A stretch of DNA of 64,000 nucleotides from Sphingomonadales bacterium (GTDB lineage: Bacteria > Pseudomonadota > Alphaproteobacteria > Sphingomonadales > Sphingomonadaceae), in the NCBI GenBank assembly GCA_013297725.1, contig JAAFIB010000002.1, forward strand, positions 45,212 to 109,211, read 5' to 3'. Below the pieces are notes generated by a model that worked only from the letters and a program-made list of their open reading frames with translations, ran no database searches and had not been told where the DNA came from. A program made the translations under genes and the position numbers. Positions 1-64,000 of the stretch are shown here, one piece after another. How positions within the stretch are numbered: position 1 is the first letter of the stretch; the number at the start of each line of letters is the position of its first letter.

Positions 1-342
1 TTGGTGGATAGAGTCCGCAGCGAAACCGGACCTTATCTTGCCAAAAAGCTGGCAACGCTGAACGATCATCCGCTGGTTGGTGAAGCCCGTTCAGTCGGCT
101 TGCTTGGTGCGGTCGAGGTCGTTGCTGATAAGGCGACAGGCGCGCGGTTTGGCGGAGCCGAAGGCACGGCTGGGCCGATGGTGCGCGATGCGTGCATTCG
201 AAATGGCTTGATGGTGCGCGGCATCCGCGACAGCATTGTTATGTGCCCGCCGCTGATTGTCACCACCGCGCAAATCGACGATCTGGTTGGTATCATCCGC
301 AAATCGCTGGACGAGGTAGAACCTAAGCTGCGCGCTTTATAA
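1..342 (+). CDS. Class III PLP-dependent aminotransferase, C-terminal part (5' truncated by window)
   Basis: ORF with 'GEARSVGLLGAVE' and 'GLMVR...DSIVMCPPL' motifs typical of class III aminotransferase C-termini. Confidence 0.85.
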   Translation: MVDRVRSETGPYLAKKLATLNDHPLVGEARSVGLLGAVEVVADKATGARFGGAEGTAGPMVRDACIRNGLMVRGIRDSIVMCPPLIVTTAQIDDLVGIIRKSLDEVEPKLRAL

Positions 343-1221
343 CGCGCAGCTCATTTGCACCTGCCCGGCTTTGGAATCGAACGTCAAAGCCGAGCAGCGC
401 GAGAGAAAATCCCGGCCAAGCGTCATCATATAACGCGGTTTTTTCTTGGAAGCTGCGGTAACAACAATCTCGTCCTGATCGACATCGGCGGCGTCAGCAA
501 TCTGGCTGGCATCGCCGAAATCGGACACGCGCACCAGCATTTGGTTCAGCGGCAAACCAGCGATGTTGATAGCTTGTTTCAGCTTTAACGGACGCGTCGG
601 GCGCTCGACACCAAACCGGATCATCGTCGAAACACTGTCTCCAGAAAAGCCGCCTTGATAGGCATCTGCAATCAAAACACCTGTTGATGCGGTGACTAAG
701 GTATCATTACGCAACAGGTTAAAACCGACCGCTATCGCATTTTCGCCAACCATCAGCTTCGCGTTGTTGCCGCCGTCTGACAGCGGCAAGATATACAGCT
801 TTTCTCCCGCGACCGCAGGCCTTAGCTGAAATCTTACAATGGGATAGGGGAGTGCGGCGGGCGAAATAGTGCCTGCGGCCCGATCTGTTGCTGCACCTTG
901 TGCAAACCAGAATGTCCGCTTTTTATCCTTCACGTCGCCAAAGTCATAATTCAAAACATTGGAGTTTGCCGTCAACTTGACAGGACCAACCATATGCCGC
1001 CCGCCGATCATGCTGCCTTTAAGGCCGAGTTTGGTCGACGCATCGGCATTCAATACACGGCTGCTGCCGATATCAGGATCAACGAGCAGTTTGAACGATT
1101 GACCATTGATTTTGACATCGATTGTATAGTCACCCGATAATTCCAGAACGCGGTTGCTATCTTGTGCGATGCTGGCACTTGATAGGGAAAGAGCAACAAC
1201 ACCCAAACTCAAATATCTCAC
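337..1221 (-). CDS. Secreted hypothetical protein, retropepsin/aspartyl-protease-like
   Basis: Signal peptide (VRYLSLGVVALSLSSASIAQ). 'VKING...LLVDPD' resembles the retropepsin 'F-x-x-D-T-G' region but is degenerate. GTG start at 1221 follows GAGGA. Confidence 0.55.
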   Translation of the reverse strand: MRYLSLGVVALSLSSASIAQDSNRVLELSGDYTIDVKINGQSFKLLVDPDIGSSRVLNADASTKLGLKGSMIGGRHMVGPVKLTANSNVLNYDFGDVKDKKRTFWFAQGAATDRAAGTISPAALPYPIVRFQLRPAVAGEKLYILPLSDGGNNAKLMVGENAIAVGFNLLRNDTLVTASTGVLIADAYQGGFSGDSVSTMIRFGVERPTRPLKLKQAINIAGLPLNQMLVRVSDFGDASQIADAADVDQDEIVVTAASKKKPRYMMTLGRDFLSRCSALTFDSKAGQVQMSCAL

Positions 1222-1305
1222 TATCGCTTTGTCCTCATCAAGTTGAAATCTCATCTTTGGTTGCAATCGCACTGACCCCAGCCACCCATTAATCGATTAT
1301 ACGAA

Positions 1306-2436
1306 TCAAGGCTTGATCAGATATTTCTCGCCAGTGCGTTTGGCATTATAGGCCTGCAAAGTGGCAGGGCTCACCGCCTCGGCAAGCGAAATCCGGTGGC
1401 TGTAATGGCTTTTGAAAGTGGTCGTCAGTTCCGCAGCAACGCGTGCGCGCATTTTGCCAACAATCTCGGCCCCCGCCTTTGCCATAAACGGCGTCAGCAG
1501 CCAGCCGCCCAGCCCCCAGGTCAGGCCAAAGCTGCGGTTCAAAATCGTCGGCCCAACATCCAGCGCACCATAAATATAGACCTGCTTCATTTGGTCAGAA
1601 CCATAGCGGCTATAGCTTGTCATCCGGCGTACAGCCGCCGCCTCCATCGCCGCCAAGATCTGGCCAGAAATCTTCCCGCCGCCAATCGGATCAAAGCCGA
1701 GAAACGCCTCGGTCTCGTAAATCGCCTGCACCAGATCCACGGTGAAATTCTCTGCGGTTGAATCAAGCACAATCTCTGCGCCGATGCTTTTCAGCAAATC
1801 GACCTGCGCCTGACTGCGTACGATGTTGATAAGCGGAATGCCATCGGCCTTGCAGATTTTCACCAGCATTTGGCCAAGGTTCGATGCAGCTGCGGCATGG
1901 ACTATACCCTTATACCCCTCCATTTTCATAGTTTCGGTAAAGCCGAGCGATGTTAGCGGATTGACGAAGCATGATGCGCCATCCTCTGCATCGGTACCAT
2001 CGGGCAGTGGCATACACGCCATAGCGGCAAGACAGCGGTATTCCGCGTAAATCTCTCCACCGATCAACGCGACTGTTTTGCCGAGCAATGCCTGTGCTGC
2101 GTCAGATGCCCCTGCCGCAACAACTATACCGCAGCCTTCATTGCCGATCGGCATCGCCTGATCCACACGCGATGCCATAAACCGCATGCCAGCTTCAGAA
2201 ACATCCATCGCTACGCCCGGCTGACCGCCCCGTTCAATAGCGCGAGCACTCGTCACATCAGCAGCGCCGACCATAAGGCCGAGGTCCGATGGATTGATCG
2301 GAGTCGCCAGCACTTTGACGAGCACCTCGTGATCTTTGGGTTGCGGCATTGGCAACGGTGCCAAATACAACTCCATAGAGCCACCCGCTTTCACTTCGGT
2401 CAGCATGGTCATGTTGGTTGCGGGCAAATCGGTCAT
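1306..2436 (-). CDS. Zinc-type alcohol dehydrogenase-like / NADH oxidase (MDR superfamily)
   Basis: 'VLVKVLATPINPSDL', 'IGNEGCG', 'AAASNLGQML' and terminal 'GEKYLIKP'. Confidence 0.85.
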   Translation of the reverse strand: MTDLPATNMTMLTEVKAGGSMELYLAPLPMPQPKDHEVLVKVLATPINPSDLGLMVGAADVTSARAIERGGQPGVAMDVSEAGMRFMASRVDQAMPIGNEGCGIVVAAGASDAAQALLGKTVALIGGEIYAEYRCLAAMACMPLPDGTDAEDGASCFVNPLTSLGFTETMKMEGYKGIVHAAAASNLGQMLVKICKADGIPLINIVRSQAQVDLLKSIGAEIVLDSTAENFTVDLVQAIYETEAFLGFDPIGGGKISGQILAAMEAAAVRRMTSYSRYGSDQMKQVYIYGALDVGPTILNRSFGLTWGLGGWLLTPFMAKAGAEIVGKMRARVAAELTTTFKSHYSHRISLAEAVSPATLQAYNAKRTGEKYLIKP

Positions 2437-2520
2437 CTTGGCTCTCCGGGTGTGTTCCCATGAACGGGAATCGGTTTTCGTTTGAAACGGAGTATCGGCA
2501 ACCCGCGGTAAAGGGAAGTG

Positions 2521-2736
2521 CTAGCCAGCCTTTATTGCCAAAGCGGTCGACATCAATGTGACCATGATCGCAAAGACACTAATCCCCGTCCACGGCATGA
2601 ACCCTACCTGTTCAATCCGTGTCCTGCGATGGCGGCGGCGGTCTGCAAAAATGCTTACAGCAGATAGGATCGCCGCGCCGGCAGCGATCACTGTCCAGAT
2701 ATGAAATGTCCAAAGTTCCGCGAGATAGTCCTGCAT
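2521..2736 (-). CDS. Small two-TM hypothetical membrane protein
   Basis: Two hydrophobic segments flanking 'DRRRHRR...VGFMPW'; start uncertain (2736 or 2754). Confidence 0.6.
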   Translation of the reverse strand: MQDYLAELWTFHIWTVIAAGAAILSAVSIFADRRRHRRTRIEQVGFMPWTGISVFAIMVTLMSTALAIKAG

Positions 2737-2797
2737 ACGCGGCAAATGGTGCATGATTTCGGGAAGCGCAAGACTTGCGCGCCATTTTCATAGGGCT

Positions 2798-3757
2798 ATG
2801 GCTGCTGCGATGCCAACGCCCGCCGAACAACCTGTGGCCGCCACAGCCATTGCACCAGAACCGCGGCCAATGCTGGGCATATTTTTGCGAATTGGCGCAG
2901 TGATCGTTATCGGCGTCATGTTTTTGCTGGTAAAAATTGCGGGCAATCGCGGTGTTCACGTCGCCGAAAGCCTTTTTTGGAGGCAGTTGGCGGGCCTTCC
3001 AATAGCCGTCCTGTGGCTGTGGTTCAGCAACAGCCTAGCCTCTATTCGCACTCAACAGCCTGGCGGACATGCGCTTCGCATGGTCCTTGGCATCGCGGCG
3101 ATGGGGCTGAATTTCACGTCGATGATCTTGCTGCCAATGGCCGACGCAACGACATTTGGTTTTGCCACGCAGATATTTGCAACAATCTTAGCCGCACTGT
3201 TTTTGGCTGAACCGACGGGCAAATATCGATGGGCTGCGGTCATTATGGGCTTTATCGGTATTTTGATCGCTTTGCGCCCCGGCCAAGAGAGCATCAACAG
3301 CACAGGCGTTATGGTTGCTCTGCTGGGCGCATTGCTGACCAGTTGCACAGTCATCCAGCTTCGCCGCCTCAACCGCACAGAAACCCCGGGCGCGATTGTA
3401 TTCTGGTTCAGCCTGACCTCAATTGTTCCGCTAGGCATTGCACAGCTTTTTCTCGGCCGAGCCCATGATGCGCAAACTTGGACGGTCATCGCGGGCCTAT
3501 CCTTAGCAGGCGCAATCGGGCAGATATTGTTGACCGCATCGCTGCGCTACGCCTCGGTCGCGACCATTATGACGATTGATTATGGATCACTTCTATGGAC
3601 AGCATTGCTCGGCTATATTGCCTTCGCAGACGTCCCGAGTGGTTCTGTATTGCAAGGCGCGCCACTGATCATTGGAGCAGGTTTAGTTATCGCGTGGCGC
3701 GAGCAGCATCTTGCGCGGAACCGTGCGGCTAAATTGCGGGAATCTCTCGCCGATTGA
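2798..3757 (+). CDS. DMT/EamA family transporter
   Basis: About 10 TM segments in two EamA repeats ('LAALFLAEP.G..RW.AV..GF.G'). Confidence 0.9.
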   Translation: MAAAMPTPAEQPVAATAIAPEPRPMLGIFLRIGAVIVIGVMFLLVKIAGNRGVHVAESLFWRQLAGLPIAVLWLWFSNSLASIRTQQPGGHALRMVLGIAAMGLNFTSMILLPMADATTFGFATQIFATILAALFLAEPTGKYRWAAVIMGFIGILIALRPGQESINSTGVMVALLGALLTSCTVIQLRRLNRTETPGAIVFWFSLTSIVPLGIAQLFLGRAHDAQTWTVIAGLSLAGAIGQILLTASLRYASVATIMTIDYGSLLWTALLGYIAFADVPSGSVLQGAPLIIGAGLVIAWREQHLARNRAAKLRESLAD

Positions 3758-4547
3758 GATGTACCGGGATTTGTGATCGAACAGCATCGACACGTGTCAA
3801 ATCCAGCTCAATACAAGCCAGCCCTTCCCCCTCGCCCATATCCAAAAGCACTTCGCCCCATGGATCAACAACTAGGGAATGCCCATAGGTCGCGCGTCCG
3901 TCTGCATGCGTCCCAGATTGTGCAGCCGCGATTACAAATGCCGCCGATTCAATCGCCCGTGCTCTTAATAGAACATGCCAATGCGCCTTTCCGGTCGGCA
4001 CTGTGAAGGCGGCAGGAACTGCAAACACCCGGGCACCAGCCTGCACCAATTTGCTGTAAAGATCTGGGAAGCGCATGTCGTAACAGATCGTCATGCCCAT
4101 CAGCCCCAATGGAGTGTCGACAAGCACTGGTCCATCGCCACCACGATACGCAGATGATTCGCGCCAGCTCTCTCCGGTCGATAGATCGACGTCAAACAAA
4201 TGCATCTTGTCATAGCGCGCGCGGACTATTCCGGTGTTGTCGATCAAGAAAGAACGGTTTCCGTAACGGCCGCTTTCATCTTCGTGGAGGACAGGCATGG
4301 ATCCAAGGTGCACCCATATATTTGTATCAGCCGCCGCTTTGCATATGTCGTTCAGGAATGGGTTACTTGCCTCGATGAGGATAGATTCTTTGGCGCGGCG
4401 ACGGTCACGATCAAGCAGCACCGACATTTCAGGAGCAAAGTACATCTGCGCACCTTGCCCCGCAGCGGAATGCACGCCTGTGATGACTTTTTTCGTGTTT
4501 TCAGTAGGATCAATCCCACTACACATTTGATGAACAGCAATTTTCAT
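3729..4547 (-). CDS. Carbon-nitrogen hydrolase (Nit1/Nit2-like)
   Basis: E-K-C triad motifs 'APEM', 'YDKMHLFD', 'ICYD'; also 'HWHVLLRARAIE'. Confidence 0.92.
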   Translation of the reverse strand: MKIAVHQMCSGIDPTENTKKVITGVHSAAGQGAQMYFAPEMSVLLDRDRRRAKESILIEASNPFLNDICKAAADTNIWVHLGSMPVLHEDESGRYGNRSFLIDNTGIVRARYDKMHLFDVDLSTGESWRESSAYRGGDGPVLVDTPLGLMGMTICYDMRFPDLYSKLVQAGARVFAVPAAFTVPTGKAHWHVLLRARAIESAAFVIAAAQSGTHADGRATYGHSLVVDPWGEVLLDMGEGEGLACIELDLTRVDAVRSQIPVHLNRREIPAI

Positions 4548-4870
4548 AAACATCACTCTCTAGCCCATCCGCACAACAGCCGTTCAAAATCCAATCCGAA
4601 AAGCATTCTTAGAACGCGACCTGGATATTAGCAGAATATCGAATCGCACAAATCAGCCTAACCAAATTCGTCGCGTAATTTGGAGATGATGGCATCTTCA
4701 CATTTCACAATTCCATAAAGTCGCTTCGCACTGCAGCAATTCTGCGCAACTTATGGCAGCGGAAAGACATTTTCCAACAACTTAGCGATTCTGGGCTTGC
4801 CTTTTTTCCATCATTATGCCAATTGCCCACAGTGTGTTTAAAACCACATGAAAAAAAAAGGAGCCAAAAA

Positions 4871-5125
4871 ATGCGTTTCGGTAAAGTTTCGCTCGCTGTT
4901 CTTGCGGCTGCGTCGCTCATCAGCGCCCCGGTTGTTGCTACTGCAGCTACTGCTTCGAAGTCTGCTTCGGCAGCTCAATCGAAGCGTGTTGGTGCGGCAA
5001 CGAAGGAAGAAAGTAAGCTTGGCGGCGGTAGCGGCGTAATCGTTGCTGTAGTTGCTGCAGCTGCAATCATCGCTGGTATCGTTATTGCTGCTGGCAATGA
5101 CGACGATGCCCCAACCAGCCCGTAA
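4871..5125 (+). CDS. Small Ala-rich exported/membrane protein
   Basis: GGAG RBS, signal peptide, C-terminal hydrophobic segment, 'DDDAPTSP' tail, followed by a terminator. Confidence 0.8.
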   Translation: MRFGKVSLAVLAAASLISAPVVATAATASKSASAAQSKRVGAATKEESKLGGGSGVIVAVVAAAAIIAGIVIAAGNDDDAPTSP

Positions 5126-5145
5126 GAGCTGATTGATCATTCTAG

Positions 5146-5175
5146 AAAAAGGCGGCTCACAGCCGCCTTTTTTTT
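5146..5175. terminator. Intrinsic terminator, potentially bidirectional
   Basis: AAAAAGGCGGCT-cac-AGCCGCCTTTTTTT. Confidence 0.85.
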
Positions 5176-5250
5176 GCCTTTTGCAAGCTACGTGCACGCG
5201 AAATGCATCGATTTAACCTAATCGTCAAAGTGCTGTGATACGAAATTGTT

Positions 5251-6249
5251 ATGACCCAAAGCTTCACTGTTCTCGTTACCGGCGGTGCCGGATATATCGG
5301 TAGCCACGCAGTTCTTGCGCTAAAGGATGCCGGACATAATCCTGTTGTCATTGACAATCTGACCACTGGTTTTCGCTGGGCGCTACCCGGCGACGTCCCC
5401 TTTTATCAGGGTGACATATCCGACGAAGCGCTCGTCGCCAAGATCATTGCGGACCACCGAATCGAAGCGATCATGCATTTTGCCGGATCAATCATCGTCC
5501 CCGAATCGGTTGAGAACCCCCTGAAATATTATCGCAACAATACTGCCAACAGCCGCAGCATTATCGAATCAGCAATCACCGGCGGCGTGAAGCACTTTAT
5601 TTTTTCTTCTACTGCAGCGACATACGGCATTCCGGAGGAAAGCCCGGTGCGTGAAGACACACCCACTTTGCCAATCAACCCTTACGGCCTGTCGAAGTTG
5701 ATGACCGAACATATGCTGCGCGATGTCGCAGCGGCGCATGATTTCAACTATTGCGCCTTGCGCTATTTCAACGTCGCAGGCGCAGACCCGCACGGACGCA
5801 CCGGCCAGTCCACCGCTGGTGCAACGCATCTGATCAAAGTTGCTGTCGAAACCGCTTTAGGCAAGCGCAGCCATGTCAGCGTATTTGGCACCGATTACGA
5901 TACCGACGATGGCACAGGTGTGCGCGACTATATCCATGTCAGCGACCTTGCCGCCGCTCATGTCATTGCGCTTGAAAATCTGTTTGCTGATCCTGCGCGC
6001 AGCCATGTGCTCAATTGTGGCTATGGCCATGGCTATTCGGTGCTTCAGGTTCTCGACGCTGTTGACCGCGTGACCAATTCACAGATTGAACGCCAACTCG
6101 AAGGACGCCGTGCAGGCGACCCTGACGCGCTGATTTCAGACAATCGAGAGATTAAGGCGCGTTTTGGCTGGCAACCAAAGCATGATGACTTAGACGTTAT
6201 CGTCAGCCATGCTCTGCAATGGGAACGGAAATTGAGCGAGCGAACATAG
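5251..6249 (+). CDS. galE: UDP-glucose 4-epimerase
   Basis: '[13 protein letters not shown]', '[17 protein letters not shown]', 'PYGLSK', 'GVRDYIHV'. Confidence 0.95.
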
Positions 6250-6290
6250 CCCGTCTTGCACTCGCGTTAGTTGCCCCCCATATCCGGCAT

Positions 6291-6857
6291 ATGGATACAA
6301 ACGCACACAATAATCCCACAACCTGGTATGGCACCACCATCCTGTCAGTCCGCAAAAACGGCAAAGTTGTAATCGTCGGTGACGGCCAAGTCTCAATGGG
6401 CCAAACCGTTATGAAGCCCAACGCCAAAAAGGTGCGGCAGTTGCACGATGGTAGCGTCATTGGCGGCTTTGCCGGAGCCACTGCAGATGCCTTTACCCTG
6501 TTCGAACGGCTGGAGAAAAAACTGGAGGCGCATCGCGGCCAGTTAATGCGCGCGGCGGTTGAGCTTGCCAAGGATTGGCGTACCGATAAATATCTGCGCA
6601 ATCTTGAGGCGTTGATGATTGTTGCTGACAAGGACATCACACTCATCCTGACAGGTAATGGCGATGTGCTGGAACCCAATGACGGGATTGCGGCGATTGG
6701 TTCGGGCGGCAACTATGCGCTGTCCGCTTCACGTGCGTTGATGGAATACGAAGCTGACGCCGAAAAGCTGGCGCGTCACGCTATGAAGATCGCCGCCGAA
6801 ATCTGCGTTTATACTAATGACCAATTGACCGTAGAGGTCATGGACAGCGCAAGCTGA
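6291..6857 (+). CDS. hslV: ATP-dependent protease peptidase subunit HslV
   Basis: Mature N-terminus 'TTILSVRK', '[12 protein letters not shown]', 'IGSGGNYA'. Confidence 0.96.
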
Positions 6858-6874
6858 TCTGGAAAGCCCATAAA

Positions 6875-8176
6875 ATGCTACAAAACCTTACTCCCAAAGC
6901 CATTGTTGCTGCGCTGGATGAACACATTATCGGACAGGCGGATGCTAAGCGCGCTGTCGCAGTCGCTCTCCGCAACCGTTGGCGGCGTCAGCGACTGGAT
7001 GCTGATCTTCGTGATGAAGTGACACCCAAAAACATCCTGATGATTGGGCCTACTGGCTGCGGCAAAACCGAGATCAGCCGCCGCCTTGCCAAGCTTGCGG
7101 ACGCGCCGTTTATCAAAGTGGAGGCAACCAAATTCACCGAGGTCGGCTATGTCGGGCGAGATGTAGAACAAATCGCCCGTGATCTGGTCGAAGAAGCTGT
7201 GCGCCTTGAAAAAGACCGCCGCCGCGAACTGGTGCGCGAAGCTGCCGAAGCAACGGCAATGGAACGCATCCTGAAACCACTGGCAGGGGACACCGCCAGC
7301 GAAGCAACGCGCGAAGCATTCCGTCAGCGGATCCGCGACCGGCATATGGATGATGTCGAGATCGAAATCGAAGTTTCCGACGCGCCCTCTATGCCGATGG
7401 ATATTCCCGGCATGGGCGGCGGCGCGATGATCAATATTTCCGAAATGATGGGTAAAGCCTTTGGTCAGGGAAAGACCAAAAAGCGCAAGATGAAAGTGCC
7501 AGAGGCGTGGACCAAGCTGGTTGACGAAGAGGTCGAGCGCCGCCTTGATCAGGACGATGTCGCCCGCAGCGCAATCGCCGATGCAGAGGCGAACGGTATC
7601 GTCTTTCTGGACGAGATAGACAAAATCGCGGTCTCCGACACCAGAGGAGGCGGGTCGATCAGCCGCGAGGGGGTGCAGCGTGATTTGCTACCCTTGATCG
7701 AAGGCACCACCGTTTCGACCAAATACGGCCCGATGAAAACCGACCATGTGTTGTTCATCGCCAGCGGTGCGTTCCACATTTCCAAACCTAGCGATATGCT
7801 GCCCGAGCTGCAGGGTCGCCTGCCTATCCGCGTTGAATTGCGTGCGCTTACGCAGGAAGATTTCGTCCGCATTCTTTCGCAGACAAAAGCCAACCTGCCT
7901 CAACAATATGCCGCATTGCTGGCGACCGAAGAGGTGACGTTGAATTTCACCGAAGACGCAATTGAGGCGCTGGCCAAGATCGCGGCGGACGTGAACGACA
8001 GCGTTGAGAACATCGGTGCACGGCGATTGCAAACGGTTATGGAAAAACTGTTGGAGGACATCAGCTTCGACGCCGAAGACCAAAAGGGCCAGACGTTTAA
8101 GATCGACGCGGCCTATGTCACTAAACAGCTAGCGGGCATTGCCAAGGACACTGACCTTTCGAAATACGTTCTTTGA
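6875..8176 (+). CDS. hslU: ATP-dependent protease ATPase subunit HslU
   Basis: '[16 protein letters not shown]', 'GYVGRDVE', 'DEIDKI', '[13 protein letters not shown]'. Confidence 0.97.
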
Positions 8177-8221
8177 TTGTTCTCTTTTTTCTGTTATTAT
8201 TTCAGCGGAAGGAGAGCAATT

Positions 8222-8622
8222 ATGTCATTAACAGGCGGATGCCAATGTGGCGCAGTTCGGTATCAGGTGGATGGAACACCTCAGCATGTGGCTCTATGCC
8301 ATTGCAATGATTGCCGTAAATCGGCTGGTGCCCCCATGGTCGCATGGGCTGCATTTGCAGAGAGTGAATTCACGCTACTGCAAGGTGAGCTGACCACATT
8401 CAATTCCTCTGGTAATTCCATTCGTAGCTTTTGTCCGAAATGCGGCACAGGTATTGCGTATCGCAACGAAGAGTTTTTACCCGGTATTGTTGATATCCAA
8501 TCCGCCACACTTGACGATCCCGACCCCTGCCCGTTGGTGCGCATATTCAGGTTGCCGAACGGATCGGCTGGATGGCACAGGCGCATGGATTACCAGAATT
8601 TCAGCGTTATCCGGGGATGTGA
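8222..8622 (+). pseudogene. GFA/CENP-V family protein with a 1-nt frameshift near 8525 (or a sequencing error)
   Basis: 'GGCQCGAVRY...CHCNDCRK...FCPKCG'. A family-like C-terminus 'PVGAHIQVAERIGWM...LPEFQRYPGM*' lies in the -1 frame from 8530 to 8622. Confidence 0.75.
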
Positions 8623-11493
8623 TTAGCCCGCTGGCTCGATCAACAATTTCCACGCTTTGTCGTCACGGAAGTATTTCCGCGCCAGTTCCTGAACGCGTGC
8701 CGGGGTGATCCCGGCATAGTCGCTATACAGCCTGCTTAACGCTGAGAATCGCTGAGGCGCATAGGTCGCGTTTTCCAACTGGTTCATCCAGAACTGGTTC
8801 CCGGTCATCACGCGGTCAACATATTGCTTCAGTGGCTCAGTCGCGCGTTGCAGTTCATCTGCGCTGACGGGGTTGGTTTTTAGATCCGCTGCAACCTCGG
8901 CTGCAAAGGCGTAAAAGCGGTCAACATCCTTTGGCTGCACTTGGCTATATGCCATCAAATAGCCGCCGGACCGAAACTCGTCGGGCCAGAAATTCTGCAT
9001 ATCTGGGCTATAGCTCGCCGCCTGTTCCGACCGGAATTTTTCGAACAAACGATCACGGAATACCGCCGCCAATATCTCTAGTTGGCGTCCCTCGCTGATC
9101 CCTGCCAAGCCGCCACCTGTCGGCCAAGCAACGATTGCCGAGGTCTGATCCTTTGGTCCTTTATGTGTCAGCCGGACGGGTTCAGCAGAGGCGGCTGGAA
9201 ACGTTGTGATATCCGCCCCCGCAGGCAAGGGCGCAGCAGCACGCTGCTTCATCGCGCCAAAGCTTCTGCCCAATGCCGCAACCGCCGCATCGCGTTTAAA
9301 ATCACCAAAGAGCAGGATTTCAACCGGACCGCTAGCCAATAACGGTTCCCAAAAACTGCGGAAGTTTTGCGGCGTCAGGGTTTTCACCTCGGCGGGTGTC
9401 GGCACTTTCCAGCGACCATCTTTCGATGTGGTCAGATATTGTAAGTCGCGCTGCATCATCGCCACCGCCGACATCTCAAAACTGTCATAGTCAGACGCAG
9501 CGATTGCCTTGGCCCGCTCTACTGGCGCTGGCTGCCAACCCGGGTTCTGCATTTTCGTTGCGATCAAAGTCAATTGATCCGCCAAATCCTCTGGCCGGGT
9601 TACAGCTGTCCATTCAAACGCATCGTTATCGACGCTAAAGCTTAGCTCCAGCCGCCTGCCGTTCATCATCTGGTCCAGTTGATTACGGTTAAGCTTTCCA
9701 ATGCCGTTTTCGCCCAGCACCATCGCGCCAGACCATAATAACCCGCCCTTGTCCGGAGCTACGGCCTGATATCCCCGACCAAAGCGTACCAGCACACGCA
9801 CCTGCCCCGCCTCAGCTGCATTGGGCCACAGCAACGCGCGCGTACCATTTGCAAACTCAAGGCTCTCCATATCAAACCGTTCGTGAATACGGCTTGCGGC
9901 AACTTTTCCTGGGCTGCCCAGCTTTGGCAGTTTATCAAAACTAACCGCTTTCGTGTCCAGCCGCGCAGTCTTGCTAGCCACCACCTTTGTTGTTAGCGCC
10001 TTTGCCAAGCGGGGTTCTGCATCGGCAATCGGGGTTGGCGCTGACAAGAATATCCGCTGCGCATCGGCGCTGAACAAAGCGCGCGTTGATTCCAGCAAGC
10101 GTTGCGGCGTGAATTTCGCGCGCATGCCGTCGAATACTTTGACGACAGTATCGGGAGCCGCCACCGTTTCGCGGATGTCCACAGCGCGGACAATGTTTTC
10201 CGCCTGTGCAGCAGCTGCCTCAAACGGATAGCTGTCGAGTTGTGTGCGGATAACGTCGGAGAACAACGCCAGCTCGCGTTCGATATCGCCCTGCGACGGC
10301 GGTGTTGCTGTGGCGTCGGCAATAACGCTGCGTACAGCTGTGACAGCTGCTTCCCAATCGTTGCCCAGCGGACGGATCGAGACAAAGGTAATGTCGCCAC
10401 TACGTGCCTCGTCGCGTTGCTCGACACCTGCATAAGTGAACGGTGCCCCGGCCCGTGCCTGTCCCTCTAGCCGCCGGTTGATGATCCGCTGCGCCAGTGC
10501 GTCGATCAATAGCTGTTCGTTGTACACGATCGTGTCGTTTACTTGCTCCCAAGGCCGCACATAAGCGATGCTGGCTACGGTTGGCAAAGTCGGGTCGAAG
10601 ATAGTCGCCGAAGTCTTTCCCTCGGCACTCGGCTTACCAAAATCGGGCTGCGCAGTCGCTGCGCCAGTGGCTGTCCAGTCGGCAAAATGCTTTTTAACAA
10701 GCGCCTCGAGCAGCGCTGGTTCGGTATCGCCTGCAATCACGACCACCGCATTTTCGGGCCGATACCAGCGTTTATGAAAAGCGCGCACTTTGTTGGCGCT
10801 TGCGGCCATTACCGTTTCTGGTGTGCCGATTGTGGAACGCTTGGACAATCGCTGCCCCTGAAACAGATGTTCGCGAAAGCGATTGCCGAATTCCAACTGT
10901 GCACCACTATTTTCGCGCAGTTCGGCAAGCACAATCGCGCGTTCGGCATTCAACGCAGTGTCCGAAATATTGGGCGCGCGCATCATGCCCGCCACGATCT
11001 TCATCGATTCTTCCAGCTTCGCTGCGTTGGCAGCGGGCAGATCAAGCTTATAGGTTGTTTGCGTCGGCGTAGTCTGCGCGTTGCTGTCGCTGCCAAAGCT
11101 AACGCCCAGCCGCTGCCAAATCCGTTTGGATTCGCCGTCAGGGACAAATTCGGAACCGCGAAAGGCAAGATGCTCCAGCAAATGGGCAAAGCCTTGCTCG
11201 TCATCTTCCTCATGCAGCGCGCCTGCATCTATGCGCACGCGGATCGATACTTGCCCCGCAGGAACTTCGTTGCGCTTAACCGCATAACGCAGGCCGTTTT
11301 CAAGCTCGCCAAAGGTCCAGCTGGTATCAACAGGAACGTCGCTGCCTTTATACAGCCACGGCACTTTCGCTGTATTTTCGGCACCAGTCGCAGCGGTGGC
11401 AGTGGCGGGCGCGGCATCCTCGGCCCATGCGGCGGGAGACAACAGCAGGCTGGATGCCAGCAGAACGATTTTGAGATGCGAAAATGTTTTCAT
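8623..11493 (-). CDS. M16 family (insulinase/PqqL-like) zinc peptidase
   Basis: Signal peptide, inverted zincin 'HLLEH', 'SNAQT', bilobed ~950 aa. Confidence 0.92.
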   Translation of the reverse strand: MKTFSHLKIVLLASSLLLSPAAWAEDAAPATATAATGAENTAKVPWLYKGSDVPVDTSWTFGELENGLRYAVKRNEVPAGQVSIRVRIDAGALHEEDDEQGFAHLLEHLAFRGSEFVPDGESKRIWQRLGVSFGSDSNAQTTPTQTTYKLDLPAANAAKLEESMKIVAGMMRAPNISDTALNAERAIVLAELRENSGAQLEFGNRFREHLFQGQRLSKRSTIGTPETVMAASANKVRAFHKRWYRPENAVVVIAGDTEPALLEALVKKHFADWTATGAATAQPDFGKPSAEGKTSATIFDPTLPTVASIAYVRPWEQVNDTIVYNEQLLIDALAQRIINRRLEGQARAGAPFTYAGVEQRDEARSGDITFVSIRPLGNDWEAAVTAVRSVIADATATPPSQGDIERELALFSDVIRTQLDSYPFEAAAAQAENIVRAVDIRETVAAPDTVVKVFDGMRAKFTPQRLLESTRALFSADAQRIFLSAPTPIADAEPRLAKALTTKVVASKTARLDTKAVSFDKLPKLGSPGKVAASRIHERFDMESLEFANGTRALLWPNAAEAGQVRVLVRFGRGYQAVAPDKGGLLWSGAMVLGENGIGKLNRNQLDQMMNGRRLELSFSVDNDAFEWTAVTRPEDLADQLTLIATKMQNPGWQPAPVERAKAIAASDYDSFEMSAVAMMQRDLQYLTTSKDGRWKVPTPAEVKTLTPQNFRSFWEPLLASGPVEILLFGDFKRDAAVAALGRSFGAMKQRAAAPLPAGADITTFPAASAEPVRLTHKGPKDQTSAIVAWPTGGGLAGISEGRQLEILAAVFRDRLFEKFRSEQAASYSPDMQNFWPDEFRSGGYLMAYSQVQPKDVDRFYAFAAEVAADLKTNPVSADELQRATEPLKQYVDRVMTGNQFWMNQLENATYAPQRFSALSRLYSDYAGITPARVQELARKYFRDDKAWKLLIEPAG

Positions 11494-11544
11494 TACGGCC
11501 TTCACTGGTGGTTTTCGCCTTGCTGGCGGATGAACGAGCCGCAG

Positions 11545-12303
11545 TTAAATGCCGCCGTCGACAACCTCACGCCCGATTTCCTGAAGCCCCGCCTTCAATG
11601 CGGCAACGCATGTATTCAAGATATGCGCGTCGGTGGAGCGCACCACAAAATTGGCGCCAACACGGCCTTCGCGGAAAAACGGATAGCTTCCGATCTGGCA
11701 ACCGTCATGCGCCTTTTCGGTATCACGCAGCAGAACGGCAATCTCGCTTTCCGCCACCCAACAGCCCAGCTGATGCGACAGCAATGGCGCGCCGCCCTCC
11801 AACGTGCCGGTCAGCGCGTCGAGCATCCCTGCGGTAATGTGCGGCACACCCGCCATGATGAAAATGTTCTCAACCTTTATCCCCGGTGCGCCCGACATTT
11901 TGTTGGCGATCAAGTCCGCTCCTTCGGGAACACGCGCCATCCGCAACCGGCCCTCGTTCACGCCGCCGCGCGTTTCGTAATAGCGCTCAAGAATTTCCTT
12001 TGCCACCGGATGCAGCACCACCGGCACGCCCAAAGCCGCGGCAATTGCGTCAACGGTAATATCATCATGCGTCGGCCCGATACCGCCGGTTGTAAACAGA
12101 TAATCGTTGCGCGCGCGAAGCGTATTGACCGCCTCGACAATCGCATCCTCTACATCCGGCACTACGCGCACCTCGCGCAGACGAATGCCTTGCACATTCA
12201 GCCATAGGGCAATCTGGCTGATATTCTTATCCTGCGTGCGGCCAGACAGGATCTCATCGCCGATGATAACAAGGGCTGCGGTGTAGATGCGGGTGTTGGT
12301 CAT
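11545..12303 (-). CDS. Competence/damage-inducible protein A-like (molybdopterin-binding domain)
   Basis: 'IIGDEILSGRTQDKN', 'TTGGIGPTHDDIT'. Confidence 0.9.
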   Translation of the reverse strand: MTNTRIYTAALVIIGDEILSGRTQDKNISQIALWLNVQGIRLREVRVVPDVEDAIVEAVNTLRARNDYLFTTGGIGPTHDDITVDAIAAALGVPVVLHPVAKEILERYYETRGGVNEGRLRMARVPEGADLIANKMSGAPGIKVENIFIMAGVPHITAGMLDALTGTLEGGAPLLSHQLGCWVAESEIAVLLRDTEKAHDGCQIGSYPFFREGRVGANFVVRSTDAHILNTCVAALKAGLQEIGREVVDGGI

Positions 12304-12358
12304 AACAGGGGCTTAGCGATAAAGTTTGGTGTGGGGTAGTGTTTTACCGAAGAAAGGG

Positions 12359-12525
12359 TTTCGCGCAGAGACGCAGAGGAAGCAGAGACCGCAGAGAATT
12401 TTTATCGAGCCGAAGGCTCATTATTGATTAGCGACGATAGGGGCTGCAAAGCACTTAATTTGTATGCGGCTTCGCCGGAAATTTCTTCTCTGCGGTCTCT
12501 GCTTCCTCTGCGTCTCTGCGCGAAA
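12359..12525. repeat. MITE/REPIN-like element with perfect 40-bp inverted repeats
   Basis: 12359-12398 TTTCGCGCAGAGACGCAGAGGAAGCAGAGACCGCAGAGAA is the exact reverse complement of 12486-12525. Confidence 0.9.
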
Positions 12526-12581
12526 CACACTAAAAAACGCAACACTCGCAAAACCCGTCAACACACGCTATATCCCGATCC

Positions 12582-13409
12582 ATGAACCAATATGCAGTCG
12601 TTACCGCCGATGAGGCTTTTCAATCCCGTGACGGGGTTATCAAATTACACGGGGCAGATGGCTTCGCCGGAATGCGGGCCGCAGGGCGGCTGGCGGCGGA
12701 GATATTGGACGAGCTGACCAAGCATGTTGTCCCCGGCGTCAGCACAGCCGAGATTGACGACATCGTCCGCGAGATGACGTTAAAGGGTGGCGCGGTTCCG
12801 GCGACCTTGGGCTATCGCGGCTATACGCACAGCTGCTGCACCAGCATCAACCATGTCATCTGCCACGGCATTCCGTCGGACAAAAAACTGCGCGACGGCG
12901 ATATTGTTAATGTTGATGTTACCCCGATGCTGGATGGCTGGCACGGCGATACCAGCCGCATGTTCCTTGTCGGTGATGTCCCGGTAAAGGCGCGGCGGTT
13001 GGTCGATGTGACCTATGAATGCCTGATGCTGGGTATCGAGGCGGCAAAGCCCGGCAATCGCATCGGCGACATCGGCCACGCGATCCAAACACATGCCGAG
13101 GGCCACCGCTACGGCGTCGTCCGCGAATTTTGCGGGCACGGTCTGGGCCGTTTGTTCCATGACGCGCCAGAGATTGTCCATGCGGGACGGCCCGGCACCG
13201 GCCCCCTGTTGAAACCCGGCATGATCTTTACCATCGAGCCCATGATCAACATCGGCAAACCGCATGGCAAAGTGTTGGAAGACGGCTGGACAGCAGTAAC
13301 GCGGGACCGTTCGCTTTCGGCGCAGTTTGAACACAGCATCGGCATTACCGAGGATGGCTGCGAGATTTTTACTGCCAGCCCCAAGGGGTTGCATAAGCCG
13401 CCTTATTGA
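12582..13409 (+). CDS. map: Type I methionine aminopeptidase
   Basis: 'SINHVICHGIP', 'DVTP...DTSRMF', 'GHGLG..FH', 'FTIEPM', 'AQFEHSIGIT'. Confidence 0.96.
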   Translation: MNQYAVVTADEAFQSRDGVIKLHGADGFAGMRAAGRLAAEILDELTKHVVPGVSTAEIDDIVREMTLKGGAVPATLGYRGYTHSCCTSINHVICHGIPSDKKLRDGDIVNVDVTPMLDGWHGDTSRMFLVGDVPVKARRLVDVTYECLMLGIEAAKPGNRIGDIGHAIQTHAEGHRYGVVREFCGHGLGRLFHDAPEIVHAGRPGTGPLLKPGMIFTIEPMINIGKPHGKVLEDGWTAVTRDRSLSAQFEHSIGITEDGCEIFTASPKGLHKPPY

Positions 13410-14290
13410 GCTTTAGGTGCTTGTGGGCCGACGACAAGCTCACGCTTAACAACTACAGAACTTACGCTATCCTCCACTTCGCCGTCGGGCTTCTCAACCC
13501 GCAAGGTTGTGATTTTTGCGCGCTTAATGATGAGACCGGCCAAGTTTGTTTTGATAACAATCGAGATCGTGCCAGATATTTTGTGAGCGTCTTGCTCTTT
13601 CAATGCATCTTCCAGAGACTTCGCTTCGCGCATAATGTTTCCGACGATTACCGCCGATTTTGCGGTCGTCTGTTTTACTTTGTCAGGATCGATCGGCAGC
13701 TCGACAGCATATGTTGAACCTGTTTCGTCGCTGTCTCTCAGATGCAATGGCACGGGTATCAGCGCATCAGCATCGTGATAAAGTTGCCCTTCGGACAAGT
13801 TCGCTGGCCACAAATCATACTGCTCAACGATTCCTAATGCGGAAGCAGGATCGCATTCGATTTTGAAGGCACTCCACGTAAATATCCACTGTTCGCAAGC
13901 TTCGCGTGGGAATTTCGCTTTTTTTAGCCAAGGGTCAACTCGGGCTTCAAGTTCTGCGGCGTTTAGCAACGAGGATTCGCCTTCGAACGGACGAAAAATG
14001 CGGGCAGGCAATTGCCAAGTGTTTCGTTTGTCCCTCCCGTCTTTCTCTAATGGCTCCTCATATTCCAGTTCGAGTCCGTTTTCGTCTATTCGAAGCACGC
14101 GCTCGATAATTGTCGTGTGTCCACTGGACTCGCTTGAGGAATTTCCGTTGGTTTCTGAGCTATTTTCGTAGCTAAGCAAGATTTCGAAAACGTCACCCGC
14201 TTTGGCTGGACCGGACGAAGCCTGACTTGGTATTGCGGAGGCAACGACGGTAGCAGCAAAGAACAATAAGGATCGGATGAATTGCATCAT
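13403..14290 (-). CDS. Secreted hypothetical protein
   Basis: 295-aa ORF with signal peptide, looks AT-richer than its neighbours, coupled to the RES gene (ATGA overlap). Confidence 0.7.
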   Translation of the reverse strand: MMQFIRSLLFFAATVVASAIPSQASSGPAKAGDVFEILLSYENSSETNGNSSSESSGHTTIIERVLRIDENGLELEYEEPLEKDGRDKRNTWQLPARIFRPFEGESSLLNAAELEARVDPWLKKAKFPREACEQWIFTWSAFKIECDPASALGIVEQYDLWPANLSEGQLYHDADALIPVPLHLRDSDETGSTYAVELPIDPDKVKQTTAKSAVIVGNIMREAKSLEDALKEQDAHKISGTISIVIKTNLAGLIIKRAKITTLRVEKPDGEVEDSVSSVVVKRELVVGPQAPKAQ

Positions 14291-14787
14291 GTTCCTAACC
14301 TATTCTCAGGATCATAAACCACAACCCTGTTCAGCGCTCGATCTCCCCAGCGCCATAGCACCAGATTGGTCGACCCCGCCGCAATGCCCGGTACAAAACT
14401 CGGCACCAGCGCGCCGCTATAGCCTTTTTTCATCAGCGCCTTTGCCACTGCTTGCGACGGCGCAACCTTGCCTGCGCGTTGATGGGTCAGCCACGCACAG
14501 GCCATATCCTCAAACGCCACGCCCTCTGCTTTGCGCATCGCGGGGTCGGTCAGGTCGATGATGTCGGCGCAGTCAATATCATATTCGCACAGGGTCAGCG
14601 GCAGCATGCGGTTGGCGAAGCCTTGCGTGCATTCGGCAAGCGCCGTGATCGGGGACAGCGAAAGATACAGCGCCTCTTGCCCCTTAATATTAAACCGCCC
14701 GCCCGTAATCGCCGCCCCGCGCCCCGACAGCGGCTGCCACGACCAGCGCGGATCATGCGCGCGGTAGGCGCGGCCTTTATAGTTCAT
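14287..14787 (-). CDS. RES-domain toxin (NAD+ phosphorylase family)
   Basis: R-E-S motifs 'GGRFN...ALYLS...TALAE' and 'GALVPSF...NLVLW'. Confidence 0.9.
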   Translation of the reverse strand: MNYKGRAYRAHDPRWSWQPLSGRGAAITGGRFNIKGQEALYLSLSPITALAECTQGFANRMLPLTLCEYDIDCADIIDLTDPAMRKAEGVAFEDMACAWLTHQRAGKVAPSQAVAKALMKKGYSGALVPSFVPGIAAGSTNLVLWRWGDRALNRVVVYDPENRLGT

Positions 14788-14804
14788 CGAACGACAGCCA
14801 TAAC

Positions 14805-14914
14805 CTAGAAACCATTAGTGCTGAGCCTGTCGAAGCACGTCCAGCAGTCATACACGGCAGTCGAAAACTTGGGACACCCTTCGACAGGCTCAGGGCTAAC
14901 GATTTTGGACTAGA
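14805..14914. repeat. REP-like palindromic element between antitoxin and toxin genes
   Basis: CTGAGCCTGTCGAAG (14821-14835) and CTTCGACAGGCTCAG (14879-14893) form a perfect 15-bp IR; CTAGA occurs at both ends (14805, 14910). Confidence 0.85.
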
Positions 14915-14929
14915 GCACGGCACTGGCAA

Positions 14930-15379
14930 TCAGGCAAACCCACCCAGCGCCATATGATCCAGATAATCACGCACCGCCGCTGCATCACCCGATTTCACCA
15001 GCATTTCAGCTGTGCGGCCATCCAATGCGGGGATGGGTTGCGAACGATACCAGGCCATTGCCTGTGTTTCGGATCCAGCCCAATCTTTGACGCGTGCGAT
15101 GATTTCCAACATTTCGGTCATCCTTCCCTGTGCCTTGGGCGTTTTCATACGATCCGTTTTAATGACGGTGGCCAGCGGCAAACCAACGGTTTCGGCCAAC
15201 TGCGCCTTTGACATGCGGAACAGATCAGCAAGCCGCGATATATCGACGTGCCCAGCCTTAGTGAAATAGCCCGCAAGGTAGATTTCAGGCGACAGCTGTT
15301 CAAAGACAGGCACGCCCCGAAACGCAAGCGGCACTTCGCGGAGCTGGTTAGGAGAAGCATTTGCCATTATATTGTCCAA
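14930..15379 (-). CDS. Antitoxin, Xre/MbcA/ParS family (DUF2384)
   Basis: HTH-like N-terminal part plus 'AMAWYRSQPIPALDGRTAEMLV..G' toxin-binding domain; lies upstream of the RES gene. Confidence 0.9.
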   Translation of the reverse strand: MDNIMANASPNQLREVPLAFRGVPVFEQLSPEIYLAGYFTKAGHVDISRLADLFRMSKAQLAETVGLPLATVIKTDRMKTPKAQGRMTEMLEIIARVKDWAGSETQAMAWYRSQPIPALDGRTAEMLVKSGDAAAVRDYLDHMALGGFA

Positions 15380-15463
15380 TATTTTGACTTGATACAGGAC
15401 ATATATATGGACGTTATCGGATTGTCAACAGTCTCGTAGAATGTCTGGCAGTGGTACGAACGA

Positions 15464-16402
15464 TTAAAGCCGCAGTCCTGCGGTTTCATCCAGCCCGGCC
15501 ATGATGTTCAAATTCTGCACCGCCGCGCCGCTGGCGCCTTTGCCCAGATTGTCGAGCATCGCCATCAGCCGCACCTGATCGCCCTTGGGCGAGCCCATAA
15601 CGTAAAGGTCCAGCCGGTCGCTCGGTTCCTGTGTGTTGAGGATCAGCAATTCGGACGGGGCCATTTCAGCGTGAACAGTGACCAAAGGCGATCCTGCATA
15701 ATGCGCGGCCAGCGCCTCGCGCATTTCATCGGGGCTGTCGCTGCCCGGCATGACCGAGATCGGCAGCGGGATTTCTACCATCATGCCGCGAAACGCCTTG
15801 ACGACAGCGGGCGAAAAAATGGGCGCGAGTGCGAGGCCGGCGTGGCGCTGCATCTCTGGCACATGCTTGTGATCAAGATCGAGGCCATAGGTGCGAAAAC
15901 CGATGTCACCGCCGCCTTCACCCTCAAACCGTTCGATCAAAGCTTTGCCGCCGCCTGAATAGCCAGAGACGGCATTGACTGTGTAGGGCCAGTCATCGGG
16001 GATCAGCCTAGCCTTTACCAGCGGTGCCACCAACGCGAGGAAGCCAGTCGGGTAACAGCCGGGGTTGGATACCAACCGCGCGCCCTCAATCCGGTCATGC
16101 TGTCCGTTACGAAATTCGGGGAAGCCATAGGCCCAGTTCTGGTCGACGCGGTGTGCGGTTGATGCGTCGATAATGCGCGTAGTTGTCGACGTCGTCATTG
16201 CTACGGCCTCTTTGGCTGCATCATCGGGTAGGCACAGGATAACGAAATCGGCATCGTTTAACGCTTCGCGACGGGCGGCGGGGTCTTTGCGTTTGTCATC
16301 GGGCAAGATGATCTGTGTGAATTCAGCACGGCCCGAAAGCCTGTCAGCGATTTCTAGGCCGGTGGTGCCGACGGCTCCATCGATGAAGATGGTTTTGATC
16401 AT
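15464..16402 (-). CDS. argC: N-acetyl-gamma-glutamyl-phosphate reductase (short type)
   Basis: 'IFIDGAVGTTG', 'VSNPGCYPTG', 'SGYSGGG', 'DNLGKGASGAAVQN'. Confidence 0.95.
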   Translation of the reverse strand: MIKTIFIDGAVGTTGLEIADRLSGRAEFTQIILPDDKRKDPAARREALNDADFVILCLPDDAAKEAVAMTTSTTTRIIDASTAHRVDQNWAYGFPEFRNGQHDRIEGARLVSNPGCYPTGFLALVAPLVKARLIPDDWPYTVNAVSGYSGGGKALIERFEGEGGGDIGFRTYGLDLDHKHVPEMQRHAGLALAPIFSPAVVKAFRGMMVEIPLPISVMPGSDSPDEMREALAAHYAGSPLVTVHAEMAPSELLILNTQEPSDRLDLYVMGSPKGDQVRLMAMLDNLGKGASGAAVQNLNIMAGLDETAGLRL

Positions 16403-16403
16403 A

Positions 16404-16554
16404 ATCCTCTCCCTTTACGGGAGAGGATAGGAAAACTTGGTAGCTTGCTGCCTAGTTGTAGTTGGAGAGGGTGTGCTAACCTGACTCCCTCTCCAAGACT
16501 TGCTAGGAAACAAGTTTCCAAGCCAAGTCTATCCTCTCCCGCAAGGGGAGAGGA
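16404..16554. repeat. Composite REP-like element (CCTCTCCC/GGGAGAGG family)
   Basis: Terminal hairpins ATCCTCTCCC-tttac-GGGAGAGGAT (16404-16428) and TCCTCTCCC-gcaag-GGGAGAGGA (16532-16554); inner GGAGAGGG...CCCTCTCC flanked by CTAG. Confidence 0.85.
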
Positions 16555-16574
16555 ATTTAAGGGAACGCTGACAC

Positions 16575-17474
16575 TCACACTACCACCCGCTTACGCGCCA
16601 GTATCGCCACATCATGCTCAGCAAATCTTGCCGCCGCGTCTGCCAGCGGCTCCACCGAGACCGCCATTGCCGCGGCATTGGCGTGGATCAGGTTTTCACC
16701 ATCGGCCATAATGCCAACATGCCCGGGGAAGAATACCAGATCACCGCGTTGCAGCGCATCACCCTCGCCTAGCTCAACCCCAAAGTCAGCCTGCTGCATA
16801 TCAGCATCGCGGGGGGCCGAAATCCCTTTCAGGCCAAAGACCAACTGCACCAGCCCCGAACAATCAATCGCATCGCCGCTGCGCCCGCCCCAGCTATAGG
16901 GTGTGCCGATCAGGCTTTCGGCTAAATCTGCAGGTGTGCCTGCAACTTTACCAATTTCGGATAGATGCGTTACTGGCATCCAGCCATTTTCGCACGCGAT
17001 GAACTTTCCGCATTCGCTGATCTCGCCGCAAATAATCCGCGCGCCCATGGGATAGCGGGCAAGCACGGGATCCTTAATCGACGGTCCTGCGACCAAAAGC
17101 GATGCAGGCGCGCTGACGATATGCGTTGCGGTAAAATCATCGCCCAATTCGGCAAAGCGCAGATAGCCCAGATAGTCATCATGCAGGCAATAGCCCCAGG
17201 CCCATTCGCCCGCGATATCGAGCACCGCAAATTCTTCGCCGTGCATCAGCGCGCTGACCGGCTGAGACGTTACATGCGGTTCGGCATGGATTTCGGTGAC
17301 AGGTGCAATCCCTGTGCGCAGCATCGGCACTGCATAATGCGGCGCAAACAGCTTGCCCGCTAGTTTAATGTCGGCCAAATCGCCGCGGATCGGCGTCGTC
17401 CGCGCATCGCCTTCGATGCTGTGGCCGCTCAACCGGAATGTCTGACGCGGTGGTGGTGAACTGATGCTACCCAA
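16575..17474 (-). CDS. NlpC/P60 (C40) peptidase with SH3-like domain
   Basis: 'PYSWGG...IDCSGLVQ', 'LVFFPGHVGI...LIHAN'. Confidence 0.92.
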   Translation of the reverse strand: MGSISSPPPRQTFRLSGHSIEGDARTTPIRGDLADIKLAGKLFAPHYAVPMLRTGIAPVTEIHAEPHVTSQPVSALMHGEEFAVLDIAGEWAWGYCLHDDYLGYLRFAELGDDFTATHIVSAPASLLVAGPSIKDPVLARYPMGARIICGEISECGKFIACENGWMPVTHLSEIGKVAGTPADLAESLIGTPYSWGGRSGDAIDCSGLVQLVFGLKGISAPRDADMQQADFGVELGEGDALQRGDLVFFPGHVGIMADGENLIHANAAAMAVSVEPLADAAARFAEHDVAILARKRVVV

Positions 17475-17503
17475 TGTCTGGTCCCTGCTCTATTACAGCG
17501 GCT

Positions 17504-18895
17504 TTAGCGGACGGGGTAACGGTCCGTCAAATAGCGAAATACCGCGCGCAGGCCCAGCGCCTCGCCGCCCTTTGGCCGCCCGGGCTTTGCCGACCCGCGC
17601 CAAGCATAAGTATCAAAATGCGCCCATGGCGTGCTGTCGGGAACAAATTTTTGCAGGAAGAGCGCAGCTGTGATTGCACCGGCAAAGGCACCCCCGCTGT
17701 TCGCGGTATCGGCAATGTCGCTGTCGAGCATTTCGCTATAGGGCTTCCATAGCGGCATCCGCCACACAGGATCGGCGACAGCATCGGCAGCACCAAGCAA
17801 AGCCCCCGCAAGCGCATCGTCATTGGCAAACATTGCGGGTAATTCCGGCCCAAGCGCAGTGCGCGCTGCGCCCGTCAGCGTGGCGAAATTGATAATCAGC
17901 TCAGCCTTATCCTCAACCGCCTTGGTCAGCGCATCGGCAAGCACCAGCCGCCCTTCGGCATCGGTATTGTCAATCTCTACGGTGATCCCTGCCCGGCTGT
18001 TCAGGATATCGCCGGGCCGCATCGCATTACCCGAAACTGCGTTTTCAACCGCCGCAACCAACAGATGCAGCCGCACCGGCAGACGTGCCTTCATAATCGC
18101 CTCTGCCAGCGCCAGCGCGTGTGCAGCCCCGCCCATATCCTTTTTCATCAGCCGCATGCCCGCCGCCGGTTTCAGATCCAGACCGCCTGAGTCGAAGCAC
18201 ACGCCTTTGCCGACAAGCGCGATACGCGGGTGTCGTTCGTCACCCCATTCAACCTCGATCAAACGCGGCGCATAATCGCGCGCTGCTGCTTTGCCGACAC
18301 CGTGGATCAACGGATAGCCAGTTTCCAGCGCATCGCCTTTAGTAACGCGCAGTTCGGCTTTGTGCGCCTTGGCGATGCGTGATGCCTCGGCCTCCAATTG
18401 CTCTGGCCCCATATCGGCGGCAGGACGGTTGACGAGATCGCGGACCAAAGCCGTCGCCTGTGCATTCACAACTGCTGCTTCGATCCGTCCAGGTTCGGTG
18501 GTCAACAGAACACGTGCACCGCGTTGCTTTATCTCGCTGCGATATTCATCAAACCGGTAATGCGCCAACAGCCAACCAAGCATAGCATCGCCCGCCTCTG
18601 CCCCGGCCAAGCGATAGTTTCCCTCGGGCAGCAGATCTGCAGCCTTGGCCAGCGCCCATAGGTCAAGCTTTGCGCTATCCGCCACGCACAAAACAGCGCG
18701 CCAGTTTTCGCTGACGGGTTCTTGCAATATGGCAAAATTTCGCGCCTCGCCCTCAAACCGTTGCGCAATTGCAGCGGCTCGAACTTGCGCAGGTTGAGTG
18801 GCCAACCAGTCGGCAAAGCCACCAACAGTTACAATTTCGATGGTCCGGGCGTCTTGCCCGTTGTCGGGCTGGATTAAAGCGTTGAAATCAGTCAT
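17504..18895 (-). CDS. M17 leucyl aminopeptidase (PepB-like)
   Basis: 'VGKGVCFDSGGLDLK', 'MKKDMGGAA', 'NTDAEGRL'; real start is M88 of the long ORF. Confidence 0.94.
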   Translation of the reverse strand: MTDFNALIQPDNGQDARTIEIVTVGGFADWLATQPAQVRAAAIAQRFEGEARNFAILQEPVSENWRAVLCVADSAKLDLWALAKAADLLPEGNYRLAGAEAGDAMLGWLLAHYRFDEYRSEIKQRGARVLLTTEPGRIEAAVVNAQATALVRDLVNRPAADMGPEQLEAEASRIAKAHKAELRVTKGDALETGYPLIHGVGKAAARDYAPRLIEVEWGDERHPRIALVGKGVCFDSGGLDLKPAAGMRLMKKDMGGAAHALALAEAIMKARLPVRLHLLVAAVENAVSGNAMRPGDILNSRAGITVEIDNTDAEGRLVLADALTKAVEDKAELIINFATLTGAARTALGPELPAMFANDDALAGALLGAADAVADPVWRMPLWKPYSEMLDSDIADTANSGGAFAGAITAALFLQKFVPDSTPWAHFDTYAWRGSAKPGRPKGGEALGLRAVFRYLTDRYPVR

Positions 18896-18932
18896 GAGAT
18901 CATTGTTAGCGGCTTCGCCGCGATAAGGGAGC

Positions 18933-19607
18933 ATGTTTCGACCGATGTCCGCACTTTTTTCGTCTAAAGGAATTTCGGCGGTTTTGATGGCTGCGCTGCT
19001 ATTGCTGGGCGGTTGCGGCGCGCGCGAGCCAAAGGTGATCAAACCGCCCAAGGACGCAGCGGCGGTTATTGAACCTTTTTTGAAGGAGCTGGCGGCGGGA
19101 AATAAAGATAAAGCGGCAGCCTTTGTTACAGATACGGCGACTGATGAATTGGACAATCAATTTGCCGGTGATCACAAAAAGCTTGCCGCGGCAGGCAAAA
19201 TTACACCCCGTTTTATAACGCTAACTGGCGACTATATCGGCGCCATAGAAGACGAACGTGAAGGCGACCGCCAAGCCGTGACTTTAGTCTACGCGGCAAA
19301 ATCTGGGGAGAAATGGACCACAGCTACAGTGCGCGCCTACAAATTTCAGGACGAGCCCTATAAAGTTGAATATTGGCGCGTGGCGAATGAAGCACCCAAA
19401 AAGCCATACAGCGCAAACGTTGATGCAGAGGAGATGGAGCAGAGCGAGAAAATGATGAACGTTGTCTCGATCATCCTGTCGGTCCTTGGCGTGATTGGAA
19501 TCGCACTGCTGGTCTGGCTGGTCCGCCGCAGGCCGCATTTGATGGTGCCCGAAATTGAAAGCGAACCCCGCCGTTCAGCCTCCACCATTCGTGAGCTAGA
19601 GGAATAA
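18933..19607 (+). CDS. Hypothetical lipoprotein with C-terminal TM helix
   Basis: Lipobox 'LLLGGC'; hydrophobic helix near the C-terminus. Confidence 0.7.
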   Translation: MFRPMSALFSSKGISAVLMAALLLLGGCGAREPKVIKPPKDAAAVIEPFLKELAAGNKDKAAAFVTDTATDELDNQFAGDHKKLAAAGKITPRFITLTGDYIGAIEDEREGDRQAVTLVYAAKSGEKWTTATVRAYKFQDEPYKVEYWRVANEAPKKPYSANVDAEEMEQSEKMMNVVSIILSVLGVIGIALLVWLVRRRPHLMVPEIESEPRRSASTIRELEE

Positions 19608-19608
19608 T

Positions 19609-21006
19609 TCAGCCTATAGGCAGCGACAAAGTCGCGCGAATGCCGCCCTCTGCCCGGTTGGTGAGTATAACACTGCCATGATGCGCCTGCGCAATCGCTC
19701 GCGCAATCGTCAGCCCAAGACCCGATCCACCCGACGCCCGATTGCGCGATGTTTCTGTTCGGGCAAAGGGCTCGAATATCGTTTCAAGCTGATCAGGCGG
19801 AATGCCCGGCCCTTGATCGTCAACGGTAATCAGGATGTACTTGCCTTCACGTGCCACACCGATGTTGGCGCAGCCGCCATATTGCAGCGCATTGCTGACC
19901 AGATTGCGTAGTGCCCGGCGGATCAGCACCGGACGAACGGGTGCAACGAACCTTTCGGATAAAGCCTCGACCTGAATTTTTGCATTATCGGGGAATTCCG
20001 ACAAAGCAGTATCAATAAGCGCGCCCAGCTCGGTCGGCTGCACTGCCTCTGCCGATTTCCCCACACGCGCAAGCATCAGGATATCGTCCAGGATCGTGAC
20101 CATCTCGTCGACGCTGGCTACCATTTTGGTGCGCTCGTTATCGTCATCGACGCTTTCGATCCGCACACGCAACGATGCCAAGGGTGTTTTCAAATCATGG
20201 CCGATTGCCCCAAGCATAACGTCTTTCTCTGTCAGCAATGACGATAACCGAGCCTCGGCAGCATTAAAGGTTTCGATCAGATCTCGGACATCGGATGGCC
20301 CTTGTGGTTCCATCGGCTGGTGATCTCCTGTCAAACCAACGTCGCGCACACGCTGTTGCAGTGCATTCAACGGGCGAGCAATGCGCCGGGCGACAAGCGC
20401 CAGCGGGATCAGCACGGCCAGATAGAGCGTTAGGGTTTGCAGCAAAAGTGCAAAGGGCGGGAACGGGCCGCGCGCCCTAACCGGAGCAGCAGCATTGACC
20501 CAATCTCCGCTATTGAGTTTCATCGAAAGTAGCACTGCTTCTTTCGGCCGATTTGGCTTGCCCGGTCCGGCAAAACCCTCCGCCCAACGCAGCATAGGAC
20601 CGCGGCGAAGCTCAGCAGGCAGATTTTCCAACGGCCCTTTGGACAGCCGGATAGATTTTATGTCAGGATCAACCGCCAGCAGATACTCCGATGCACGCTC
20701 TGCAAGTTCTGCCTGACTTTCAAAACCAAGTGGGTTCACAGGTTTAGGCCCAAGAACGAGCGCAATTGAAGGAACCCGCCCTCGCCGCCCTTCGCGTTGC
20801 TTATCCTCGGCATTTATAAACCGCTCACGTTCGACCTGATTCGCTACACGCGCCACAAGCATCGATGAAGCCTCAACTGTGGCGCGCGCATTGTTTGCGA
20901 ACACCAACAACGTAGTGTTGATCATCTGTGCCAGCAGCATCGCGACTGCGGCAACAAACAAGATTTGCCCGTACAGGCTGGATGGCCATAGCTTTTTCAA
21001 CATCAA
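19609..21006 (-). CDS. Sensor histidine kinase (EnvZ-like, HAMP)
   Basis: H-box 'GHDLKTPL', N-box 'NLVSNALQYG', G-boxes 'DDQGPGI' and 'GSGLGL'. Confidence 0.95.
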   Translation of the reverse strand: MMLKKLWPSSLYGQILFVAAVAMLLAQMINTTLLVFANNARATVEASSMLVARVANQVERERFINAEDKQREGRRGRVPSIALVLGPKPVNPLGFESQAELAERASEYLLAVDPDIKSIRLSKGPLENLPAELRRGPMLRWAEGFAGPGKPNRPKEAVLLSMKLNSGDWVNAAAPVRARGPFPPFALLLQTLTLYLAVLIPLALVARRIARPLNALQQRVRDVGLTGDHQPMEPQGPSDVRDLIETFNAAEARLSSLLTEKDVMLGAIGHDLKTPLASLRVRIESVDDDNERTKMVASVDEMVTILDDILMLARVGKSAEAVQPTELGALIDTALSEFPDNAKIQVEALSERFVAPVRPVLIRRALRNLVSNALQYGGCANIGVAREGKYILITVDDQGPGIPPDQLETIFEPFARTETSRNRASGGSGLGLTIARAIAQAHHGSVILTNRAEGGIRATLSLPIG

Positions 21007-21722
21007 TCGCGTCTTACTTCAACGGAAAAGCGATAACCGCCGCCCCAAATGGTTTTGATATAACTTGGCTCTTTGGCGTCGGGTTCAATCTTGCGGCGTA
21101 GCCTGCTGATCTGGTTATCGACGGCGCGATCAAATGGCCCGGCGACGCGTCCCCGTGTCAGATCAAGCAACTGGTCGCGGTTCAGAACATGGCCGGGCCT
21201 TTCGACGAGCGCCTCCAACAGCCGGTATTCGCCTGACGATAACGGTACGAGTACACCCGATGGGTCAATCAATTGCTGCTCGCCGGTACGCAATTGCCAG
21301 CCTTCGAAATGGAATACAGTGCCCGCCGTTTGGATAACGCGGCCACCATTCGATCCGCGTCGCAGCACAACTTTAATCCGTGCCACCAATTCACGCGGCG
21401 AAAACGGCTTTACGACATAATCATCGGCGCCGATTTCGAGCCCAACGATACGGTCGGTTTCTTCGGATTTGGCAGTCAGCAGGATCACAGGCGGACCACC
21501 TGTTTCAGCAAGGCTGCGCGTCAGACTAAGCCCATCTTCACCCGGCATCATGATGTCCAGCAAGACGATATCAATATCAAATCCCGCGAGCACTTCTCGC
21601 GCAATTTTGGCGTCGGCGGCTTCGGTCACGCGAAAGCCCTGCCGCTCCAGATAACGGCCCAATGGATCGCGGATCGATGCTTCATCATCGACCAGCAGGA
21701 TGTGGTTCCGGGTTTTGTTCAC
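21003..21722 (-). CDS. OmpR-family response regulator
   Basis: 'ILLVDDE', 'LDIMMPGEDG', 'GADDYVVKPF', wHTH 'IKTIWGGGY'. Confidence 0.95.
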   Translation of the reverse strand: MNKTRNHILLVDDEASIRDPLGRYLERQGFRVTEAADAKIAREVLAGFDIDIVLLDIMMPGEDGLSLTRSLAETGGPPVILLTAKSEETDRIVGLEIGADDYVVKPFSPRELVARIKVVLRRGSNGGRVIQTAGTVFHFEGWQLRTGEQQLIDPSGVLVPLSSGEYRLLEALVERPGHVLNRDQLLDLTRGRVAGPFDRAVDNQISRLRRKIEPDAKEPSYIKTIWGGGYRFSVEVRRD

Positions 21723-21803
21723 GATGCGATGCTAATCCGCGATTGGGTAAACGGCAATGCAGCCCGGCGTTTTGCTTTGCGGCGACACCGGGCTGTAGTT
21801 GTA

Positions 21804-22394
21804 TCAGTTCGCAGGCGGTGGCGGCATGTCGCCGCGTGGACCACGCCTGTCCATCCGGCCCGCCCGTAGCTCGTCCGGCGTCAATGAGCCGTCCTTGTTG
21901 GTGTCGGCTTTGGTAAAGCGTGCTTCGGCAGCACTGCGAAATTCAGCCGTGGTGACTGCCATATCGTTATTTGTATCCGCATCTTTTAGCATAGCCATCG
22001 CTTCGCCATCGGGGCCACCTTTGTGTCCGCCGCGCCCACGACCGCCGCGTTGTCCGTCAGCACCGCGCTCGGCACGCTTTTCAGCACGATCTTCCATGCG
22101 CTCTTTGTGTGCCGCGACGAATTCGGCTTCGCTAAGCGAACCGTTTTTGTCCGCATCCATTTCTTGAAAATGCACTTTGACTTTCGCTTCACGATCGGCT
22201 GCGTTCAATGTGCCATCGCTATTTGCATCCATCTTGGCAAATCTGGCGTCGGCCGCAGCCATAGCCTCGATTTTGCTGACAGAACCATTGCCGTCGGTAT
22301 CTATTTTCGGCCCTTTGCCGCCGGGCAACGCAAACGCCGCTGCTGTTAGCGATAGTGCCGAAACAGCACCGATAAGAAGGATTTTTCGCATCAT
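21804..22394 (-). CDS. Secreted EF-hand protein
   Basis: Signal peptide plus five EF-hand-like loops (DTDGNGSVSKIE, DANSDGTL, DADKNGSLSEAE, DTNNDMAV, DTNKDGSLTPDE). Confidence 0.85.
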   Translation of the reverse strand: MMRKILLIGAVSALSLTAAAFALPGGKGPKIDTDGNGSVSKIEAMAAADARFAKMDANSDGTLNAADREAKVKVHFQEMDADKNGSLSEAEFVAAHKERMEDRAEKRAERGADGQRGGRGRGGHKGGPDGEAMAMLKDADTNNDMAVTTAEFRSAAEARFTKADTNKDGSLTPDELRAGRMDRRGPRGDMPPPPAN

Positions 22395-22521
22395 GCATTC
22401 CTTGTCTGATTCATACGGCGGGATCGCCGATGGACTGGATATGCACGGGAGTGGTCGCAAAACTATGTCGCAGCAACCGCTATATTGTCGCAAATTGTAA
22501 GAGGCTTATGCAAAAACGAGC

Positions 22522-22605
22522 TGGAGCGGGTAAGGGGGGTGCCGGAGGCGAACGGAGCGTAGCGGAGGACAATCGAACCCTAAGCTTGCTAGGGTAGGCC
22601 ATTAC
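22522..22605 (-). pseudogene. Degenerate tRNA-Gly 3'-half copy interrupted by a 33-bp insert
   Basis: 22522-22537 is identical to the tRNA 3' end and 22571-22580 (AATCGAACCC) continues it; the insert spans 22538-22570. Confidence 0.7.
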
Positions 22606-22613
22606 AACAACGT

Positions 22614-22687
22614 TGGAGCGGGTAAGGGGAATCGAACCCCTCTAGCTAGCTTGGAAGGCTAGTGCATTACCACTATGCTATACCCGC
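22614..22687 (-). tRNA. tRNA-Gly(TCC)
   Basis: GCGGGTATAGCATAGTGGTAATGCACTAGCCTTCCAAGCTAGCTAGAGGGGTTCGATTCCCCTTACCCGCTCCA; cloverleaf, 74 nt, CCA end. Confidence 0.97.
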
Positions 22688-22716
22688 ACGCTCGTTACGT
22701 GGCGCTAATGCCACCG

Positions 22717-22746
22717 TTGCGCCTGCACGTCAACGCACAGGCGCAA
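22717..22746 (-). terminator. Hairpin downstream of petC, overlapping the putative tRNA-Gly -35 (TTGACG)
   Basis: TTGCGCCTG...CAGGCGCAA 9-bp stem, extendable by G-U pairs on the minus strand. Confidence 0.55.
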
Positions 22747-22755
22747 TCTGGAAAA

Positions 22756-23580
22756 TCAATGTTTCTGGCCAGCCCAAATCTGGCGATACGACAAGAAGGT
22801 CAGACCTGTAAAAATGATCAGGAAGATGAGTGCAGCCCAGCCCGTGGCTTTACGCTGTGTCATCTTTGGTTCTGCTGTCCATGTCAGGAATGCGGAGACA
22901 TCCTTGGCCATCGACTTCAAATCATTCTTTGAACCATCGTCAAACGTCACCTGACCATCAGCAAGCGGTGCGGCCATCGCGATGTTGAGGTTGGCGAAAT
23001 ACGGGTTGTAGTGCAGTCCTTGACCCGGGCGGTTTTCCTTTGGAAGATCCGCCGGAACTTTCTGATATCCGGTCAGCAACGAATAGACATAGGCAGGGCC
23101 ATTGTGGCGTGCCTTTGTCATCAACGACAAATCAGGCGGCAACGCATTGTTGTTTGCCGCACGTGCCGCTGTTTCGTTCGCATAAGGCGAAGGCAGCTTA
23201 TCTGTGGCGATGCCAGGACGCGTCGCCGGCTCACCTGTATCAGCATTGATGCTGGGAACCTGCGCTGCTTTGGCAATCGCCTTCACTTCATCTTCGTTAT
23301 AGCCGATTTCCGCCAGGTTACGGAATGCGATCTGGTTCAGGCTGTGGCATGCAGCGCAAACCTCGGCATAAACCTTATACCCGCGTTGCAACTGCGCAGT
23401 ATCATATTTGCCAAATGGGCCGTCATGTTTGAACGACACCGCTTTTGGATGCTTGTGGAACTTGTGTTCCGCAGTTTCCACCGCAGGCTCTGTGATCATT
23501 TCAAAAACGGTAACACCGGCCGAAACCATCAACCAACCGGCCATGAACAGCCCGATTAGAAAAGCGCCAAGACGAACCAT
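22756..23580 (-). CDS. petC: Cytochrome c1
   Basis: 'LQRGYKVYAEVCAACH', 'PPDLSL', C-terminal TM anchor. Confidence 0.95.
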   Translation of the reverse strand: MVRLGAFLIGLFMAGWLMVSAGVTVFEMITEPAVETAEHKFHKHPKAVSFKHDGPFGKYDTAQLQRGYKVYAEVCAACHSLNQIAFRNLAEIGYNEDEVKAIAKAAQVPSINADTGEPATRPGIATDKLPSPYANETAARAANNNALPPDLSLMTKARHNGPAYVYSLLTGYQKVPADLPKENRPGQGLHYNPYFANLNIAMAAPLADGQVTFDDGSKNDLKSMAKDVSAFLTWTAEPKMTQRKATGWAALIFLIIFTGLTFLSYRQIWAGQKH

Positions 23581-23598
23581 AATCCCTATCTTTCCCTG

Positions 23599-24870
23599 TT
23601 AGGCAACAGCAAGCACTGGCTTGCCAGTTACCGCTTCGGTGATCGAATCTGGAAGCGGTAGAGTTTTTTCGATGCGCGAGATGATCGGAAGAATGATCAG
23701 GAAATGCGCGAAATAATAAGCAGCAGCGATCTGGCTCATCAGGATGTAGATCCCCTCGGCAGGCATAACGCCGCAATAGCCGAGAATGACGATCGACGGG
23801 ACCAGACCGAACCAAAAGAACTTTTTGAACAGTGGCCGATAATTGCCTGACCGCACTGGCGAAGTATCCAGCCAAGGCAGGAAGAACAGCAATGCAATCG
23901 AACCAAACATCGCAAGCACGCCCAAAAGCTTTGCCGGAATGAACAAGAAGTCCACAGTGAAGGCACGCAGGATCGCGTAGAACGGCCAGTAATACCATTC
24001 AGGCACAATGTGCGCAGGCGTCGAAAGCGGATTAGCAACGATGTAGTTGTCGGGATGGCCCAGCATGTTTGGGGCAAAGAAAGTCACAGCCACAAAAGCG
24101 ATCAGATATACGCCAAGGCCAACGCCATCTTTAGATGTGTAATATGGATGGAACGGAAGCGTATCTTCCTTAGTCTTCACTGGCACACCAGTCGGGTTGC
24201 CCGATCCCGGGATATGCAGGGCCCAGACATGCAGGATGATGACACCCAAAATCACAAATGGCAGCAGATAATGTAGCGAGAAGAAGCGTGTCAAAGCGGC
24301 CTGATCCGGCGCAAATCCACCAAGGATCCACTGACGAAGTGGTTCACCCACTACTGGGATGGCGGAGAAAAAGCCGGTGATAACCTGGGCACCCCAAAAG
24401 CTCATCTGCCCCCATGGAAGCACATAGCCCATGAAACCGGTTGCCATCATCAGCAAAAAGATAGTGACACCAAGCAACCACACCATTTCGCGCGGCGCTT
24501 TATAGGATCCATAATAGAGCCCGCGGAAAATATGGATGTAGACAACGATAAAGAAGAAGCTGGCACCGTTCATATGCGCATAACGCAAGAACCAGCCACC
24601 ATTGACGTTGCGCATGATGTGTTCAACGCTGTTAAAAGCGCCATCGATGCTGGAGTTATAGTGCATAGCAAGGACTATGCCGGTGATGATCTGAACCATC
24701 AAAGCAACGCCGGCGAGCACGCCGAAATTGTAGAACCAGTTGAAGTTCCGCGGAACTTCATACCCGCCGCCAATCGCGTTATACATCAAACGCGGGATCG
24801 GAAGCCGTTCGTCCATCCACTGCATCAGTGGATGTTGCGGCTTATATTCGTTTGCCCATGCGACGCTCAT
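23599..24870 (-). CDS. petB: Cytochrome b
   Basis: '[15 protein letters not shown]', 'PEWY', 'RFFSLHY'. Confidence 0.97.
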
Positions 24871-24883
24871 AACTTAGCGCTCC

Positions 24884-25453
24884 TTAACCAATTTTCACGA
24901 GAGTGTCGGAAAGAAATGCGAATTCTGGCACCACCAGATTAAGCGGTGCCGGACCTTTGCGGATACGGCCAGCCGTATCATAATGCGAACCATGGCAGGG
25001 ACAGAAATAACCGCCAAATTCGCCCTTAACTTCACCCGAAGCGGCACCCAGCGGCACGCAGCCCAAATGGGTGCAAACGCCAAGTGTGACGAGCCAGTTT
25101 TCTTTGCCGGGCTTGGTACGATCAGCCAAAGATTGTGGATCGCGCAATGTACCGACAGCAACCTTGCTGGCATCGGCGATTTCAGCAGGGGTCAAGTTAC
25201 GGATGAACACAGGCTGTTTGCGCCACATGGTTTTAATGGCTTGCCCAGTTTCGATCGAAGCTACATCAACCTCGATTGAAGCTTGCGCCAGAACATCGGC
25301 GCTTGCACCCATTTGGCCAACCAACGGAAGCGCAACAGCAGCAGCGCCAACGCCTGTAAAGCTTAATGCGGCAATATGGATAAAGTCACGGCGACGAACG
25401 CCGTCTTCCACACCCGATTCCGTGTCCATTACAACCTGATTATCGCTCGCCAT
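24884..25453 (-). CDS. petA: Ubiquinol-cytochrome c reductase Rieske subunit
   Basis: Tat signal 'RRRDFI', 'CTHLGC', 'CPCHGSHY'. Confidence 0.97.
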
Positions 25454-25654
25454 GTTTTGCCCTCAAGCAATTGCGTACCGTAACGGTAAGCGCAGAATTT
25501 GACCTTAAATTACTCCGCGCCGAACGTCAAAGCCCCTCGCGATTCAGCGGCCTGATAGACGCAACACCCCCGATTTGCCAATACGGAATTTGGTCAATAT
25601 GTGACATAGTTGTGGAACCAAGTTGCAAAAAACGGAATTCAGTGTGAGATCAGC

Positions 25655-26131
25655 GTGCGAATAGCCCTTTATCAACCCGAGATTGCCGGAAATGTGGGCG
25701 CGGTCCTTCGGCTATCAGCGTGCCTGAATGTTGCGTGTGACATTATTGAGCCATGCGGATTTCCGTTTTCCGACAAAGGGTTAAAGCGTGCAGGGATGGA
25801 CTATGCCGACGCAGTGGAGATTGAGCGTCATCAAGGCCCGGATGAATTTGTGTCCAGTGCCAAAGCGAACAGGCGCCGGATCGTCTTAATGACAACCAAA
25901 GGCTCAACCTCATTGTTCGACATCGAATTCCGCGCAGACGACATCATCCTGATGGGATCAGAAAGTTCGGGCGTGCCAGATGAGATGCATGCCGCCGCTG
26001 ATCTTCGCATCCGCATTCCGATGCACCCGCAATTTCGATCCTTGAATGTTTCTGTGGCCGCTGGCATCGCTTTGGCAGAGGCGCTGCGTCAAACAGGCCA
26101 ACTTCCCGCCCAACCTGTATTGAATGAGTAA
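25655..26131 (+). CDS. trmL: tRNA (cytidine(34)-2'-O)-methyltransferase
   Basis: 'LYQPEIAGNVGA..R', 'MGSESSG', 'RSLNVSVAAGI'; GTG start. Confidence 0.88.
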   Translation: MRIALYQPEIAGNVGAVLRLSACLNVACDIIEPCGFPFSDKGLKRAGMDYADAVEIERHQGPDEFVSSAKANRRRIVLMTTKGSTSLFDIEFRADDIILMGSESSGVPDEMHAAADLRIRIPMHPQFRSLNVSVAAGIALAEALRQTGQLPAQPVLNE

Positions 26132-26136
26132 CAGCC

Positions 26137-26994
26137 ATGACCCTTTCCCTTGATGCGCAACAGCAAACCGCCTGCGACTGGTTTGAAGATTTGCGCAACC
26201 GCATCTGTGCCGCGTTTGAGGCGATAGAGCGTGAGGCCGGATCGGACGCCAGCTTTGACTATATCGGCTGGGATCGTACCGACCATGACGGCTCACCCGG
26301 AGGCGGCGGCGTGCGCGGGGTGATGAAGGGCAAAGTGTTTGAAAAAGTCGGCGTGAATGTCTCCACCGTTGGCGGCGCATTTAACCCCGAATTCGCCCAA
26401 ACGATCCACGGCGCAGCAGAAGACCCCAACTTCTTTGCAACGGGCATCAGCCTGGTGGCGCATATGGCCAACCCGCATGTTCCCGCTGTGCATATGAACA
26501 CGCGGTTTTTGGCGACGACAAAGCGCTGGTTCGGTGGTGGTGCCGACCTCAATCCGCCTATGCCATATAAAGAAGACACTGACGAATTCCACGCCCGCCT
26601 GCGTGCCGCCTGTGCCCCTTATGGTCCCGATGTATATGAGCAATATAAAAAATGGGCCGATGACTATTTCTGGATTCCCCATCGCCAAGTCCATCGCGGC
26701 GTGGGCGGCATATTCTACGATCATTTGGAATCCGACAGCGATGCCATGTTTGACCGCAATTTCGCACTGACCCGCGATGTCGGCGAAGCGTTTCTAGATG
26801 TCTTCCCCAAAATCGTGCGCAAACGCATGGGCCAAGAATTTACCGAGGCCGAAAAAATGGCTCAGCGCAAATGGCGCGGGCTCTATGCGGAGTTCAATCT
26901 GGTCTATGATCGCGGGACGACGTTCGGGCTGAAAACCGGCGGTAATGTCGATGCAATACTTATGAGCCTGCCGCCAGAGGTGGTTTGGGAGTGA
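26137..26994 (+). CDS. hemF: Oxygen-dependent coproporphyrinogen III oxidase
   Basis: 'FEKVGVNVS', 'PAVHMNTR', 'WFGGGADLNP', 'EFNLVYDRGT.FGL'. Confidence 0.96.
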   Translation: MTLSLDAQQQTACDWFEDLRNRICAAFEAIEREAGSDASFDYIGWDRTDHDGSPGGGGVRGVMKGKVFEKVGVNVSTVGGAFNPEFAQTIHGAAEDPNFFATGISLVAHMANPHVPAVHMNTRFLATTKRWFGGGADLNPPMPYKEDTDEFHARLRAACAPYGPDVYEQYKKWADDYFWIPHRQVHRGVGGIFYDHLESDSDAMFDRNFALTRDVGEAFLDVFPKIVRKRMGQEFTEAEKMAQRKWRGLYAEFNLVYDRGTTFGLKTGGNVDAILMSLPPEVVWE

Positions 26995-27593
26995 CCTTCA
27001 CCTCCGTCCCCGCAGGCCAGATTACGACGATCGTCACTTCACTGGAGATGACGAGCAAGCCGCCACTGCGCCCGATGCCGGCGACCGAATTGCAACTGAA
27101 ACGCTGGGAAGCCCCTGCCCTAGACACATACCGCGCACTGTATCGCCGCGTGGGCGAGCCTTGGCTGTGGTTTTCGCGGCTGATTATGGCAGACGCGGAA
27201 TTGGCCGCGATCATCCATGATGCAAAGGTCAAAATCTGGGCCGTGACTGATCTTCGCGGCATCGAAGTCGGCATATTGGAACTCGATTTCCGCGAAGATC
27301 GCCAATGCGAGATCAGCTTTTTCGGCCTGATCCCCGAACTAAACGGCAAAGGCCATGGCCGCTGGCTGATGGCCATGGCGCTACAACTCGGCTGGGCCGA
27401 GAAGAATGCCGAGGGTGAAGGCGTGGAACGGATGTGGGTGCACACCTGCACACTGGACGGCCCGGGTGCGCTGGGCTTTTATCGCAAAAGCGGGTTTGTG
27501 CCATATCAGCGGCAGATTGAGACATTTGCAGATCCCAGACTATCAGGGCATCTGCCGATGGATGCTGCGCCGCAGATACCGTTGATCGCTTGA
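26985..27593 (+). CDS. GNAT family acetyltransferase
   Basis: 'FFGLIPELNGKGHG' motif A; 'VHTCTLDGPGALGFY'. Confidence 0.88.
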   Translation: MGVTFTSVPAGQITTIVTSLEMTSKPPLRPMPATELQLKRWEAPALDTYRALYRRVGEPWLWFSRLIMADAELAAIIHDAKVKIWAVTDLRGIEVGILELDFREDRQCEISFFGLIPELNGKGHGRWLMAMALQLGWAEKNAEGEGVERMWVHTCTLDGPGALGFYRKSGFVPYQRQIETFADPRLSGHLPMDAAPQIPLIA

Positions 27594-27630
27594 TCTTGAC
27601 ATTTTTAGCGCAATTCTGTATCAACCTGTT

Positions 27631-27867
27631 ATGGCGCAAATGAATGTCTCACTCCCTGATGGCCTTAAGAACTGGGCGGAAGCCCGGGTTTCCGAAGGTC
27701 GTTACAGTAGCACGAGTGACCTTGTCCGCGACCTTTTGCGCCGCGAACAGGACTATGTGACTAAGCTGGAGCGGCTGCAGGCCGCGATTGATGAAGGTTT
27801 GGCCTCCCCCGCAACTGGCGTGTCTATTGAAGACATCGTCGAGCGGGGCTTTACGCGGCTTGCTTGA
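27631..27867 (+). CDS. ParD-like antitoxin (ribbon-helix-helix)
   Basis: 'MNVSLPD.LKNW.E.RV.EGRYSSTSDLVRDLLR'. Confidence 0.9.
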   Translation: MAQMNVSLPDGLKNWAEARVSEGRYSSTSDLVRDLLRREQDYVTKLERLQAAIDEGLASPATGVSIEDIVERGFTRLA

Positions 27868-28153
27868 TATTGAAATCCTAGAACGCGCACAGGACGATAT
27901 TTTCAACATCATCGAATATGGCACCGCAGCGCATGGCGAAGCAACAGCGCGCGAATATGTCAGCAAAATTAGCGCCCGCATAAACTGGCTAAGCGCCAAT
28001 GCAGGACTCGGTCCCGTGCACAGCGAATTGCGCGGCGGGATCAGGTCTTTCCGCCAAGGTCAGCACCGGATTTATTATGTAGCGAATGCAGAACGACTGA
28101 CTGTGGTTAGGGTGCTGCATGTTGCGATGGATGTTGCGCAACAGTTTGGGTGA
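27860..28153 (+). CDS. ParE/RelE family toxin
   Basis: TTG start overlapping parD; 'AQDDIFNI.EY', 'HRIYY...VVRVLH.AMD'. Confidence 0.88.
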   Translation: MLDIEILERAQDDIFNIIEYGTAAHGEATAREYVSKISARINWLSANAGLGPVHSELRGGIRSFRQGQHRIYYVANAERLTVVRVLHVAMDVAQQFG

Positions 28154-28165
28154 CGGAAGTTAAAT

Positions 28166-28735
28166 CTAAACGGGCTTCAATGCGATCCATGGTTCAGTCG
28201 GCAATATGAGTGTTATCGTGTCATTCAAGCTCACCAAGCCGCTGATTAGGACGATAGCCATAACCCCGCCTTTTCTGATCAAACTACCGTCATCGGCTTT
28301 ATCCAGCAACGCATCCATCAATCCTGGTGTATGCCCGTTAATTTGATGGCACGGATTGCGAAGACCAGTGATTTCAAGCTTCGCGCCAGACGGAAACAGC
28401 AGCAAGCTTCCGGTTGGAAGCGCCAACAGATCAATGCCGTGCGTCAGGATATTTTCGCCGAGCTCTCCGGCTTTGACGGAAAATCCCCGTGATACCAGCT
28501 CATCGAAGAGCTCTGCATGGATCAAATGCACTTGCCGCAAATTCGGTTGGCTGGGGTCTTTAGCAACTCTGCTGCGGTGTTTGACGGTCACGCCGCGATG
28601 TGCGTCACCTTCAACGCCTTCCCCCGCAACCAGCATGATGGAGGAACGCGTTGTTTTTCCCAAGCCATGCCCGTCGCGCGCAGCAACCGCTAACACTACG
28701 CCCAACTCACTTCCTCCCAAACAGCTTCTCCACAT
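28166..28735 (-). CDS. MOSC domain protein
   Basis: 'GVEGDAH', 'RQVHLI', 'GENILT', 'TGLRNPC'; true start probably a few codons downstream. Confidence 0.88.
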   Translation of the reverse strand: MWRSCLGGSELGVVLAVAARDGHGLGKTTRSSIMLVAGEGVEGDAHRGVTVKHRSRVAKDPSQPNLRQVHLIHAELFDELVSRGFSVKAGELGENILTHGIDLLALPTGSLLLFPSGAKLEITGLRNPCHQINGHTPGLMDALLDKADDGSLIRKGGVMAIVLISGLVSLNDTITLILPTEPWIALKPV

Positions 28736-30590
28736 CTCCCAGTGCCAGCTTCACCCATGTGGGCCTGCCGTGATTGCACTGCCCTGAATGCGGGGTCACT
28801 TCCATCTCTCGCAGCAGCGCGTTCATTTCGGCGACGTTTAGCACGCGGCCTGCGCGGACTGATCCGTGGCAGGCCATGGTCGCGGCGACATGGTCTATGC
28901 GTTCTTTTAAGGATAGCGCGTCGCCGTAAGCCGCGAGATCGTCGGCGAGGTCTGTGACAAGCCCTTTGATATCGCCGTCGCCAAGCATAGCGGGCACGCT
29001 GCGCACCAGCATCGCGGCGGGGCCAAAGCGTTCGATGTCTAGGCCGAATTCGGCAAGTTCGGCGGCGCGCCCCTCAAGCCGGTCGCAGGCCGGTTCGTCT
29101 AGCTCAACCACTTCAGGGACAAGCAAGCCTTGCGAGGCGATTGCGCCCTGTGTCGCGGCGGCGCGCATTCGTTCCAGCACCAGCCGTTCATGCGCGGCGT
29201 GTTGATCGACGATGACCAATCCGTCCTCGGCCTCTGCAATGATATAGGTGTTGGCGACTTGGCCGCGCGCGATGCCGAGCGGGTGGCTGGCGGAGTTGGG
29301 GACTGCTTGCGTGGCGGCTTCGGCACGGCCCATCAGAGGGGCGGCGAAGTAAGATAAGTTGTCCGAAACCAGCGAGCTTAGCCCCTCCCCTTCAGGGGAG
29401 GGGTTGGGGTGGGGGCTGTAAGGTTGGGGCCAGCCTCGTTCCCCCACCCCGCTGCGACTAAGCATCAAAGATGCTAAGTCTCGCTGCCCCTCCCCTGAAG
29501 AGGAGGGGTTAAAAAAGGCACCTTGGGCGGTGTGAATAGGCTCTTGTTGCCAAGCCGCCAACGCCGCCTCGGCAGGCCGTTGCACCGCACGAAATCCTGA
29601 TTGGTCGAGCGCATGGCGCAGCCCTGAAACAATCATCCCGCGCACCAAGGCAGGATCGCGAAAGCGAACCTCGGTTTTCGCCGGATGGACATTGACATCA
29701 ATTTCACTCGGCGGAATGTCGATGAATAGCGCAACAACCGCGTGCCGGTCTCGCGCCAGCATCTCGGCATAGGCGCCGCGCACTGCACCGACCAGCAACC
29801 GGTCTTTCACCGACCGGCCATTGACGAACAGATATTGGTGGTCGGCGACGCCGCGATTGAATGTCGGCAGTGAGGCGATACCACCCAGCGAAATTCCCTC
29901 ACGCTGAAAATCAAGAGCGACGCTGTTGTCGATCAGGTCGGCACTGGTCAACGCAGCGACGCGTTCTGGCTGCGTCATGCCGCCCTGCACCGACAAGGTC
30001 CGCCGCCCATCATGTTCTAGCACGAAACCGATTTCCGGCCTAGCCATCGCCAACCGTTTAACCGCATCAAGCGCGGCACCATATTCCGCCCGGGCGCTGC
30101 GCAAGAATTTCCGCCGCGCCGGAATGTTCGCAAACAGGTTCTCCACCCGAACCCGCGTTCCCGGCGGAATAGCGGTTGGCCCTTCACTGATCAGGACGCC
30201 ATGATCGACAACACGTTCCCAACCATCGCCGCTACCTTGGCCCGAATCTTTGGCTCGGCTTTGCATTGTAAATCGCGACACGCTGGCAATCGAAGGCAGC
30301 GCCTCTCCGCGAAAGCCCATTGTCGTCACTTGATCGATGTTATCATCGGGCAGTTTCGACGTTGCATGCCGTTCCAACGCCAATGCCATTTCGTCGCGAT
30401 CCATGCCGCAACCATCATCTGTCACCTCAACCAGATCGAAGCCACCGGTGGTCAGCCGGATCGAAATCTGGGTCGCGCCAGCATCAATTGCGTTTTCGAC
30501 CAGTTCTTTTAACGCACTGGCCGGTCTTTCGACCACTTCACCGGCTGCGATCCGGTTGATAAGCGCGTCTGGAAGCCTTCTTATTGACAT
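28707..30590 (-). CDS. mutL: DNA mismatch repair protein MutL, carrying an in-frame palindromic insert
   Basis: 'NRIAAGEVVERPASALKELVENAIDA', 'GFRGEAL', 'DQHAAHER', 'ACH', 'CNHGRP'. Confidence 0.97.
   Translation of the reverse strand: MSIRRLPDALINRIAAGEVVERPASALKELVENAIDAGATQISIRLTTGGFDLVEVTDDGCGMDRDEMALALERHATSKLPDDNIDQVTTMGFRGEALPSIASVSRFTMQSRAKDSGQGSGDGWERVVDHGVLISEGPTAIPPGTRVRVENLFANIPARRKFLRSARAEYGAALDAVKRLAMARPEIGFVLEHDGRRTLSVQGGMTQPERVAALTSADLIDNSVALDFQREGISLGGIASLPTFNRGVADHQYLFVNGRSVKDRLLVGAVRGAYAEMLARDRHAVVALFIDIPPSEIDVNVHPAKTEVRFRDPALVRGMIVSGLRHALDQSGFRAVQRPAEAALAAWQQEPIHTAQGAFFNPSSSGEGQRDLASLMLSRSGVGERGWPQPYSPHPNPSPEGEGLSSLVSDNLSYFAAPLMGRAEAATQAVPNSASHPLGIARGQVANTYIIAEAEDGLVIVDQHAAHERLVLERMRAAATQGAIASQGLLVPEVVELDEPACDRLEGRAAELAEFGLDIERFGPAAMLVRSVPAMLGDGDIKGLVTDLADDLAAYGDALSLKERIDHVAATMACHGSVRAGRVLNVAEMNALLREMEVTPHSGQCNHGRPTWVKLALGDVEKLFGRK
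29375..29512. repeat. REP-like element inside the mutL coding sequence
   Basis: Hairpins CCCCTCCCC-ttca-GGGGAGGGG (29382-29403), GACTAAGCATC/GATGCTAAGTC and CCCCTCC...GGAGGGG (29487-29508); same architecture as 16404-16554. Confidence 0.85.
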
Positions 30591-30776
30591 ATCCGCGCCC
30601 CTAGCCCAAGCGCCCGCTTCAAGCGAATCCTTTAATCTTAAGCAGGACCACGCGGCCCCTAAATTTTGCTGTTTTGAAATACAGCAATTTACTGTAGGGC
30701 GACGCGATTGTTCCGGGCCAGTTTTTACGGATATCAGCCCGCAATCCCAACAACCTTTATCCGGGTGGAAGAATAG

Positions 30777-31814
<1,038 letters not shown>

Positions 31815-31829
31815 AAGTGGAACAAGGGG

Positions 31830-32732
31830 ATGGCGCCGCCAATTCATCGGCGCCCGGGCTACTCCCGAAAAGCGCAGTATAGCCTGTTTGCAACCTATGT
31901 GCTGGCAATTGCCGGCACTGTGTTTGCGGCATTGCTGCTGCTGATCTCGATTGCTGATCCAACGGGATTTGCTGCGCTTCGTACGTCTGCAAGCGAAATA
32001 ACGGCGCCAGTATCGCGCTTTTTCGATTCGGTACGGCGCACCAGCATCGATATGGGCGATAATCTCTCCGCCTATTTTGATGCAGCATCAAAGAACAAAG
32101 CGATGGCGCAGCAGGCCGCACGAAACCGGACAAAGTTGATCGAGGCGGATGCGGTTCGGCTTGAAAACCGGCGTCTGCGCAGTCTGCTTGATCTTGTCGA
32201 AAGCGAAGAAGCGAATAAAGTCGCCATCGGCAGGTTGATCAGCAGCACCGCCTCTAGCAGCCGCCGGATCGCGACATTGTCAATCGGCAGCAATCAAGGT
32301 GTTGCGCCGGGTCAACCGGTGCGCGGCCCCAATGGCCTGATCGGGCGGATTATAGAGGCTGGGCCAAACACCGCCAAGGTTCTACTGATTTCCGACGCTG
32401 AAAATGTGATCCCTGTATTGCGCCTGCCCGACGGCCTGCCCGCGCTGGCCAGCGGTATGGGCAATGGCCTTGTCATGATCCGCCCCGTCGATCTGGGCGT
32501 GAACCCGTTCAAAAAAGGCGACATCATTTCGACATCGGGCAATGGCGGGCTGTATCCGCCCAATGTTCCCTATGCCCGGGTCATTCGCAGAACCTCTGAT
32601 GGCGCGATGGCTATGCCGCTGGCACCGCCGGGCAACAGCCCCTATGTAATAGTGATGCGCCCCTATCAGGAACCAGCCAAAGTAGCCCTCGACAAGGCGG
32701 TAGCAGAAAGCCCGGCAGCGGGTGGCGAATGA
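31830..32732 (+). CDS. mreC: Rod shape-determining protein MreC
   Basis: TM plus coiled coil ('ENRRLRSLL'), 'TSGNGGLYPP'; follows mreB. Confidence 0.92.
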   Translation: MAPPIHRRPGYSRKAQYSLFATYVLAIAGTVFAALLLLISIADPTGFAALRTSASEITAPVSRFFDSVRRTSIDMGDNLSAYFDAASKNKAMAQQAARNRTKLIEADAVRLENRRLRSLLDLVESEEANKVAIGRLISSTASSSRRIATLSIGSNQGVAPGQPVRGPNGLIGRIIEAGPNTAKVLLISDAENVIPVLRLPDGLPALASGMGNGLVMIRPVDLGVNPFKKGDIISTSGNGGLYPPNVPYARVIRRTSDGAMAMPLAPPGNSPYVIVMRPYQEPAKVALDKAVAESPAAGGE

Positions 32733-33286
32733 AGAACCAACTGCTCGCCACCGGCAGGAAAATGCTCGGCCCCGGCCGCGAATATGAAAGCCGTATAGAG
32801 CGCCATCAGTCTCCGCTGAAAATGCTGCTCATTCCGATTTTTTCGGTGATGGCAGGTTCAATGATAACGGCATTACCCCTATTCACCGATAGCCCTTTAT
32901 TGCCGCCTATGGGATATATGATGCTGCTGGCATGGCGGCTGATGCGTCCGGGTATCTGGCCCGCTTGGGTCGGACTGCCCTTTGGACTTTTTGACGATCT
33001 ATACAGCGGGCAACCGTTTGGTAGCGCCGCGTTAATATGGTCGCTGACGATGCTGGTGATCGAGATCGTTGATTCCCGTGCAATCTGGCGCGACCATGTG
33101 CAGGATTGGATTTTGGCGGCTGTCGCCATAATGCTATCAATCTTGGGCGGAGTAGCTTTGTCCAGCCTTGCTCACCGCGCCCCGGATGTCACTGTCGTTT
33201 TCCCGCAGATCGTCATCTCCATCCTGATATTCCCGTTGGTCGTGCGCCTGTGCGCTCGCTTTGATAATTGGCGGCTAGCGGCATGA
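32729..33286 (+). CDS. mreD: Rod shape-determining protein MreD
   Basis: Hydrophobic, 'GLFDDLYSG.P.G'; operon position. Confidence 0.88.
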   Translation: MKNQLLATGRKMLGPGREYESRIERHQSPLKMLLIPIFSVMAGSMITALPLFTDSPLLPPMGYMMLLAWRLMRPGIWPAWVGLPFGLFDDLYSGQPFGSAALIWSLTMLVIEIVDSRAIWRDHVQDWILAAVAIMLSILGGVALSSLAHRAPDVTVVFPQIVISILIFPLVVRLCARFDNWRLAA

Positions 33287-35172
33287 TCGAAAAACGCGCG
33301 CCAACATCGGGACAACTGGACATCAGCTTTAGCCGGCGGACTGCATTGGTCGGCGGGGTGCAGGCGACTATTGGCGTCGTGGTTGCTGCGCGCATGGGCT
33401 ATATCTCGATCTTTGAAAATGAACGGTACAAACTGCTTTCGGAAAGCAACCGTATCAACCTGACGCTGATCCCGCCCCGTCGCGGCTGGTTCATTGACCG
33501 GTTGGGTAAACCCATCGCCACCAACCGCGCCGATTTCCGCGTCGACATTATCCCGGATCGTTTGGTCGACAAAGACGCCACAGTGAAAACGCTGGCGCAA
33601 TTGCTGTCGCTTAATCAAGATGACGTCGATCGCATCTTAAAAGAAGTAACAGAGGCACAGGGCTTTCAACCTGTCGAGGTTGCCTCTGGTCTTGATTATG
33701 AAAGCTTTGCCCGGGTCAGTGTGCGCTTGCCCGACCTGCCCGGTGTCAGCCCGCGTCAGGGTTTTTCGCGGTATTATCCCAGTGGTGCTGCTGTTGGCCA
33801 TTTGCTTGGCTATGTCGGCGTCGTTTCGGCTGAGGAATATAAGCTGAAACGCGATCCCTTGATGATCACGCCTGGCTTTAAAATCGGCAAAGACGCACTG
33901 GAAAAAGCGTTTGAACCGCAGCTGCAGGGAAAGCCAGGGGCCAGACGTACCGAAGTAACAGCACGCGGCAAAATCGTGCGCGAACTATCGACGCGTAACG
34001 ACACGCCGGGAAAACCGGTGCAGTTGGCGATTAATGTCGACCTTCAGAATTTCGCTGCACGCCGGCTTGGTGCGGAGTCAGGATCGGTCGTTGTTATCGA
34101 CTGTCTAACAGGGGATATCGTTGCGATGGTCTCGATGCCCTGTTTCGATCCAAACAGCTTTTCTGAAGGCATCGGCCGGATGGAATGGGAGATGTTGAGT
34201 AAGGACGAACGCGTTCCTTTGCGCAATAAATCGCTGCAAGGGCTTTATCCGCCGGGCTCAACGCTGAAACCAATGGTCGGCCTTGCGCTGATGAAAAATG
34301 GTGTAGACCCCGACGAAACAGTATCATGCGGCGGTGGCTATCGTTTGGGCAATCGTGTGTTCAAATGCCTTGGTCGCCATGGACCGATGAACATGACCAG
34401 CGCGATCATGAAAAGCTGCAACACCTATTTCTATTCGATGAGCAACCGGATCGGCTATGATGCCATCGCCCCGGTTGCCAAAGATTTAGGACTTGGACAA
34501 CGCTTTCCCCTGCCCTTTGCCTCGCAAAGCTTTGGCACTGTGCCCGACAGCACATGGAAGATGAAGAAATACGGCAAAGATTGGAGCAACGCGGACACGC
34601 TGAATGCTGCCATCGGCCAAGGCTATATGATTGCCAGCCCGTTTCAACTCGCTGTGATGGCCTCGCGCATTGCATCGGGACTAAAGCTTGAGCCAGACAT
34701 TATGCTGAAAAAGCGCAAACCTGCGCCGCATCTGATCTATCCGGAAGAACATCTGGCTGTTGTCCGTAAAGGCATGGACTTGGTCGTCAACGGCGCAGGC
34801 ACCGCTGTTCGTAGCAGGCTAGAGCTTGATGGCATCCAAATGGCCGGAAAGACAGGGACAGCGCAAGTCAAAGCAATCAAAGATGGTTTTCGCGGAAAAT
34901 CTGGTGCGTGGAAGTATCGCGACCACGGCTTGTTCGTCTGTTTCGCGCCAACTGTAAACCCGCGTTATGCAGCATCGGTCGTCATCGAACACGGCATGGG
35001 CGGCGCACGCGCAGCAGCACCCGTTGCCAAAGACGTGCTAACGTTCCTGTTCGATCCAGATAAAGCGATGGCATCGCTTGAAGCATTTGAAGCAGGCTGG
35101 GGCGGCGGCATTCAGGAACGGATGGATCGCCAATATGCAGCTTTTCTGGCATCGCGCGGCTCTGCGCCATGA
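33283..35172 (+). CDS. mrdA: Penicillin-binding protein 2
   Basis: 'PPRRG', SxxK 'YPPGSTLK', SxN 'KSCNTYF', 'GKTGTAQ'. Confidence 0.96.
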   Translation: MIEKRAPTSGQLDISFSRRTALVGGVQATIGVVVAARMGYISIFENERYKLLSESNRINLTLIPPRRGWFIDRLGKPIATNRADFRVDIIPDRLVDKDATVKTLAQLLSLNQDDVDRILKEVTEAQGFQPVEVASGLDYESFARVSVRLPDLPGVSPRQGFSRYYPSGAAVGHLLGYVGVVSAEEYKLKRDPLMITPGFKIGKDALEKAFEPQLQGKPGARRTEVTARGKIVRELSTRNDTPGKPVQLAINVDLQNFAARRLGAESGSVVVIDCLTGDIVAMVSMPCFDPNSFSEGIGRMEWEMLSKDERVPLRNKSLQGLYPPGSTLKPMVGLALMKNGVDPDETVSCGGGYRLGNRVFKCLGRHGPMNMTSAIMKSCNTYFYSMSNRIGYDAIAPVAKDLGLGQRFPLPFASQSFGTVPDSTWKMKKYGKDWSNADTLNAAIGQGYMIASPFQLAVMASRIASGLKLEPDIMLKKRKPAPHLIYPEEHLAVVRKGMDLVVNGAGTAVRSRLELDGIQMAGKTGTAQVKAIKDGFRGKSGAWKYRDHGLFVCFAPTVNPRYAASVVIEHGMGGARAAAPVAKDVLTFLFDPDKAMASLEAFEAGWGGGIQERMDRQYAAFLASRGSAP

Positions 35173-36281
35173 ACTCGATTGTCCCTGCCCCCATTGCGGC
35201 GCTGCCATGGCGGGTGATACTCATTCTGTTTGCTCTGGTCGCAATTGGCACAACGGTGCTGTACTCTGCTGCAGGCGGAAGCTTTCAGCCTTGGGCCGGA
35301 AAGCACATGCTGCGCTTTCTAGTTCTGGCCGCGATCACAATCGTCATGTCACGGATGCCGCTGGACTTCTGGAAATCAATCACCTTTCCGCTTTACGGTG
35401 TACTGATCCTGTTGCTGATCGCAGTGGAGATCGTTGGCTTTGCCGGTGGCGGCAGCCAGCGCTGGATCAACCTTGGCTTTATTTCGATCCAGCCCTCAGA
35501 AATTATGAAACCGGCCATTGTCCTCGCCGCCGCCTGGTTTTTTGACAAGCTGCCACCGGGTAAGATCAACACTCTGGATGCCATCTGGCCAATTGTGGCC
35601 TTGCTGGTGCTGCCAAGCTTCCTTGTTATCATCCAACCGGATTTTGACGCGGCTCTTGCTTATATATTCTGCGTCGTTGTCGTCGCTTTTCTCGCAGGCC
35701 TGCCCATCATATATTTCTGGGCCGGTGGCGCGGCCATTGCGGTGCTGGCGCCGATAGTGTTTTTCTTTGGTCTTCGTCCCTATCAGCAGGACCGGGTTTT
35801 GATCTTTATAAACCCCGAAAAAGATCCGCTAGGCGCTGGCTATCATATTACCCAATCCAAAATCGCCATCGGTTCGGGCGGCATTTTCGGAAAAGGGTTT
35901 GGCAACGGCACACAAAGCCATCTCGATTATCTGCCCGAGGGGCATACCGATTTTATCTTTGCAACTATGGCAGAGGAATGGGGCTTGATGGGCGGTATCG
36001 TCATCCTTTTCCTCTATTACCTGTTAATGCGCTGGGGGCTGACTGTGGCGATGCAAAGCCGCACGCGTTATGGCCAATTGGTCGCTGCGGGCCTCACCTG
36101 TACCATATTCTTCTACATGATGATCAATCTGCTGATGGTCGTTGGCTTTGCTCCAGTGGCGGGCTTGCCATTACCGTTCGTCAGCCATGGTGGTTCATCC
36201 ATGCTGACCATGATGATCTGTATCGGCATCATAATGTCAATCGAGCGCCACCCCGGAGCTCGGCGTGGACAATTGACCTAA
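35169..36281 (+). CDS. rodA: Rod shape-determining protein RodA (SEDS)
   Basis: 'SQRW...IQPSEIMK', 'QPDF', 'LPEGHTDFIF', 'PLPFVSHGGSS'. Confidence 0.96.
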   Translation: MNSIVPAPIAALPWRVILILFALVAIGTTVLYSAAGGSFQPWAGKHMLRFLVLAAITIVMSRMPLDFWKSITFPLYGVLILLLIAVEIVGFAGGGSQRWINLGFISIQPSEIMKPAIVLAAAWFFDKLPPGKINTLDAIWPIVALLVLPSFLVIIQPDFDAALAYIFCVVVVAFLAGLPIIYFWAGGAAIAVLAPIVFFFGLRPYQQDRVLIFINPEKDPLGAGYHITQSKIAIGSGGIFGKGFGNGTQSHLDYLPEGHTDFIFATMAEEWGLMGGIVILFLYYLLMRWGLTVAMQSRTRYGQLVAAGLTCTIFFYMMINLLMVVGFAPVAGLPLPFVSHGGSSMLTMMICIGIIMSIERHPGARRGQLT

Positions 36282-36370
36282 TTACACCCGGTCTAGCTTG
36301 ACTCTGTGCAGAAATCGGGCCAATGGCGCGCTTCCGGTCGGCGCGGCGTATTTGCCCCGCGCCCGAATGG

Positions 36371-36446
<76 letters not shown>

Positions 36447-36511
36447 TTTCTTCTTTCAAATACAGATAATTACGGGTCGCGTTCGCCAATTGTCCTTCCG
36501 CGATTTATTTC

Positions 36512-36530
36512 TAGGTTCCGTATAGGTTCC
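36512..36530 (+). repeat. Tandem TAGGTTCC direct repeats (candidate integrase arm sites)
   Basis: 36512-36519 and 36523-36530, 11-bp period, 65 bp inside the tRNA end. Confidence 0.45.
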
Positions 36531-36641
36531 AGAAGCGAGGTGACTGATCTGGTCATCGATGGACGATGATGGACAAAACCGCACAAAAGCTAATTTGCTA
36601 AACCGAGTTGCGTGGCGATTCCATCCTGCTAAATTGAGATC

Positions 36642-37724
36642 ATGGGGCTGCAAGCTGTCGAATATGATATTTTCGAGTTTGTCGAGATGCGCTGCCGCGA
36701 ACTTAAGTCCGATGTCACCGCTGACGTCCTATTCGATGAAGCAAGCGGCCTCAGGAAAAAGATGGAGAGCCACAGGTCTCTCCGTTTTCATGCCGCATGG
36801 GTTGGGAGCCTGATCGGACTGTTGGGATGCGGGGCAGCAGCAATAGAAATCTCCAGTTCCTCATTGAACGGCATCTCCCTGGTTACAAGCGGGGCGGCGA
36901 TAGCACTCTCGTTTTGGCTGGGCCGCTTCTTCTTCCAAGGTGAGAGGCTTTGCAGGTTCAATCCGGCTAAATCAGCTCAGCAAAAATTCGAAATCGAACA
37001 CAGCAGCCTCCTTGATGAGGTTATAGATCCTATTCGGCATTCCCGCGCTCGGCTAGCAAAGCTATCCTCGACCGGCGAAGGTGTAGCTTTCACGCCTACT
37101 TCAAATCGACCAATTGAGAAGCATCTGTCCAATGAGGCACTTGATGATGCCTGGTTGCCCGGAGAAATATTGCATCAACCAATCGCCGACAACCATGCGA
37201 CCGCAGCGTACATCGTCATCTTGATGCAAGAGATTGCAAAGCCAGCCAGTTCTTCCAGGGACAAATGGAAGCGTTATTACCTCTGGCACCAAGAATCGGC
37301 GCTCGTAATGACGCTTTTTGATCGGGCCCAAGACATCTACCGGGAGGACAAGATAAAACGGATCAAAGCGCGCGTCGCCGTTCGCATGGTTGTCGAGCAT
37401 TTCAAGGATTGCCGCGAGAGAAATATCAAAGTGAAAAGTCAGCACGGGCTGGCAAAGGATCTGGTCGACCACCTGAAACTTGAGGCTAGCCGATTGGAAG
37501 CAAGTGGAGAAATTGACTATCGGGAATCGCTTTTGCTGGAACGCGTTGGGATGTCTGGCACGCTGAAATCCGGAGATCCTGCCGAGCCATCCTCTGTGAA
37601 AAACGACGCGCCTGAAAGCTGGTTTGAACAGTTGCTATCTGGCACGAACATGCAGATTCTTCCCGCCTTGCGAGTCGAAGCGCTCAAGGAGTTTCCGACG
37701 TTGCCGGAGTTCATTGAAGCCTAA
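36642..37724 (+). CDS. Hypothetical protein with two N-terminal TM helices
   Basis: 360-aa ORF; hydrophobic segments at about aa 51-68 and 78-98; no recognised family. Confidence 0.75.
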   Translation: MGLQAVEYDIFEFVEMRCRELKSDVTADVLFDEASGLRKKMESHRSLRFHAAWVGSLIGLLGCGAAAIEISSSSLNGISLVTSGAAIALSFWLGRFFFQGERLCRFNPAKSAQQKFEIEHSSLLDEVIDPIRHSRARLAKLSSTGEGVAFTPTSNRPIEKHLSNEALDDAWLPGEILHQPIADNHATAAYIVILMQEIAKPASSSRDKWKRYYLWHQESALVMTLFDRAQDIYREDKIKRIKARVAVRMVVEHFKDCRERNIKVKSQHGLAKDLVDHLKLEASRLEASGEIDYRESLLLERVGMSGTLKSGDPAEPSSVKNDAPESWFEQLLSGTNMQILPALRVEALKEFPTLPEFIEA

Positions 37725-37804
37725 TTTCACCAATTGGTGACCAAGCCCTTCTACACCTGCCCCGATTCGTCCAAATCTGCACCTCCATGATGAAGGAGGT
37801 GAAA

Positions 37805-38011
37805 ATGCCAATCCAACCAAGTGACGGTTTGGTCGATATGAAGGGCCTGATGGCGCTACTTAGCGTCAAGTCGCGTAGTTCGATCTACCGCTACATTTCT
37901 GAGAACCCGGCCTTCCCAAAACCGGTCAAGCTTTCTCGCCATAGCGGACGAGTGAAATTCAAGATCAGCGATGTGACGCGGTTCATTGACGCAGCGGACG
38001 CATCGGAATGA
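37805..38011 (+). CDS. AlpA family regulator / excisionase-like
   Basis: AAGGAGG RBS; 'SRSSIYRYISE.P.FPKPVKL...V.F...DV..FI'. Confidence 0.88.
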   Translation: MPIQPSDGLVDMKGLMALLSVKSRSSIYRYISENPAFPKPVKLSRHSGRVKFKISDVTRFIDAADASE

Positions 38012-38348
38012 CCCTGATCGTTGCATCAGCCTTAGAGCCGCATAGGTTGGCGCGAGGCCTAGCGGGTTGGTATGGTCCGATTGATGCGGCGAACACCATC
38101 TACAGCAACAAGCCAAGGGATAGGAGATCACACCTAACGCCGTCAGTTGACGGCTATGTGGCGCAGAATCTCGCGCCTAACCGGCGACTTACCAAAGCCG
38201 CAACGTGCGTGTGCCGTCTGGTATGTCCATATACCATAGTGCGATTAGAACCTGATTTCTGCGGCATACAGCACCATCGCACAGCGCGAACAGTGCTGCA
38301 CATTGCGAGATCCACAGCGCTAGGAATTTGCCCTTTCGGAGGCCTGTC

Positions 38349-38639
38349 ATGTCGCGTCATCCACTAACTGTTTACTTGGAACGAGACCAGCTTCTGGCCA
38401 TCGAAAAACAAGCCCGCGCCGCAGGAATGGCCAAGAGTGCCTGGGCTGGACAGACGCTTGTTCGGGGATTGGGAGGGTCAGGATCAGAGTCAGCGCTTCT
38501 GCTCGATCAAACCTTGAAGGTAAGGGCGACGCTTGAAGAACTTGTGGCAGCCCACCCGCAAAAAGAGGTGATCCGCAAACGAACCGCACTTCGCGTAGAG
38601 CGTTATCTGGCGAAGGCAAGAGGAGTAGTGAACACATGA
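38349..38639 (+). CDS. Ribbon-helix-helix relaxosome accessory protein (TrwA/MobC-like)
   Basis: GGAGG RBS; RHH pattern 'LTVYL-ERDQLLAIEKQARAAG-MAKSAWAGQTL'; lies upstream of the relaxase. Confidence 0.7.
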   Translation: MSRHPLTVYLERDQLLAIEKQARAAGMAKSAWAGQTLVRGLGGSGSESALLLDQTLKVRATLEELVAAHPQKEVIRKRTALRVERYLAKARGVVNT

Positions 38640-39427
38640 CCGAGACGGTACAGTTCCGAATCCAATTGCCCATCGGGCTGCGCGATATGTTCAAAACGCT
38701 TTGCCTGCGCAGCAACACCACGATGACCGACAAGATGATCAATCTGATCGAGCACGATGTTGCCGGATTGAGTAATACCCCTGCCCCACCGCAGCAGACC
38801 ATTACCGCGCTCAACGACGACCGGTTAATTGGACGTGTGGTCAGCGCCTGTGATCGCCTGAGCGAAACAGCGGCAGGTCTTGGCAATAGCCTGCACACAT
38901 CGTTCGATACGTTTGAGGCAAAACTTCTCCGTTCGATTCCCAAACCGCCGGACCTGCAAGAGCTTGCAGAGACACAGAGCGCCACTGCTGAAGCCGACCA
39001 AAAGCGGTTGCAACAGATTCTGGGCAAAGCCGATGTGCTGAACAAGGATATCATCGCGGCGGTCGAGCGCGGTCAACAGCAGATGCTTAAAGCTATCGCC
39101 AGCAAATTTAGTCTATATCAGGCAATCGGCGCTGGAACTCTCCTTGGGGTGCTGGCGTCAGCCTGTTTGCTTTGGGCGATCGGTGGCACCTCCCCTGCCC
39201 GTTCGCTTGCGATCAGGCTCACAGGCCAAGATGGCACTTGGAATGCTGCACTGTGGATTGCAGGGAACAGACAACCCAAGCGCACCGCTTTGCTCTCAGA
39301 AACGGCAGGCCTACTGCAAACCGCTGAGTTCCGCGAGAGCTATGGCCGATGCATTGAACGCGCAAAACGCACCAAACGCAATCTAAGCTGCACAGTTACC
39401 TTCCCTCTGCTTGAAGAAGTGCGTTGA
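38636..39427 (+). CDS. RHH + coiled-coil + TM mobilisation-associated protein (C-terminus DUF6118-like)
   Basis: N-terminal RHH-like 'QFRIQLPIGLRDMFK.LC...TMT', TM at about aa 188-205, C-terminal 'C-x12-C'; coupled to both neighbours. Confidence 0.55.
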   Translation: MTETVQFRIQLPIGLRDMFKTLCLRSNTTMTDKMINLIEHDVAGLSNTPAPPQQTITALNDDRLIGRVVSACDRLSETAAGLGNSLHTSFDTFEAKLLRSIPKPPDLQELAETQSATAEADQKRLQQILGKADVLNKDIIAAVERGQQQMLKAIASKFSLYQAIGAGTLLGVLASACLLWAIGGTSPARSLAIRLTGQDGTWNAALWIAGNRQPKRTALLSETAGLLQTAEFRESYGRCIERAKRTKRNLSCTVTFPLLEEVR

Positions 39428-39430
39428 GCA

Positions 39431-42399
39431 ATGGTTGTCTCGATCGCTAGCATTGGTTCAGCCAGCGGCGCAGCTGAATATTACAGTGCTGAGGAAGGCT
39501 ACTACACCAAAGAAGACAATGAGCATCTTGGCATCTGGGGCGGCGAGGCCGCAGCGCGATTGGGACTAACGGGCAGCGTCGAGCCTGTGCAGTTTGAGGA
39601 AGTGCTTAACGGCAAGCTCCCAAATGGTGCAACGGTTGCCAACAATGCTGGCGACCATCGGCCGGGTATCGACATCACATTCTCGGCACCTAAGGCCGTC
39701 TCGCTGCTTTCGCTGGTCGCGAAGGATGAACGCATTGGCCCTGCGCATATGGCAGCGGTCAAATCGACATTGGGTTGGGTCGAGCAGCGGCTGGCCGAAG
39801 CGCGGATATGGACCGATGGCAACCGCGCAGTGCCAACTGGCAATCTTGCTTATGCGCTGTTCGCCCATGACACAAACCGCAATCAGGATCCGCAGCTGCA
39901 TGTGCATGCGGTGATCCTCAATCTGACCCAGCGCGACGACGGCGCGTGGCGCGCTCTGCATAACGACAAGCTGTTCAAGGAGAACACCCTCATCGGCGCC
40001 GAGCTACGCGCAATCTGCAGAAGCTTGGCTATCAAACCGAGATCACCGGCAAGCATGGCAGCTTTGAGGTCAAGGGCATCGACCGCGACGTGTTGGATCA
40101 ATGGAGCAGCAGGCGCGGCGAGATATTGGCAAAGGCAGCCGAACTCGGCATCAAAACCCCGCAAGGCATGCGCGCGGTTGCCGAACGCACCCGCGATGCC
40201 AAGGAACATATCGATCCGGAACAGCTCGATGCCCATTGGCAAGCATTGGCACAGGAACGCGGGCTTGATCTTGCACCGTTGATCGAAGCTGCACGCGAAG
40301 CAACGCGGCCGCGCGGATTTATCGAGCAGGTCAAAGCCTGGGGTCAGGCTTTGCTCGACAAAGTTACGCATTACTTCGGTCCAAAGCCCGAACCGCTGAT
40401 GGCAGGAGCTGAGCCTGCAACACGCGGCGTAAATCTAGCGGCAGCTTATGCAGTGGCAGCGGGCGTGCGACACCTCGCCGAGCGTGAAGCGACCTTTGAG
40501 CCTAATATGCTGCTGCGCGCTTCGCTCAACATGGCCGAGCATGGCGCAACAGTCCGCGAGGTCGAAAGCCGTGTCGATAGGTTGGTCGAAGACAAGGTGC
40601 TGCTAACCGGCTCTATTAACGGTCGCGATCTTATGACCACACGCGATATCTTGAAGACCGAGACCGAGATGGTTGCTTATGTCAAAGCTGGCATAGGCAA
40701 TGCAGTTCCGCCGATACAGCCGGACATTGCAGAAGCCAGGCTTAACAATTCTGCAAATGAAGCCGGCATCAACCTGTCAGACGAACAGCGCAAAGCAGCG
40801 CTTGCAATCCTGTCGGGCGACAATCGCCTCCAGCTGATCCAAGGCGACGCAGGGACTGGCAAGACCACACTCTTTGCGTTGGCAAGCGAAGTTGCTACTC
40901 AATCCAACATTGAGATGCTGGCGATTACACCGCAAAACAAGCTTGCAAGCAAACTCAAAGAAACAACTGGCATGCGTGTGCAATCGGTCGAAGGCCTGTT
41001 GTCGCAGCACCGCTGGGCAACCGGCACGCCCAAATCCGATGGCATCGAGCGCGCAAGCGATGATCTGGGCGGCAAGATCCTGGTTGTCGATGAAGCCTCA
41101 ATGGTCTCGCACCGGCAAATGGTGGGGCTGTTACAGCTCGCCGAGCGCAGCGGGCTCGCCAAGCTGGTATTGGTCGGCGATATTAAGCAGATCGATCCGG
41201 TTGAGGCTGGCAGACCGTTCGCGCTGTTCCAGCGACAGCAAGCACCAACAACGCTTCTCAGCGAAAACCGCCGCCAGCGCGATCCCGATTTGCGCGATGC
41301 GGTCGCGGCGTTGAAGGATGGCGATGTACGCGGTGCGCTCGATCATCTGGGCGAGCGCGTCCGCGAGAGCAATGACCCGGCCAAGGCAGCGGCGAAGCAA
41401 TGGCTGGCACTTCCGGAAAGCGAACGCGAGCAAACGGCTCTGCTGACCTCAGGGCATAAGCTGCGGACAGAATTACTCGACCATGTCCGTGCAGGGCTTG
41501 TTGCCGTAGGCAAGCTCGGCCCCGACGCGCATATCCTCCACACGTTCGATAATCTGAACCTAACCACGCAGCAGCTCAAGCAGCTATCAAGCTATGCACC
41601 GGGGCAATTGCTGGAGGTGTTCCGCTACCAACCCAGCATCGATTTGGCGCCGGGGCGTTATGAGGTGCGCGGCATTGATCCGCACACGAAAGAAGTTGAG
41701 GTGGCCCGCGACGGCACCCGGCAGCGTTTCGATCCCGCGCATCTCTCAAGCAACGCCAAGGGGCTGGCACTAAAAGTGCCCAGCGAAATTGAAGTGCGCC
41801 AGGGCGACAAGCTGATCTGGACCACCAATGACAAAGCCAATGGTATCACCAACGGTACATTAACCGAGGTACGTCAGATCGACCAGCAGCGGATGACGCT
41901 AGAAAATGCCAATGGCGAATGGACCCTAGAAATGGGTGATCCGATGAGCCAAAACTTGGCCCATGGTCTTGTCCTCAACATGCACCGTGCGCAGGGCATG
42001 ACCTATGATAGCACCATCTCGGTCATCGACAGCAATGATCGGCTCTTAAACAGTGCGAGTCTGTTCTACGTCCTCAATAGCCGCGCCCGTGAGGACAGTG
42101 CGATTCATGTGGATGATAAAGTCGCTGTGGCGCGCAGCATCGAAGCACATCGCGGTGCGACGCCCAATGCGATGGATATCTGTCCAGAGCTGAGGATCGA
42201 TAGCGATCGCAACGTGCCCGGTAAGAACGGCATCGATATCCAGCTCGACACTGCGCTCACGCGCGCAGGCATAGAAATATCTGGACTGTCAAACCCTGTT
42301 GATCGGGTGAGTGTTGGGGATAGCGTTGCGAAAACCCCCGAACTCAAAATACTCGAGCCAGCACCAACCAAAACCTATGATTTTAATATGGATATGTAA
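39431..42399 (+). pseudogene. MOBF (TrwC/TraI-like) relaxase-helicase, frameshifted near 40010
   Basis: 'EYYSAEEGYY' tyrosines, HUH motif 'HDTNRNQDPQLHVH', helicase 'GDAGTGKTT', 'VDEASM', 'LVGD'. Split over two frames; frame 2 resumes at 40012 with 'NLQKLGY'. Confidence 0.88.
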
Positions 42400-42407
42400 G
42401 TGCGTCT

Positions 42408-42437
42408 TATGGCAGCTTTGTTGGACAGTCCGGAAAG
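42408..42437 (+). repeat. Module-junction motif, site A (relaxase | pilus)
   Basis: TATGGCAGCTTTG (42408-42420) and ACAGTCCGGAAAG (42425-42437), starting 8 bp after the relaxase stop. Confidence 0.5.
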
Positions 42438-42538
42438 TCCACTTTTACAGGCGAACGTGCAGTAAGCGGCGGTTCGTTCAGTTGCTGGTTCCGGTATTGC
42501 TCTATTGCGTCCTCGTTTGCCCATCTATTGGTTAAACT

Positions 42539-42847
42539 TCAAAATTGGTACCATACTATAGAGGCTCTGTTCAAAAAACGGGCTTTCATCCTCCCGAGCA
42601 ACCTCGATTGCTGCAACAAACGCTCATCGCTATCGCCATATTGCCGAACACGACTGGTGATAAAACGATAGCAATCATCATTTTGGAATAAGCAGTTACG
42701 AAACCTTTGCACCGCTTGGTACGACAGCTGACTAGGAAGCTGCGGTCGCAATTGTAAAATTGCACGAGTCGATTCGGTAGCAAATATAACTTTAGCTGTA
42801 TCAAATTCTGACGATTGATCTTTGATGCTATGAAAATTTAACTTCAT
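42539..42847 (-). CDS. Small AT-rich hypothetical ORF
   Basis: 102-aa ORF divergent from the pilus operon; no recognised motif. Confidence 0.35.
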   Translation of the reverse strand: MKLNFHSIKDQSSEFDTAKVIFATESTRAILQLRPQLPSQLSYQAVQRFRNCLFQNDDCYRFITSRVRQYGDSDERLLQQSRLLGRMKARFLNRASIVWYQF

Positions 42848-42880
42848 TTAAGCGCGTCTGAGCAGGAATTTTTGCTTACG

Positions 42881-43002
42881 ATCTTAAATTTAAGATATTG
42901 ATATATATAAATAAATTTAGAGACCTTAAAAGCCTCGATTGACAGTCAGAACTCTATCGAAAAAATAAGCCTTGAAAGATAACAGGGTTTACAAGATGTT
43001 AA
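42881..43002 (+). promoter_or_regulatory. AT-rich pilus control region with a 16-bp palindrome and a CtrA-like box
   Basis: ATCTTAAATTTAAGAT (42881-42896) is a perfect palindrome; TTTA-N7-TTAA at 42988-43002. Confidence 0.45.
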
Positions 43003-43121
43003 GAGTGTAACAAAAGTTACATGTCAGTTCGCTATCGAACTATCATCAAAAATATGGGTCGCAACATACTTTGATGACGGCATCTCACAAAGATGCAGTC
43101 TATAAAGAACAGGGATTTGTG

Positions 43122-43673
43122 ATGCGGGGCATATTACTATGCGCTGCATGGGTGGTGTTACTTATGGCGCCCGTTCATGCACGCGATGATGGCTACGGCC
43201 ATGGCAGAAGCGATGACGCCAAACTTGAGCTAAAAATAAAAGGGCGCATCTCGCCTAAATGCGAGATTGATCTGCCCAATCGCCGTGTTCAAAAAATTCT
43301 TACCGATGGTCCTGGTAGTGAGAGCATAGGCTTTCGTTTAAACTGCAACCAGCGATTGTCGGTTTCCATGACCTCGACCAATGGCGGATTTGAACATCCG
43401 ACCCGGGATCGTGATCAGGCCTTTGAAGGCTTTACCAATTTCTTGCCGTACCGCGCACAATTCAGCGTCAATGCGAGCAACGCTGTGCCGGTCACAGCCA
43501 ACAGCGTTTCGATGCTGGGCGGGGCTGGCGGCAGCATAGGAACAATCCCCTTTAACACCACCGGTACGCTCGAGCTCAGCTGGGCTCCTGAACTGCCGCT
43601 GCTTGGGGGAACCTATGAAGACACAATTGAAATCCGCGTTTCGGGCGCGGGTGAAAACGAGATTCCAAGGTGA
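43122..43673 (+). CDS. Csu/spore-coat-U-like minor pilin
   Basis: Signal peptide, Cys pair ('PKCEI', 'LNCNQ'), C-terminal 'GGTYEDTIEIRVS' strand. Confidence 0.75.
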   Translation: MRGILLCAAWVVLLMAPVHARDDGYGHGRSDDAKLELKIKGRISPKCEIDLPNRRVQKILTDGPGSESIGFRLNCNQRLSVSMTSTNGGFEHPTRDRDQAFEGFTNFLPYRAQFSVNASNAVPVTANSVSMLGGAGGSIGTIPFNTTGTLELSWAPELPLLGGTYEDTIEIRVSGAGENEIPR

Positions 43674-43757
43674 ATAGCCTTGAGAATATCAGTGCGGACA
43701 ATGGGGTGCGCGCTGATGCTGGACATAACACTCTAGCGACCCATTAGGAGTAAAGTT

Positions 43758-44294
43758 ATGAAGAAGTTTGTTATTTTGGCAGCAATGGCTGCTGTTTCAA
43801 CACCTGCAATGGCTGCAACCGCTCAAGATCCGGTTGTTGTTTTTGAAGGCAAGCGTGCTCAAGTGTGTGAAGTCCGCAACTTTCAAAATACCGTCAATTT
43901 CGGCACATTGGATAATGTTGGCAACGGCGCAGCAGTTTCTGACACGATCAACCTGTTCTGCAATGTGCGTTTCACAGCCACCATCGAATCAGACAACGGC
44001 TTTTTGAAGCTTGATTCGCTTGTCGCTGCAGCATTGCCAACCAGCCAGTCGAATCACACAGCGCAGGGTTATTCAGGCTTTTCCTCGGCGCTTGATTATC
44101 AAGTGCAGACTGTACTTGGAAACGCCGACACAAGCTTGATTGGTGCTGACGTACCTGTAAATCTGGGCGGTATGCAAAACCCAATCAACACAAGCACAAC
44201 GATCACCTATGACACGCTGCCAGAATCGCAGCCACTGCTTGGTGGTACCTATGAGGATACACTTACCCTCAACGTAACCCCGATCGCTTTCTAA
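43758..44294 (+). CDS. Csu-type major pilin
   Basis: Strong AGGAG RBS, signal peptide, Cys pair ('QVCEV', 'LFCNV'), 'GGTYEDTLTLNVTPIAF'. Confidence 0.8.
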   Translation: MKKFVILAAMAAVSTPAMAATAQDPVVVFEGKRAQVCEVRNFQNTVNFGTLDNVGNGAAVSDTINLFCNVRFTATIESDNGFLKLDSLVAAALPTSQSNHTAQGYSGFSSALDYQVQTVLGNADTSLIGADVPVNLGGMQNPINTSTTITYDTLPESQPLLGGTYEDTLTLNVTPIAF

Positions 44295-44304
44295 GGCGAC
44301 ATAG

Positions 44305-44338
44305 GATGGGCCGGCACGGTGTAGCCGGCCGGCCCGTT
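44305..44338 (+). terminator. GC-rich stem-loop after the major pilin gene
   Basis: GGGCCGGC (44308-44315) pairs with GCCGGCCC (44328-44335); no U-tract. Confidence 0.55.
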
Positions 44339-44401
44339 CAATATTTCAAGTCGATAATATGCCGGTCCATGTGATCGGCGAAATGTGTTTCAGGGGGATT
44401 T

Positions 44402-45241
44402 ATGTTTCGAACCGTAGCCCGAAAAATGGCCTATGGCCTTGTGTGCGTATCAATGTTGATCGCGCCTCTTAACTCTGCTTTTGCAGGCGCCCTATCGGTC
44501 GAGCCGCTTTTCATTGAACTGGCCCCCGGCGCAAGCGGTGCGGTTCGTGTCCGCAACACATCCGACGCACCGATGACTGTGGAATTAACTGTCGATGAGC
44601 GTTCCATCGATGTTAACGGCAAACAAAGCCGGACCGATGCTGAAGAGGCATTTATCCTTTTTCCGCCGCAAGGCGTAATCGCACCACAGCAAGTGCAGAT
44701 TTTTCGTATCCAGCCGCTAACGAGTGATAGCGAGAAATCTCGATCCTATTTCTTGACTGTAAAGCAGCTGCCCGTAAAGCTTGCTCCGATTGAGGGCGGA
44801 GGGACGCGCCTTCAGGTTGTTTTTGCATTCGACGTTGCGGTGCACAACACCCCGCGTGGTTCAAAATCCAATATGCAATTTGTCAGTGCATCTCTTGACA
44901 CGACCCAAATTGAAAAGGCCCCTGCTGCTGATGCACCGCCACAGGCGCGGGATGCTCAAAAACCAACGCCAGAGTTTGAAACTATACCAGCCGTCGCCGT
45001 AAAAATCCGTAATGATGGCAATAAATATCTGTATCTTCACGAATATGATTATGTCGTGACCGGTATTGATGAAAATGGCGCGAAGGTTGAAATTCCGTCA
45101 TGGGATGAAAATGCGATCATCGACGCGGCTAAAGTTAGCCTTGTCCAACCAGGCGCCGAACGCATCTTTAAGCTACCCTTGCGCGGTCAACCTACGTTGA
45201 AAAGTGTTGATGTGCGAATCCGTCAGCGGGCCGGAACGTAA
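44402..45241 (+). CDS. Periplasmic pilus chaperone (PapD/CsuC-like)
   Basis: 'LSVEP...VRVRN', 'FPPQGVIAPQQVQIFRI', 'RSYFLTVKQLP', 'NDGNKY'. Confidence 0.85.
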   Translation: MFRTVARKMAYGLVCVSMLIAPLNSAFAGALSVEPLFIELAPGASGAVRVRNTSDAPMTVELTVDERSIDVNGKQSRTDAEEAFILFPPQGVIAPQQVQIFRIQPLTSDSEKSRSYFLTVKQLPVKLAPIEGGGTRLQVVFAFDVAVHNTPRGSKSNMQFVSASLDTTQIEKAPAADAPPQARDAQKPTPEFETIPAVAVKIRNDGNKYLYLHEYDYVVTGIDENGAKVEIPSWDENAIIDAAKVSLVQPGAERIFKLPLRGQPTLKSVDVRIRQRAGT

Positions 45242-45249
45242 GAAGTCAT

Positions 45250-47727
45250 ATGTTGACTATAGGTTCCAGTAGCTTGCTGCTATCTGCAGCGCCTGCCGCT
45301 TTTGTGGCGGCACAAGCGACACCTGTCGTGGAAGCCGATCTTCGGCCGGTTCGCGCTTTCGAAATAACATTGCCGGTAACACTCGACGAGCGATATCTGG
45401 GTGACTTGTCGGTTAAGGTCGAGGGTGATGCAATCAGCTTTGACGGCAACCGATTGGTCGAGGTGCTGCGATCTGATTTAACACCACCGGCTGTTGAAGC
45501 ACTAATCGCTCGCATCGTTGATGGACGTTTGACTCCAAAAAGTGCCACGACGCAGGATATTCTTGTTGAATATAATTCATCCCTGCAAGAAATTCGGGTG
45601 ACAACAGCGGTTTCCGCGCGGCAACGCCGGGTTATAGATTTCCGGGTATCGCCAAGCGAAGACAAATCTGATCTGTCCAAGCCATCCGGTTTCTCCGCCT
45701 TTCTGAATGCAGCGGCAAGCTATCAATATGTTTGGGAAAATCAGGTCGGTGGCAGCAAGGGCGAAACAGGTCGGCTACCGATTAGCGGAACATTGGAATT
45801 GGGTGGCCGAATAGCCGGAGAAAAAGGCATTGCCTTTATCAGCAGGCACAATTTTCAAGAGGGTCGTGGACGCTTTCTACAGCGGACCGAAACACAATTG
45901 ATTTATGATCGCCCGCAAGATTTGTTGCGCGTGACCGCAGGTGATCTGCGTTATCGCGGTGCAAACTTTCAGTCCCTGCCCCGACTGGCCGGCGTCACCG
46001 TTGAACGCTTTTTCGGTTTGGAGCCATCTCGGTTATTCAGGCCGATTGGACAGACAAGCTTTGAAATTGAGCGCCCATCGACCGTTGATGTTCGGATTAA
46101 TGGTGTCGTCTTAAGGCAATTACTGCTTCAAAGTGGTCGTTATGATCTGCGTGATTTTCCGCTGGTTCAGGGTGCGAACGATGTTGAACTTGTCGTTCGC
46201 GACGATACCGGACGCGAACAGATTATTTCGAATAGAAACTTCTTTGATTTCAACCTGCTGGAACCTGGCCTGACCGATTTCTCTGTCACTGCCGGGGTTC
46301 GTGCACGCAACGGCGGAAATGGCATTCGTTATAGCAATGATTATGCGCTTTCCGCCTTTGTACGTAGAGGGCTGTCCAATACACTGACAGCTGGCGCCGA
46401 CGTCCAGTTTGACAGGCAGGGAGTTACTGGCGGGGTTAGCGCTGTTTGGGCATCACCCATCGGAGTATTTCGCGTTGAAGGCGCTGGCAGCAAACGCAAC
46501 GACATCGGTTCGGGCTTTGCCGCAGACGTTGGCTATTCAATTGCCGGACGGTTGAACCAGAATAAATGGCGTTGGACGGCGCAGATCAACGGCCAAGTAC
46601 AATCTCGCCGTTTTGCCACCTTATCCGACATAGTCTTGCCCGACATCGGCGAATTGCGTCCCAACGCTTGGTCGGTGAATGGCAATTTCCAACTAAACAA
46701 CGCCAAATGGAACATCACGGCATCGGGCCAGATGGATAAAGGCCGTGGCACTTCTCCCGATCGCAAAAGCGCGCTTATCGGCGCAACCTATTCGCTTTCA
46801 CCGACGCTTTCCGTGGGCACCTTTGGTAGATATGCTGACAATGGCACACGCAAAGAAAAAGCAGCATTCCTGCAGCTGAATTGGCGACTTGGAAAGAACC
46901 AAAGCGTAAGGGCGTCCTATGACACAGGCGACCGCGAAGCGCAGCTGAATTATCGTTACTCGCCATCCGCTTCAGTCGGCGCGACACAGGCAGATTTTTC
47001 GATCAAGCGCGATGCGCGCAATAATGATTTGAACCTTACCGGCTCCGCCTTCCATACCGGCAACCGTTTTGAGGCAACGGCGCAGCACGATGTATTTACC
47101 ACGGCAAACTTCTCATCAGACCGGGTGCAAACGAGCCGCGCTTCTGTCGGAACAAGCTTAGTCTTTTCGGGCAATAAATTTGCGATGTCACGTCCCATCC
47201 GCGAGGGATTTGCCATTATCTATCCGCACAAGTCGCTCAAAGGCAAAACGATAAAGGTTGATCCAACGGATAATGGTCCGCGCGCACTAAGCGACGCCTT
47301 GGGACCGGCCGTTGTGCCTGATATATCAACCTATAGCCGTTCATCGTTGTATATCGAAATTGTTGATCTGCCTGCTGGCTACGACCTTGGTGCAGGGCAA
47401 TTCAGTCTGAAAGCTCCGTTATATTCGGCTTATAACTTGCAGGCTGGATCGGCCGCTTCGGTTACACTTTTGGGGAAAGTGGTTCGCGGACCTAAAAAAG
47501 AACCGGTCGTATTGATGGGCGGTAAACTAGAGTCATTGGACGGAACGTACGCTGAGCCGATTTCTGTGTTCACCAATCGTAGCGGTCGTTTGGCCGGAAC
47601 GGGATTGAAACCCGGAAAATACCGCCTGACCCTATTTACCGACCCAGCATATGTCACCGAAATCACCATAGAGGATGACGGCAAAAATCTGGTCGATATC
47701 GGCGAATTGAGGATAGAAGAGCCATGA
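45250..47727 (+). CDS. Outer-membrane fimbrial usher
   Basis: 825 aa; 'AGDL', 'LAGVTVER', 'PSTVDVRING...L.SGRYDLRD.PL..GANDVELVV.D.TGREQ'. Confidence 0.9.
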   Translation: MLTIGSSSLLLSAAPAAFVAAQATPVVEADLRPVRAFEITLPVTLDERYLGDLSVKVEGDAISFDGNRLVEVLRSDLTPPAVEALIARIVDGRLTPKSATTQDILVEYNSSLQEIRVTTAVSARQRRVIDFRVSPSEDKSDLSKPSGFSAFLNAAASYQYVWENQVGGSKGETGRLPISGTLELGGRIAGEKGIAFISRHNFQEGRGRFLQRTETQLIYDRPQDLLRVTAGDLRYRGANFQSLPRLAGVTVERFFGLEPSRLFRPIGQTSFEIERPSTVDVRINGVVLRQLLLQSGRYDLRDFPLVQGANDVELVVRDDTGREQIISNRNFFDFNLLEPGLTDFSVTAGVRARNGGNGIRYSNDYALSAFVRRGLSNTLTAGADVQFDRQGVTGGVSAVWASPIGVFRVEGAGSKRNDIGSGFAADVGYSIAGRLNQNKWRWTAQINGQVQSRRFATLSDIVLPDIGELRPNAWSVNGNFQLNNAKWNITASGQMDKGRGTSPDRKSALIGATYSLSPTLSVGTFGRYADNGTRKEKAAFLQLNWRLGKNQSVRASYDTGDREAQLNYRYSPSASVGATQADFSIKRDARNNDLNLTGSAFHTGNRFEATAQHDVFTTANFSSDRVQTSRASVGTSLVFSGNKFAMSRPIREGFAIIYPHKSLKGKTIKVDPTDNGPRALSDALGPAVVPDISTYSRSSLYIEIVDLPAGYDLGAGQFSLKAPLYSAYNLQAGSAASVTLLGKVVRGPKKEPVVLMGGKLESLDGTYAEPISVFTNRSGRLAGTGLKPGKYRLTLFTDPAYVTEITIEDDGKNLVDIGELRIEEP

Positions 47728-48614
47728 ACATATCAATAATTTCTCGCCTAATACTGGTCTTTACGATGACAGCTTTCATCACTTCATCGCCACTGGCGGC
47801 ACGTCCGAAAGATACAGCCTGTGATCTGGATATTCAGGAACTGGGTGAAGCGAAAATCAACCATTATGATGCACTTTCCGGGGGTGATTATCTTGAACCG
47901 ATCCGGCTGCGTTTGCGTAACAAAGGAGATGCAATCTGCATTGGTGTTCTAAAGATTACGCGCACAGCGTCATATCTACAGCTGGACGGACCCCAAAATT
48001 ACACGATGGACTACAGCATTATCGATCAAACCAATCTGGGCCAGATACTGCTTGATCCCATCTCTCAGCAGACACAGGAAGTTCCAATATCTGTGGGTCC
48101 GAACGCGACGCTGGATATCAACCCGCGCCTTTTTGTCCGCGGCGGGCAGCCCGGGCGCCAAGGACGCTATTTTGCGACATTGCGCGCGACCATAGATTTG
48201 GGAGGCAACCAAGATTCAGTCGAGACCGAATTCAATGTGTCGGCGCAAGTTCAGGCAAGAGCGCAGGCCAATTTTGTTGGTGGCCGCAATGCGACGTTAG
48301 ATTTAGGGGAGCTTGCCCCCAACGTGTCTGGCACAATAGCGATGCAGGTGCGATCAAGCGCCGACATTGACGTTGAAATCAGTTCGGAAAATGACGGCAG
48401 CCTGATCACCAGGCGCGGTCAATTCGAAATACCCTATTCGATGACAGTTGATGGCCGGACCGTCGATCTAGTCAACGGTACCCGCATCAACATGCTGATA
48501 CAAAACAGCATTAGGGGTCAGGCGTTACCAATCATTGTCACCGTTGGCGAATTCGCCAATGCGCCGGTGGGCGAATATGGCGACGTAGTAACGTTCCGGA
48601 TCAGCGCGCGCTGA
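47724..48614 (+). CDS. Two-domain tip adhesin / pilin (CsuE-like)
   Basis: Signal peptide, Cys pair in the N-domain, C-terminal 'GEYGDVVTFRISAR'; coupled to the usher. Confidence 0.7.
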   Translation: MNISIISRLILVFTMTAFITSSPLAARPKDTACDLDIQELGEAKINHYDALSGGDYLEPIRLRLRNKGDAICIGVLKITRTASYLQLDGPQNYTMDYSIIDQTNLGQILLDPISQQTQEVPISVGPNATLDINPRLFVRGGQPGRQGRYFATLRATIDLGGNQDSVETEFNVSAQVQARAQANFVGGRNATLDLGELAPNVSGTIAMQVRSSADIDVEISSENDGSLITRRGQFEIPYSMTVDGRTVDLVNGTRINMLIQNSIRGQALPIIVTVGEFANAPVGEYGDVVTFRISAR

Positions 48615-48626
48615 TCCGGAATGTGA

Positions 48627-49058
48627 TCAAAACGCGATTGGTGATATCGTAACAGTCAGGCTTGATCCGAACTGCTGCGCTTGAGCTTCGTTGACACCAG
48701 CCAAAACAACCTGATCCGCAGCGTTGGCGGTCGGGTTCGCAAGTGGTTTCAGCACAGTAGTATCCTGACCAAGCGAAACGGCTGAACCGCCAAACGACAA
48801 TTGTGCTGTCGCCTCTGGTGTACTGTGCGTTAGCGACAGCTGGAACCGCAAGTTGCAATATTGTTCGACGCTACCGAGTGAAAAGCTATCAGCCGATAGC
48901 CGGCTGAAAGATCCGCTGATCCCGGCTGAACAGTTCGTTGGAACTTGTGCCGAAATTCGAGTTTGATAAGACTTGGCCTGAGCAGGTGCGGCAGATAGAC
49001 CTGCAGCAGCAGTTGCTACAATTAATGAACAGCGAGCCAAATTCCAGATTGAACGCAT
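48627..49058 (-). CDS. Convergently transcribed pilin-like protein
   Basis: AAGGAG RBS, signal peptide, Cys pair ('TNCSAG', 'QYCNL'), ends 'LTVTISPIAF' like the major pilin. Confidence 0.7.
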   Translation of the reverse strand: MRSIWNLARCSLIVATAAAGLSAAPAQAKSYQTRISAQVPTNCSAGISGSFSRLSADSFSLGSVEQYCNLRFQLSLTHSTPEATAQLSFGGSAVSLGQDTTVLKPLANPTANAADQVVLAGVNEAQAQQFGSSLTVTISPIAF

Positions 49059-49182
49059 AAGTCATCTCCTTTGACACACGCGTCTAAGGGAAGACTGACG
49101 AATTCTTAGTATACGAGCATGATTAACGCACATTAACTCCTTTTGAACTACACGGCGTTGCTTATTGGAAATAGCGTAGATG

Positions 49183-49250
49183 AACGTTAGGCAAGTTCTG
49201 GCGGACACAAAACGCCGACCGAACGGCAGGAAAGTTTAGCGAAAACAGCT
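49183..49250 (+). repeat. Module-junction motif, site B (pilus | LysR operon)
   Basis: AACGTTAGGCAAG (49183-49195) and AACGGCAGGAAAG-TTTAGCGAAAACAG (from 49222). Confidence 0.5.
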
Positions 49251-49408
49251 AAAGCCTCTTCCGTCGATAAGCATGGAGTCAAATGGTCTGTTTGGGAGAC
49301 GTGCGCGGAACACGTCAACACACCCAAACCTTTTGCGAACAGCCACTAAACAGGAAATGCACGCTGCCGATGTGCATTACACTGAAAAGCCATATTCTGT
49401 CTTCAAAA

Positions 49409-50317
49409 TCAAATTCCTGCAATCTGCGTTCTTATCCTTGACGTACAAAATTCGATAAACTGCTCAATCGCTTGCGTTCGTATTCCACTCTTCGCTGCGA
49501 GCGAGACTTTGTGGCGATCGATAGTCCATTCTGGAAGCACCGGTATCAATTTTCCGGACGCAAGATGGGGATCAGCAACAAATGTCGGCAGTCTTGCGAT
49601 ACCCAATCCGTCAAGCGCAGCTGCCAGCAAAAAATCTGTTTCGTTGGTTTCCAGCTTGGGTGCAAAGTCCAGCTGAAATTCTTTGCCCGCTGCTGTTCGC
49701 ATCAACCATCGGCCCCTTAGACTGGTTCCGCAAAGGTTGGACAGGATTGCATAATCACAAAGATCCGAAGGCGCTTCAATCGTCGCTTTTTGAAGATAGC
49801 TAGGGGCAGCGTAAAGCTTTGCGTCCAACATCCCCAATTCCCAGGCATCCAAAGAAGCCGGCACTGAAATTCCAACACAAAATGAGATGTCGATCCGATC
49901 ATCTTCGGGATCGAAGATTCGATCTGATAGAGTGACCTCGATGCTCACAAGCGGATATTGGCTGCAAAATTCGGATAGGATTTGAGGAAGAAAGCCACGC
50001 CCAAATATCCGTGGTGCCTTGATCCGGACCGCACCGCGCGTAACCTTATCCTTCTTTGAAAAGAGAGCACCAATGCCTTGAAAACTGTCGATACCGCCAT
50101 GCGCGGTATCGAAAAGACTGCGCCCGATAGCGGTCAGCTCAATGCCATTTTGATCACGCGTGACCAGAGCAGTGCCGAGTTGCTGTTCCAGCTTTGCGAC
50201 ATGACGGCTGACGGTGGATTTTGGCATGCTCAGATAGCGCGCCGCTTTTGCAAGGCCGCCCAATTCAATAGCCGCTACAAAGGTGCGCAAGGCGTTGAGG
50301 TCAATTGATCGTTCCAT
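49409..50317 (-). CDS. LysR-family transcriptional regulator (CrgA/DmlR-like)
   Basis: HTH 'LRTFVAAIELGGLAKAARYLSMPKSTVSRHVAKLEQQLG', 'GIARLPTF'. Confidence 0.93.
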   Translation of the reverse strand: MERSIDLNALRTFVAAIELGGLAKAARYLSMPKSTVSRHVAKLEQQLGTALVTRDQNGIELTAIGRSLFDTAHGGIDSFQGIGALFSKKDKVTRGAVRIKAPRIFGRGFLPQILSEFCSQYPLVSIEVTLSDRIFDPEDDRIDISFCVGISVPASLDAWELGMLDAKLYAAPSYLQKATIEAPSDLCDYAILSNLCGTSLRGRWLMRTAAGKEFQLDFAPKLETNETDFLLAAALDGLGIARLPTFVADPHLASGKLIPVLPEWTIDRHKVSLAAKSGIRTQAIEQFIEFCTSRIRTQIAGI

Positions 50318-50326
50318 TTATGCAAC
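50311..50326. promoter_or_regulatory. Candidate LysR binding site (T-N11-A)
   Basis: GTTCCATTTATGCAAC, GTT...AAC dyad overlapping the lysR start codon. Confidence 0.5.
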
Positions 50327-50436
50327 CTTAATACCATTTTTGCTTACTAGATAGCATTATCAGAACGCGTTATCCAAACCACACGGATGTGGGGGATCCA
50401 CCGTCAAAAGTAATAGCGCCAAATGGAGTCTCCCCT

Positions 50437-51024
50437 ATGAACTATTCCGACAAGCTTACTCGCGACAATGCAGTCGTCATTCTCGTAGATTTTCTCGATG
50501 GCTTCTTTCCCGGCATAAAAACAATCGATCATGATCTGCTGCGTCGTAATGCAGAGGCCTTTGCGCGGCTCTCCGCCGTCTTCAAAATGCCGACAATCAT
50601 GCTGGGAGAAGAAGGCGATTTCCGGGGGAACTTCTTCCCCGGCGTAGTCGCCAATGCAGGTCACGCTGTCCGGGTCGAACGGCATACACCCAGTGCATGG
50701 GATGAACCTGAATTTCAGCGGGTACTTGCAGGCTTTCGCCGCAAGAAAGTCATCCTTGGTGGCATTTCGCTCGATATTTGCACTTTGCAACTGACCCTCG
50801 ATCTGATCGCAGGCGGCTATGAACCTTATGTCGTGGTCGACGTCTCTGGTTCCGACACGGCTTTGAATGAGCAAGCCGCGATGCACCGCATGACGCAGGC
50901 CGGTGCTGTCATGGTCAGCTGGGCGTCAATTGCCTCTGAAATTATGAAGGACTGGCAGACACCCGAAGGGCCAGAGATTGGCAAGCTGTATCAAGACTTC
51001 AGCTATTGGGGAAACCGCATTTGA
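50437..51024 (+). CDS. Isochorismatase-family hydrolase (YcaC-like)
   Basis: 'VILVDF', 'SAW', catalytic Cys in 'GISLDICT', 'VVVDVSG', 'RMTQAGAV'. Confidence 0.85.
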   Translation: MNYSDKLTRDNAVVILVDFLDGFFPGIKTIDHDLLRRNAEAFARLSAVFKMPTIMLGEEGDFRGNFFPGVVANAGHAVRVERHTPSAWDEPEFQRVLAGFRRKKVILGGISLDICTLQLTLDLIAGGYEPYVVVDVSGSDTALNEQAAMHRMTQAGAVMVSWASIASEIMKDWQTPEGPEIGKLYQDFSYWGNRI

Positions 51025-51281
51025 TGCCGCGGGACCGATTGTTCCTGATGTTCTTCATGACGCTGCTGATGGGACTCATCCTGTCTGCGGTGTTCACATG
51101 GCAGGCGCAAGGATTTGCGAGCGGCTTCATCGCTGCGTGGGCTGTTCGGTTCCTATCGACCTATATCATCGTGCTGCCGACCGTATTGATCGTTTCGCCG
51201 GTGGCTCAGTGGCTGGCCGTGCGCGCCGACAATTTTTTCGCGCGACTAGAGAATGATAAAACCCAGAAAGGGAACACATGA
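51024..51281 (+). CDS. DUF2798-like small membrane protein
   Basis: Two TMs; 'FFMTLLMGLILS...GF..AW...FL..Y.IVLP'. Confidence 0.75.
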   Translation: MPRDRLFLMFFMTLLMGLILSAVFTWQAQGFASGFIAAWAVRFLSTYIIVLPTVLIVSPVAQWLAVRADNFFARLENDKTQKGNT

Positions 51282-52141
51282 CAAACGACACCTCCTCCAC
51301 TATCCGCCACAGCAAAGCCTATACTCAATATGGCGGCCCAATTCATTACCGCATTGCAGGTTCGGGCCCGCCGCTGCTGCTGATCCACGGTTGGATGGGG
51401 ACATCATATAGCTGGCGAAAAGTGATGTCGTTGCTGGCAGATCATTTCACCGTGATTGCGCCTGATTGCCGGGGTTATGGCGACAGTCACAAGCCCTATG
51501 CGGGCTATGATGGACGGCTAGTCAAGGATGAATTACGCGCCGTGGTGCAAAGCCTGAGATTTGAGAAAATTGCAGTCGTTGGACATGATATGGGCGCGCT
51601 GGTGGCTTTGCTCTATGCCGCCCAGCACCGTGATGAAGTAACCGGCCTTGGCTATTTTGATGAGCCATTGGTGGGCTATAATCTCGATCAGTTTACCGCA
51701 TTCACGGCGGACAACCCGTTCGTCTATTGGTGGTTCGCTTTCAATAGCCAGCCCCACGTCCCGGCTCTTTTATGGGAAGGCAAAGAGGCGCAGATGGTGG
51801 ATCATCTGCTAACCTCCATGATCGCCAACCCAGACGCCATCAACAATGCCGACCGAGCAGAATATGTGCGCGGGCTGCGCTCGCCCGGAGGACTGCACGG
51901 CTCATTTGGGTGGTATCGTGACAGCTTGATAACGGGCGCGCAAATCCGCGAGGCGACGGCCGAAAAAATCACCTGCCCGGTGCTCGCCATGAATGGTCAG
52001 TTTGGTCATCCAGGCGTGACTGAGCAGATGGACTTGGTCGCTACCAACGTGACTGGCTACACCATCCCCTATTGCGGGCATATGCTGGCAGAGGAGTTTC
52101 CGGACCAAGTGGCAGAGGCCATCCTTAAAGTGCTCGCATGA
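51278..52141 (+). CDS. Alpha/beta hydrolase, epoxide-hydrolase-like
   Basis: 'HGWMG', 'PDCRGYG.S', Asp nucleophile 'GHDMGA', 'WYR', C-terminal 'GHMLAEE.P'. Confidence 0.88.
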   Translation: MTNDTSSTIRHSKAYTQYGGPIHYRIAGSGPPLLLIHGWMGTSYSWRKVMSLLADHFTVIAPDCRGYGDSHKPYAGYDGRLVKDELRAVVQSLRFEKIAVVGHDMGALVALLYAAQHRDEVTGLGYFDEPLVGYNLDQFTAFTADNPFVYWWFAFNSQPHVPALLWEGKEAQMVDHLLTSMIANPDAINNADRAEYVRGLRSPGGLHGSFGWYRDSLITGAQIREATAEKITCPVLAMNGQFGHPGVTEQMDLVATNVTGYTIPYCGHMLAEEFPDQVAEAILKVLA

Positions 52142-52758
52142 TTACGCTCTACACACAGACCACGCCCAATGGCCGAAAGCCCATGATCCTGCTGGAGGAA
52201 CTGGCCCAGCCTTATGCCCGCTACATGGTCAATTTTGGCGATCAGGAACAAAAGTCGGCGAATTTCTTGAAGCTTAATCCCAACGGGAAGATCCCGGTTT
52301 TGGTCGACGAGGCAGGCCCAAAGGGCGAGAGTCATGTGGTGTTCGAATCCGGCGCGATCCTTATATATCTTGCCGAAAAGTTCGGGTCCGAGCTGTGGCC
52401 AACCGATCCGATAGCACGCAGTACCTGCCTGCAATGGGTCATGTTCCAGATGGCAAGCGTCGGCCCGATGATCGGGCAAGCGGGTCATTTCATGCGTGCG
52501 CCGGAGCCCCAAGCCTATGCGGCGCAACGCTTTCAGGATGAGGTTGCGCGTATCGTCGGTGTGTTGGATATGCGATTGGCCAAAGCGGACTATCTTGCTG
52601 GCAATTATTCCATTGCCGACATTGCGACCTATCCCTGGATTATCGGCGGCGTTGATTTCGTTGGGCTTGACCTTGCCCCGCACGTCCATGTTAGCCGCTG
52701 GGTTCAGGCTGTTAGTCAACGTCCTGCCATCACCAATGCTATGGCGATCACTAGCTAA
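52138..52758 (+). CDS. Glutathione S-transferase (YfcG-like)
   Basis: 'TPNGRK', 'NPNGKIP', 'FESGAIL.YLAEK', 'YSIADIATYPW'. Confidence 0.92.
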   Translation: MITLYTQTTPNGRKPMILLEELAQPYARYMVNFGDQEQKSANFLKLNPNGKIPVLVDEAGPKGESHVVFESGAILIYLAEKFGSELWPTDPIARSTCLQWVMFQMASVGPMIGQAGHFMRAPEPQAYAAQRFQDEVARIVGVLDMRLAKADYLAGNYSIADIATYPWIIGGVDFVGLDLAPHVHVSRWVQAVSQRPAITNAMAITS

Positions 52759-52782
52759 ACATCTTTACTTAGGAGTATCAAT

Positions 52783-53154
52783 ATGCCCGAAGACCCAATG
52801 GTCGTCGACCGTACAAGCAACACCGGCGATGCCGCAAAGACTATCGATGGCTTAGTTATGCTCGTTAATCTGTTCACGCCCAAAGAAGGGCAGGAACAGG
52901 CGTTCATCGACGCACAGACCGCCGAATATGTGCGCCTGAAAGGAAAGGTTGCAGGCTGGATCGGCAACCGCCTTGGCCGGGCCGTCGATGGCAGCGGACA
53001 GCTGGTTAATGTCGCGATGTTCGACAGCATGGCCAATTACAATGGTTGGCGCGAAAGTGCCTTGTTCGCCGAGCATCTGGAGATCATCCGACCTTTCGTC
53101 GAAAAGTCAGCGCCTGGCATGTATGAGTTGCTGTATAGCGCCGGTGATCTCTGA
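52783..53154 (+). CDS. ABM (antibiotic biosynthesis monooxygenase-like) dimeric alpha/beta-barrel protein
   Basis: 'LVNLFTP..GQEQAF', 'LVNVAMFDS'; ferredoxin-like pattern, 123 aa. Confidence 0.7.
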   Translation: MPEDPMVVDRTSNTGDAAKTIDGLVMLVNLFTPKEGQEQAFIDAQTAEYVRLKGKVAGWIGNRLGRAVDGSGQLVNVAMFDSMANYNGWRESALFAEHLEIIRPFVEKSAPGMYELLYSAGDL

Positions 53155-53852
53155 TGAGTGCTGCCGATCTTTCGGGCAAGCGGATCGTTATTGGCGGCGG
53201 CACGGGTGATGTTGGGGTCGAGATTGTTGACCGGCTGCTTACCGCAGGAGCCGAGGTGATCGCTGTGGTGCGCTCGGCCGGCCGTGCAGATGCTCTGCCC
53301 AAAAATGCGAGCCTAACTTTGATTGAAGGTTTTCCCGAAGATGATGCGGACGTTGCGGCGTTACGTGCGCAGCTATCCAGTATTGGCGCCGTGCATGGCG
53401 CCGTCGCAAGCCTTGGGCCATGGTTTCATGGGCCAGCGCTGGCTGACCTACCCAAGACCGACTGGGACCATATGGTCTCCGCCGCGCTGACCAGCCACTA
53501 TCTTTTCGCCCGCAGCCTGATGCCAGCTTTATCAACATCTGCGGGGCAATATGTCATGATCAACGGTGCTGGCGCGCTGGCTCCGGTCCCGCACTCGGGT
53601 GTTGTCTCGATACTGGCACACGCTCAGATGATGATGGGTGAAGTGCTTGCGGCGGAGAACCTGTCCGTCGGTGTCCACACGCTTATGCTACGCTCGATCA
53701 TCGCAACTCGGGCGCGACCCAAACATGATCCAAGCTGGATCACTGCTGCGGAAGTGGGTGAGGCCTGCGCCTGGCTGTTCACAGAGCAAGGCCGCATGAC
53801 CGCCGGATCAGTGCTTACGCTGAACCCCAAACCGACCCTGAAAGGAAATTGA
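53154..53852 (+). CDS. Atypical short-chain dehydrogenase/reductase
   Basis: Rossmann 'IVIGGGTGDVG'; no canonical YxxxK evident. Confidence 0.8.
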   Translation: MSAADLSGKRIVIGGGTGDVGVEIVDRLLTAGAEVIAVVRSAGRADALPKNASLTLIEGFPEDDADVAALRAQLSSIGAVHGAVASLGPWFHGPALADLPKTDWDHMVSAALTSHYLFARSLMPALSTSAGQYVMINGAGALAPVPHSGVVSILAHAQMMMGEVLAAENLSVGVHTLMLRSIIATRARPKHDPSWITAAEVGEACAWLFTEQGRMTAGSVLTLNPKPTLKGN

Positions 53853-54301
53853 AAATGGCGCCTTATTACACTGCCGAATATAGCCTCTCCGCCGAAGACG
53901 ATCTTACCGCCCGTCAGGTGATCGCACGGCTAAACCACGCGCTCGATGCGGCTGACTATAAATCCTATGCGCAGATGTTTGCAGCTGACGGCGTTTTTGT
54001 ATCGGGTTTTGGCAATGCTGTGGGGCCGGAACAGGTCGAGGCTGCCTTGGGACAAGTCGCTCCCTTCATAACCAACAAACGCCATGTTGCGGGCAACCTT
54101 GTGATCAGCGGCAATGGTGATGAGCTCGTCGTGACGAGCTACCTTATCGTCTTTGAACGGGACGCAGAGCTTAAATATGTCGGCTCCGCCGTGAATGAAG
54201 ACACCCTCAAGAAAGTGGACGGCCGCTGGCTAGTTGCCCGTCATGACTCAACTCTGGATCCAGCAACAGCGGCCTATATCCAGTCAGTGATGAATCCGTA
54301 G
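53849..54301 (+). CDS. SnoaL/NTF2-like protein
   Basis: 'YAQMFAADGVF', 'RHVAGN', 'DTLKKVDGRWLV'. Confidence 0.82.
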   Translation: MKMAPYYTAEYSLSAEDDLTARQVIARLNHALDAADYKSYAQMFAADGVFVSGFGNAVGPEQVEAALGQVAPFITNKRHVAGNLVISGNGDELVVTSYLIVFERDAELKYVGSAVNEDTLKKVDGRWLVARHDSTLDPATAAYIQSVMNP

Positions 54302-54311
54302 GAAAAAGACT

Positions 54312-55172
54312 ATGTCGCTAGAGGATTTTGAACATCACCGCGTAAGAAACGGTACTATCGGCCTTCACGCTGTCTCGCTCGGTAGAGGCGACCCCGTCAT
54401 TCTCATCCACGGCTTTCCGCAACATTGGTGGATGTGGCGCGGTACAATGCAAGCGCTGGCAAAGGCGGGTTATCGCGCCATCGCCATTGATCAACGTGGC
54501 TGTGGCGGATCCGACATACCACCGACTGGCTATGACAAGGCAACGCTGGCATCCGATGTCGTCGCTGTCATGGACGCGCTCGATATCCCACGCGCGGCTG
54601 TTGTCGGTTATGATCATGGCGGTGGGACAGCGTTGGCGCTGGCCTATACCGCACCAGACCGTGTCGAGCGCCTGACGGTCATTGAATATGCGCCACCCGG
54701 TTTTGGCTATGAGATGGGGCTGACGGCGGCACCCGGCAATGTGAACTGGCAGCTGGCTTTCTTCACACAGCCCGACGTTGCGATCCAGTTTATTGGCGGG
54801 AAGGAACGCGAGTTGCTGGCATGGTATTTCTGGCATTGGGCCTATAACCCCGATGCTGTCGATCAGGCCGATTTCGAGGTCTATGTGCGGCAGTTGCAAA
54901 AGCCCGGCGCGCTGCGCGGCGGCATGATGCATTTTGCTAGCGTTTTTGAGGATATGGCGCTGTTCAAAGGCTGGTCGGAGAGCGGAAGACTGGCGATGCC
55001 CTGCCTTGGTATTGGCGGTGAGATCGCAGCAGGCGTCTATAGCGAGATGGCCTTAAAGGCCTTGGCCGACAATGTACGTGGCACCGTGATCGCCAAAGCC
55101 GGCCATTGGATCGCAGAGGAACAACCCGAAGCGCTGAACCAATGCTTGCTCGACTTTCTCAGCGCTGGCTAA
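54312..55172 (+). CDS. Second alpha/beta hydrolase, epoxide hydrolase/dehalogenase-like
   Basis: 'HGFPQ', 'DQRGCG.S', 'GYDHGG', 'GHWIAEEQP'. Confidence 0.88.
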   Translation: MSLEDFEHHRVRNGTIGLHAVSLGRGDPVILIHGFPQHWWMWRGTMQALAKAGYRAIAIDQRGCGGSDIPPTGYDKATLASDVVAVMDALDIPRAAVVGYDHGGGTALALAYTAPDRVERLTVIEYAPPGFGYEMGLTAAPGNVNWQLAFFTQPDVAIQFIGGKERELLAWYFWHWAYNPDAVDQADFEVYVRQLQKPGALRGGMMHFASVFEDMALFKGWSESGRLAMPCLGIGGEIAAGVYSEMALKALADNVRGTVIAKAGHWIAEEQPEALNQCLLDFLSAG

Positions 55173-56416
55173 TCGCTGTCCTAGCGCTAGCTGCAGCCAG
55201 CCCGTGTATTGCGCAAGAGGCGAAAGAAAGCAGCGCCAAGGACGTAGCGGTCGGACTTGACGCACGGCTGCGTTATGAGGTCATTGACCCGGCAACCTTT
55301 GGCAACGGACCGCAGGATAGCGGCGGTTACATGCTCTGGCGTATCGCGCCCCATGCAGAGGTGGAGATCGCACCGGAGTGGCGTGTTCATGCGCAAATAT
55401 TCGCCGCCGGACAGTTGGGCCGCAACGGCGGTGCAAGGGCGAATGACCGCAATGATCTTGATCTGACGCAGGCCTATGTCGAATGGCGGCCAAATGCTGG
55501 AAGCTTTGTGCGCGTAGGTCGGCAAGAAATGGCGCTGGGTTCCGGACGGTTGCTTGCCGCTTTGGACGGGGCGAATGTCCGTCGGCGCTTTGACGGCGTG
55601 CTGGGGCAAAGGCGCGTTGGCGACTGGACCGTGATTGGGCTCGCGGCTTCGCCAGTGCTGGTGCAGCCTGGGGTGTTTGACGATGACAGCGATCTCAATC
55701 GTCTGGCGGTGGGCACAGGCGTGGTGCGCGGTGATGCCAGTCGCAACAGCGAAGCTCTTTATGCCATCCGCACAGAAAGTTTTACGCCATTTTTTGGCGC
55801 AGCTGCCGGGCGGCAAGAGCGCTTCACTCTTGGTGCGCGTATCGTAAGGACAACGCCGCGCCTGTATGTAGAGACGGAGGCGTTGGCGCAATTTGGCAAT
55901 GCGCAAGATCGTAGGAACGTTCGCGCTTGGGCGATGGCCGGCGAAGTGCGCGCTCCTGTTGCAAAAGCGGGCAGTGCGCAGCTATTGGCCGGGGCCAAGT
56001 TCAGCATAGCAAGCGGCGATGCCAATCGCGGCGATCAACGCATTACGGGTTTCGACCCCCTATTCCCGAACCCAGCCTTTACAGGGTCTTTCCCGATCTT
56101 TGCGCCAACCAACATTGCCAGCATTGATCCGTCAATTTCGCTACAATGGTCCAACGGCAATCGCGTTGGCATTGATGTTGCGCTGATGCAGCGTCTGACA
56201 ACGCGGGATCAGCTTTACACATTGGGCGGCACTGCCATTACAACCCGCGGGTCTGGGCGCAATGTCGGTGCGTTATGGGCGCTGACTGGCAGCTACCGGA
56301 TCAACCACATGCTCAGCCTGAATGGCAGCGCCATCTGGCTTAACATGGGCAGCAGTTTCGCCGCTGATCAACGCGACACACTTGGCGCGTTTCTCAATCT
56401 TAATCTCGCGCTTTGA
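55142..56416 (+). CDS. Alginate-export (AlgE-like) family outer-membrane porin
   Basis: Signal peptide, 'LTQAYVEW', 'RVGRQEM', 'RRFDG', 'FDPLFP'; start uncertain. Confidence 0.8.
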   Translation: MLARLSQRWLIAVLALAAASPCIAQEAKESSAKDVAVGLDARLRYEVIDPATFGNGPQDSGGYMLWRIAPHAEVEIAPEWRVHAQIFAAGQLGRNGGARANDRNDLDLTQAYVEWRPNAGSFVRVGRQEMALGSGRLLAALDGANVRRRFDGVLGQRRVGDWTVIGLAASPVLVQPGVFDDDSDLNRLAVGTGVVRGDASRNSEALYAIRTESFTPFFGAAAGRQERFTLGARIVRTTPRLYVETEALAQFGNAQDRRNVRAWAMAGEVRAPVAKAGSAQLLAGAKFSIASGDANRGDQRITGFDPLFPNPAFTGSFPIFAPTNIASIDPSISLQWSNGNRVGIDVALMQRLTTRDQLYTLGGTAITTRGSGRNVGALWALTGSYRINHMLSLNGSAIWLNMGSSFAADQRDTLGAFLNLNLAL

Positions 56417-56428
56417 AAGGCATTTCTG

Positions 56429-57361
56429 ATGATCGACCGCCGTACTATAATCCTAAGTGGCGGTGCCGCGCTCTTGGCGTCGGCTTGCGCTCCGGTAAAT
56501 GGACCGGCATCCAAAACTGCTGGTTCAACCCCAACGCGTCGCGTCCTGTGGGCGGCCAATGTTCGCACCAAATCGCTCGCTGATCGGCTGATCGCTGCGC
56601 GCGCAGGCCAATTCACCCATATGTCGATCTTTCCTATTGATTGGCAAAGCTGGCGCAACAGCGGCCTTTCCGTCGAAACGATGCGTTCCATGATCGAGGA
56701 TACCGGTGTCAAAGTGCTGGCGATTGATCCCTTTGTTCAATGGATTCCGGGCTTTGCCATCCCGGATTCCTATCCACCGCAAAATCGCGGGTTCATCCAG
56801 TTCGGCGAAGCCGCCATCTTGCGCATTGCCGAAGAGGCCGAGGCTGAAGCAATCAACTGCGTTGAGGGGCTAGGACAAGCGCATCCAAAAGCGTTGCTGG
56901 TAGATGCTTTTGGCGGTTTTGCAGATCGCGCCGGGCAACGCGGATTGCGGGTCACGCTGGAATTTATGCCGATTTCCTCTATTACTGGCTTGCGCGAAGG
57001 TTGGGCAATTATTGATGGCGCAAACCGGCCCAATGCCGGGCTGTGTTTTGACACTTGGCATTATTTCCGATCGTACGAGGACACTGAAACATTGGCGCGC
57101 ATTCCCGCCAACAAGATCTTCGAAGTCCAGCTCGCCGATGCCAAAAAACAGCAGCAGGTCCCCGACCTGATCGAAGACCTGCTCCGATTCCGCCTCCTAC
57201 CGGGCGACGGCGAGTTTGATATTGCAGGCATTACGGCAGCACTTAAGGCCAAGGGAGCTTGGACCTCAGTAGGCCCAGAAGTGTTCGCGGATTGGATCGA
57301 TAAACTCGAACAGCGCAACGTGGAAGAACAATGCAGCGCGGCATTGCAGAGGTTTATTTAG
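56429..57361 (+). CDS. Sugar-phosphate isomerase/epimerase TIM barrel with Tat lipoprotein signal
   Basis: 'RR' plus 'LASAC'; metal motifs 'LEFMP', 'FDTWH', 'VQLAD', 'LLPGDG', 'PEVF'. Confidence 0.85.
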   Translation: MIDRRTIILSGGAALLASACAPVNGPASKTAGSTPTRRVLWAANVRTKSLADRLIAARAGQFTHMSIFPIDWQSWRNSGLSVETMRSMIEDTGVKVLAIDPFVQWIPGFAIPDSYPPQNRGFIQFGEAAILRIAEEAEAEAINCVEGLGQAHPKALLVDAFGGFADRAGQRGLRVTLEFMPISSITGLREGWAIIDGANRPNAGLCFDTWHYFRSYEDTETLARIPANKIFEVQLADAKKQQQVPDLIEDLLRFRLLPGDGEFDIAGITAALKAKGAWTSVGPEVFADWIDKLEQRNVEEQCSAALQRFI

Positions 57362-57470
57362 TGGATTTGATTTCGGTCTATCGCTCGCCAGTCAACGACA
57401 AATTCGACGATTTTTCTAGGAAATGGCGACCGATCAGTGATCGATTGGCTGTTGTGTGCAGAGTTGAACG

Positions 57471-57535
57471 AACGTCTGCTTTCAGGGAGCGATATAGGCA
57501 CATTTAACGTCCGGAATGTTAGCGGCAGCAGTTTC
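57471..57535 (+). repeat. Module-junction motif, site C (LysR operon | iron module)
   Basis: AACGTCTGCTTTC (57471-57483) and AACGTCCGGAATG-TTAGCGGCAGCAG (from 57506). Confidence 0.55.
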
Positions 57536-57541
57536 GCAGGT

Positions 57542-58729
57542 TTATTGCGTCGTTGCGGGCAGTTGTGGATCGAATTTGTTGCCGTTGGGGTTTTCGCCCC
57601 GAAGGTTCCCGGCGACTTTTCTTCGCTCCCTCCGCCGCAAAAACAGAGTGATTCCGGCCAGTGGGAGCGTCAACAGCGCAATCCCCTGCAGAACGATCAA
57701 GACTTCGCCGAACAGACCAAGCAACCTGCCATTGTGAAGCTCGACCAGATAGGTGAGCACAGTATCGCCCGCCTTCATCTCCGCCTCCCCGCGTGAGAAC
57801 AGGATACTGCCGCACTTGGCATCGACGATGACCTCGACATTGCCGCGCGCAGGGACCGTTGATTGCGTAGGCCGCAGCCAGATTTGATAAACAGGGTTCT
57901 GGCGCGTGGGCAGGAAAAGTGAGGAGAGCTCCATGCCCGGAAACTTCGCGCGCGCGGCAGCAAGAGCATCTCCGGCGCGTGCCACTATGTTCGGTGCGCA
58001 TACAGATTTCGGTGCTTTTGCCGGATCGAACTCAGCGGAAGTTCCCAACGGGCTGGCAATGACCTCAGCCACGTCAAATCGGGTCAGCATGAGGCCCGTC
58101 ATGGCCGCAAGGATCAGCAACGGCGCCGCCCAAAAACCGATTGCTGCATGGAACCGCCTGTGCCCTGTCACGCTAGAGGGTTTGGGGATAATCATTGCCG
58201 CCTTGATACGCTTCCGTCCCGGCCACCAGAGATACAGCCCTGACAATGCGAAGCCGAAAATGATGACCGACAGCGCCACCAGCACCCATGATGAGATGGC
58301 GGGCGGCAAAAACAAGCTCATGTGCAGTTTGAGCGGCAGCATCGACCAGCTGTCCTCTGCGATGAAATGCGCCAGCGGCTCGCCGGTGTAGGGATTGACC
58401 GTTACCACGCCATGCGCGTCACCGCCATCGAGGCGCACCGGCGCGTAGATGATCGTCGGCGCGGAAATCCGCATCGGCGTTGCGCGCGGACCGAAATAGC
58501 CCTCGACACTTGGCAGCTTGCCATATTTCGCCTCAGCCTTCGCCAGCCAGATTTCGGGTGCGGCATAGGGCTGGTTCTGCATGGGCACACTGACCTTGTT
58601 CGCTCCAAACTCCCATTCGTAGAACGTCGTCGAGAACACCATGCCAATGCCCGACAGCGCAATGAGCGCGACGTAGAGCCCTGCCACAATTCCGACCCAG
58701 CGGTGAACAAGAACAAGGGCTTTGCGCAT
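57542..58729 (-). CDS. PepSY-associated TM protein
   Basis: 'VHRWVG', 'VNPYTG', 'LH.SL', 'SGLYLWWP', 'H..IG.W', 'LH.G'. Confidence 0.92.
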   Translation of the reverse strand: MRKALVLVHRWVGIVAGLYVALIALSGIGMVFSTTFYEWEFGANKVSVPMQNQPYAAPEIWLAKAEAKYGKLPSVEGYFGPRATPMRISAPTIIYAPVRLDGGDAHGVVTVNPYTGEPLAHFIAEDSWSMLPLKLHMSLFLPPAISSWVLVALSVIIFGFALSGLYLWWPGRKRIKAAMIIPKPSSVTGHRRFHAAIGFWAAPLLILAAMTGLMLTRFDVAEVIASPLGTSAEFDPAKAPKSVCAPNIVARAGDALAAARAKFPGMELSSLFLPTRQNPVYQIWLRPTQSTVPARGNVEVIVDAKCGSILFSRGEAEMKAGDTVLTYLVELHNGRLLGLFGEVLIVLQGIALLTLPLAGITLFLRRRERRKVAGNLRGENPNGNKFDPQLPATTQ

Positions 58730-60777
58730 CAGAACTTGGCCTCCAGGCTGATCCCGTAATTGCGGGGGTCGTTGGCAAAGCCGAAGTCGACCGCAAAAAG
58801 GTTGGTCAGCGCGAAATCGTTAAAGGCATTGCGGACATAGGCCGATGCCGTGATGCCGTTCCACTCGTAAGAAATCTTGGCATCGACGTTGGTAGATCCA
58901 GCGATCCCAAGCGCAGGCGTATTTGCATCGTCAGAGAAATAACGGCCATTGGTGCGCAATTGCGCGTCAAGTTTGAGGCCCGCTGTTGGTTCCCAGTCGA
59001 ACCCTGCCGAAAAGCTCCATTTCGGCGCACTGGCAAATTGGCTGCCGCGGATCGGGTCCAGCGGATCCGGGGTCTGCGTGATCTTGGTGTTGAGCAGCCC
59101 AACCCCAGCGCGCAAGTTGAATGTGGGAGTTATCCGGGCGTCGAGTTCAAGCTCGGCTCCGTAGCTCCGTGCCGATGGCACATTGCCCACACTGACTTCG
59201 AACACCGTTTGCCCCAGCGGATTGGTGGTGACAGTCGTTGTTGATCGCTGCGCGTTCTTGAAGTCGGTATAGAAGACGTTGCCATTCAATTGGACGCCAC
59301 TGGCAATCCCCGCACGGACATACGCCTCGTAATTCCAGAGCGTTTCCGCGTCGAATTCGTCGCGCAGTCCGGTATCGAACGAGATTGTCGTGCCACCCGG
59401 ATTGAAAGCACGTTGCGCAAACGCACCGATGTTCACGAGATCTGAGACTTCATAAGAGAGTGCGATTTTGGGCAGCAGCGCATCGAAGCTGCGCTGATAA
59501 TCCACCGCAAAGATGTCGAGCGCGCCAACACGGTTCTGCCGGTCGCGTTGGTAACGCAGTCCGCCAGTGACGGTGAGCCGTGGCAATGGCTTGATCGCGA
59601 CTTCGCCAAAGATGCCAAGGCTCTGCTGCTTGTCAGTGAAGTTGCCCAACCCAAGAAACGCACTCAGGTCGATAAACTCGGTCTGGTCGGCATTCAGATG
59701 ATACACACCGCTAAGGACATTGAGGCTATCGCTCAGTTTGGCCGAAATGATGCCTTCAAAGGTGAACTCTTTGGTCTGGACCAGCGCGTTGCCTTGCCCG
59801 GGCGATGACAGCCGCGTCACGCGACTGTTTGTGTAGCTTGGCGTCAACGTCACAAGAACACCTTCACGATCGCCATAAGACACGATGCCCGTGATCGCAT
59901 CGACATTGGTCCGCCAATAGCCGCCAACATCGTCATAGCGACGTTCTTCGAACGGCGGGATGATGACCTGTCCTTGGGGCGCTTCGGTCTCCAAATGCGT
60001 ATAGCCGACGTCGATTCTCAGGTCAGGAATGCTCGTCGGCGTGATTAGCAGCTTGACCCGACCGTTGGTGAAATTGTCCGCCCGTTCGTCATAGCCAAAG
60101 TTAAAATTGGGAATGTCGAACTTGACCCAACTATTCTTGCGCCGCCAATCGAACGTGGCCCGCGCAGCGATCTGATCGTTGACGATTGGCGCGGAGACCA
60201 TGCCCGACAACTGATAGGTGTCGTAATTGCCCACCAGTCCGCGCACCCGTGCTTCAGGCTCAAAGCTCGGATCGAACGTCTTAATGAAGATCGCCCCAGC
60301 AATCGAATTGCGCCCCTGTGTCGTCGTTTGCGGAGTGCGGAACACCTCCACGCGCTCGACATCCCAGAGCGAACTCAGCCCATAGATGAACTCATTGAAG
60401 CCAACCGCACGACCATCGATTTGCACCGTTGCACGGGGTCGCGAGCCGCCAAGGAACGCATCGGCACCCCGAAGCGCACCTGTCGTATCCTGTCCTCGGA
60501 TTGATGGTCCCTGATCTTCTGACCCAAGCTGGATATTGGGAACGAAACCAAGCAGGCTGTTGATATTGTCCAGCGACCGTTCTTCGAGGCGGTCAGCGGT
60601 TTCAACGGCGACGCTTGACGAAGTTTCATTGACGCCGCGTGCGACGCGTTCGCCGGTGACGATGATTTCACTCTGCTCAGCCTGTTCAGCGTCGGGTGCA
60701 GTTTCGGCCCATGCTGGGGAGGCGCAGGCGGCCGCACAAAGCGCAGATGAAAACAGCAAGCAAGACTTGTAAAACAC
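58729..60777 (-). CDS. TonB-dependent receptor (probable iron-chelate uptake)
   Basis: TonB box 'EIIVTG', plug 'PSIRG', 'VEVFRTPQ.T.QGRNSIAGAI', C-terminal 'YGISLEAKF'. Confidence 0.95.
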   Translation of the reverse strand: MFYKSCLLFSSALCAAACASPAWAETAPDAEQAEQSEIIVTGERVARGVNETSSSVAVETADRLEERSLDNINSLLGFVPNIQLGSEDQGPSIRGQDTTGALRGADAFLGGSRPRATVQIDGRAVGFNEFIYGLSSLWDVERVEVFRTPQTTTQGRNSIAGAIFIKTFDPSFEPEARVRGLVGNYDTYQLSGMVSAPIVNDQIAARATFDWRRKNSWVKFDIPNFNFGYDERADNFTNGRVKLLITPTSIPDLRIDVGYTHLETEAPQGQVIIPPFEERRYDDVGGYWRTNVDAITGIVSYGDREGVLVTLTPSYTNSRVTRLSSPGQGNALVQTKEFTFEGIISAKLSDSLNVLSGVYHLNADQTEFIDLSAFLGLGNFTDKQQSLGIFGEVAIKPLPRLTVTGGLRYQRDRQNRVGALDIFAVDYQRSFDALLPKIALSYEVSDLVNIGAFAQRAFNPGGTTISFDTGLRDEFDAETLWNYEAYVRAGIASGVQLNGNVFYTDFKNAQRSTTTVTTNPLGQTVFEVSVGNVPSARSYGAELELDARITPTFNLRAGVGLLNTKITQTPDPLDPIRGSQFASAPKWSFSAGFDWEPTAGLKLDAQLRTNGRYFSDDANTPALGIAGSTNVDAKISYEWNGITASAYVRNAFNDFALTNLFAVDFGFANDPRNYGISLEAKF

Positions 60778-60826
60778 ACGATTTCCCGACGATTCTGATT
60801 TTCGATGGATCGTCAGTAATCAATAT

Positions 60827-60845
60827 GCGAATGATTATCAATAGC
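60827..60845. promoter_or_regulatory. Fur-box-like operator
   Basis: GCGAATGATTATCAATAGC matches GATAATGATAATCATTATC at 14/19 positions, 50 bp upstream of the receptor gene. Confidence 0.7.
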
Positions 60846-60850
60846 GTATT

Positions 60851-60870
60851 GGAAGGTGGTAGCCGTCATT
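60851..60870 (-). repeat. Module-junction motif, site D (iron module | TetR)
   Basis: Minus strand AATGACGGCTACC-ACCTTCC, starting 3 bp after the tetR stop. Confidence 0.4.
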
Positions 60871-60873
60871 TGT

Positions 60874-61476
60874 CTAGCGAAGATATCCAAGCACCGCCCG
60901 CACCGCCTCGTCTTCAGCGACATCCAACCGTGGTGGGGACAAATTGGCCCAAGCGTCGGTTACCGCGCGAACAAGTGCCGGGAGCGTTCGCTCCGCATGG
61001 TCGGCATCAAGTGGCCTGATCTCCCTGGCAAATCGCGCAAGTAAGGCTGCGACCAACGCGCCGCCACGGTCCAGATAGCCATTCAGGATGCTGTCAATTG
61101 GAAGGCGAGCTTCTTCATGGTCAATCGCAGATGCAAGCAGGCTGTCGTCATGGTGATGCTGCATGGCGGCACGGACCACTGCGCGAATGACGGTTTCCAA
61201 ATTCTCGCCGCTCACTCGACTAACTGCGGCAGTAAGGGCTTCCAATTGCCGTGCCTGTTGTCGATGAATCAGCGCGACCATCAGCGCATCCTTGTTAGGA
61301 AAATATTGATAGAGGCTGCCAATGCTCACGCCCGCGCGTCCGGCCACGACATTGGTGTTGAACGCAGCCAAACCGCCTTGCGCAATTATGTGAGCAGCTG
61401 CCTCAACAATCGCGTCATGGGTGACCAGAGCGCGCGCCTGACGCGGGGCTTTACGGGGAGAGAGGGGCACAGGCAT
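60874..61476 (-). CDS. TetR/AcrR family regulator
   Basis: 'PRQARA..T.DAIVEAA', 'VAGRAGVSIGSLYQYFPNK'. Confidence 0.93.
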   Translation of the reverse strand: MPVPLSPRKAPRQARALVTHDAIVEAAAHIIAQGGLAAFNTNVVAGRAGVSIGSLYQYFPNKDALMVALIHRQQARQLEALTAAVSRVSGENLETVIRAVVRAAMQHHHDDSLLASAIDHEEARLPIDSILNGYLDRGGALVAALLARFAREIRPLDADHAERTLPALVRAVTDAWANLSPPRLDVAEDEAVRAVLGYLR

Positions 61477-61562
61477 TCACTTCAAATCCTCGCGCAGAAT
61501 GCGAGTATATAATGTGAGCATATATTCATATTATGCAAGCACATTGAGACGGAGGAACGTTG

Positions 61563-61898
61563 ATCATGAGCAGCAACACAAACCCGCGCATAGATTTCAA
61601 GACATTCTATGAAACGGCCTATCGGTCGGATCACCAACACCTAGCGAATCTCGCGCTTCACATTGTGGGCGTCATTGCGGGTTTGGCGTTGCTTATCGCC
61701 AGCGTAACCGTCTGGCCGCTTTGGAGCGCGCTCGCTTTTCCCATCGTTCATGTCGTGCCGGGATTGCTGGGTCACCGGCTGTTTGACCGGGACGAGGTGC
61801 TCGGTGACGTCCGCCTCACCCGCACCGACTTTCCGTTATGGTGGTTCCTGATCGCCAATCATCTAATGGCAGTGAGAGTGCTCACACTGCGGTGGTGA
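61563..61898 (+). CDS. DUF962/Mpo1-like membrane protein
   Basis: 'Y..DH....NLALH.VG', 'GH..F'; divergent from tetR; GGAGG RBS. Confidence 0.75.
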   Translation: MMSSNTNPRIDFKTFYETAYRSDHQHLANLALHIVGVIAGLALLIASVTVWPLWSALAFPIVHVVPGLLGHRLFDRDEVLGDVRLTRTDFPLWWFLIANHLMAVRVLTLRW

Positions 61899-61992
61899 TG
61901 CAACCTCCAGTCTCCACGTCCAACGAGAGCAGTCTTGTGTGCTCCACGCAACATCATCTGTGCGACGCTAGCAGAATAAACCGCGTGTTCCG

Positions 61993-62035
61993 AAGGTCCG
62001 TTTGAGCCTTTGAAACGGCAGCAATGTTACCGATC
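61993..62035 (+). repeat. Module-junction motif, site E (TetR module | ABC permeases)
   Basis: AAGGTCCGTTTGA (61993-62005) and AACGGCAGCAATG-TTACCGATC (from 62014), next to the permease stop. Confidence 0.5.
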
Positions 62036-63290
62036 ACCGATGCTCCCATTGCGGTGCCTTGACAAAGTCAGCCTCGCGAAACGGGACTTCATTGAATACA
62101 TAGGGATAATAAAACCGCCGCAGCTGCTTGTGATAGGAGCGAATGCGGTCCTGATAGATGAGGCCCGCATTGAGGTCGGTTCGCGCAGTTCGATGCAGGA
62201 TGGTTTGCAGGCCCACTGCGGGTAGGGCGAAGCCAAAACGCCCGGTCCAGCGGTCGCGTGCTTCGAGGCCTTCGCGATAGGCTTTGGCTTGTGGCGCTGC
62301 CGCCAGATCACCCAAATGCTGGAAGGCATAATACCATTTCCAGTGGAACCCGCCTTCGACCGGCTTTGTGTCTTTCCATTCGGGGTAGGCCTTGAAGAAG
62401 GCCTGCATCGTTTCTTGCTTTGGCTTGTCCCACCCGCCGTGGACCTTCTCGCGCTGTTCCAGAGTGAGCTCAACGCCTTGCCGGACGGGAACGACGCTAT
62501 TGATTGCCAGATTTCCAAGTGCTGGAAGAATGAGCGTCAACACCAGCCAACTTGCAGCCAGCGTGGCGGCATTGGTGACTGAGCTCCAGCCCCGGCTGCC
62601 AACCCACAGGCACAGCATGGCCCAGAACAGAATGTAAGCGGCGGCCACAACAATGAAAATCAACGCTAAACCGGGTGAAGCCCCCGACAGTGCCGCCCCG
62701 ATCAGAAATGGGATCAGGAGGGCGGCAAGCAGACCGCCGATCCGCAAACCAATCCTCCTGCGCCAAAGCGCCTGCTGATTGCGCGCCATCGCGGCGAGCA
62801 AGCCGATGCGCCCGGCCTCGCGTTCGCCCGATTTCAGATCGTGGAGCAGGACGATAACGAACAGCGGTGCAAGATAGGTGAGCACAAAGGCCCAGTCAAA
62901 CCGACCCGGCAGCGCCAGTTCGGCATTGTAATTCTCGCTTTCGTAAAGCTGCGCTTCCAGTCCCAGCGCCCGGATACGCAGGATGTAGGGGGCCACATCG
63001 CGCTGACCTATGGCCGCAAAGGCGAGCGCAGATGGTTCATCCCATGTGGCATGGAAAGTATAGTAGGCAGCGTTGCCCGCATCCCCCTCGACTGATACCC
63101 ATTTGGCGATGGCGGCGACGTCGGCGGCCTGTTGAGGCTGGATGCGTGCTATGGTGTCGCGTTGGCGCTCGATTTCTGCCATCCCCGCCCAGACGCTGGC
63201 GATGGAGAGCAGAGCCATCAACGCCAGTGCAGGAAGCGCAAGGCGTTGGCGCAGGAACAGGCGCAGTTCATGTCGCCAAAGGCCGGTCAT
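62034..63290 (-). CDS. ABC-2 type permease, DUF3526-like
   Basis: 'FAAIGQRDVAP', 'FDWAFVLTYLAPL', 'EREAG', 'WKWYYAFQ'; ATGA overlap with the upstream gene. Confidence 0.82.
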   Translation of the reverse strand: MTGLWRHELRLFLRQRLALPALALMALLSIASVWAGMAEIERQRDTIARIQPQQAADVAAIAKWVSVEGDAGNAAYYTFHATWDEPSALAFAAIGQRDVAPYILRIRALGLEAQLYESENYNAELALPGRFDWAFVLTYLAPLFVIVLLHDLKSGEREAGRIGLLAAMARNQQALWRRRIGLRIGGLLAALLIPFLIGAALSGASPGLALIFIVVAAAYILFWAMLCLWVGSRGWSSVTNAATLAASWLVLTLILPALGNLAINSVVPVRQGVELTLEQREKVHGGWDKPKQETMQAFFKAYPEWKDTKPVEGGFHWKWYYAFQHLGDLAAAPQAKAYREGLEARDRWTGRFGFALPAVGLQTILHRTARTDLNAGLIYQDRIRSYHKQLRRFYYPYVFNEVPFREADFVKAPQWEHR

Positions 63291-64000
63291 GCTGCGTCTG
63301 CCAGACGGCGGATGGCAAGTCGCATTCCAAAGCCAAGCACTACAAGCCAACCCAGTAGCGTCAGCATACCCGGCAACGCGGCCTGTAATTTCTCACCTGT
63401 CGCGGCGGCTTGATATCTGAAATCCGGCACCTTCTGCCAATTCTTTGGATCAATACGTACCCGGCGTCCTGCCTCCGGGTCCTTGTTGCGGTTGCTGTCG
63501 TCGTCATAGGTTATCGCGGTTGCCTGAAGCTGGTTGAGTTGCTGGACGATGGCAAAGCGGTAGCCCTCGGCTTGAGAGAGGAAACGGCGATGGCCTTCCA
63601 GATCGGTGCCTGCGGCTGACATGGAAAGGCGGCGCAGCGCGATTGCCGGACTCAATAGACCCACTGTATCAGTGAAGCGGCTCTGCGCTTTTTGTGCGGC
63701 GAATTGCCGGTCAGCATAATCATCGAACAGCTTCGACGTCAGCTTCTCCCCCTCGACGGCCAAAAGTCCACGATAGTTGACCGGCAAGTCCTCAACCTTC
63801 TCCACGCCATATTGTTTCAGCGTGCGCTGCTTGAAGGCGTTGAAATAGGGATCGTCGGGATTGTGGCTGTCGCCCATTTTGCGCAGGTCTTCCTTGATCG
63901 CGATATCGGTTTCGAGCCGGGTGAGCGTCGGGTTGGTGGCGAGAGCCACGTCAGGCGCGATGCGGGGCAGCAGGATAACCGTGAAGGCCCAAATCCCAAT
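63287..64000 (-). CDS. ABC-2 type permease, DUF3526-like (5' part outside the window)
   Basis: 'IWAFTVILLPR..P', 'LLSP...LRRLSM..AGTDL..H..F..QAE.YR'. Confidence 0.8.
   Translation of the reverse strand: MGIWAFTVILLPRIAPDVALATNPTLTRLETDIAIKEDLRKMGDSHNPDDPYFNAFKQRTLKQYGVEKVEDLPVNYRGLLAVEGEKLTSKLFDDYADRQFAAQKAQSRFTDTVGLLSPAIALRRLSMSAAGTDLEGHRRFLSQAEGYRFAIVQQLNQLQATAITYDDDSNRNKDPEAGRRVRIDPKNWQKVPDFRYQAAATGEKLQAALPGMLTLLGWLVVLGFGMRLAIRRLADAA

Follow-up and report, generated by a model that had tools for sequence, protein, structure and literature searches.

Sphingomonads carry mosaic catabolic islands and plasmids, the assembly of which is usually credited to insertion sequences, and integrons are, to our knowledge, all but missing from Alphaproteobacteria. 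Tyrosine recombinases normally use an inverted-repeat core. Acinetobacter pdif sites, for example, are short double-stranded sites that bound discrete multi-gene modules in varied contexts; they are 28 bp long, a 6-bp spacer separating 11-bp arms for XerC and XerD that are inverted. The Xer proteins of the host act on them, and successive sites have alternating orientations. The Tn4430 TnpI/IRS system and the integron attI1 site (DR1/DR2) place several copies of a recognition sequence, some of them direct, within ~70–120 bp beside a recombinase gene, with a clear inverted-repeat core, once per element. F ResD/rfsF and P1 Cre/loxP likewise have a site adjoining a small tyrosine recombinase gene; each replicon has a single site, and cassette arrays do not occur.

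The window (the whole 64,000-nt stretch of Sphingomonadales DNA that was analysed, from the genome referred to here as G000) includes an island that adjoins a tRNA-Lys gene and carries a relaxase. An initial annotation proposed that a degenerate 13-bp motif, AAYGKCNGSWWWG, marks every junction between the modules of this island. A repeated site does mark module boundaries at three junctions, where a profile model finds it with E-values of 1e-6 to 1e-14, but the real unit is a ~75-bp bipartite element, here called the Box. Inferring the recombination itself, we propose that the three Boxes are most likely recombination sites at which multi-gene modules were stacked (probability roughly 0.6). 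The Box appears to serve a previously undescribed, integron-like mode of gene stacking, and a full-text literature search found no published account of the system.

The Box element and its copies in the window

The Box consists of Box A (TGAACGAACGGCAGCTTTCA), a spacer of ~20 nt and Box B (GAACGnCnGCwwwGTyrGCGG). Each element holds two direct copies of a ~13–19-bp sequence (GAACGnCnGCwww...) that lie ~35–39 bp apart, with GAAY exactly 39–40 nt upstream of the 13-mer in six of 11 first copies, and single elements are asymmetric, running from Box A to Box B. The profile model R1, derived from the copies in this genome, gives too low a score to Box B variants that have TTT at the centre. A weight matrix for Box B was therefore made from both centre types (AAW and TTT), and true Box B copies score at least 20 bits on it. 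Apparent "truncated" hybrid Boxes ending at model position 58 proved to be an artefact, as these copies have TTT, not AAW, in the centre of Box B. Box elements occupy three of the 11 intergenic gaps of at least 60 bp within the range under study, all on the plus strand. The sites, the modules between them and the remaining copies of the initial annotation are as follows.

42408..42437, plus strand: copies 42408 and 42425 of the initial annotation, outside the Box family; no R1 match, Box B weight matrix 7.5 bits
49175..49244, plus strand: Box element 1, with Box A at 49182–49200 (GAACGTTAGGCAAGTTCTG) and Box B at 49221–49241 (GAACGGCAGGAAAGTTTAGCG); R1 E 7e-11, nhmmer E 3e-7
49409..57361: module between Box elements 1 and 2, with a LysR gene (minus strand, 49409–50317) and a nine-gene operon (50389–57361), from Pfam
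57460..57533, plus strand: Box element 2, the genome's best copy, with Box A at 57466–57485 and Box B at 57505–57525; R1 E 1e-14
57542..61898: module between Box elements 2 and 3, with PepSY_TM, TonB-dependent receptor, TetR and Mpo1-like genes, from Pfam
60858..60870, minus strand: the copy listed as "60870 minus", 60870 being its right-hand end; a chance match with three mismatches to the 13-mer consensus, no R1 match and a weight matrix score of -4.1 bits
61969..62041, plus strand: Box element 3, the weakest copy, with a Box A-like sequence at 61974–61992 and Box B at 62013–62032; R1 E 1e-6, Box B 21.7 bits

Box element 1 lies between the start of a minus-strand pilin-like ORF (48627–49058) and the LysR stop (49409), and 22 bp of it (CGAACGGCAGGAAAGTTTAGCG) are identical to a sequence elsewhere in the genome (C83:82185–82206; BLAST E 5e-5). 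Box element 2 starts 100 nt past the stop of the last gene of the operon (57361) and ends ~10 nt short of the stop (57542) of PepSY_TM, a convergent gene. Box element 3 overlaps the stop (62034–62036) of a minus-strand DUF3526 ABC-2 gene. The proximity to stop codons that had been noted for three sites holds for 57506 and 62014. By Pfam, the operon encodes an isochorismatase, two alpha/beta hydrolases, GST, ABM, SDR and SnoaL proteins, an alginate-export porin and a TIM-barrel protein.

These three ~75-bp elements are real and not a product of chance. Profile searches find 24 Boxes in the genome, and the Box is enriched in this region relative to the rest of the genome, with three copies against 0.16 expected (P = 5e-4) and an R1 search finding none in the 36-kb core part of the window; on contig C86, six Boxes fall within 23 kb (P 3e-8). 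An Rfam scan returned two tRNAs only and no known RNA family at the Box. The genome also has a separate family of ~35-nt palindromic repeats that is unrelated to the Box.

The 13-mer, by contrast, is not a motif in its own right. All the copies listed in the initial annotation have the sequences and coordinates given for them, but only three of the nine (49222, 57506 and 62014) match the consensus exactly, while those at 42408 and 57471 have one mismatch, 42425 and 49183 two, and 61993 four. Exact matches in the window number five against 0.55 expected, three of the five having defined the pattern, and 71 of the 78 exact matches genome-wide are inside ORFs. The density per kb is 0.031 in intergenic and 0.025 in coding DNA (approximate labels, as genes beyond the window were called by a crude longest-ORF caller), and the intergenic value drops below the coding one once the three founder copies are taken out. 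The pairing of copies reflects Box A and Box B at three junctions (49183 with 49222, 57471 with 57506, and the pair around 62014) but fails at 42408 and 42425. The element is present at three of the five claimed junctions; the copies at the relaxase–pilus junction (42408, 42425) and the iron–TetR junction (60870) are chance resemblances. The weight matrix already gives 247 genome matches at 12 bits or more, mostly in ORFs, and the gap between the TonB receptor and TetR genes around 60858–60870 is a promoter region of the usual kind, in which a Fur-box-like AATGATTATCAAT is present. The TTA(G/C)CG continuation described for some copies exists, but as part of Box B, and the sites are not obviously decayed. 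In the corrected map, the true sites number three and delimit two modules, and the remaining "copies" are to be ignored.

Module boundaries and synteny

The Box coincides with synteny breaks. The nine-gene operon recurs in another species (G119, contig C180), where the protein of its last gene is 82% identical and the regulators differ from those in the window, being an AraC gene and a LysR of only 41% identity. A Box lies 92 nt after the last gene of this operon in the same relative orientation as Box element 2, similarity to the window ends after GTTAGCGG, and the neighbours beyond Box B differ. Recurrence of a module elsewhere with its end at the site is seen for the operon, the sole module that could be compared at good identity. 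The expectation that homologous boundaries fall at the site holds for this operon but not for the ABC-2 module (the genes to the right of 62034), which has a homologous counterpart in G015 without a Box; the stretch that G015 shares with G000 starts within Box B, at GCAATGTTA. A similar pattern is visible in three paralogous pairs in G000, which are 70–90% identical in the right half of Box B and beyond it, but only 30–50% identical to its left. A cassette homologue (63% amino acid identity) occurs in G098 without Boxes. The junction at 57–58 kb has no DNA-level match in 60 same-genus genomes, and a search of 120 such genomes gave no close homologue of PepSY_TM.

In relatives, co-oriented arrays occur in which the Boxes lie between functionally unrelated units, either individual genes or small modules. 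One such array has Boxes between a VOC gene and a small ORF, and another has them between AraC, MarR, SnoaL, methyltransferase and GNAT genes.

A linked small tyrosine recombinase

A recombinase linked to a Box was found outside the window, where the initial annotation had supposed one to lie; the window itself has no such gene. It is a tyrosine recombinase of 210 amino acids that comprises the catalytic domain only (C114:11335–11964), with a Box 40 nt downstream of its stop. The domain matches PF00589 (E 1.5e-21), and an alignment with XerD (1a0p) covers residues 124–280 and shows the LRG, HSLRR, LLGHS and RY motifs conserved; R, HxxR, H and Y, the catalytic residues of XerD-type enzymes, are all kept.

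The positions and orientations of Boxes are closely tied to the recombinase gene. Homologous loci numbering 76 were compared, drawn from many genera of Sphingomonadales. A co-oriented Box starts 45–49 nt after the recombinase stop in 22 of them and a Box lies 60–240 nt before the start in 15, and 62 of 69 Box matches are co-oriented with the gene, which is itself flanked by two co-oriented Boxes. In a Sphingomonas MAG, ten of 22 Boxes fall within 62 kb around two recombinase genes, nine of the ten co-oriented. Of 41 sampled genomes, five have the recombinase and all five also have Boxes (one-sided Fisher test 0.02, confounded by phylogeny), while 16 sampled genomes of other genera have neither. 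No recombinase copy was detected in 15 of 20 Box-bearing genomes, many of them incomplete MAGs, including the richest with 40 copies. Homologues also occur on 345 plasmid records from many genera. On a Sphingobium plasmid whose recombinase is 70% identical, the model finds no Box; diverged Box-like sequences are visible by eye on either side of the gene in this plasmid. A LexA-box repeat occurs alongside some Boxes. The 260-nt LexA-box repeat was rejected as a homologue of the region upstream of the recombinase, with only an 11-mer in common.

Comparison with described systems

There is a possible resemblance to integrons in layout, in that a recombinase gene lies beside one site and mostly co-oriented site arrays separate functionally unrelated genes. 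Typical cassette cargo (GNAT, VOC/glyoxalase and SnoaL genes) is found in Box arrays, and, as with CALINs, arrays also occur without a recombinase. Near the recombinase in G136 and G137 the arrays are mostly co-oriented, the window has three co-oriented sites and no recombinase, and inverted copies and bidirectional modules also occur. The recombinase, however, scores only 20.3 bits on TIGR02249, the model for integron integrases, against a cut-off of 265, and no match of IntI size was found near Box arrays. Unlike integron cassettes, Box modules are multi-gene, with their own regulators and genes in both orientations, and two sites lie around the Box-linked recombinase gene. The likeness to attC drawn by the initial annotation does not extend to structure. 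The alignment gives no consensus pairs, single-stranded folding of both strands yields z-scores of -1.5 to +0.5 with no hairpin, and the R''/R' symmetry of attC is missing.

As with pdif, discrete multi-gene modules are bounded by short sites, but the Box is ~75 bp long, has direct repeats, lacks inverted arms above chance and is linked to a dedicated small recombinase. The best arm matches in or beside Box B average 4.5 of 7 against 4.4 of 7 in shuffles, and arrangements of 12-7-12 or 7-6-7 beside Box B are also not above chance. Whereas the IRS and attI1 arrangements occur once per element around their inverted-repeat core, the Box has dozens of copies and no such core shown.

The Box has neither terminal inverted repeats nor a target-site duplication, and its conservation ends sharply on both sides, which does not fit a MITE; nor does the lack of a hairpin fit a short, G+C-rich palindrome of the REP/BIME type. 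Several further identities were rejected. A res site of a serine resolvase was considered for a likeness to the TGTCCGATAATT half-site, but the genus Box consensus is less like it, and PF00239 genes do not track Boxes (none in G035, four in the Box-free G009). A sigma-54 promoter (GG-N10-GC) fits C46 and perhaps 57506 only, with the spacing wrong in most copies, and there is no consistent match to an EcfG/ECF promoter, LexA box, CtrA box or Pho box. Small ORFs or leader peptides on either strand are interrupted by stops in most copies, with inconsistent frames.

Proposed mechanism

We propose that the three co-oriented Boxes would be double-stranded recognition and recombination sites of the 210-aa recombinase, with Box A as a putative accessory binding site and Box B, with its variable A/T-rich central triplet, as the probable location of the crossover. 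A circular module bearing one Box would recombine with a resident Box, and successive insertions would leave modules separated by direct Boxes. The LysR–operon and PepSY/TonB/TetR/Mpo1 modules would in this way have been stacked next to the tRNA-Lys island. Recombinase binding, the crossover point, circular intermediates and present-day activity are what we infer from these arrangements.

This reading is favoured because the Box is real, clustered, linked to the recombinase and found at module boundaries, and because the catalytic residues of the recombinase are kept. It is weakened by the missing inverted-repeat core in Box B, and by close inverted Box pairs, which are common and not expected from simple co-directional stacking. 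The Box-free ABC-2 module and cassette homologue weigh against it too, as do the window and the 15 Box-bearing genomes lacking a recombinase, the single module comparable at good identity and the phylogenetic confounding of the genome-level association.

Alternative explanations

The Box is present in 19 of 24 other same-genus genomes, at 0–40 copies each, and in none of the 16 sampled from other genera. Some copies lie in apparently core contexts (downstream of recA; between imuA and a nasT-like gene), "empty" pairs exist alongside the inverted ones, and most copies abut gene 3′ ends or sit between convergent genes. Together with the many Box-rich genomes that lack a recombinase, this is what would be expected if the Box were a small selfish, MITE-like repeat dispersed in tolerant intergenic DNA, especially between convergent genes of accessory regions, and marking junctions without creating them; this recombinase, or some other enzyme, might mobilise it in trans. 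We consider this unlikely, as such a repeat should show the terminal inverted repeats, hairpin or target duplication that the Box lacks, the homology break falls inside the Box and not at its ends, and the fixed position and orientation beside the recombinase in many genera, with the co-oriented arrays, better fit a site-specific system.

The plasmid-borne homologues, the direct adjacency of Box and recombinase gene as in known resolution systems, and the relaxase in the island raise the prospect that the small recombinase resolves replicon dimers at the adjacent Box, and that chromosomal copies are relics of integrated plasmid or ICE DNA and not of gene capture. Multimer resolution needs one site per replicon, whereas 20–40 Boxes occur per genome, in arrays between unrelated genes, and two co-oriented Boxes flank the recombinase gene itself, which makes this explanation improbable.

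A purely regulatory role, for example with the Box bound as an operator or insulator by a regulator that controls acquired genes, or by the recombinase as a repressor, would suit two direct repeats ~3.5–4 helical turns apart, the lack of RNA or single-stranded structure, and the placement of some copies at promoters. C46:8633 lies ahead of a nasT-like gene, and L025 lies between two genes that diverge. With inconsistent distances and orientations to gene starts, the preference for gene 3′ ends and the coincidence with synteny breaks, it is less probable still. Chance resemblance among intergenic sequences, true of the 13-mer as written and of the copies at 42408, 42425 and 60870, is already refuted for the three elements by their E-values and by a family present in dozens of genomes.

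Significance for sphingomonad genomes

Returning to the Box as a recombination site, we tentatively suggest, at somewhat less than even odds, that Sphingomonadales may have a second, integron-independent gene-capture platform, in which a catalytic-domain-only recombinase of 210 amino acids and ~75-bp non-palindromic bipartite sites insert, excise and shuffle multi-gene modules, regulators included. Such a platform would build islands on chromosomes and plasmids, the tRNA-Lys island among them, with recombinase-less Box arrays serviced in trans. If true, this would be a tyrosine recombinase acting on a site without an obvious inverted core, and the Box model and the small recombinase together would provide a practical marker of module boundaries in sphingomonad genomes. 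The site-specific movement of whole regulated operons would then represent a further route by which degradative and transport modules are assembled.

Layout of the window

The draft genome under study comprises 3.02 Mb at 55% G+C, and its matches to named MAGs suggest Sphingorhabdus; the window corresponds to C61:45212-109211. In the window, accessory DNA follows the tRNA-Lys gene.

Features of the window (Boxes, defined below, from a model scan)
1-36281: core genes, including mreC, PBP2 and rodA
36371-36446: tRNA-Lys(CTT) gene
39431-42399: TrwC relaxase, split in two overlapping ORFs (relaxase domain 39431-40282; helicase 40090-42399)
43071-48614: chaperone-usher pilus
49175-49244, plus strand: Box 1
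49409-57361: LysR gene and nine-gene operon
57460-57533, plus strand: Box 2
57542-61898: PepSY_TM, TonB receptor, TetR and Mpo1-like genes
61969-62041, plus strand: Box 3
from 62034: DUF3526 ABC-2 genes

The split of the relaxase suggests a frameshift or sequencing error.

A bipartite element at module boundaries

The initial annotation described a degenerate 13-mer, AA(C/T)G(G/T)CNG(C/G)WWWG, at five module junctions, usually in pairs. All of the listed sequences are present, those at 49222, 57506 and 62014 fitting the consensus exactly and the others with one to four mismatches. The consensus carries ∼18 bits of information and has five exact matches in the window against 0.55 expected, three of which defined the pattern; genome-wide, 71 of its 78 exact matches lie in ORFs, and intergenic DNA is not enriched for it. 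The 13-mer in this form is no meaningful motif. The refuting condition named in the initial annotation, a density in core intergenic DNA as high as at the junctions, holds for the bare 13-mer and does not hold for the larger element to which it belongs.

Several of the 78 matches run on into GTTRGCGG, far above chance expectation, and the 22-mer at 49220-49241 recurs exactly on another contig (C83). GAAY lies exactly 39-40 nt upstream in six of 11 lined-up copies, and the pairs are therefore real, as two boxes of one element rather than separate motif copies. This ∼75-bp element, the Box, consists of Box A (TGAACGAACGGCAGCTTTCA), a ∼20-nt spacer and Box B (GAACGnCnGCwwwGTyrGCGG..C.G.C), and its conservation starts and stops sharply at the consensus limits. 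Profile searches found 24 copies in the genome.

A model scan of the window, run with filters off, detected exactly three Boxes, at three of the five claimed junctions and in three of the 11 intergenic gaps of the annotated range. Neither 42408/42425 nor 60858-60870 was matched by the model or by a weight matrix for Box B, which was derived from 78 sites and included variants with either AAW or TTT as the A/T-rich central triplet. The gap at 60778-60873 is not a module joint but an ordinary promoter region under iron regulation, because a Fur-box-like sequence (GCGAATGATTATCAATAGCG, 60826-60845) lies upstream of the TonB-dependent receptor gene. In Box 1, Box B continues into a perfect 6-7-6 palindrome (TTTAGC-GAAAACA-GCTAAA; 49221-49262) that is not common to other copies.

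The Box matched no Rfam family, and neither a consensus RNA structure nor a significant single-stranded DNA fold on either strand was found. Flanking conservation and a consistent ORF were likewise absent, and the Box shows no likeness to attC sites.

Distribution of the Box

The three Boxes of the window fall within 19.6 kb, against 0.16 expected from 24 copies in 3.02 Mb (P = 5e-4), with none in the 36-kb core part, and the 23-kb contig C86 carries six (P = 3e-8). By model search, the Box occurs in 19 of 24 further genomes of the genus (0-40 copies each) and is absent from all 16 genomes sampled from other genera within the order. Boxes in same-genus genomes are strongly clustered, with frequent close inverted pairs, and within clusters they lie between functionally unrelated genes, single or in small groups. 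An array in genome G035 contains a VOC/glyoxalase gene plus a 94-aa ORF, and one in G034 contains AraC, MarR, SnoaL, homocysteine methyltransferase, GNAT, and MarR with S41 peptidase. A more distant homologue (63% at the amino acid level) of one G034 cassette gene in G098 has no Box within 4 kb, which is neutral evidence.

At C86:1155-1326, two Boxes face each other 15 nt apart as an “empty” inverted pair, whose right-hand flank is common to C114:11213-11291; similar pairs occur in G004, G005, G016, G034 and G035. A separate dispersed repeat of ∼35 nt, unrelated to the Box, lies at C84:15095-15134 and at over 15 further positions in the genome, its many copies sharing 90-100% identity, and is also present in same-genus genomes.

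Some Boxes adjoin SOS boxes. A perfect alphaproteobacterial LexA box (GAAC-N7-GAAC) is present in a family of ∼260-nt repeats, which are 78-92% identical and lie at C138:16493-16757, C101:5037-5301, C96:17857-18100, C105:50370-50536, C25:4034-4275, C65:26451-26690 and C84:12802-13008. At least four of these repeats have their LexA box ∼50-60 nt away from a Box, on its Box B side; in the C96 copy the distance is ∼210 nt. The genome has 23 exact SOS boxes in intergenic DNA, of which six or seven adjoin Boxes, and this may hint at SOS regulation of something that is read across the site. One 165-bp gap (C46:8596-8706) combines a Box, an SOS box (GTTCATTATATGTTC) upstream of an imuA-imuB-dnaE2 operon, and a sigma-54-like sequence (GGCAC-N5-TTGC) that overlaps the Box B end 45 nt ahead of a nasT-like response-regulator gene.

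Module comparisons

Only one good inter-species module comparison was available. Genome G119 contains the whole operon, its last gene being 82% identical to that at 56429-57361, and has a Box of matching relative orientation 92 nt past this gene. Between gene and Box the intergenic sequence has diverged, both boxes are kept, and similarity stops entirely after GTTAGCGG: past the Box lie the PepSY/TonB genes in the genome under study, versus an inverted Box and a three-gene P450 module, ending in another Box, in G119. On the regulator side, a Box follows a LysR gene in both genomes; the LysR proteins share only 41% identity and G119 carries an additional AraC gene, which makes these ends not comparable.

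The ABC-2 genes right of Box 3 have a counterpart in G015 (72% DNA identity) without any Box, and the homology starts inside Box B, at GCAATGTTA. The ABC-2 genes therefore look like resident DNA alongside which Box-bearing modules were placed. In three Box pairs of the genome under study, the right flanks are 70-90% identical, starting in the right half of Box B, and to the left of that half the likeness is only 30-50%. Together, these alignments place the module boundaries within Box B, the crossover not being fixed to the base.

A small tyrosine recombinase linked to the Box

One of the four tyrosine recombinases of the genome (210 aa; C114:11335-11964) has a same-strand Box 40 nt past its gene end. 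It matches the catalytic domain only (PF00589, E = 1.5e-21), with no NCBIfam model above its cut-off, and its alignment to XerD spans residues 124-280, where R, HxxR, H and Y are conserved; public sources annotate it only as “integrase”. The sole serine recombinase of the genome (a 211-aa ORF, C1:32931-33353) is 3.5 kb away from the Box at C1:29367-29433, and no general resolvase-Box link was found. Homologous loci number 79, mostly 65-95% identical, in Sphingorhabdus, Novosphingobium, Sphingomonas, Sphingobium, Croceicoccus, Sandaracinobacter, Stakelama and some Rhodospirillales, with more than one copy in several genomes. The Box model matched 69 times in the 76 loci scanned, with 62 matches co-oriented with the gene. 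A Box starts 45-49 nt past the stop in 22 loci, behind a conserved hairpin, and lies 60-240 nt ahead of the start in 15; thus, direct Boxes flank the recombinase gene itself. Co-oriented Box arrays around recombinase genes also occur in whole genomes from other genera, and one Sphingomonas MAG has 10 of its 22 Boxes at 501-563 kb, around two such genes. Among 41 sampled genomes, the recombinase occurs in five, all Box-positive, while 15 are Box-positive without it and 21 have neither (Fisher 0.02, phylogeny ignored).

Interpretation

The main rival to a recombination site is a selfish 75-bp repeat merely accumulating in such places, an explanation we regard as rather unlikely; the Box has no terminal inverted repeats. 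A plasmid resolution site is less likely still. Least probable is a regulatory element, the distance and orientation to gene starts not being constant and most Boxes abutting gene 3′ ends or sitting between convergent genes.

The recombination-site reading has its own weak points, in that most Box-bearing genomes lack the recombinase, inverted Box pairs are frequent, and no inverted core was found, the inverted repeat adjoining Box B not exceeding chance. The system works like integrons and pdif modules, yet fails the defining features of each, and a full-text literature search found no description of such a system. The recombination sites proposed in the initial annotation largely stand as the best reading, with a larger and different site and fewer junctions. 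The Boxes are probably (roughly 60%) the sites of the small recombinase, and the modules would have been stacked by site-specific recombination.
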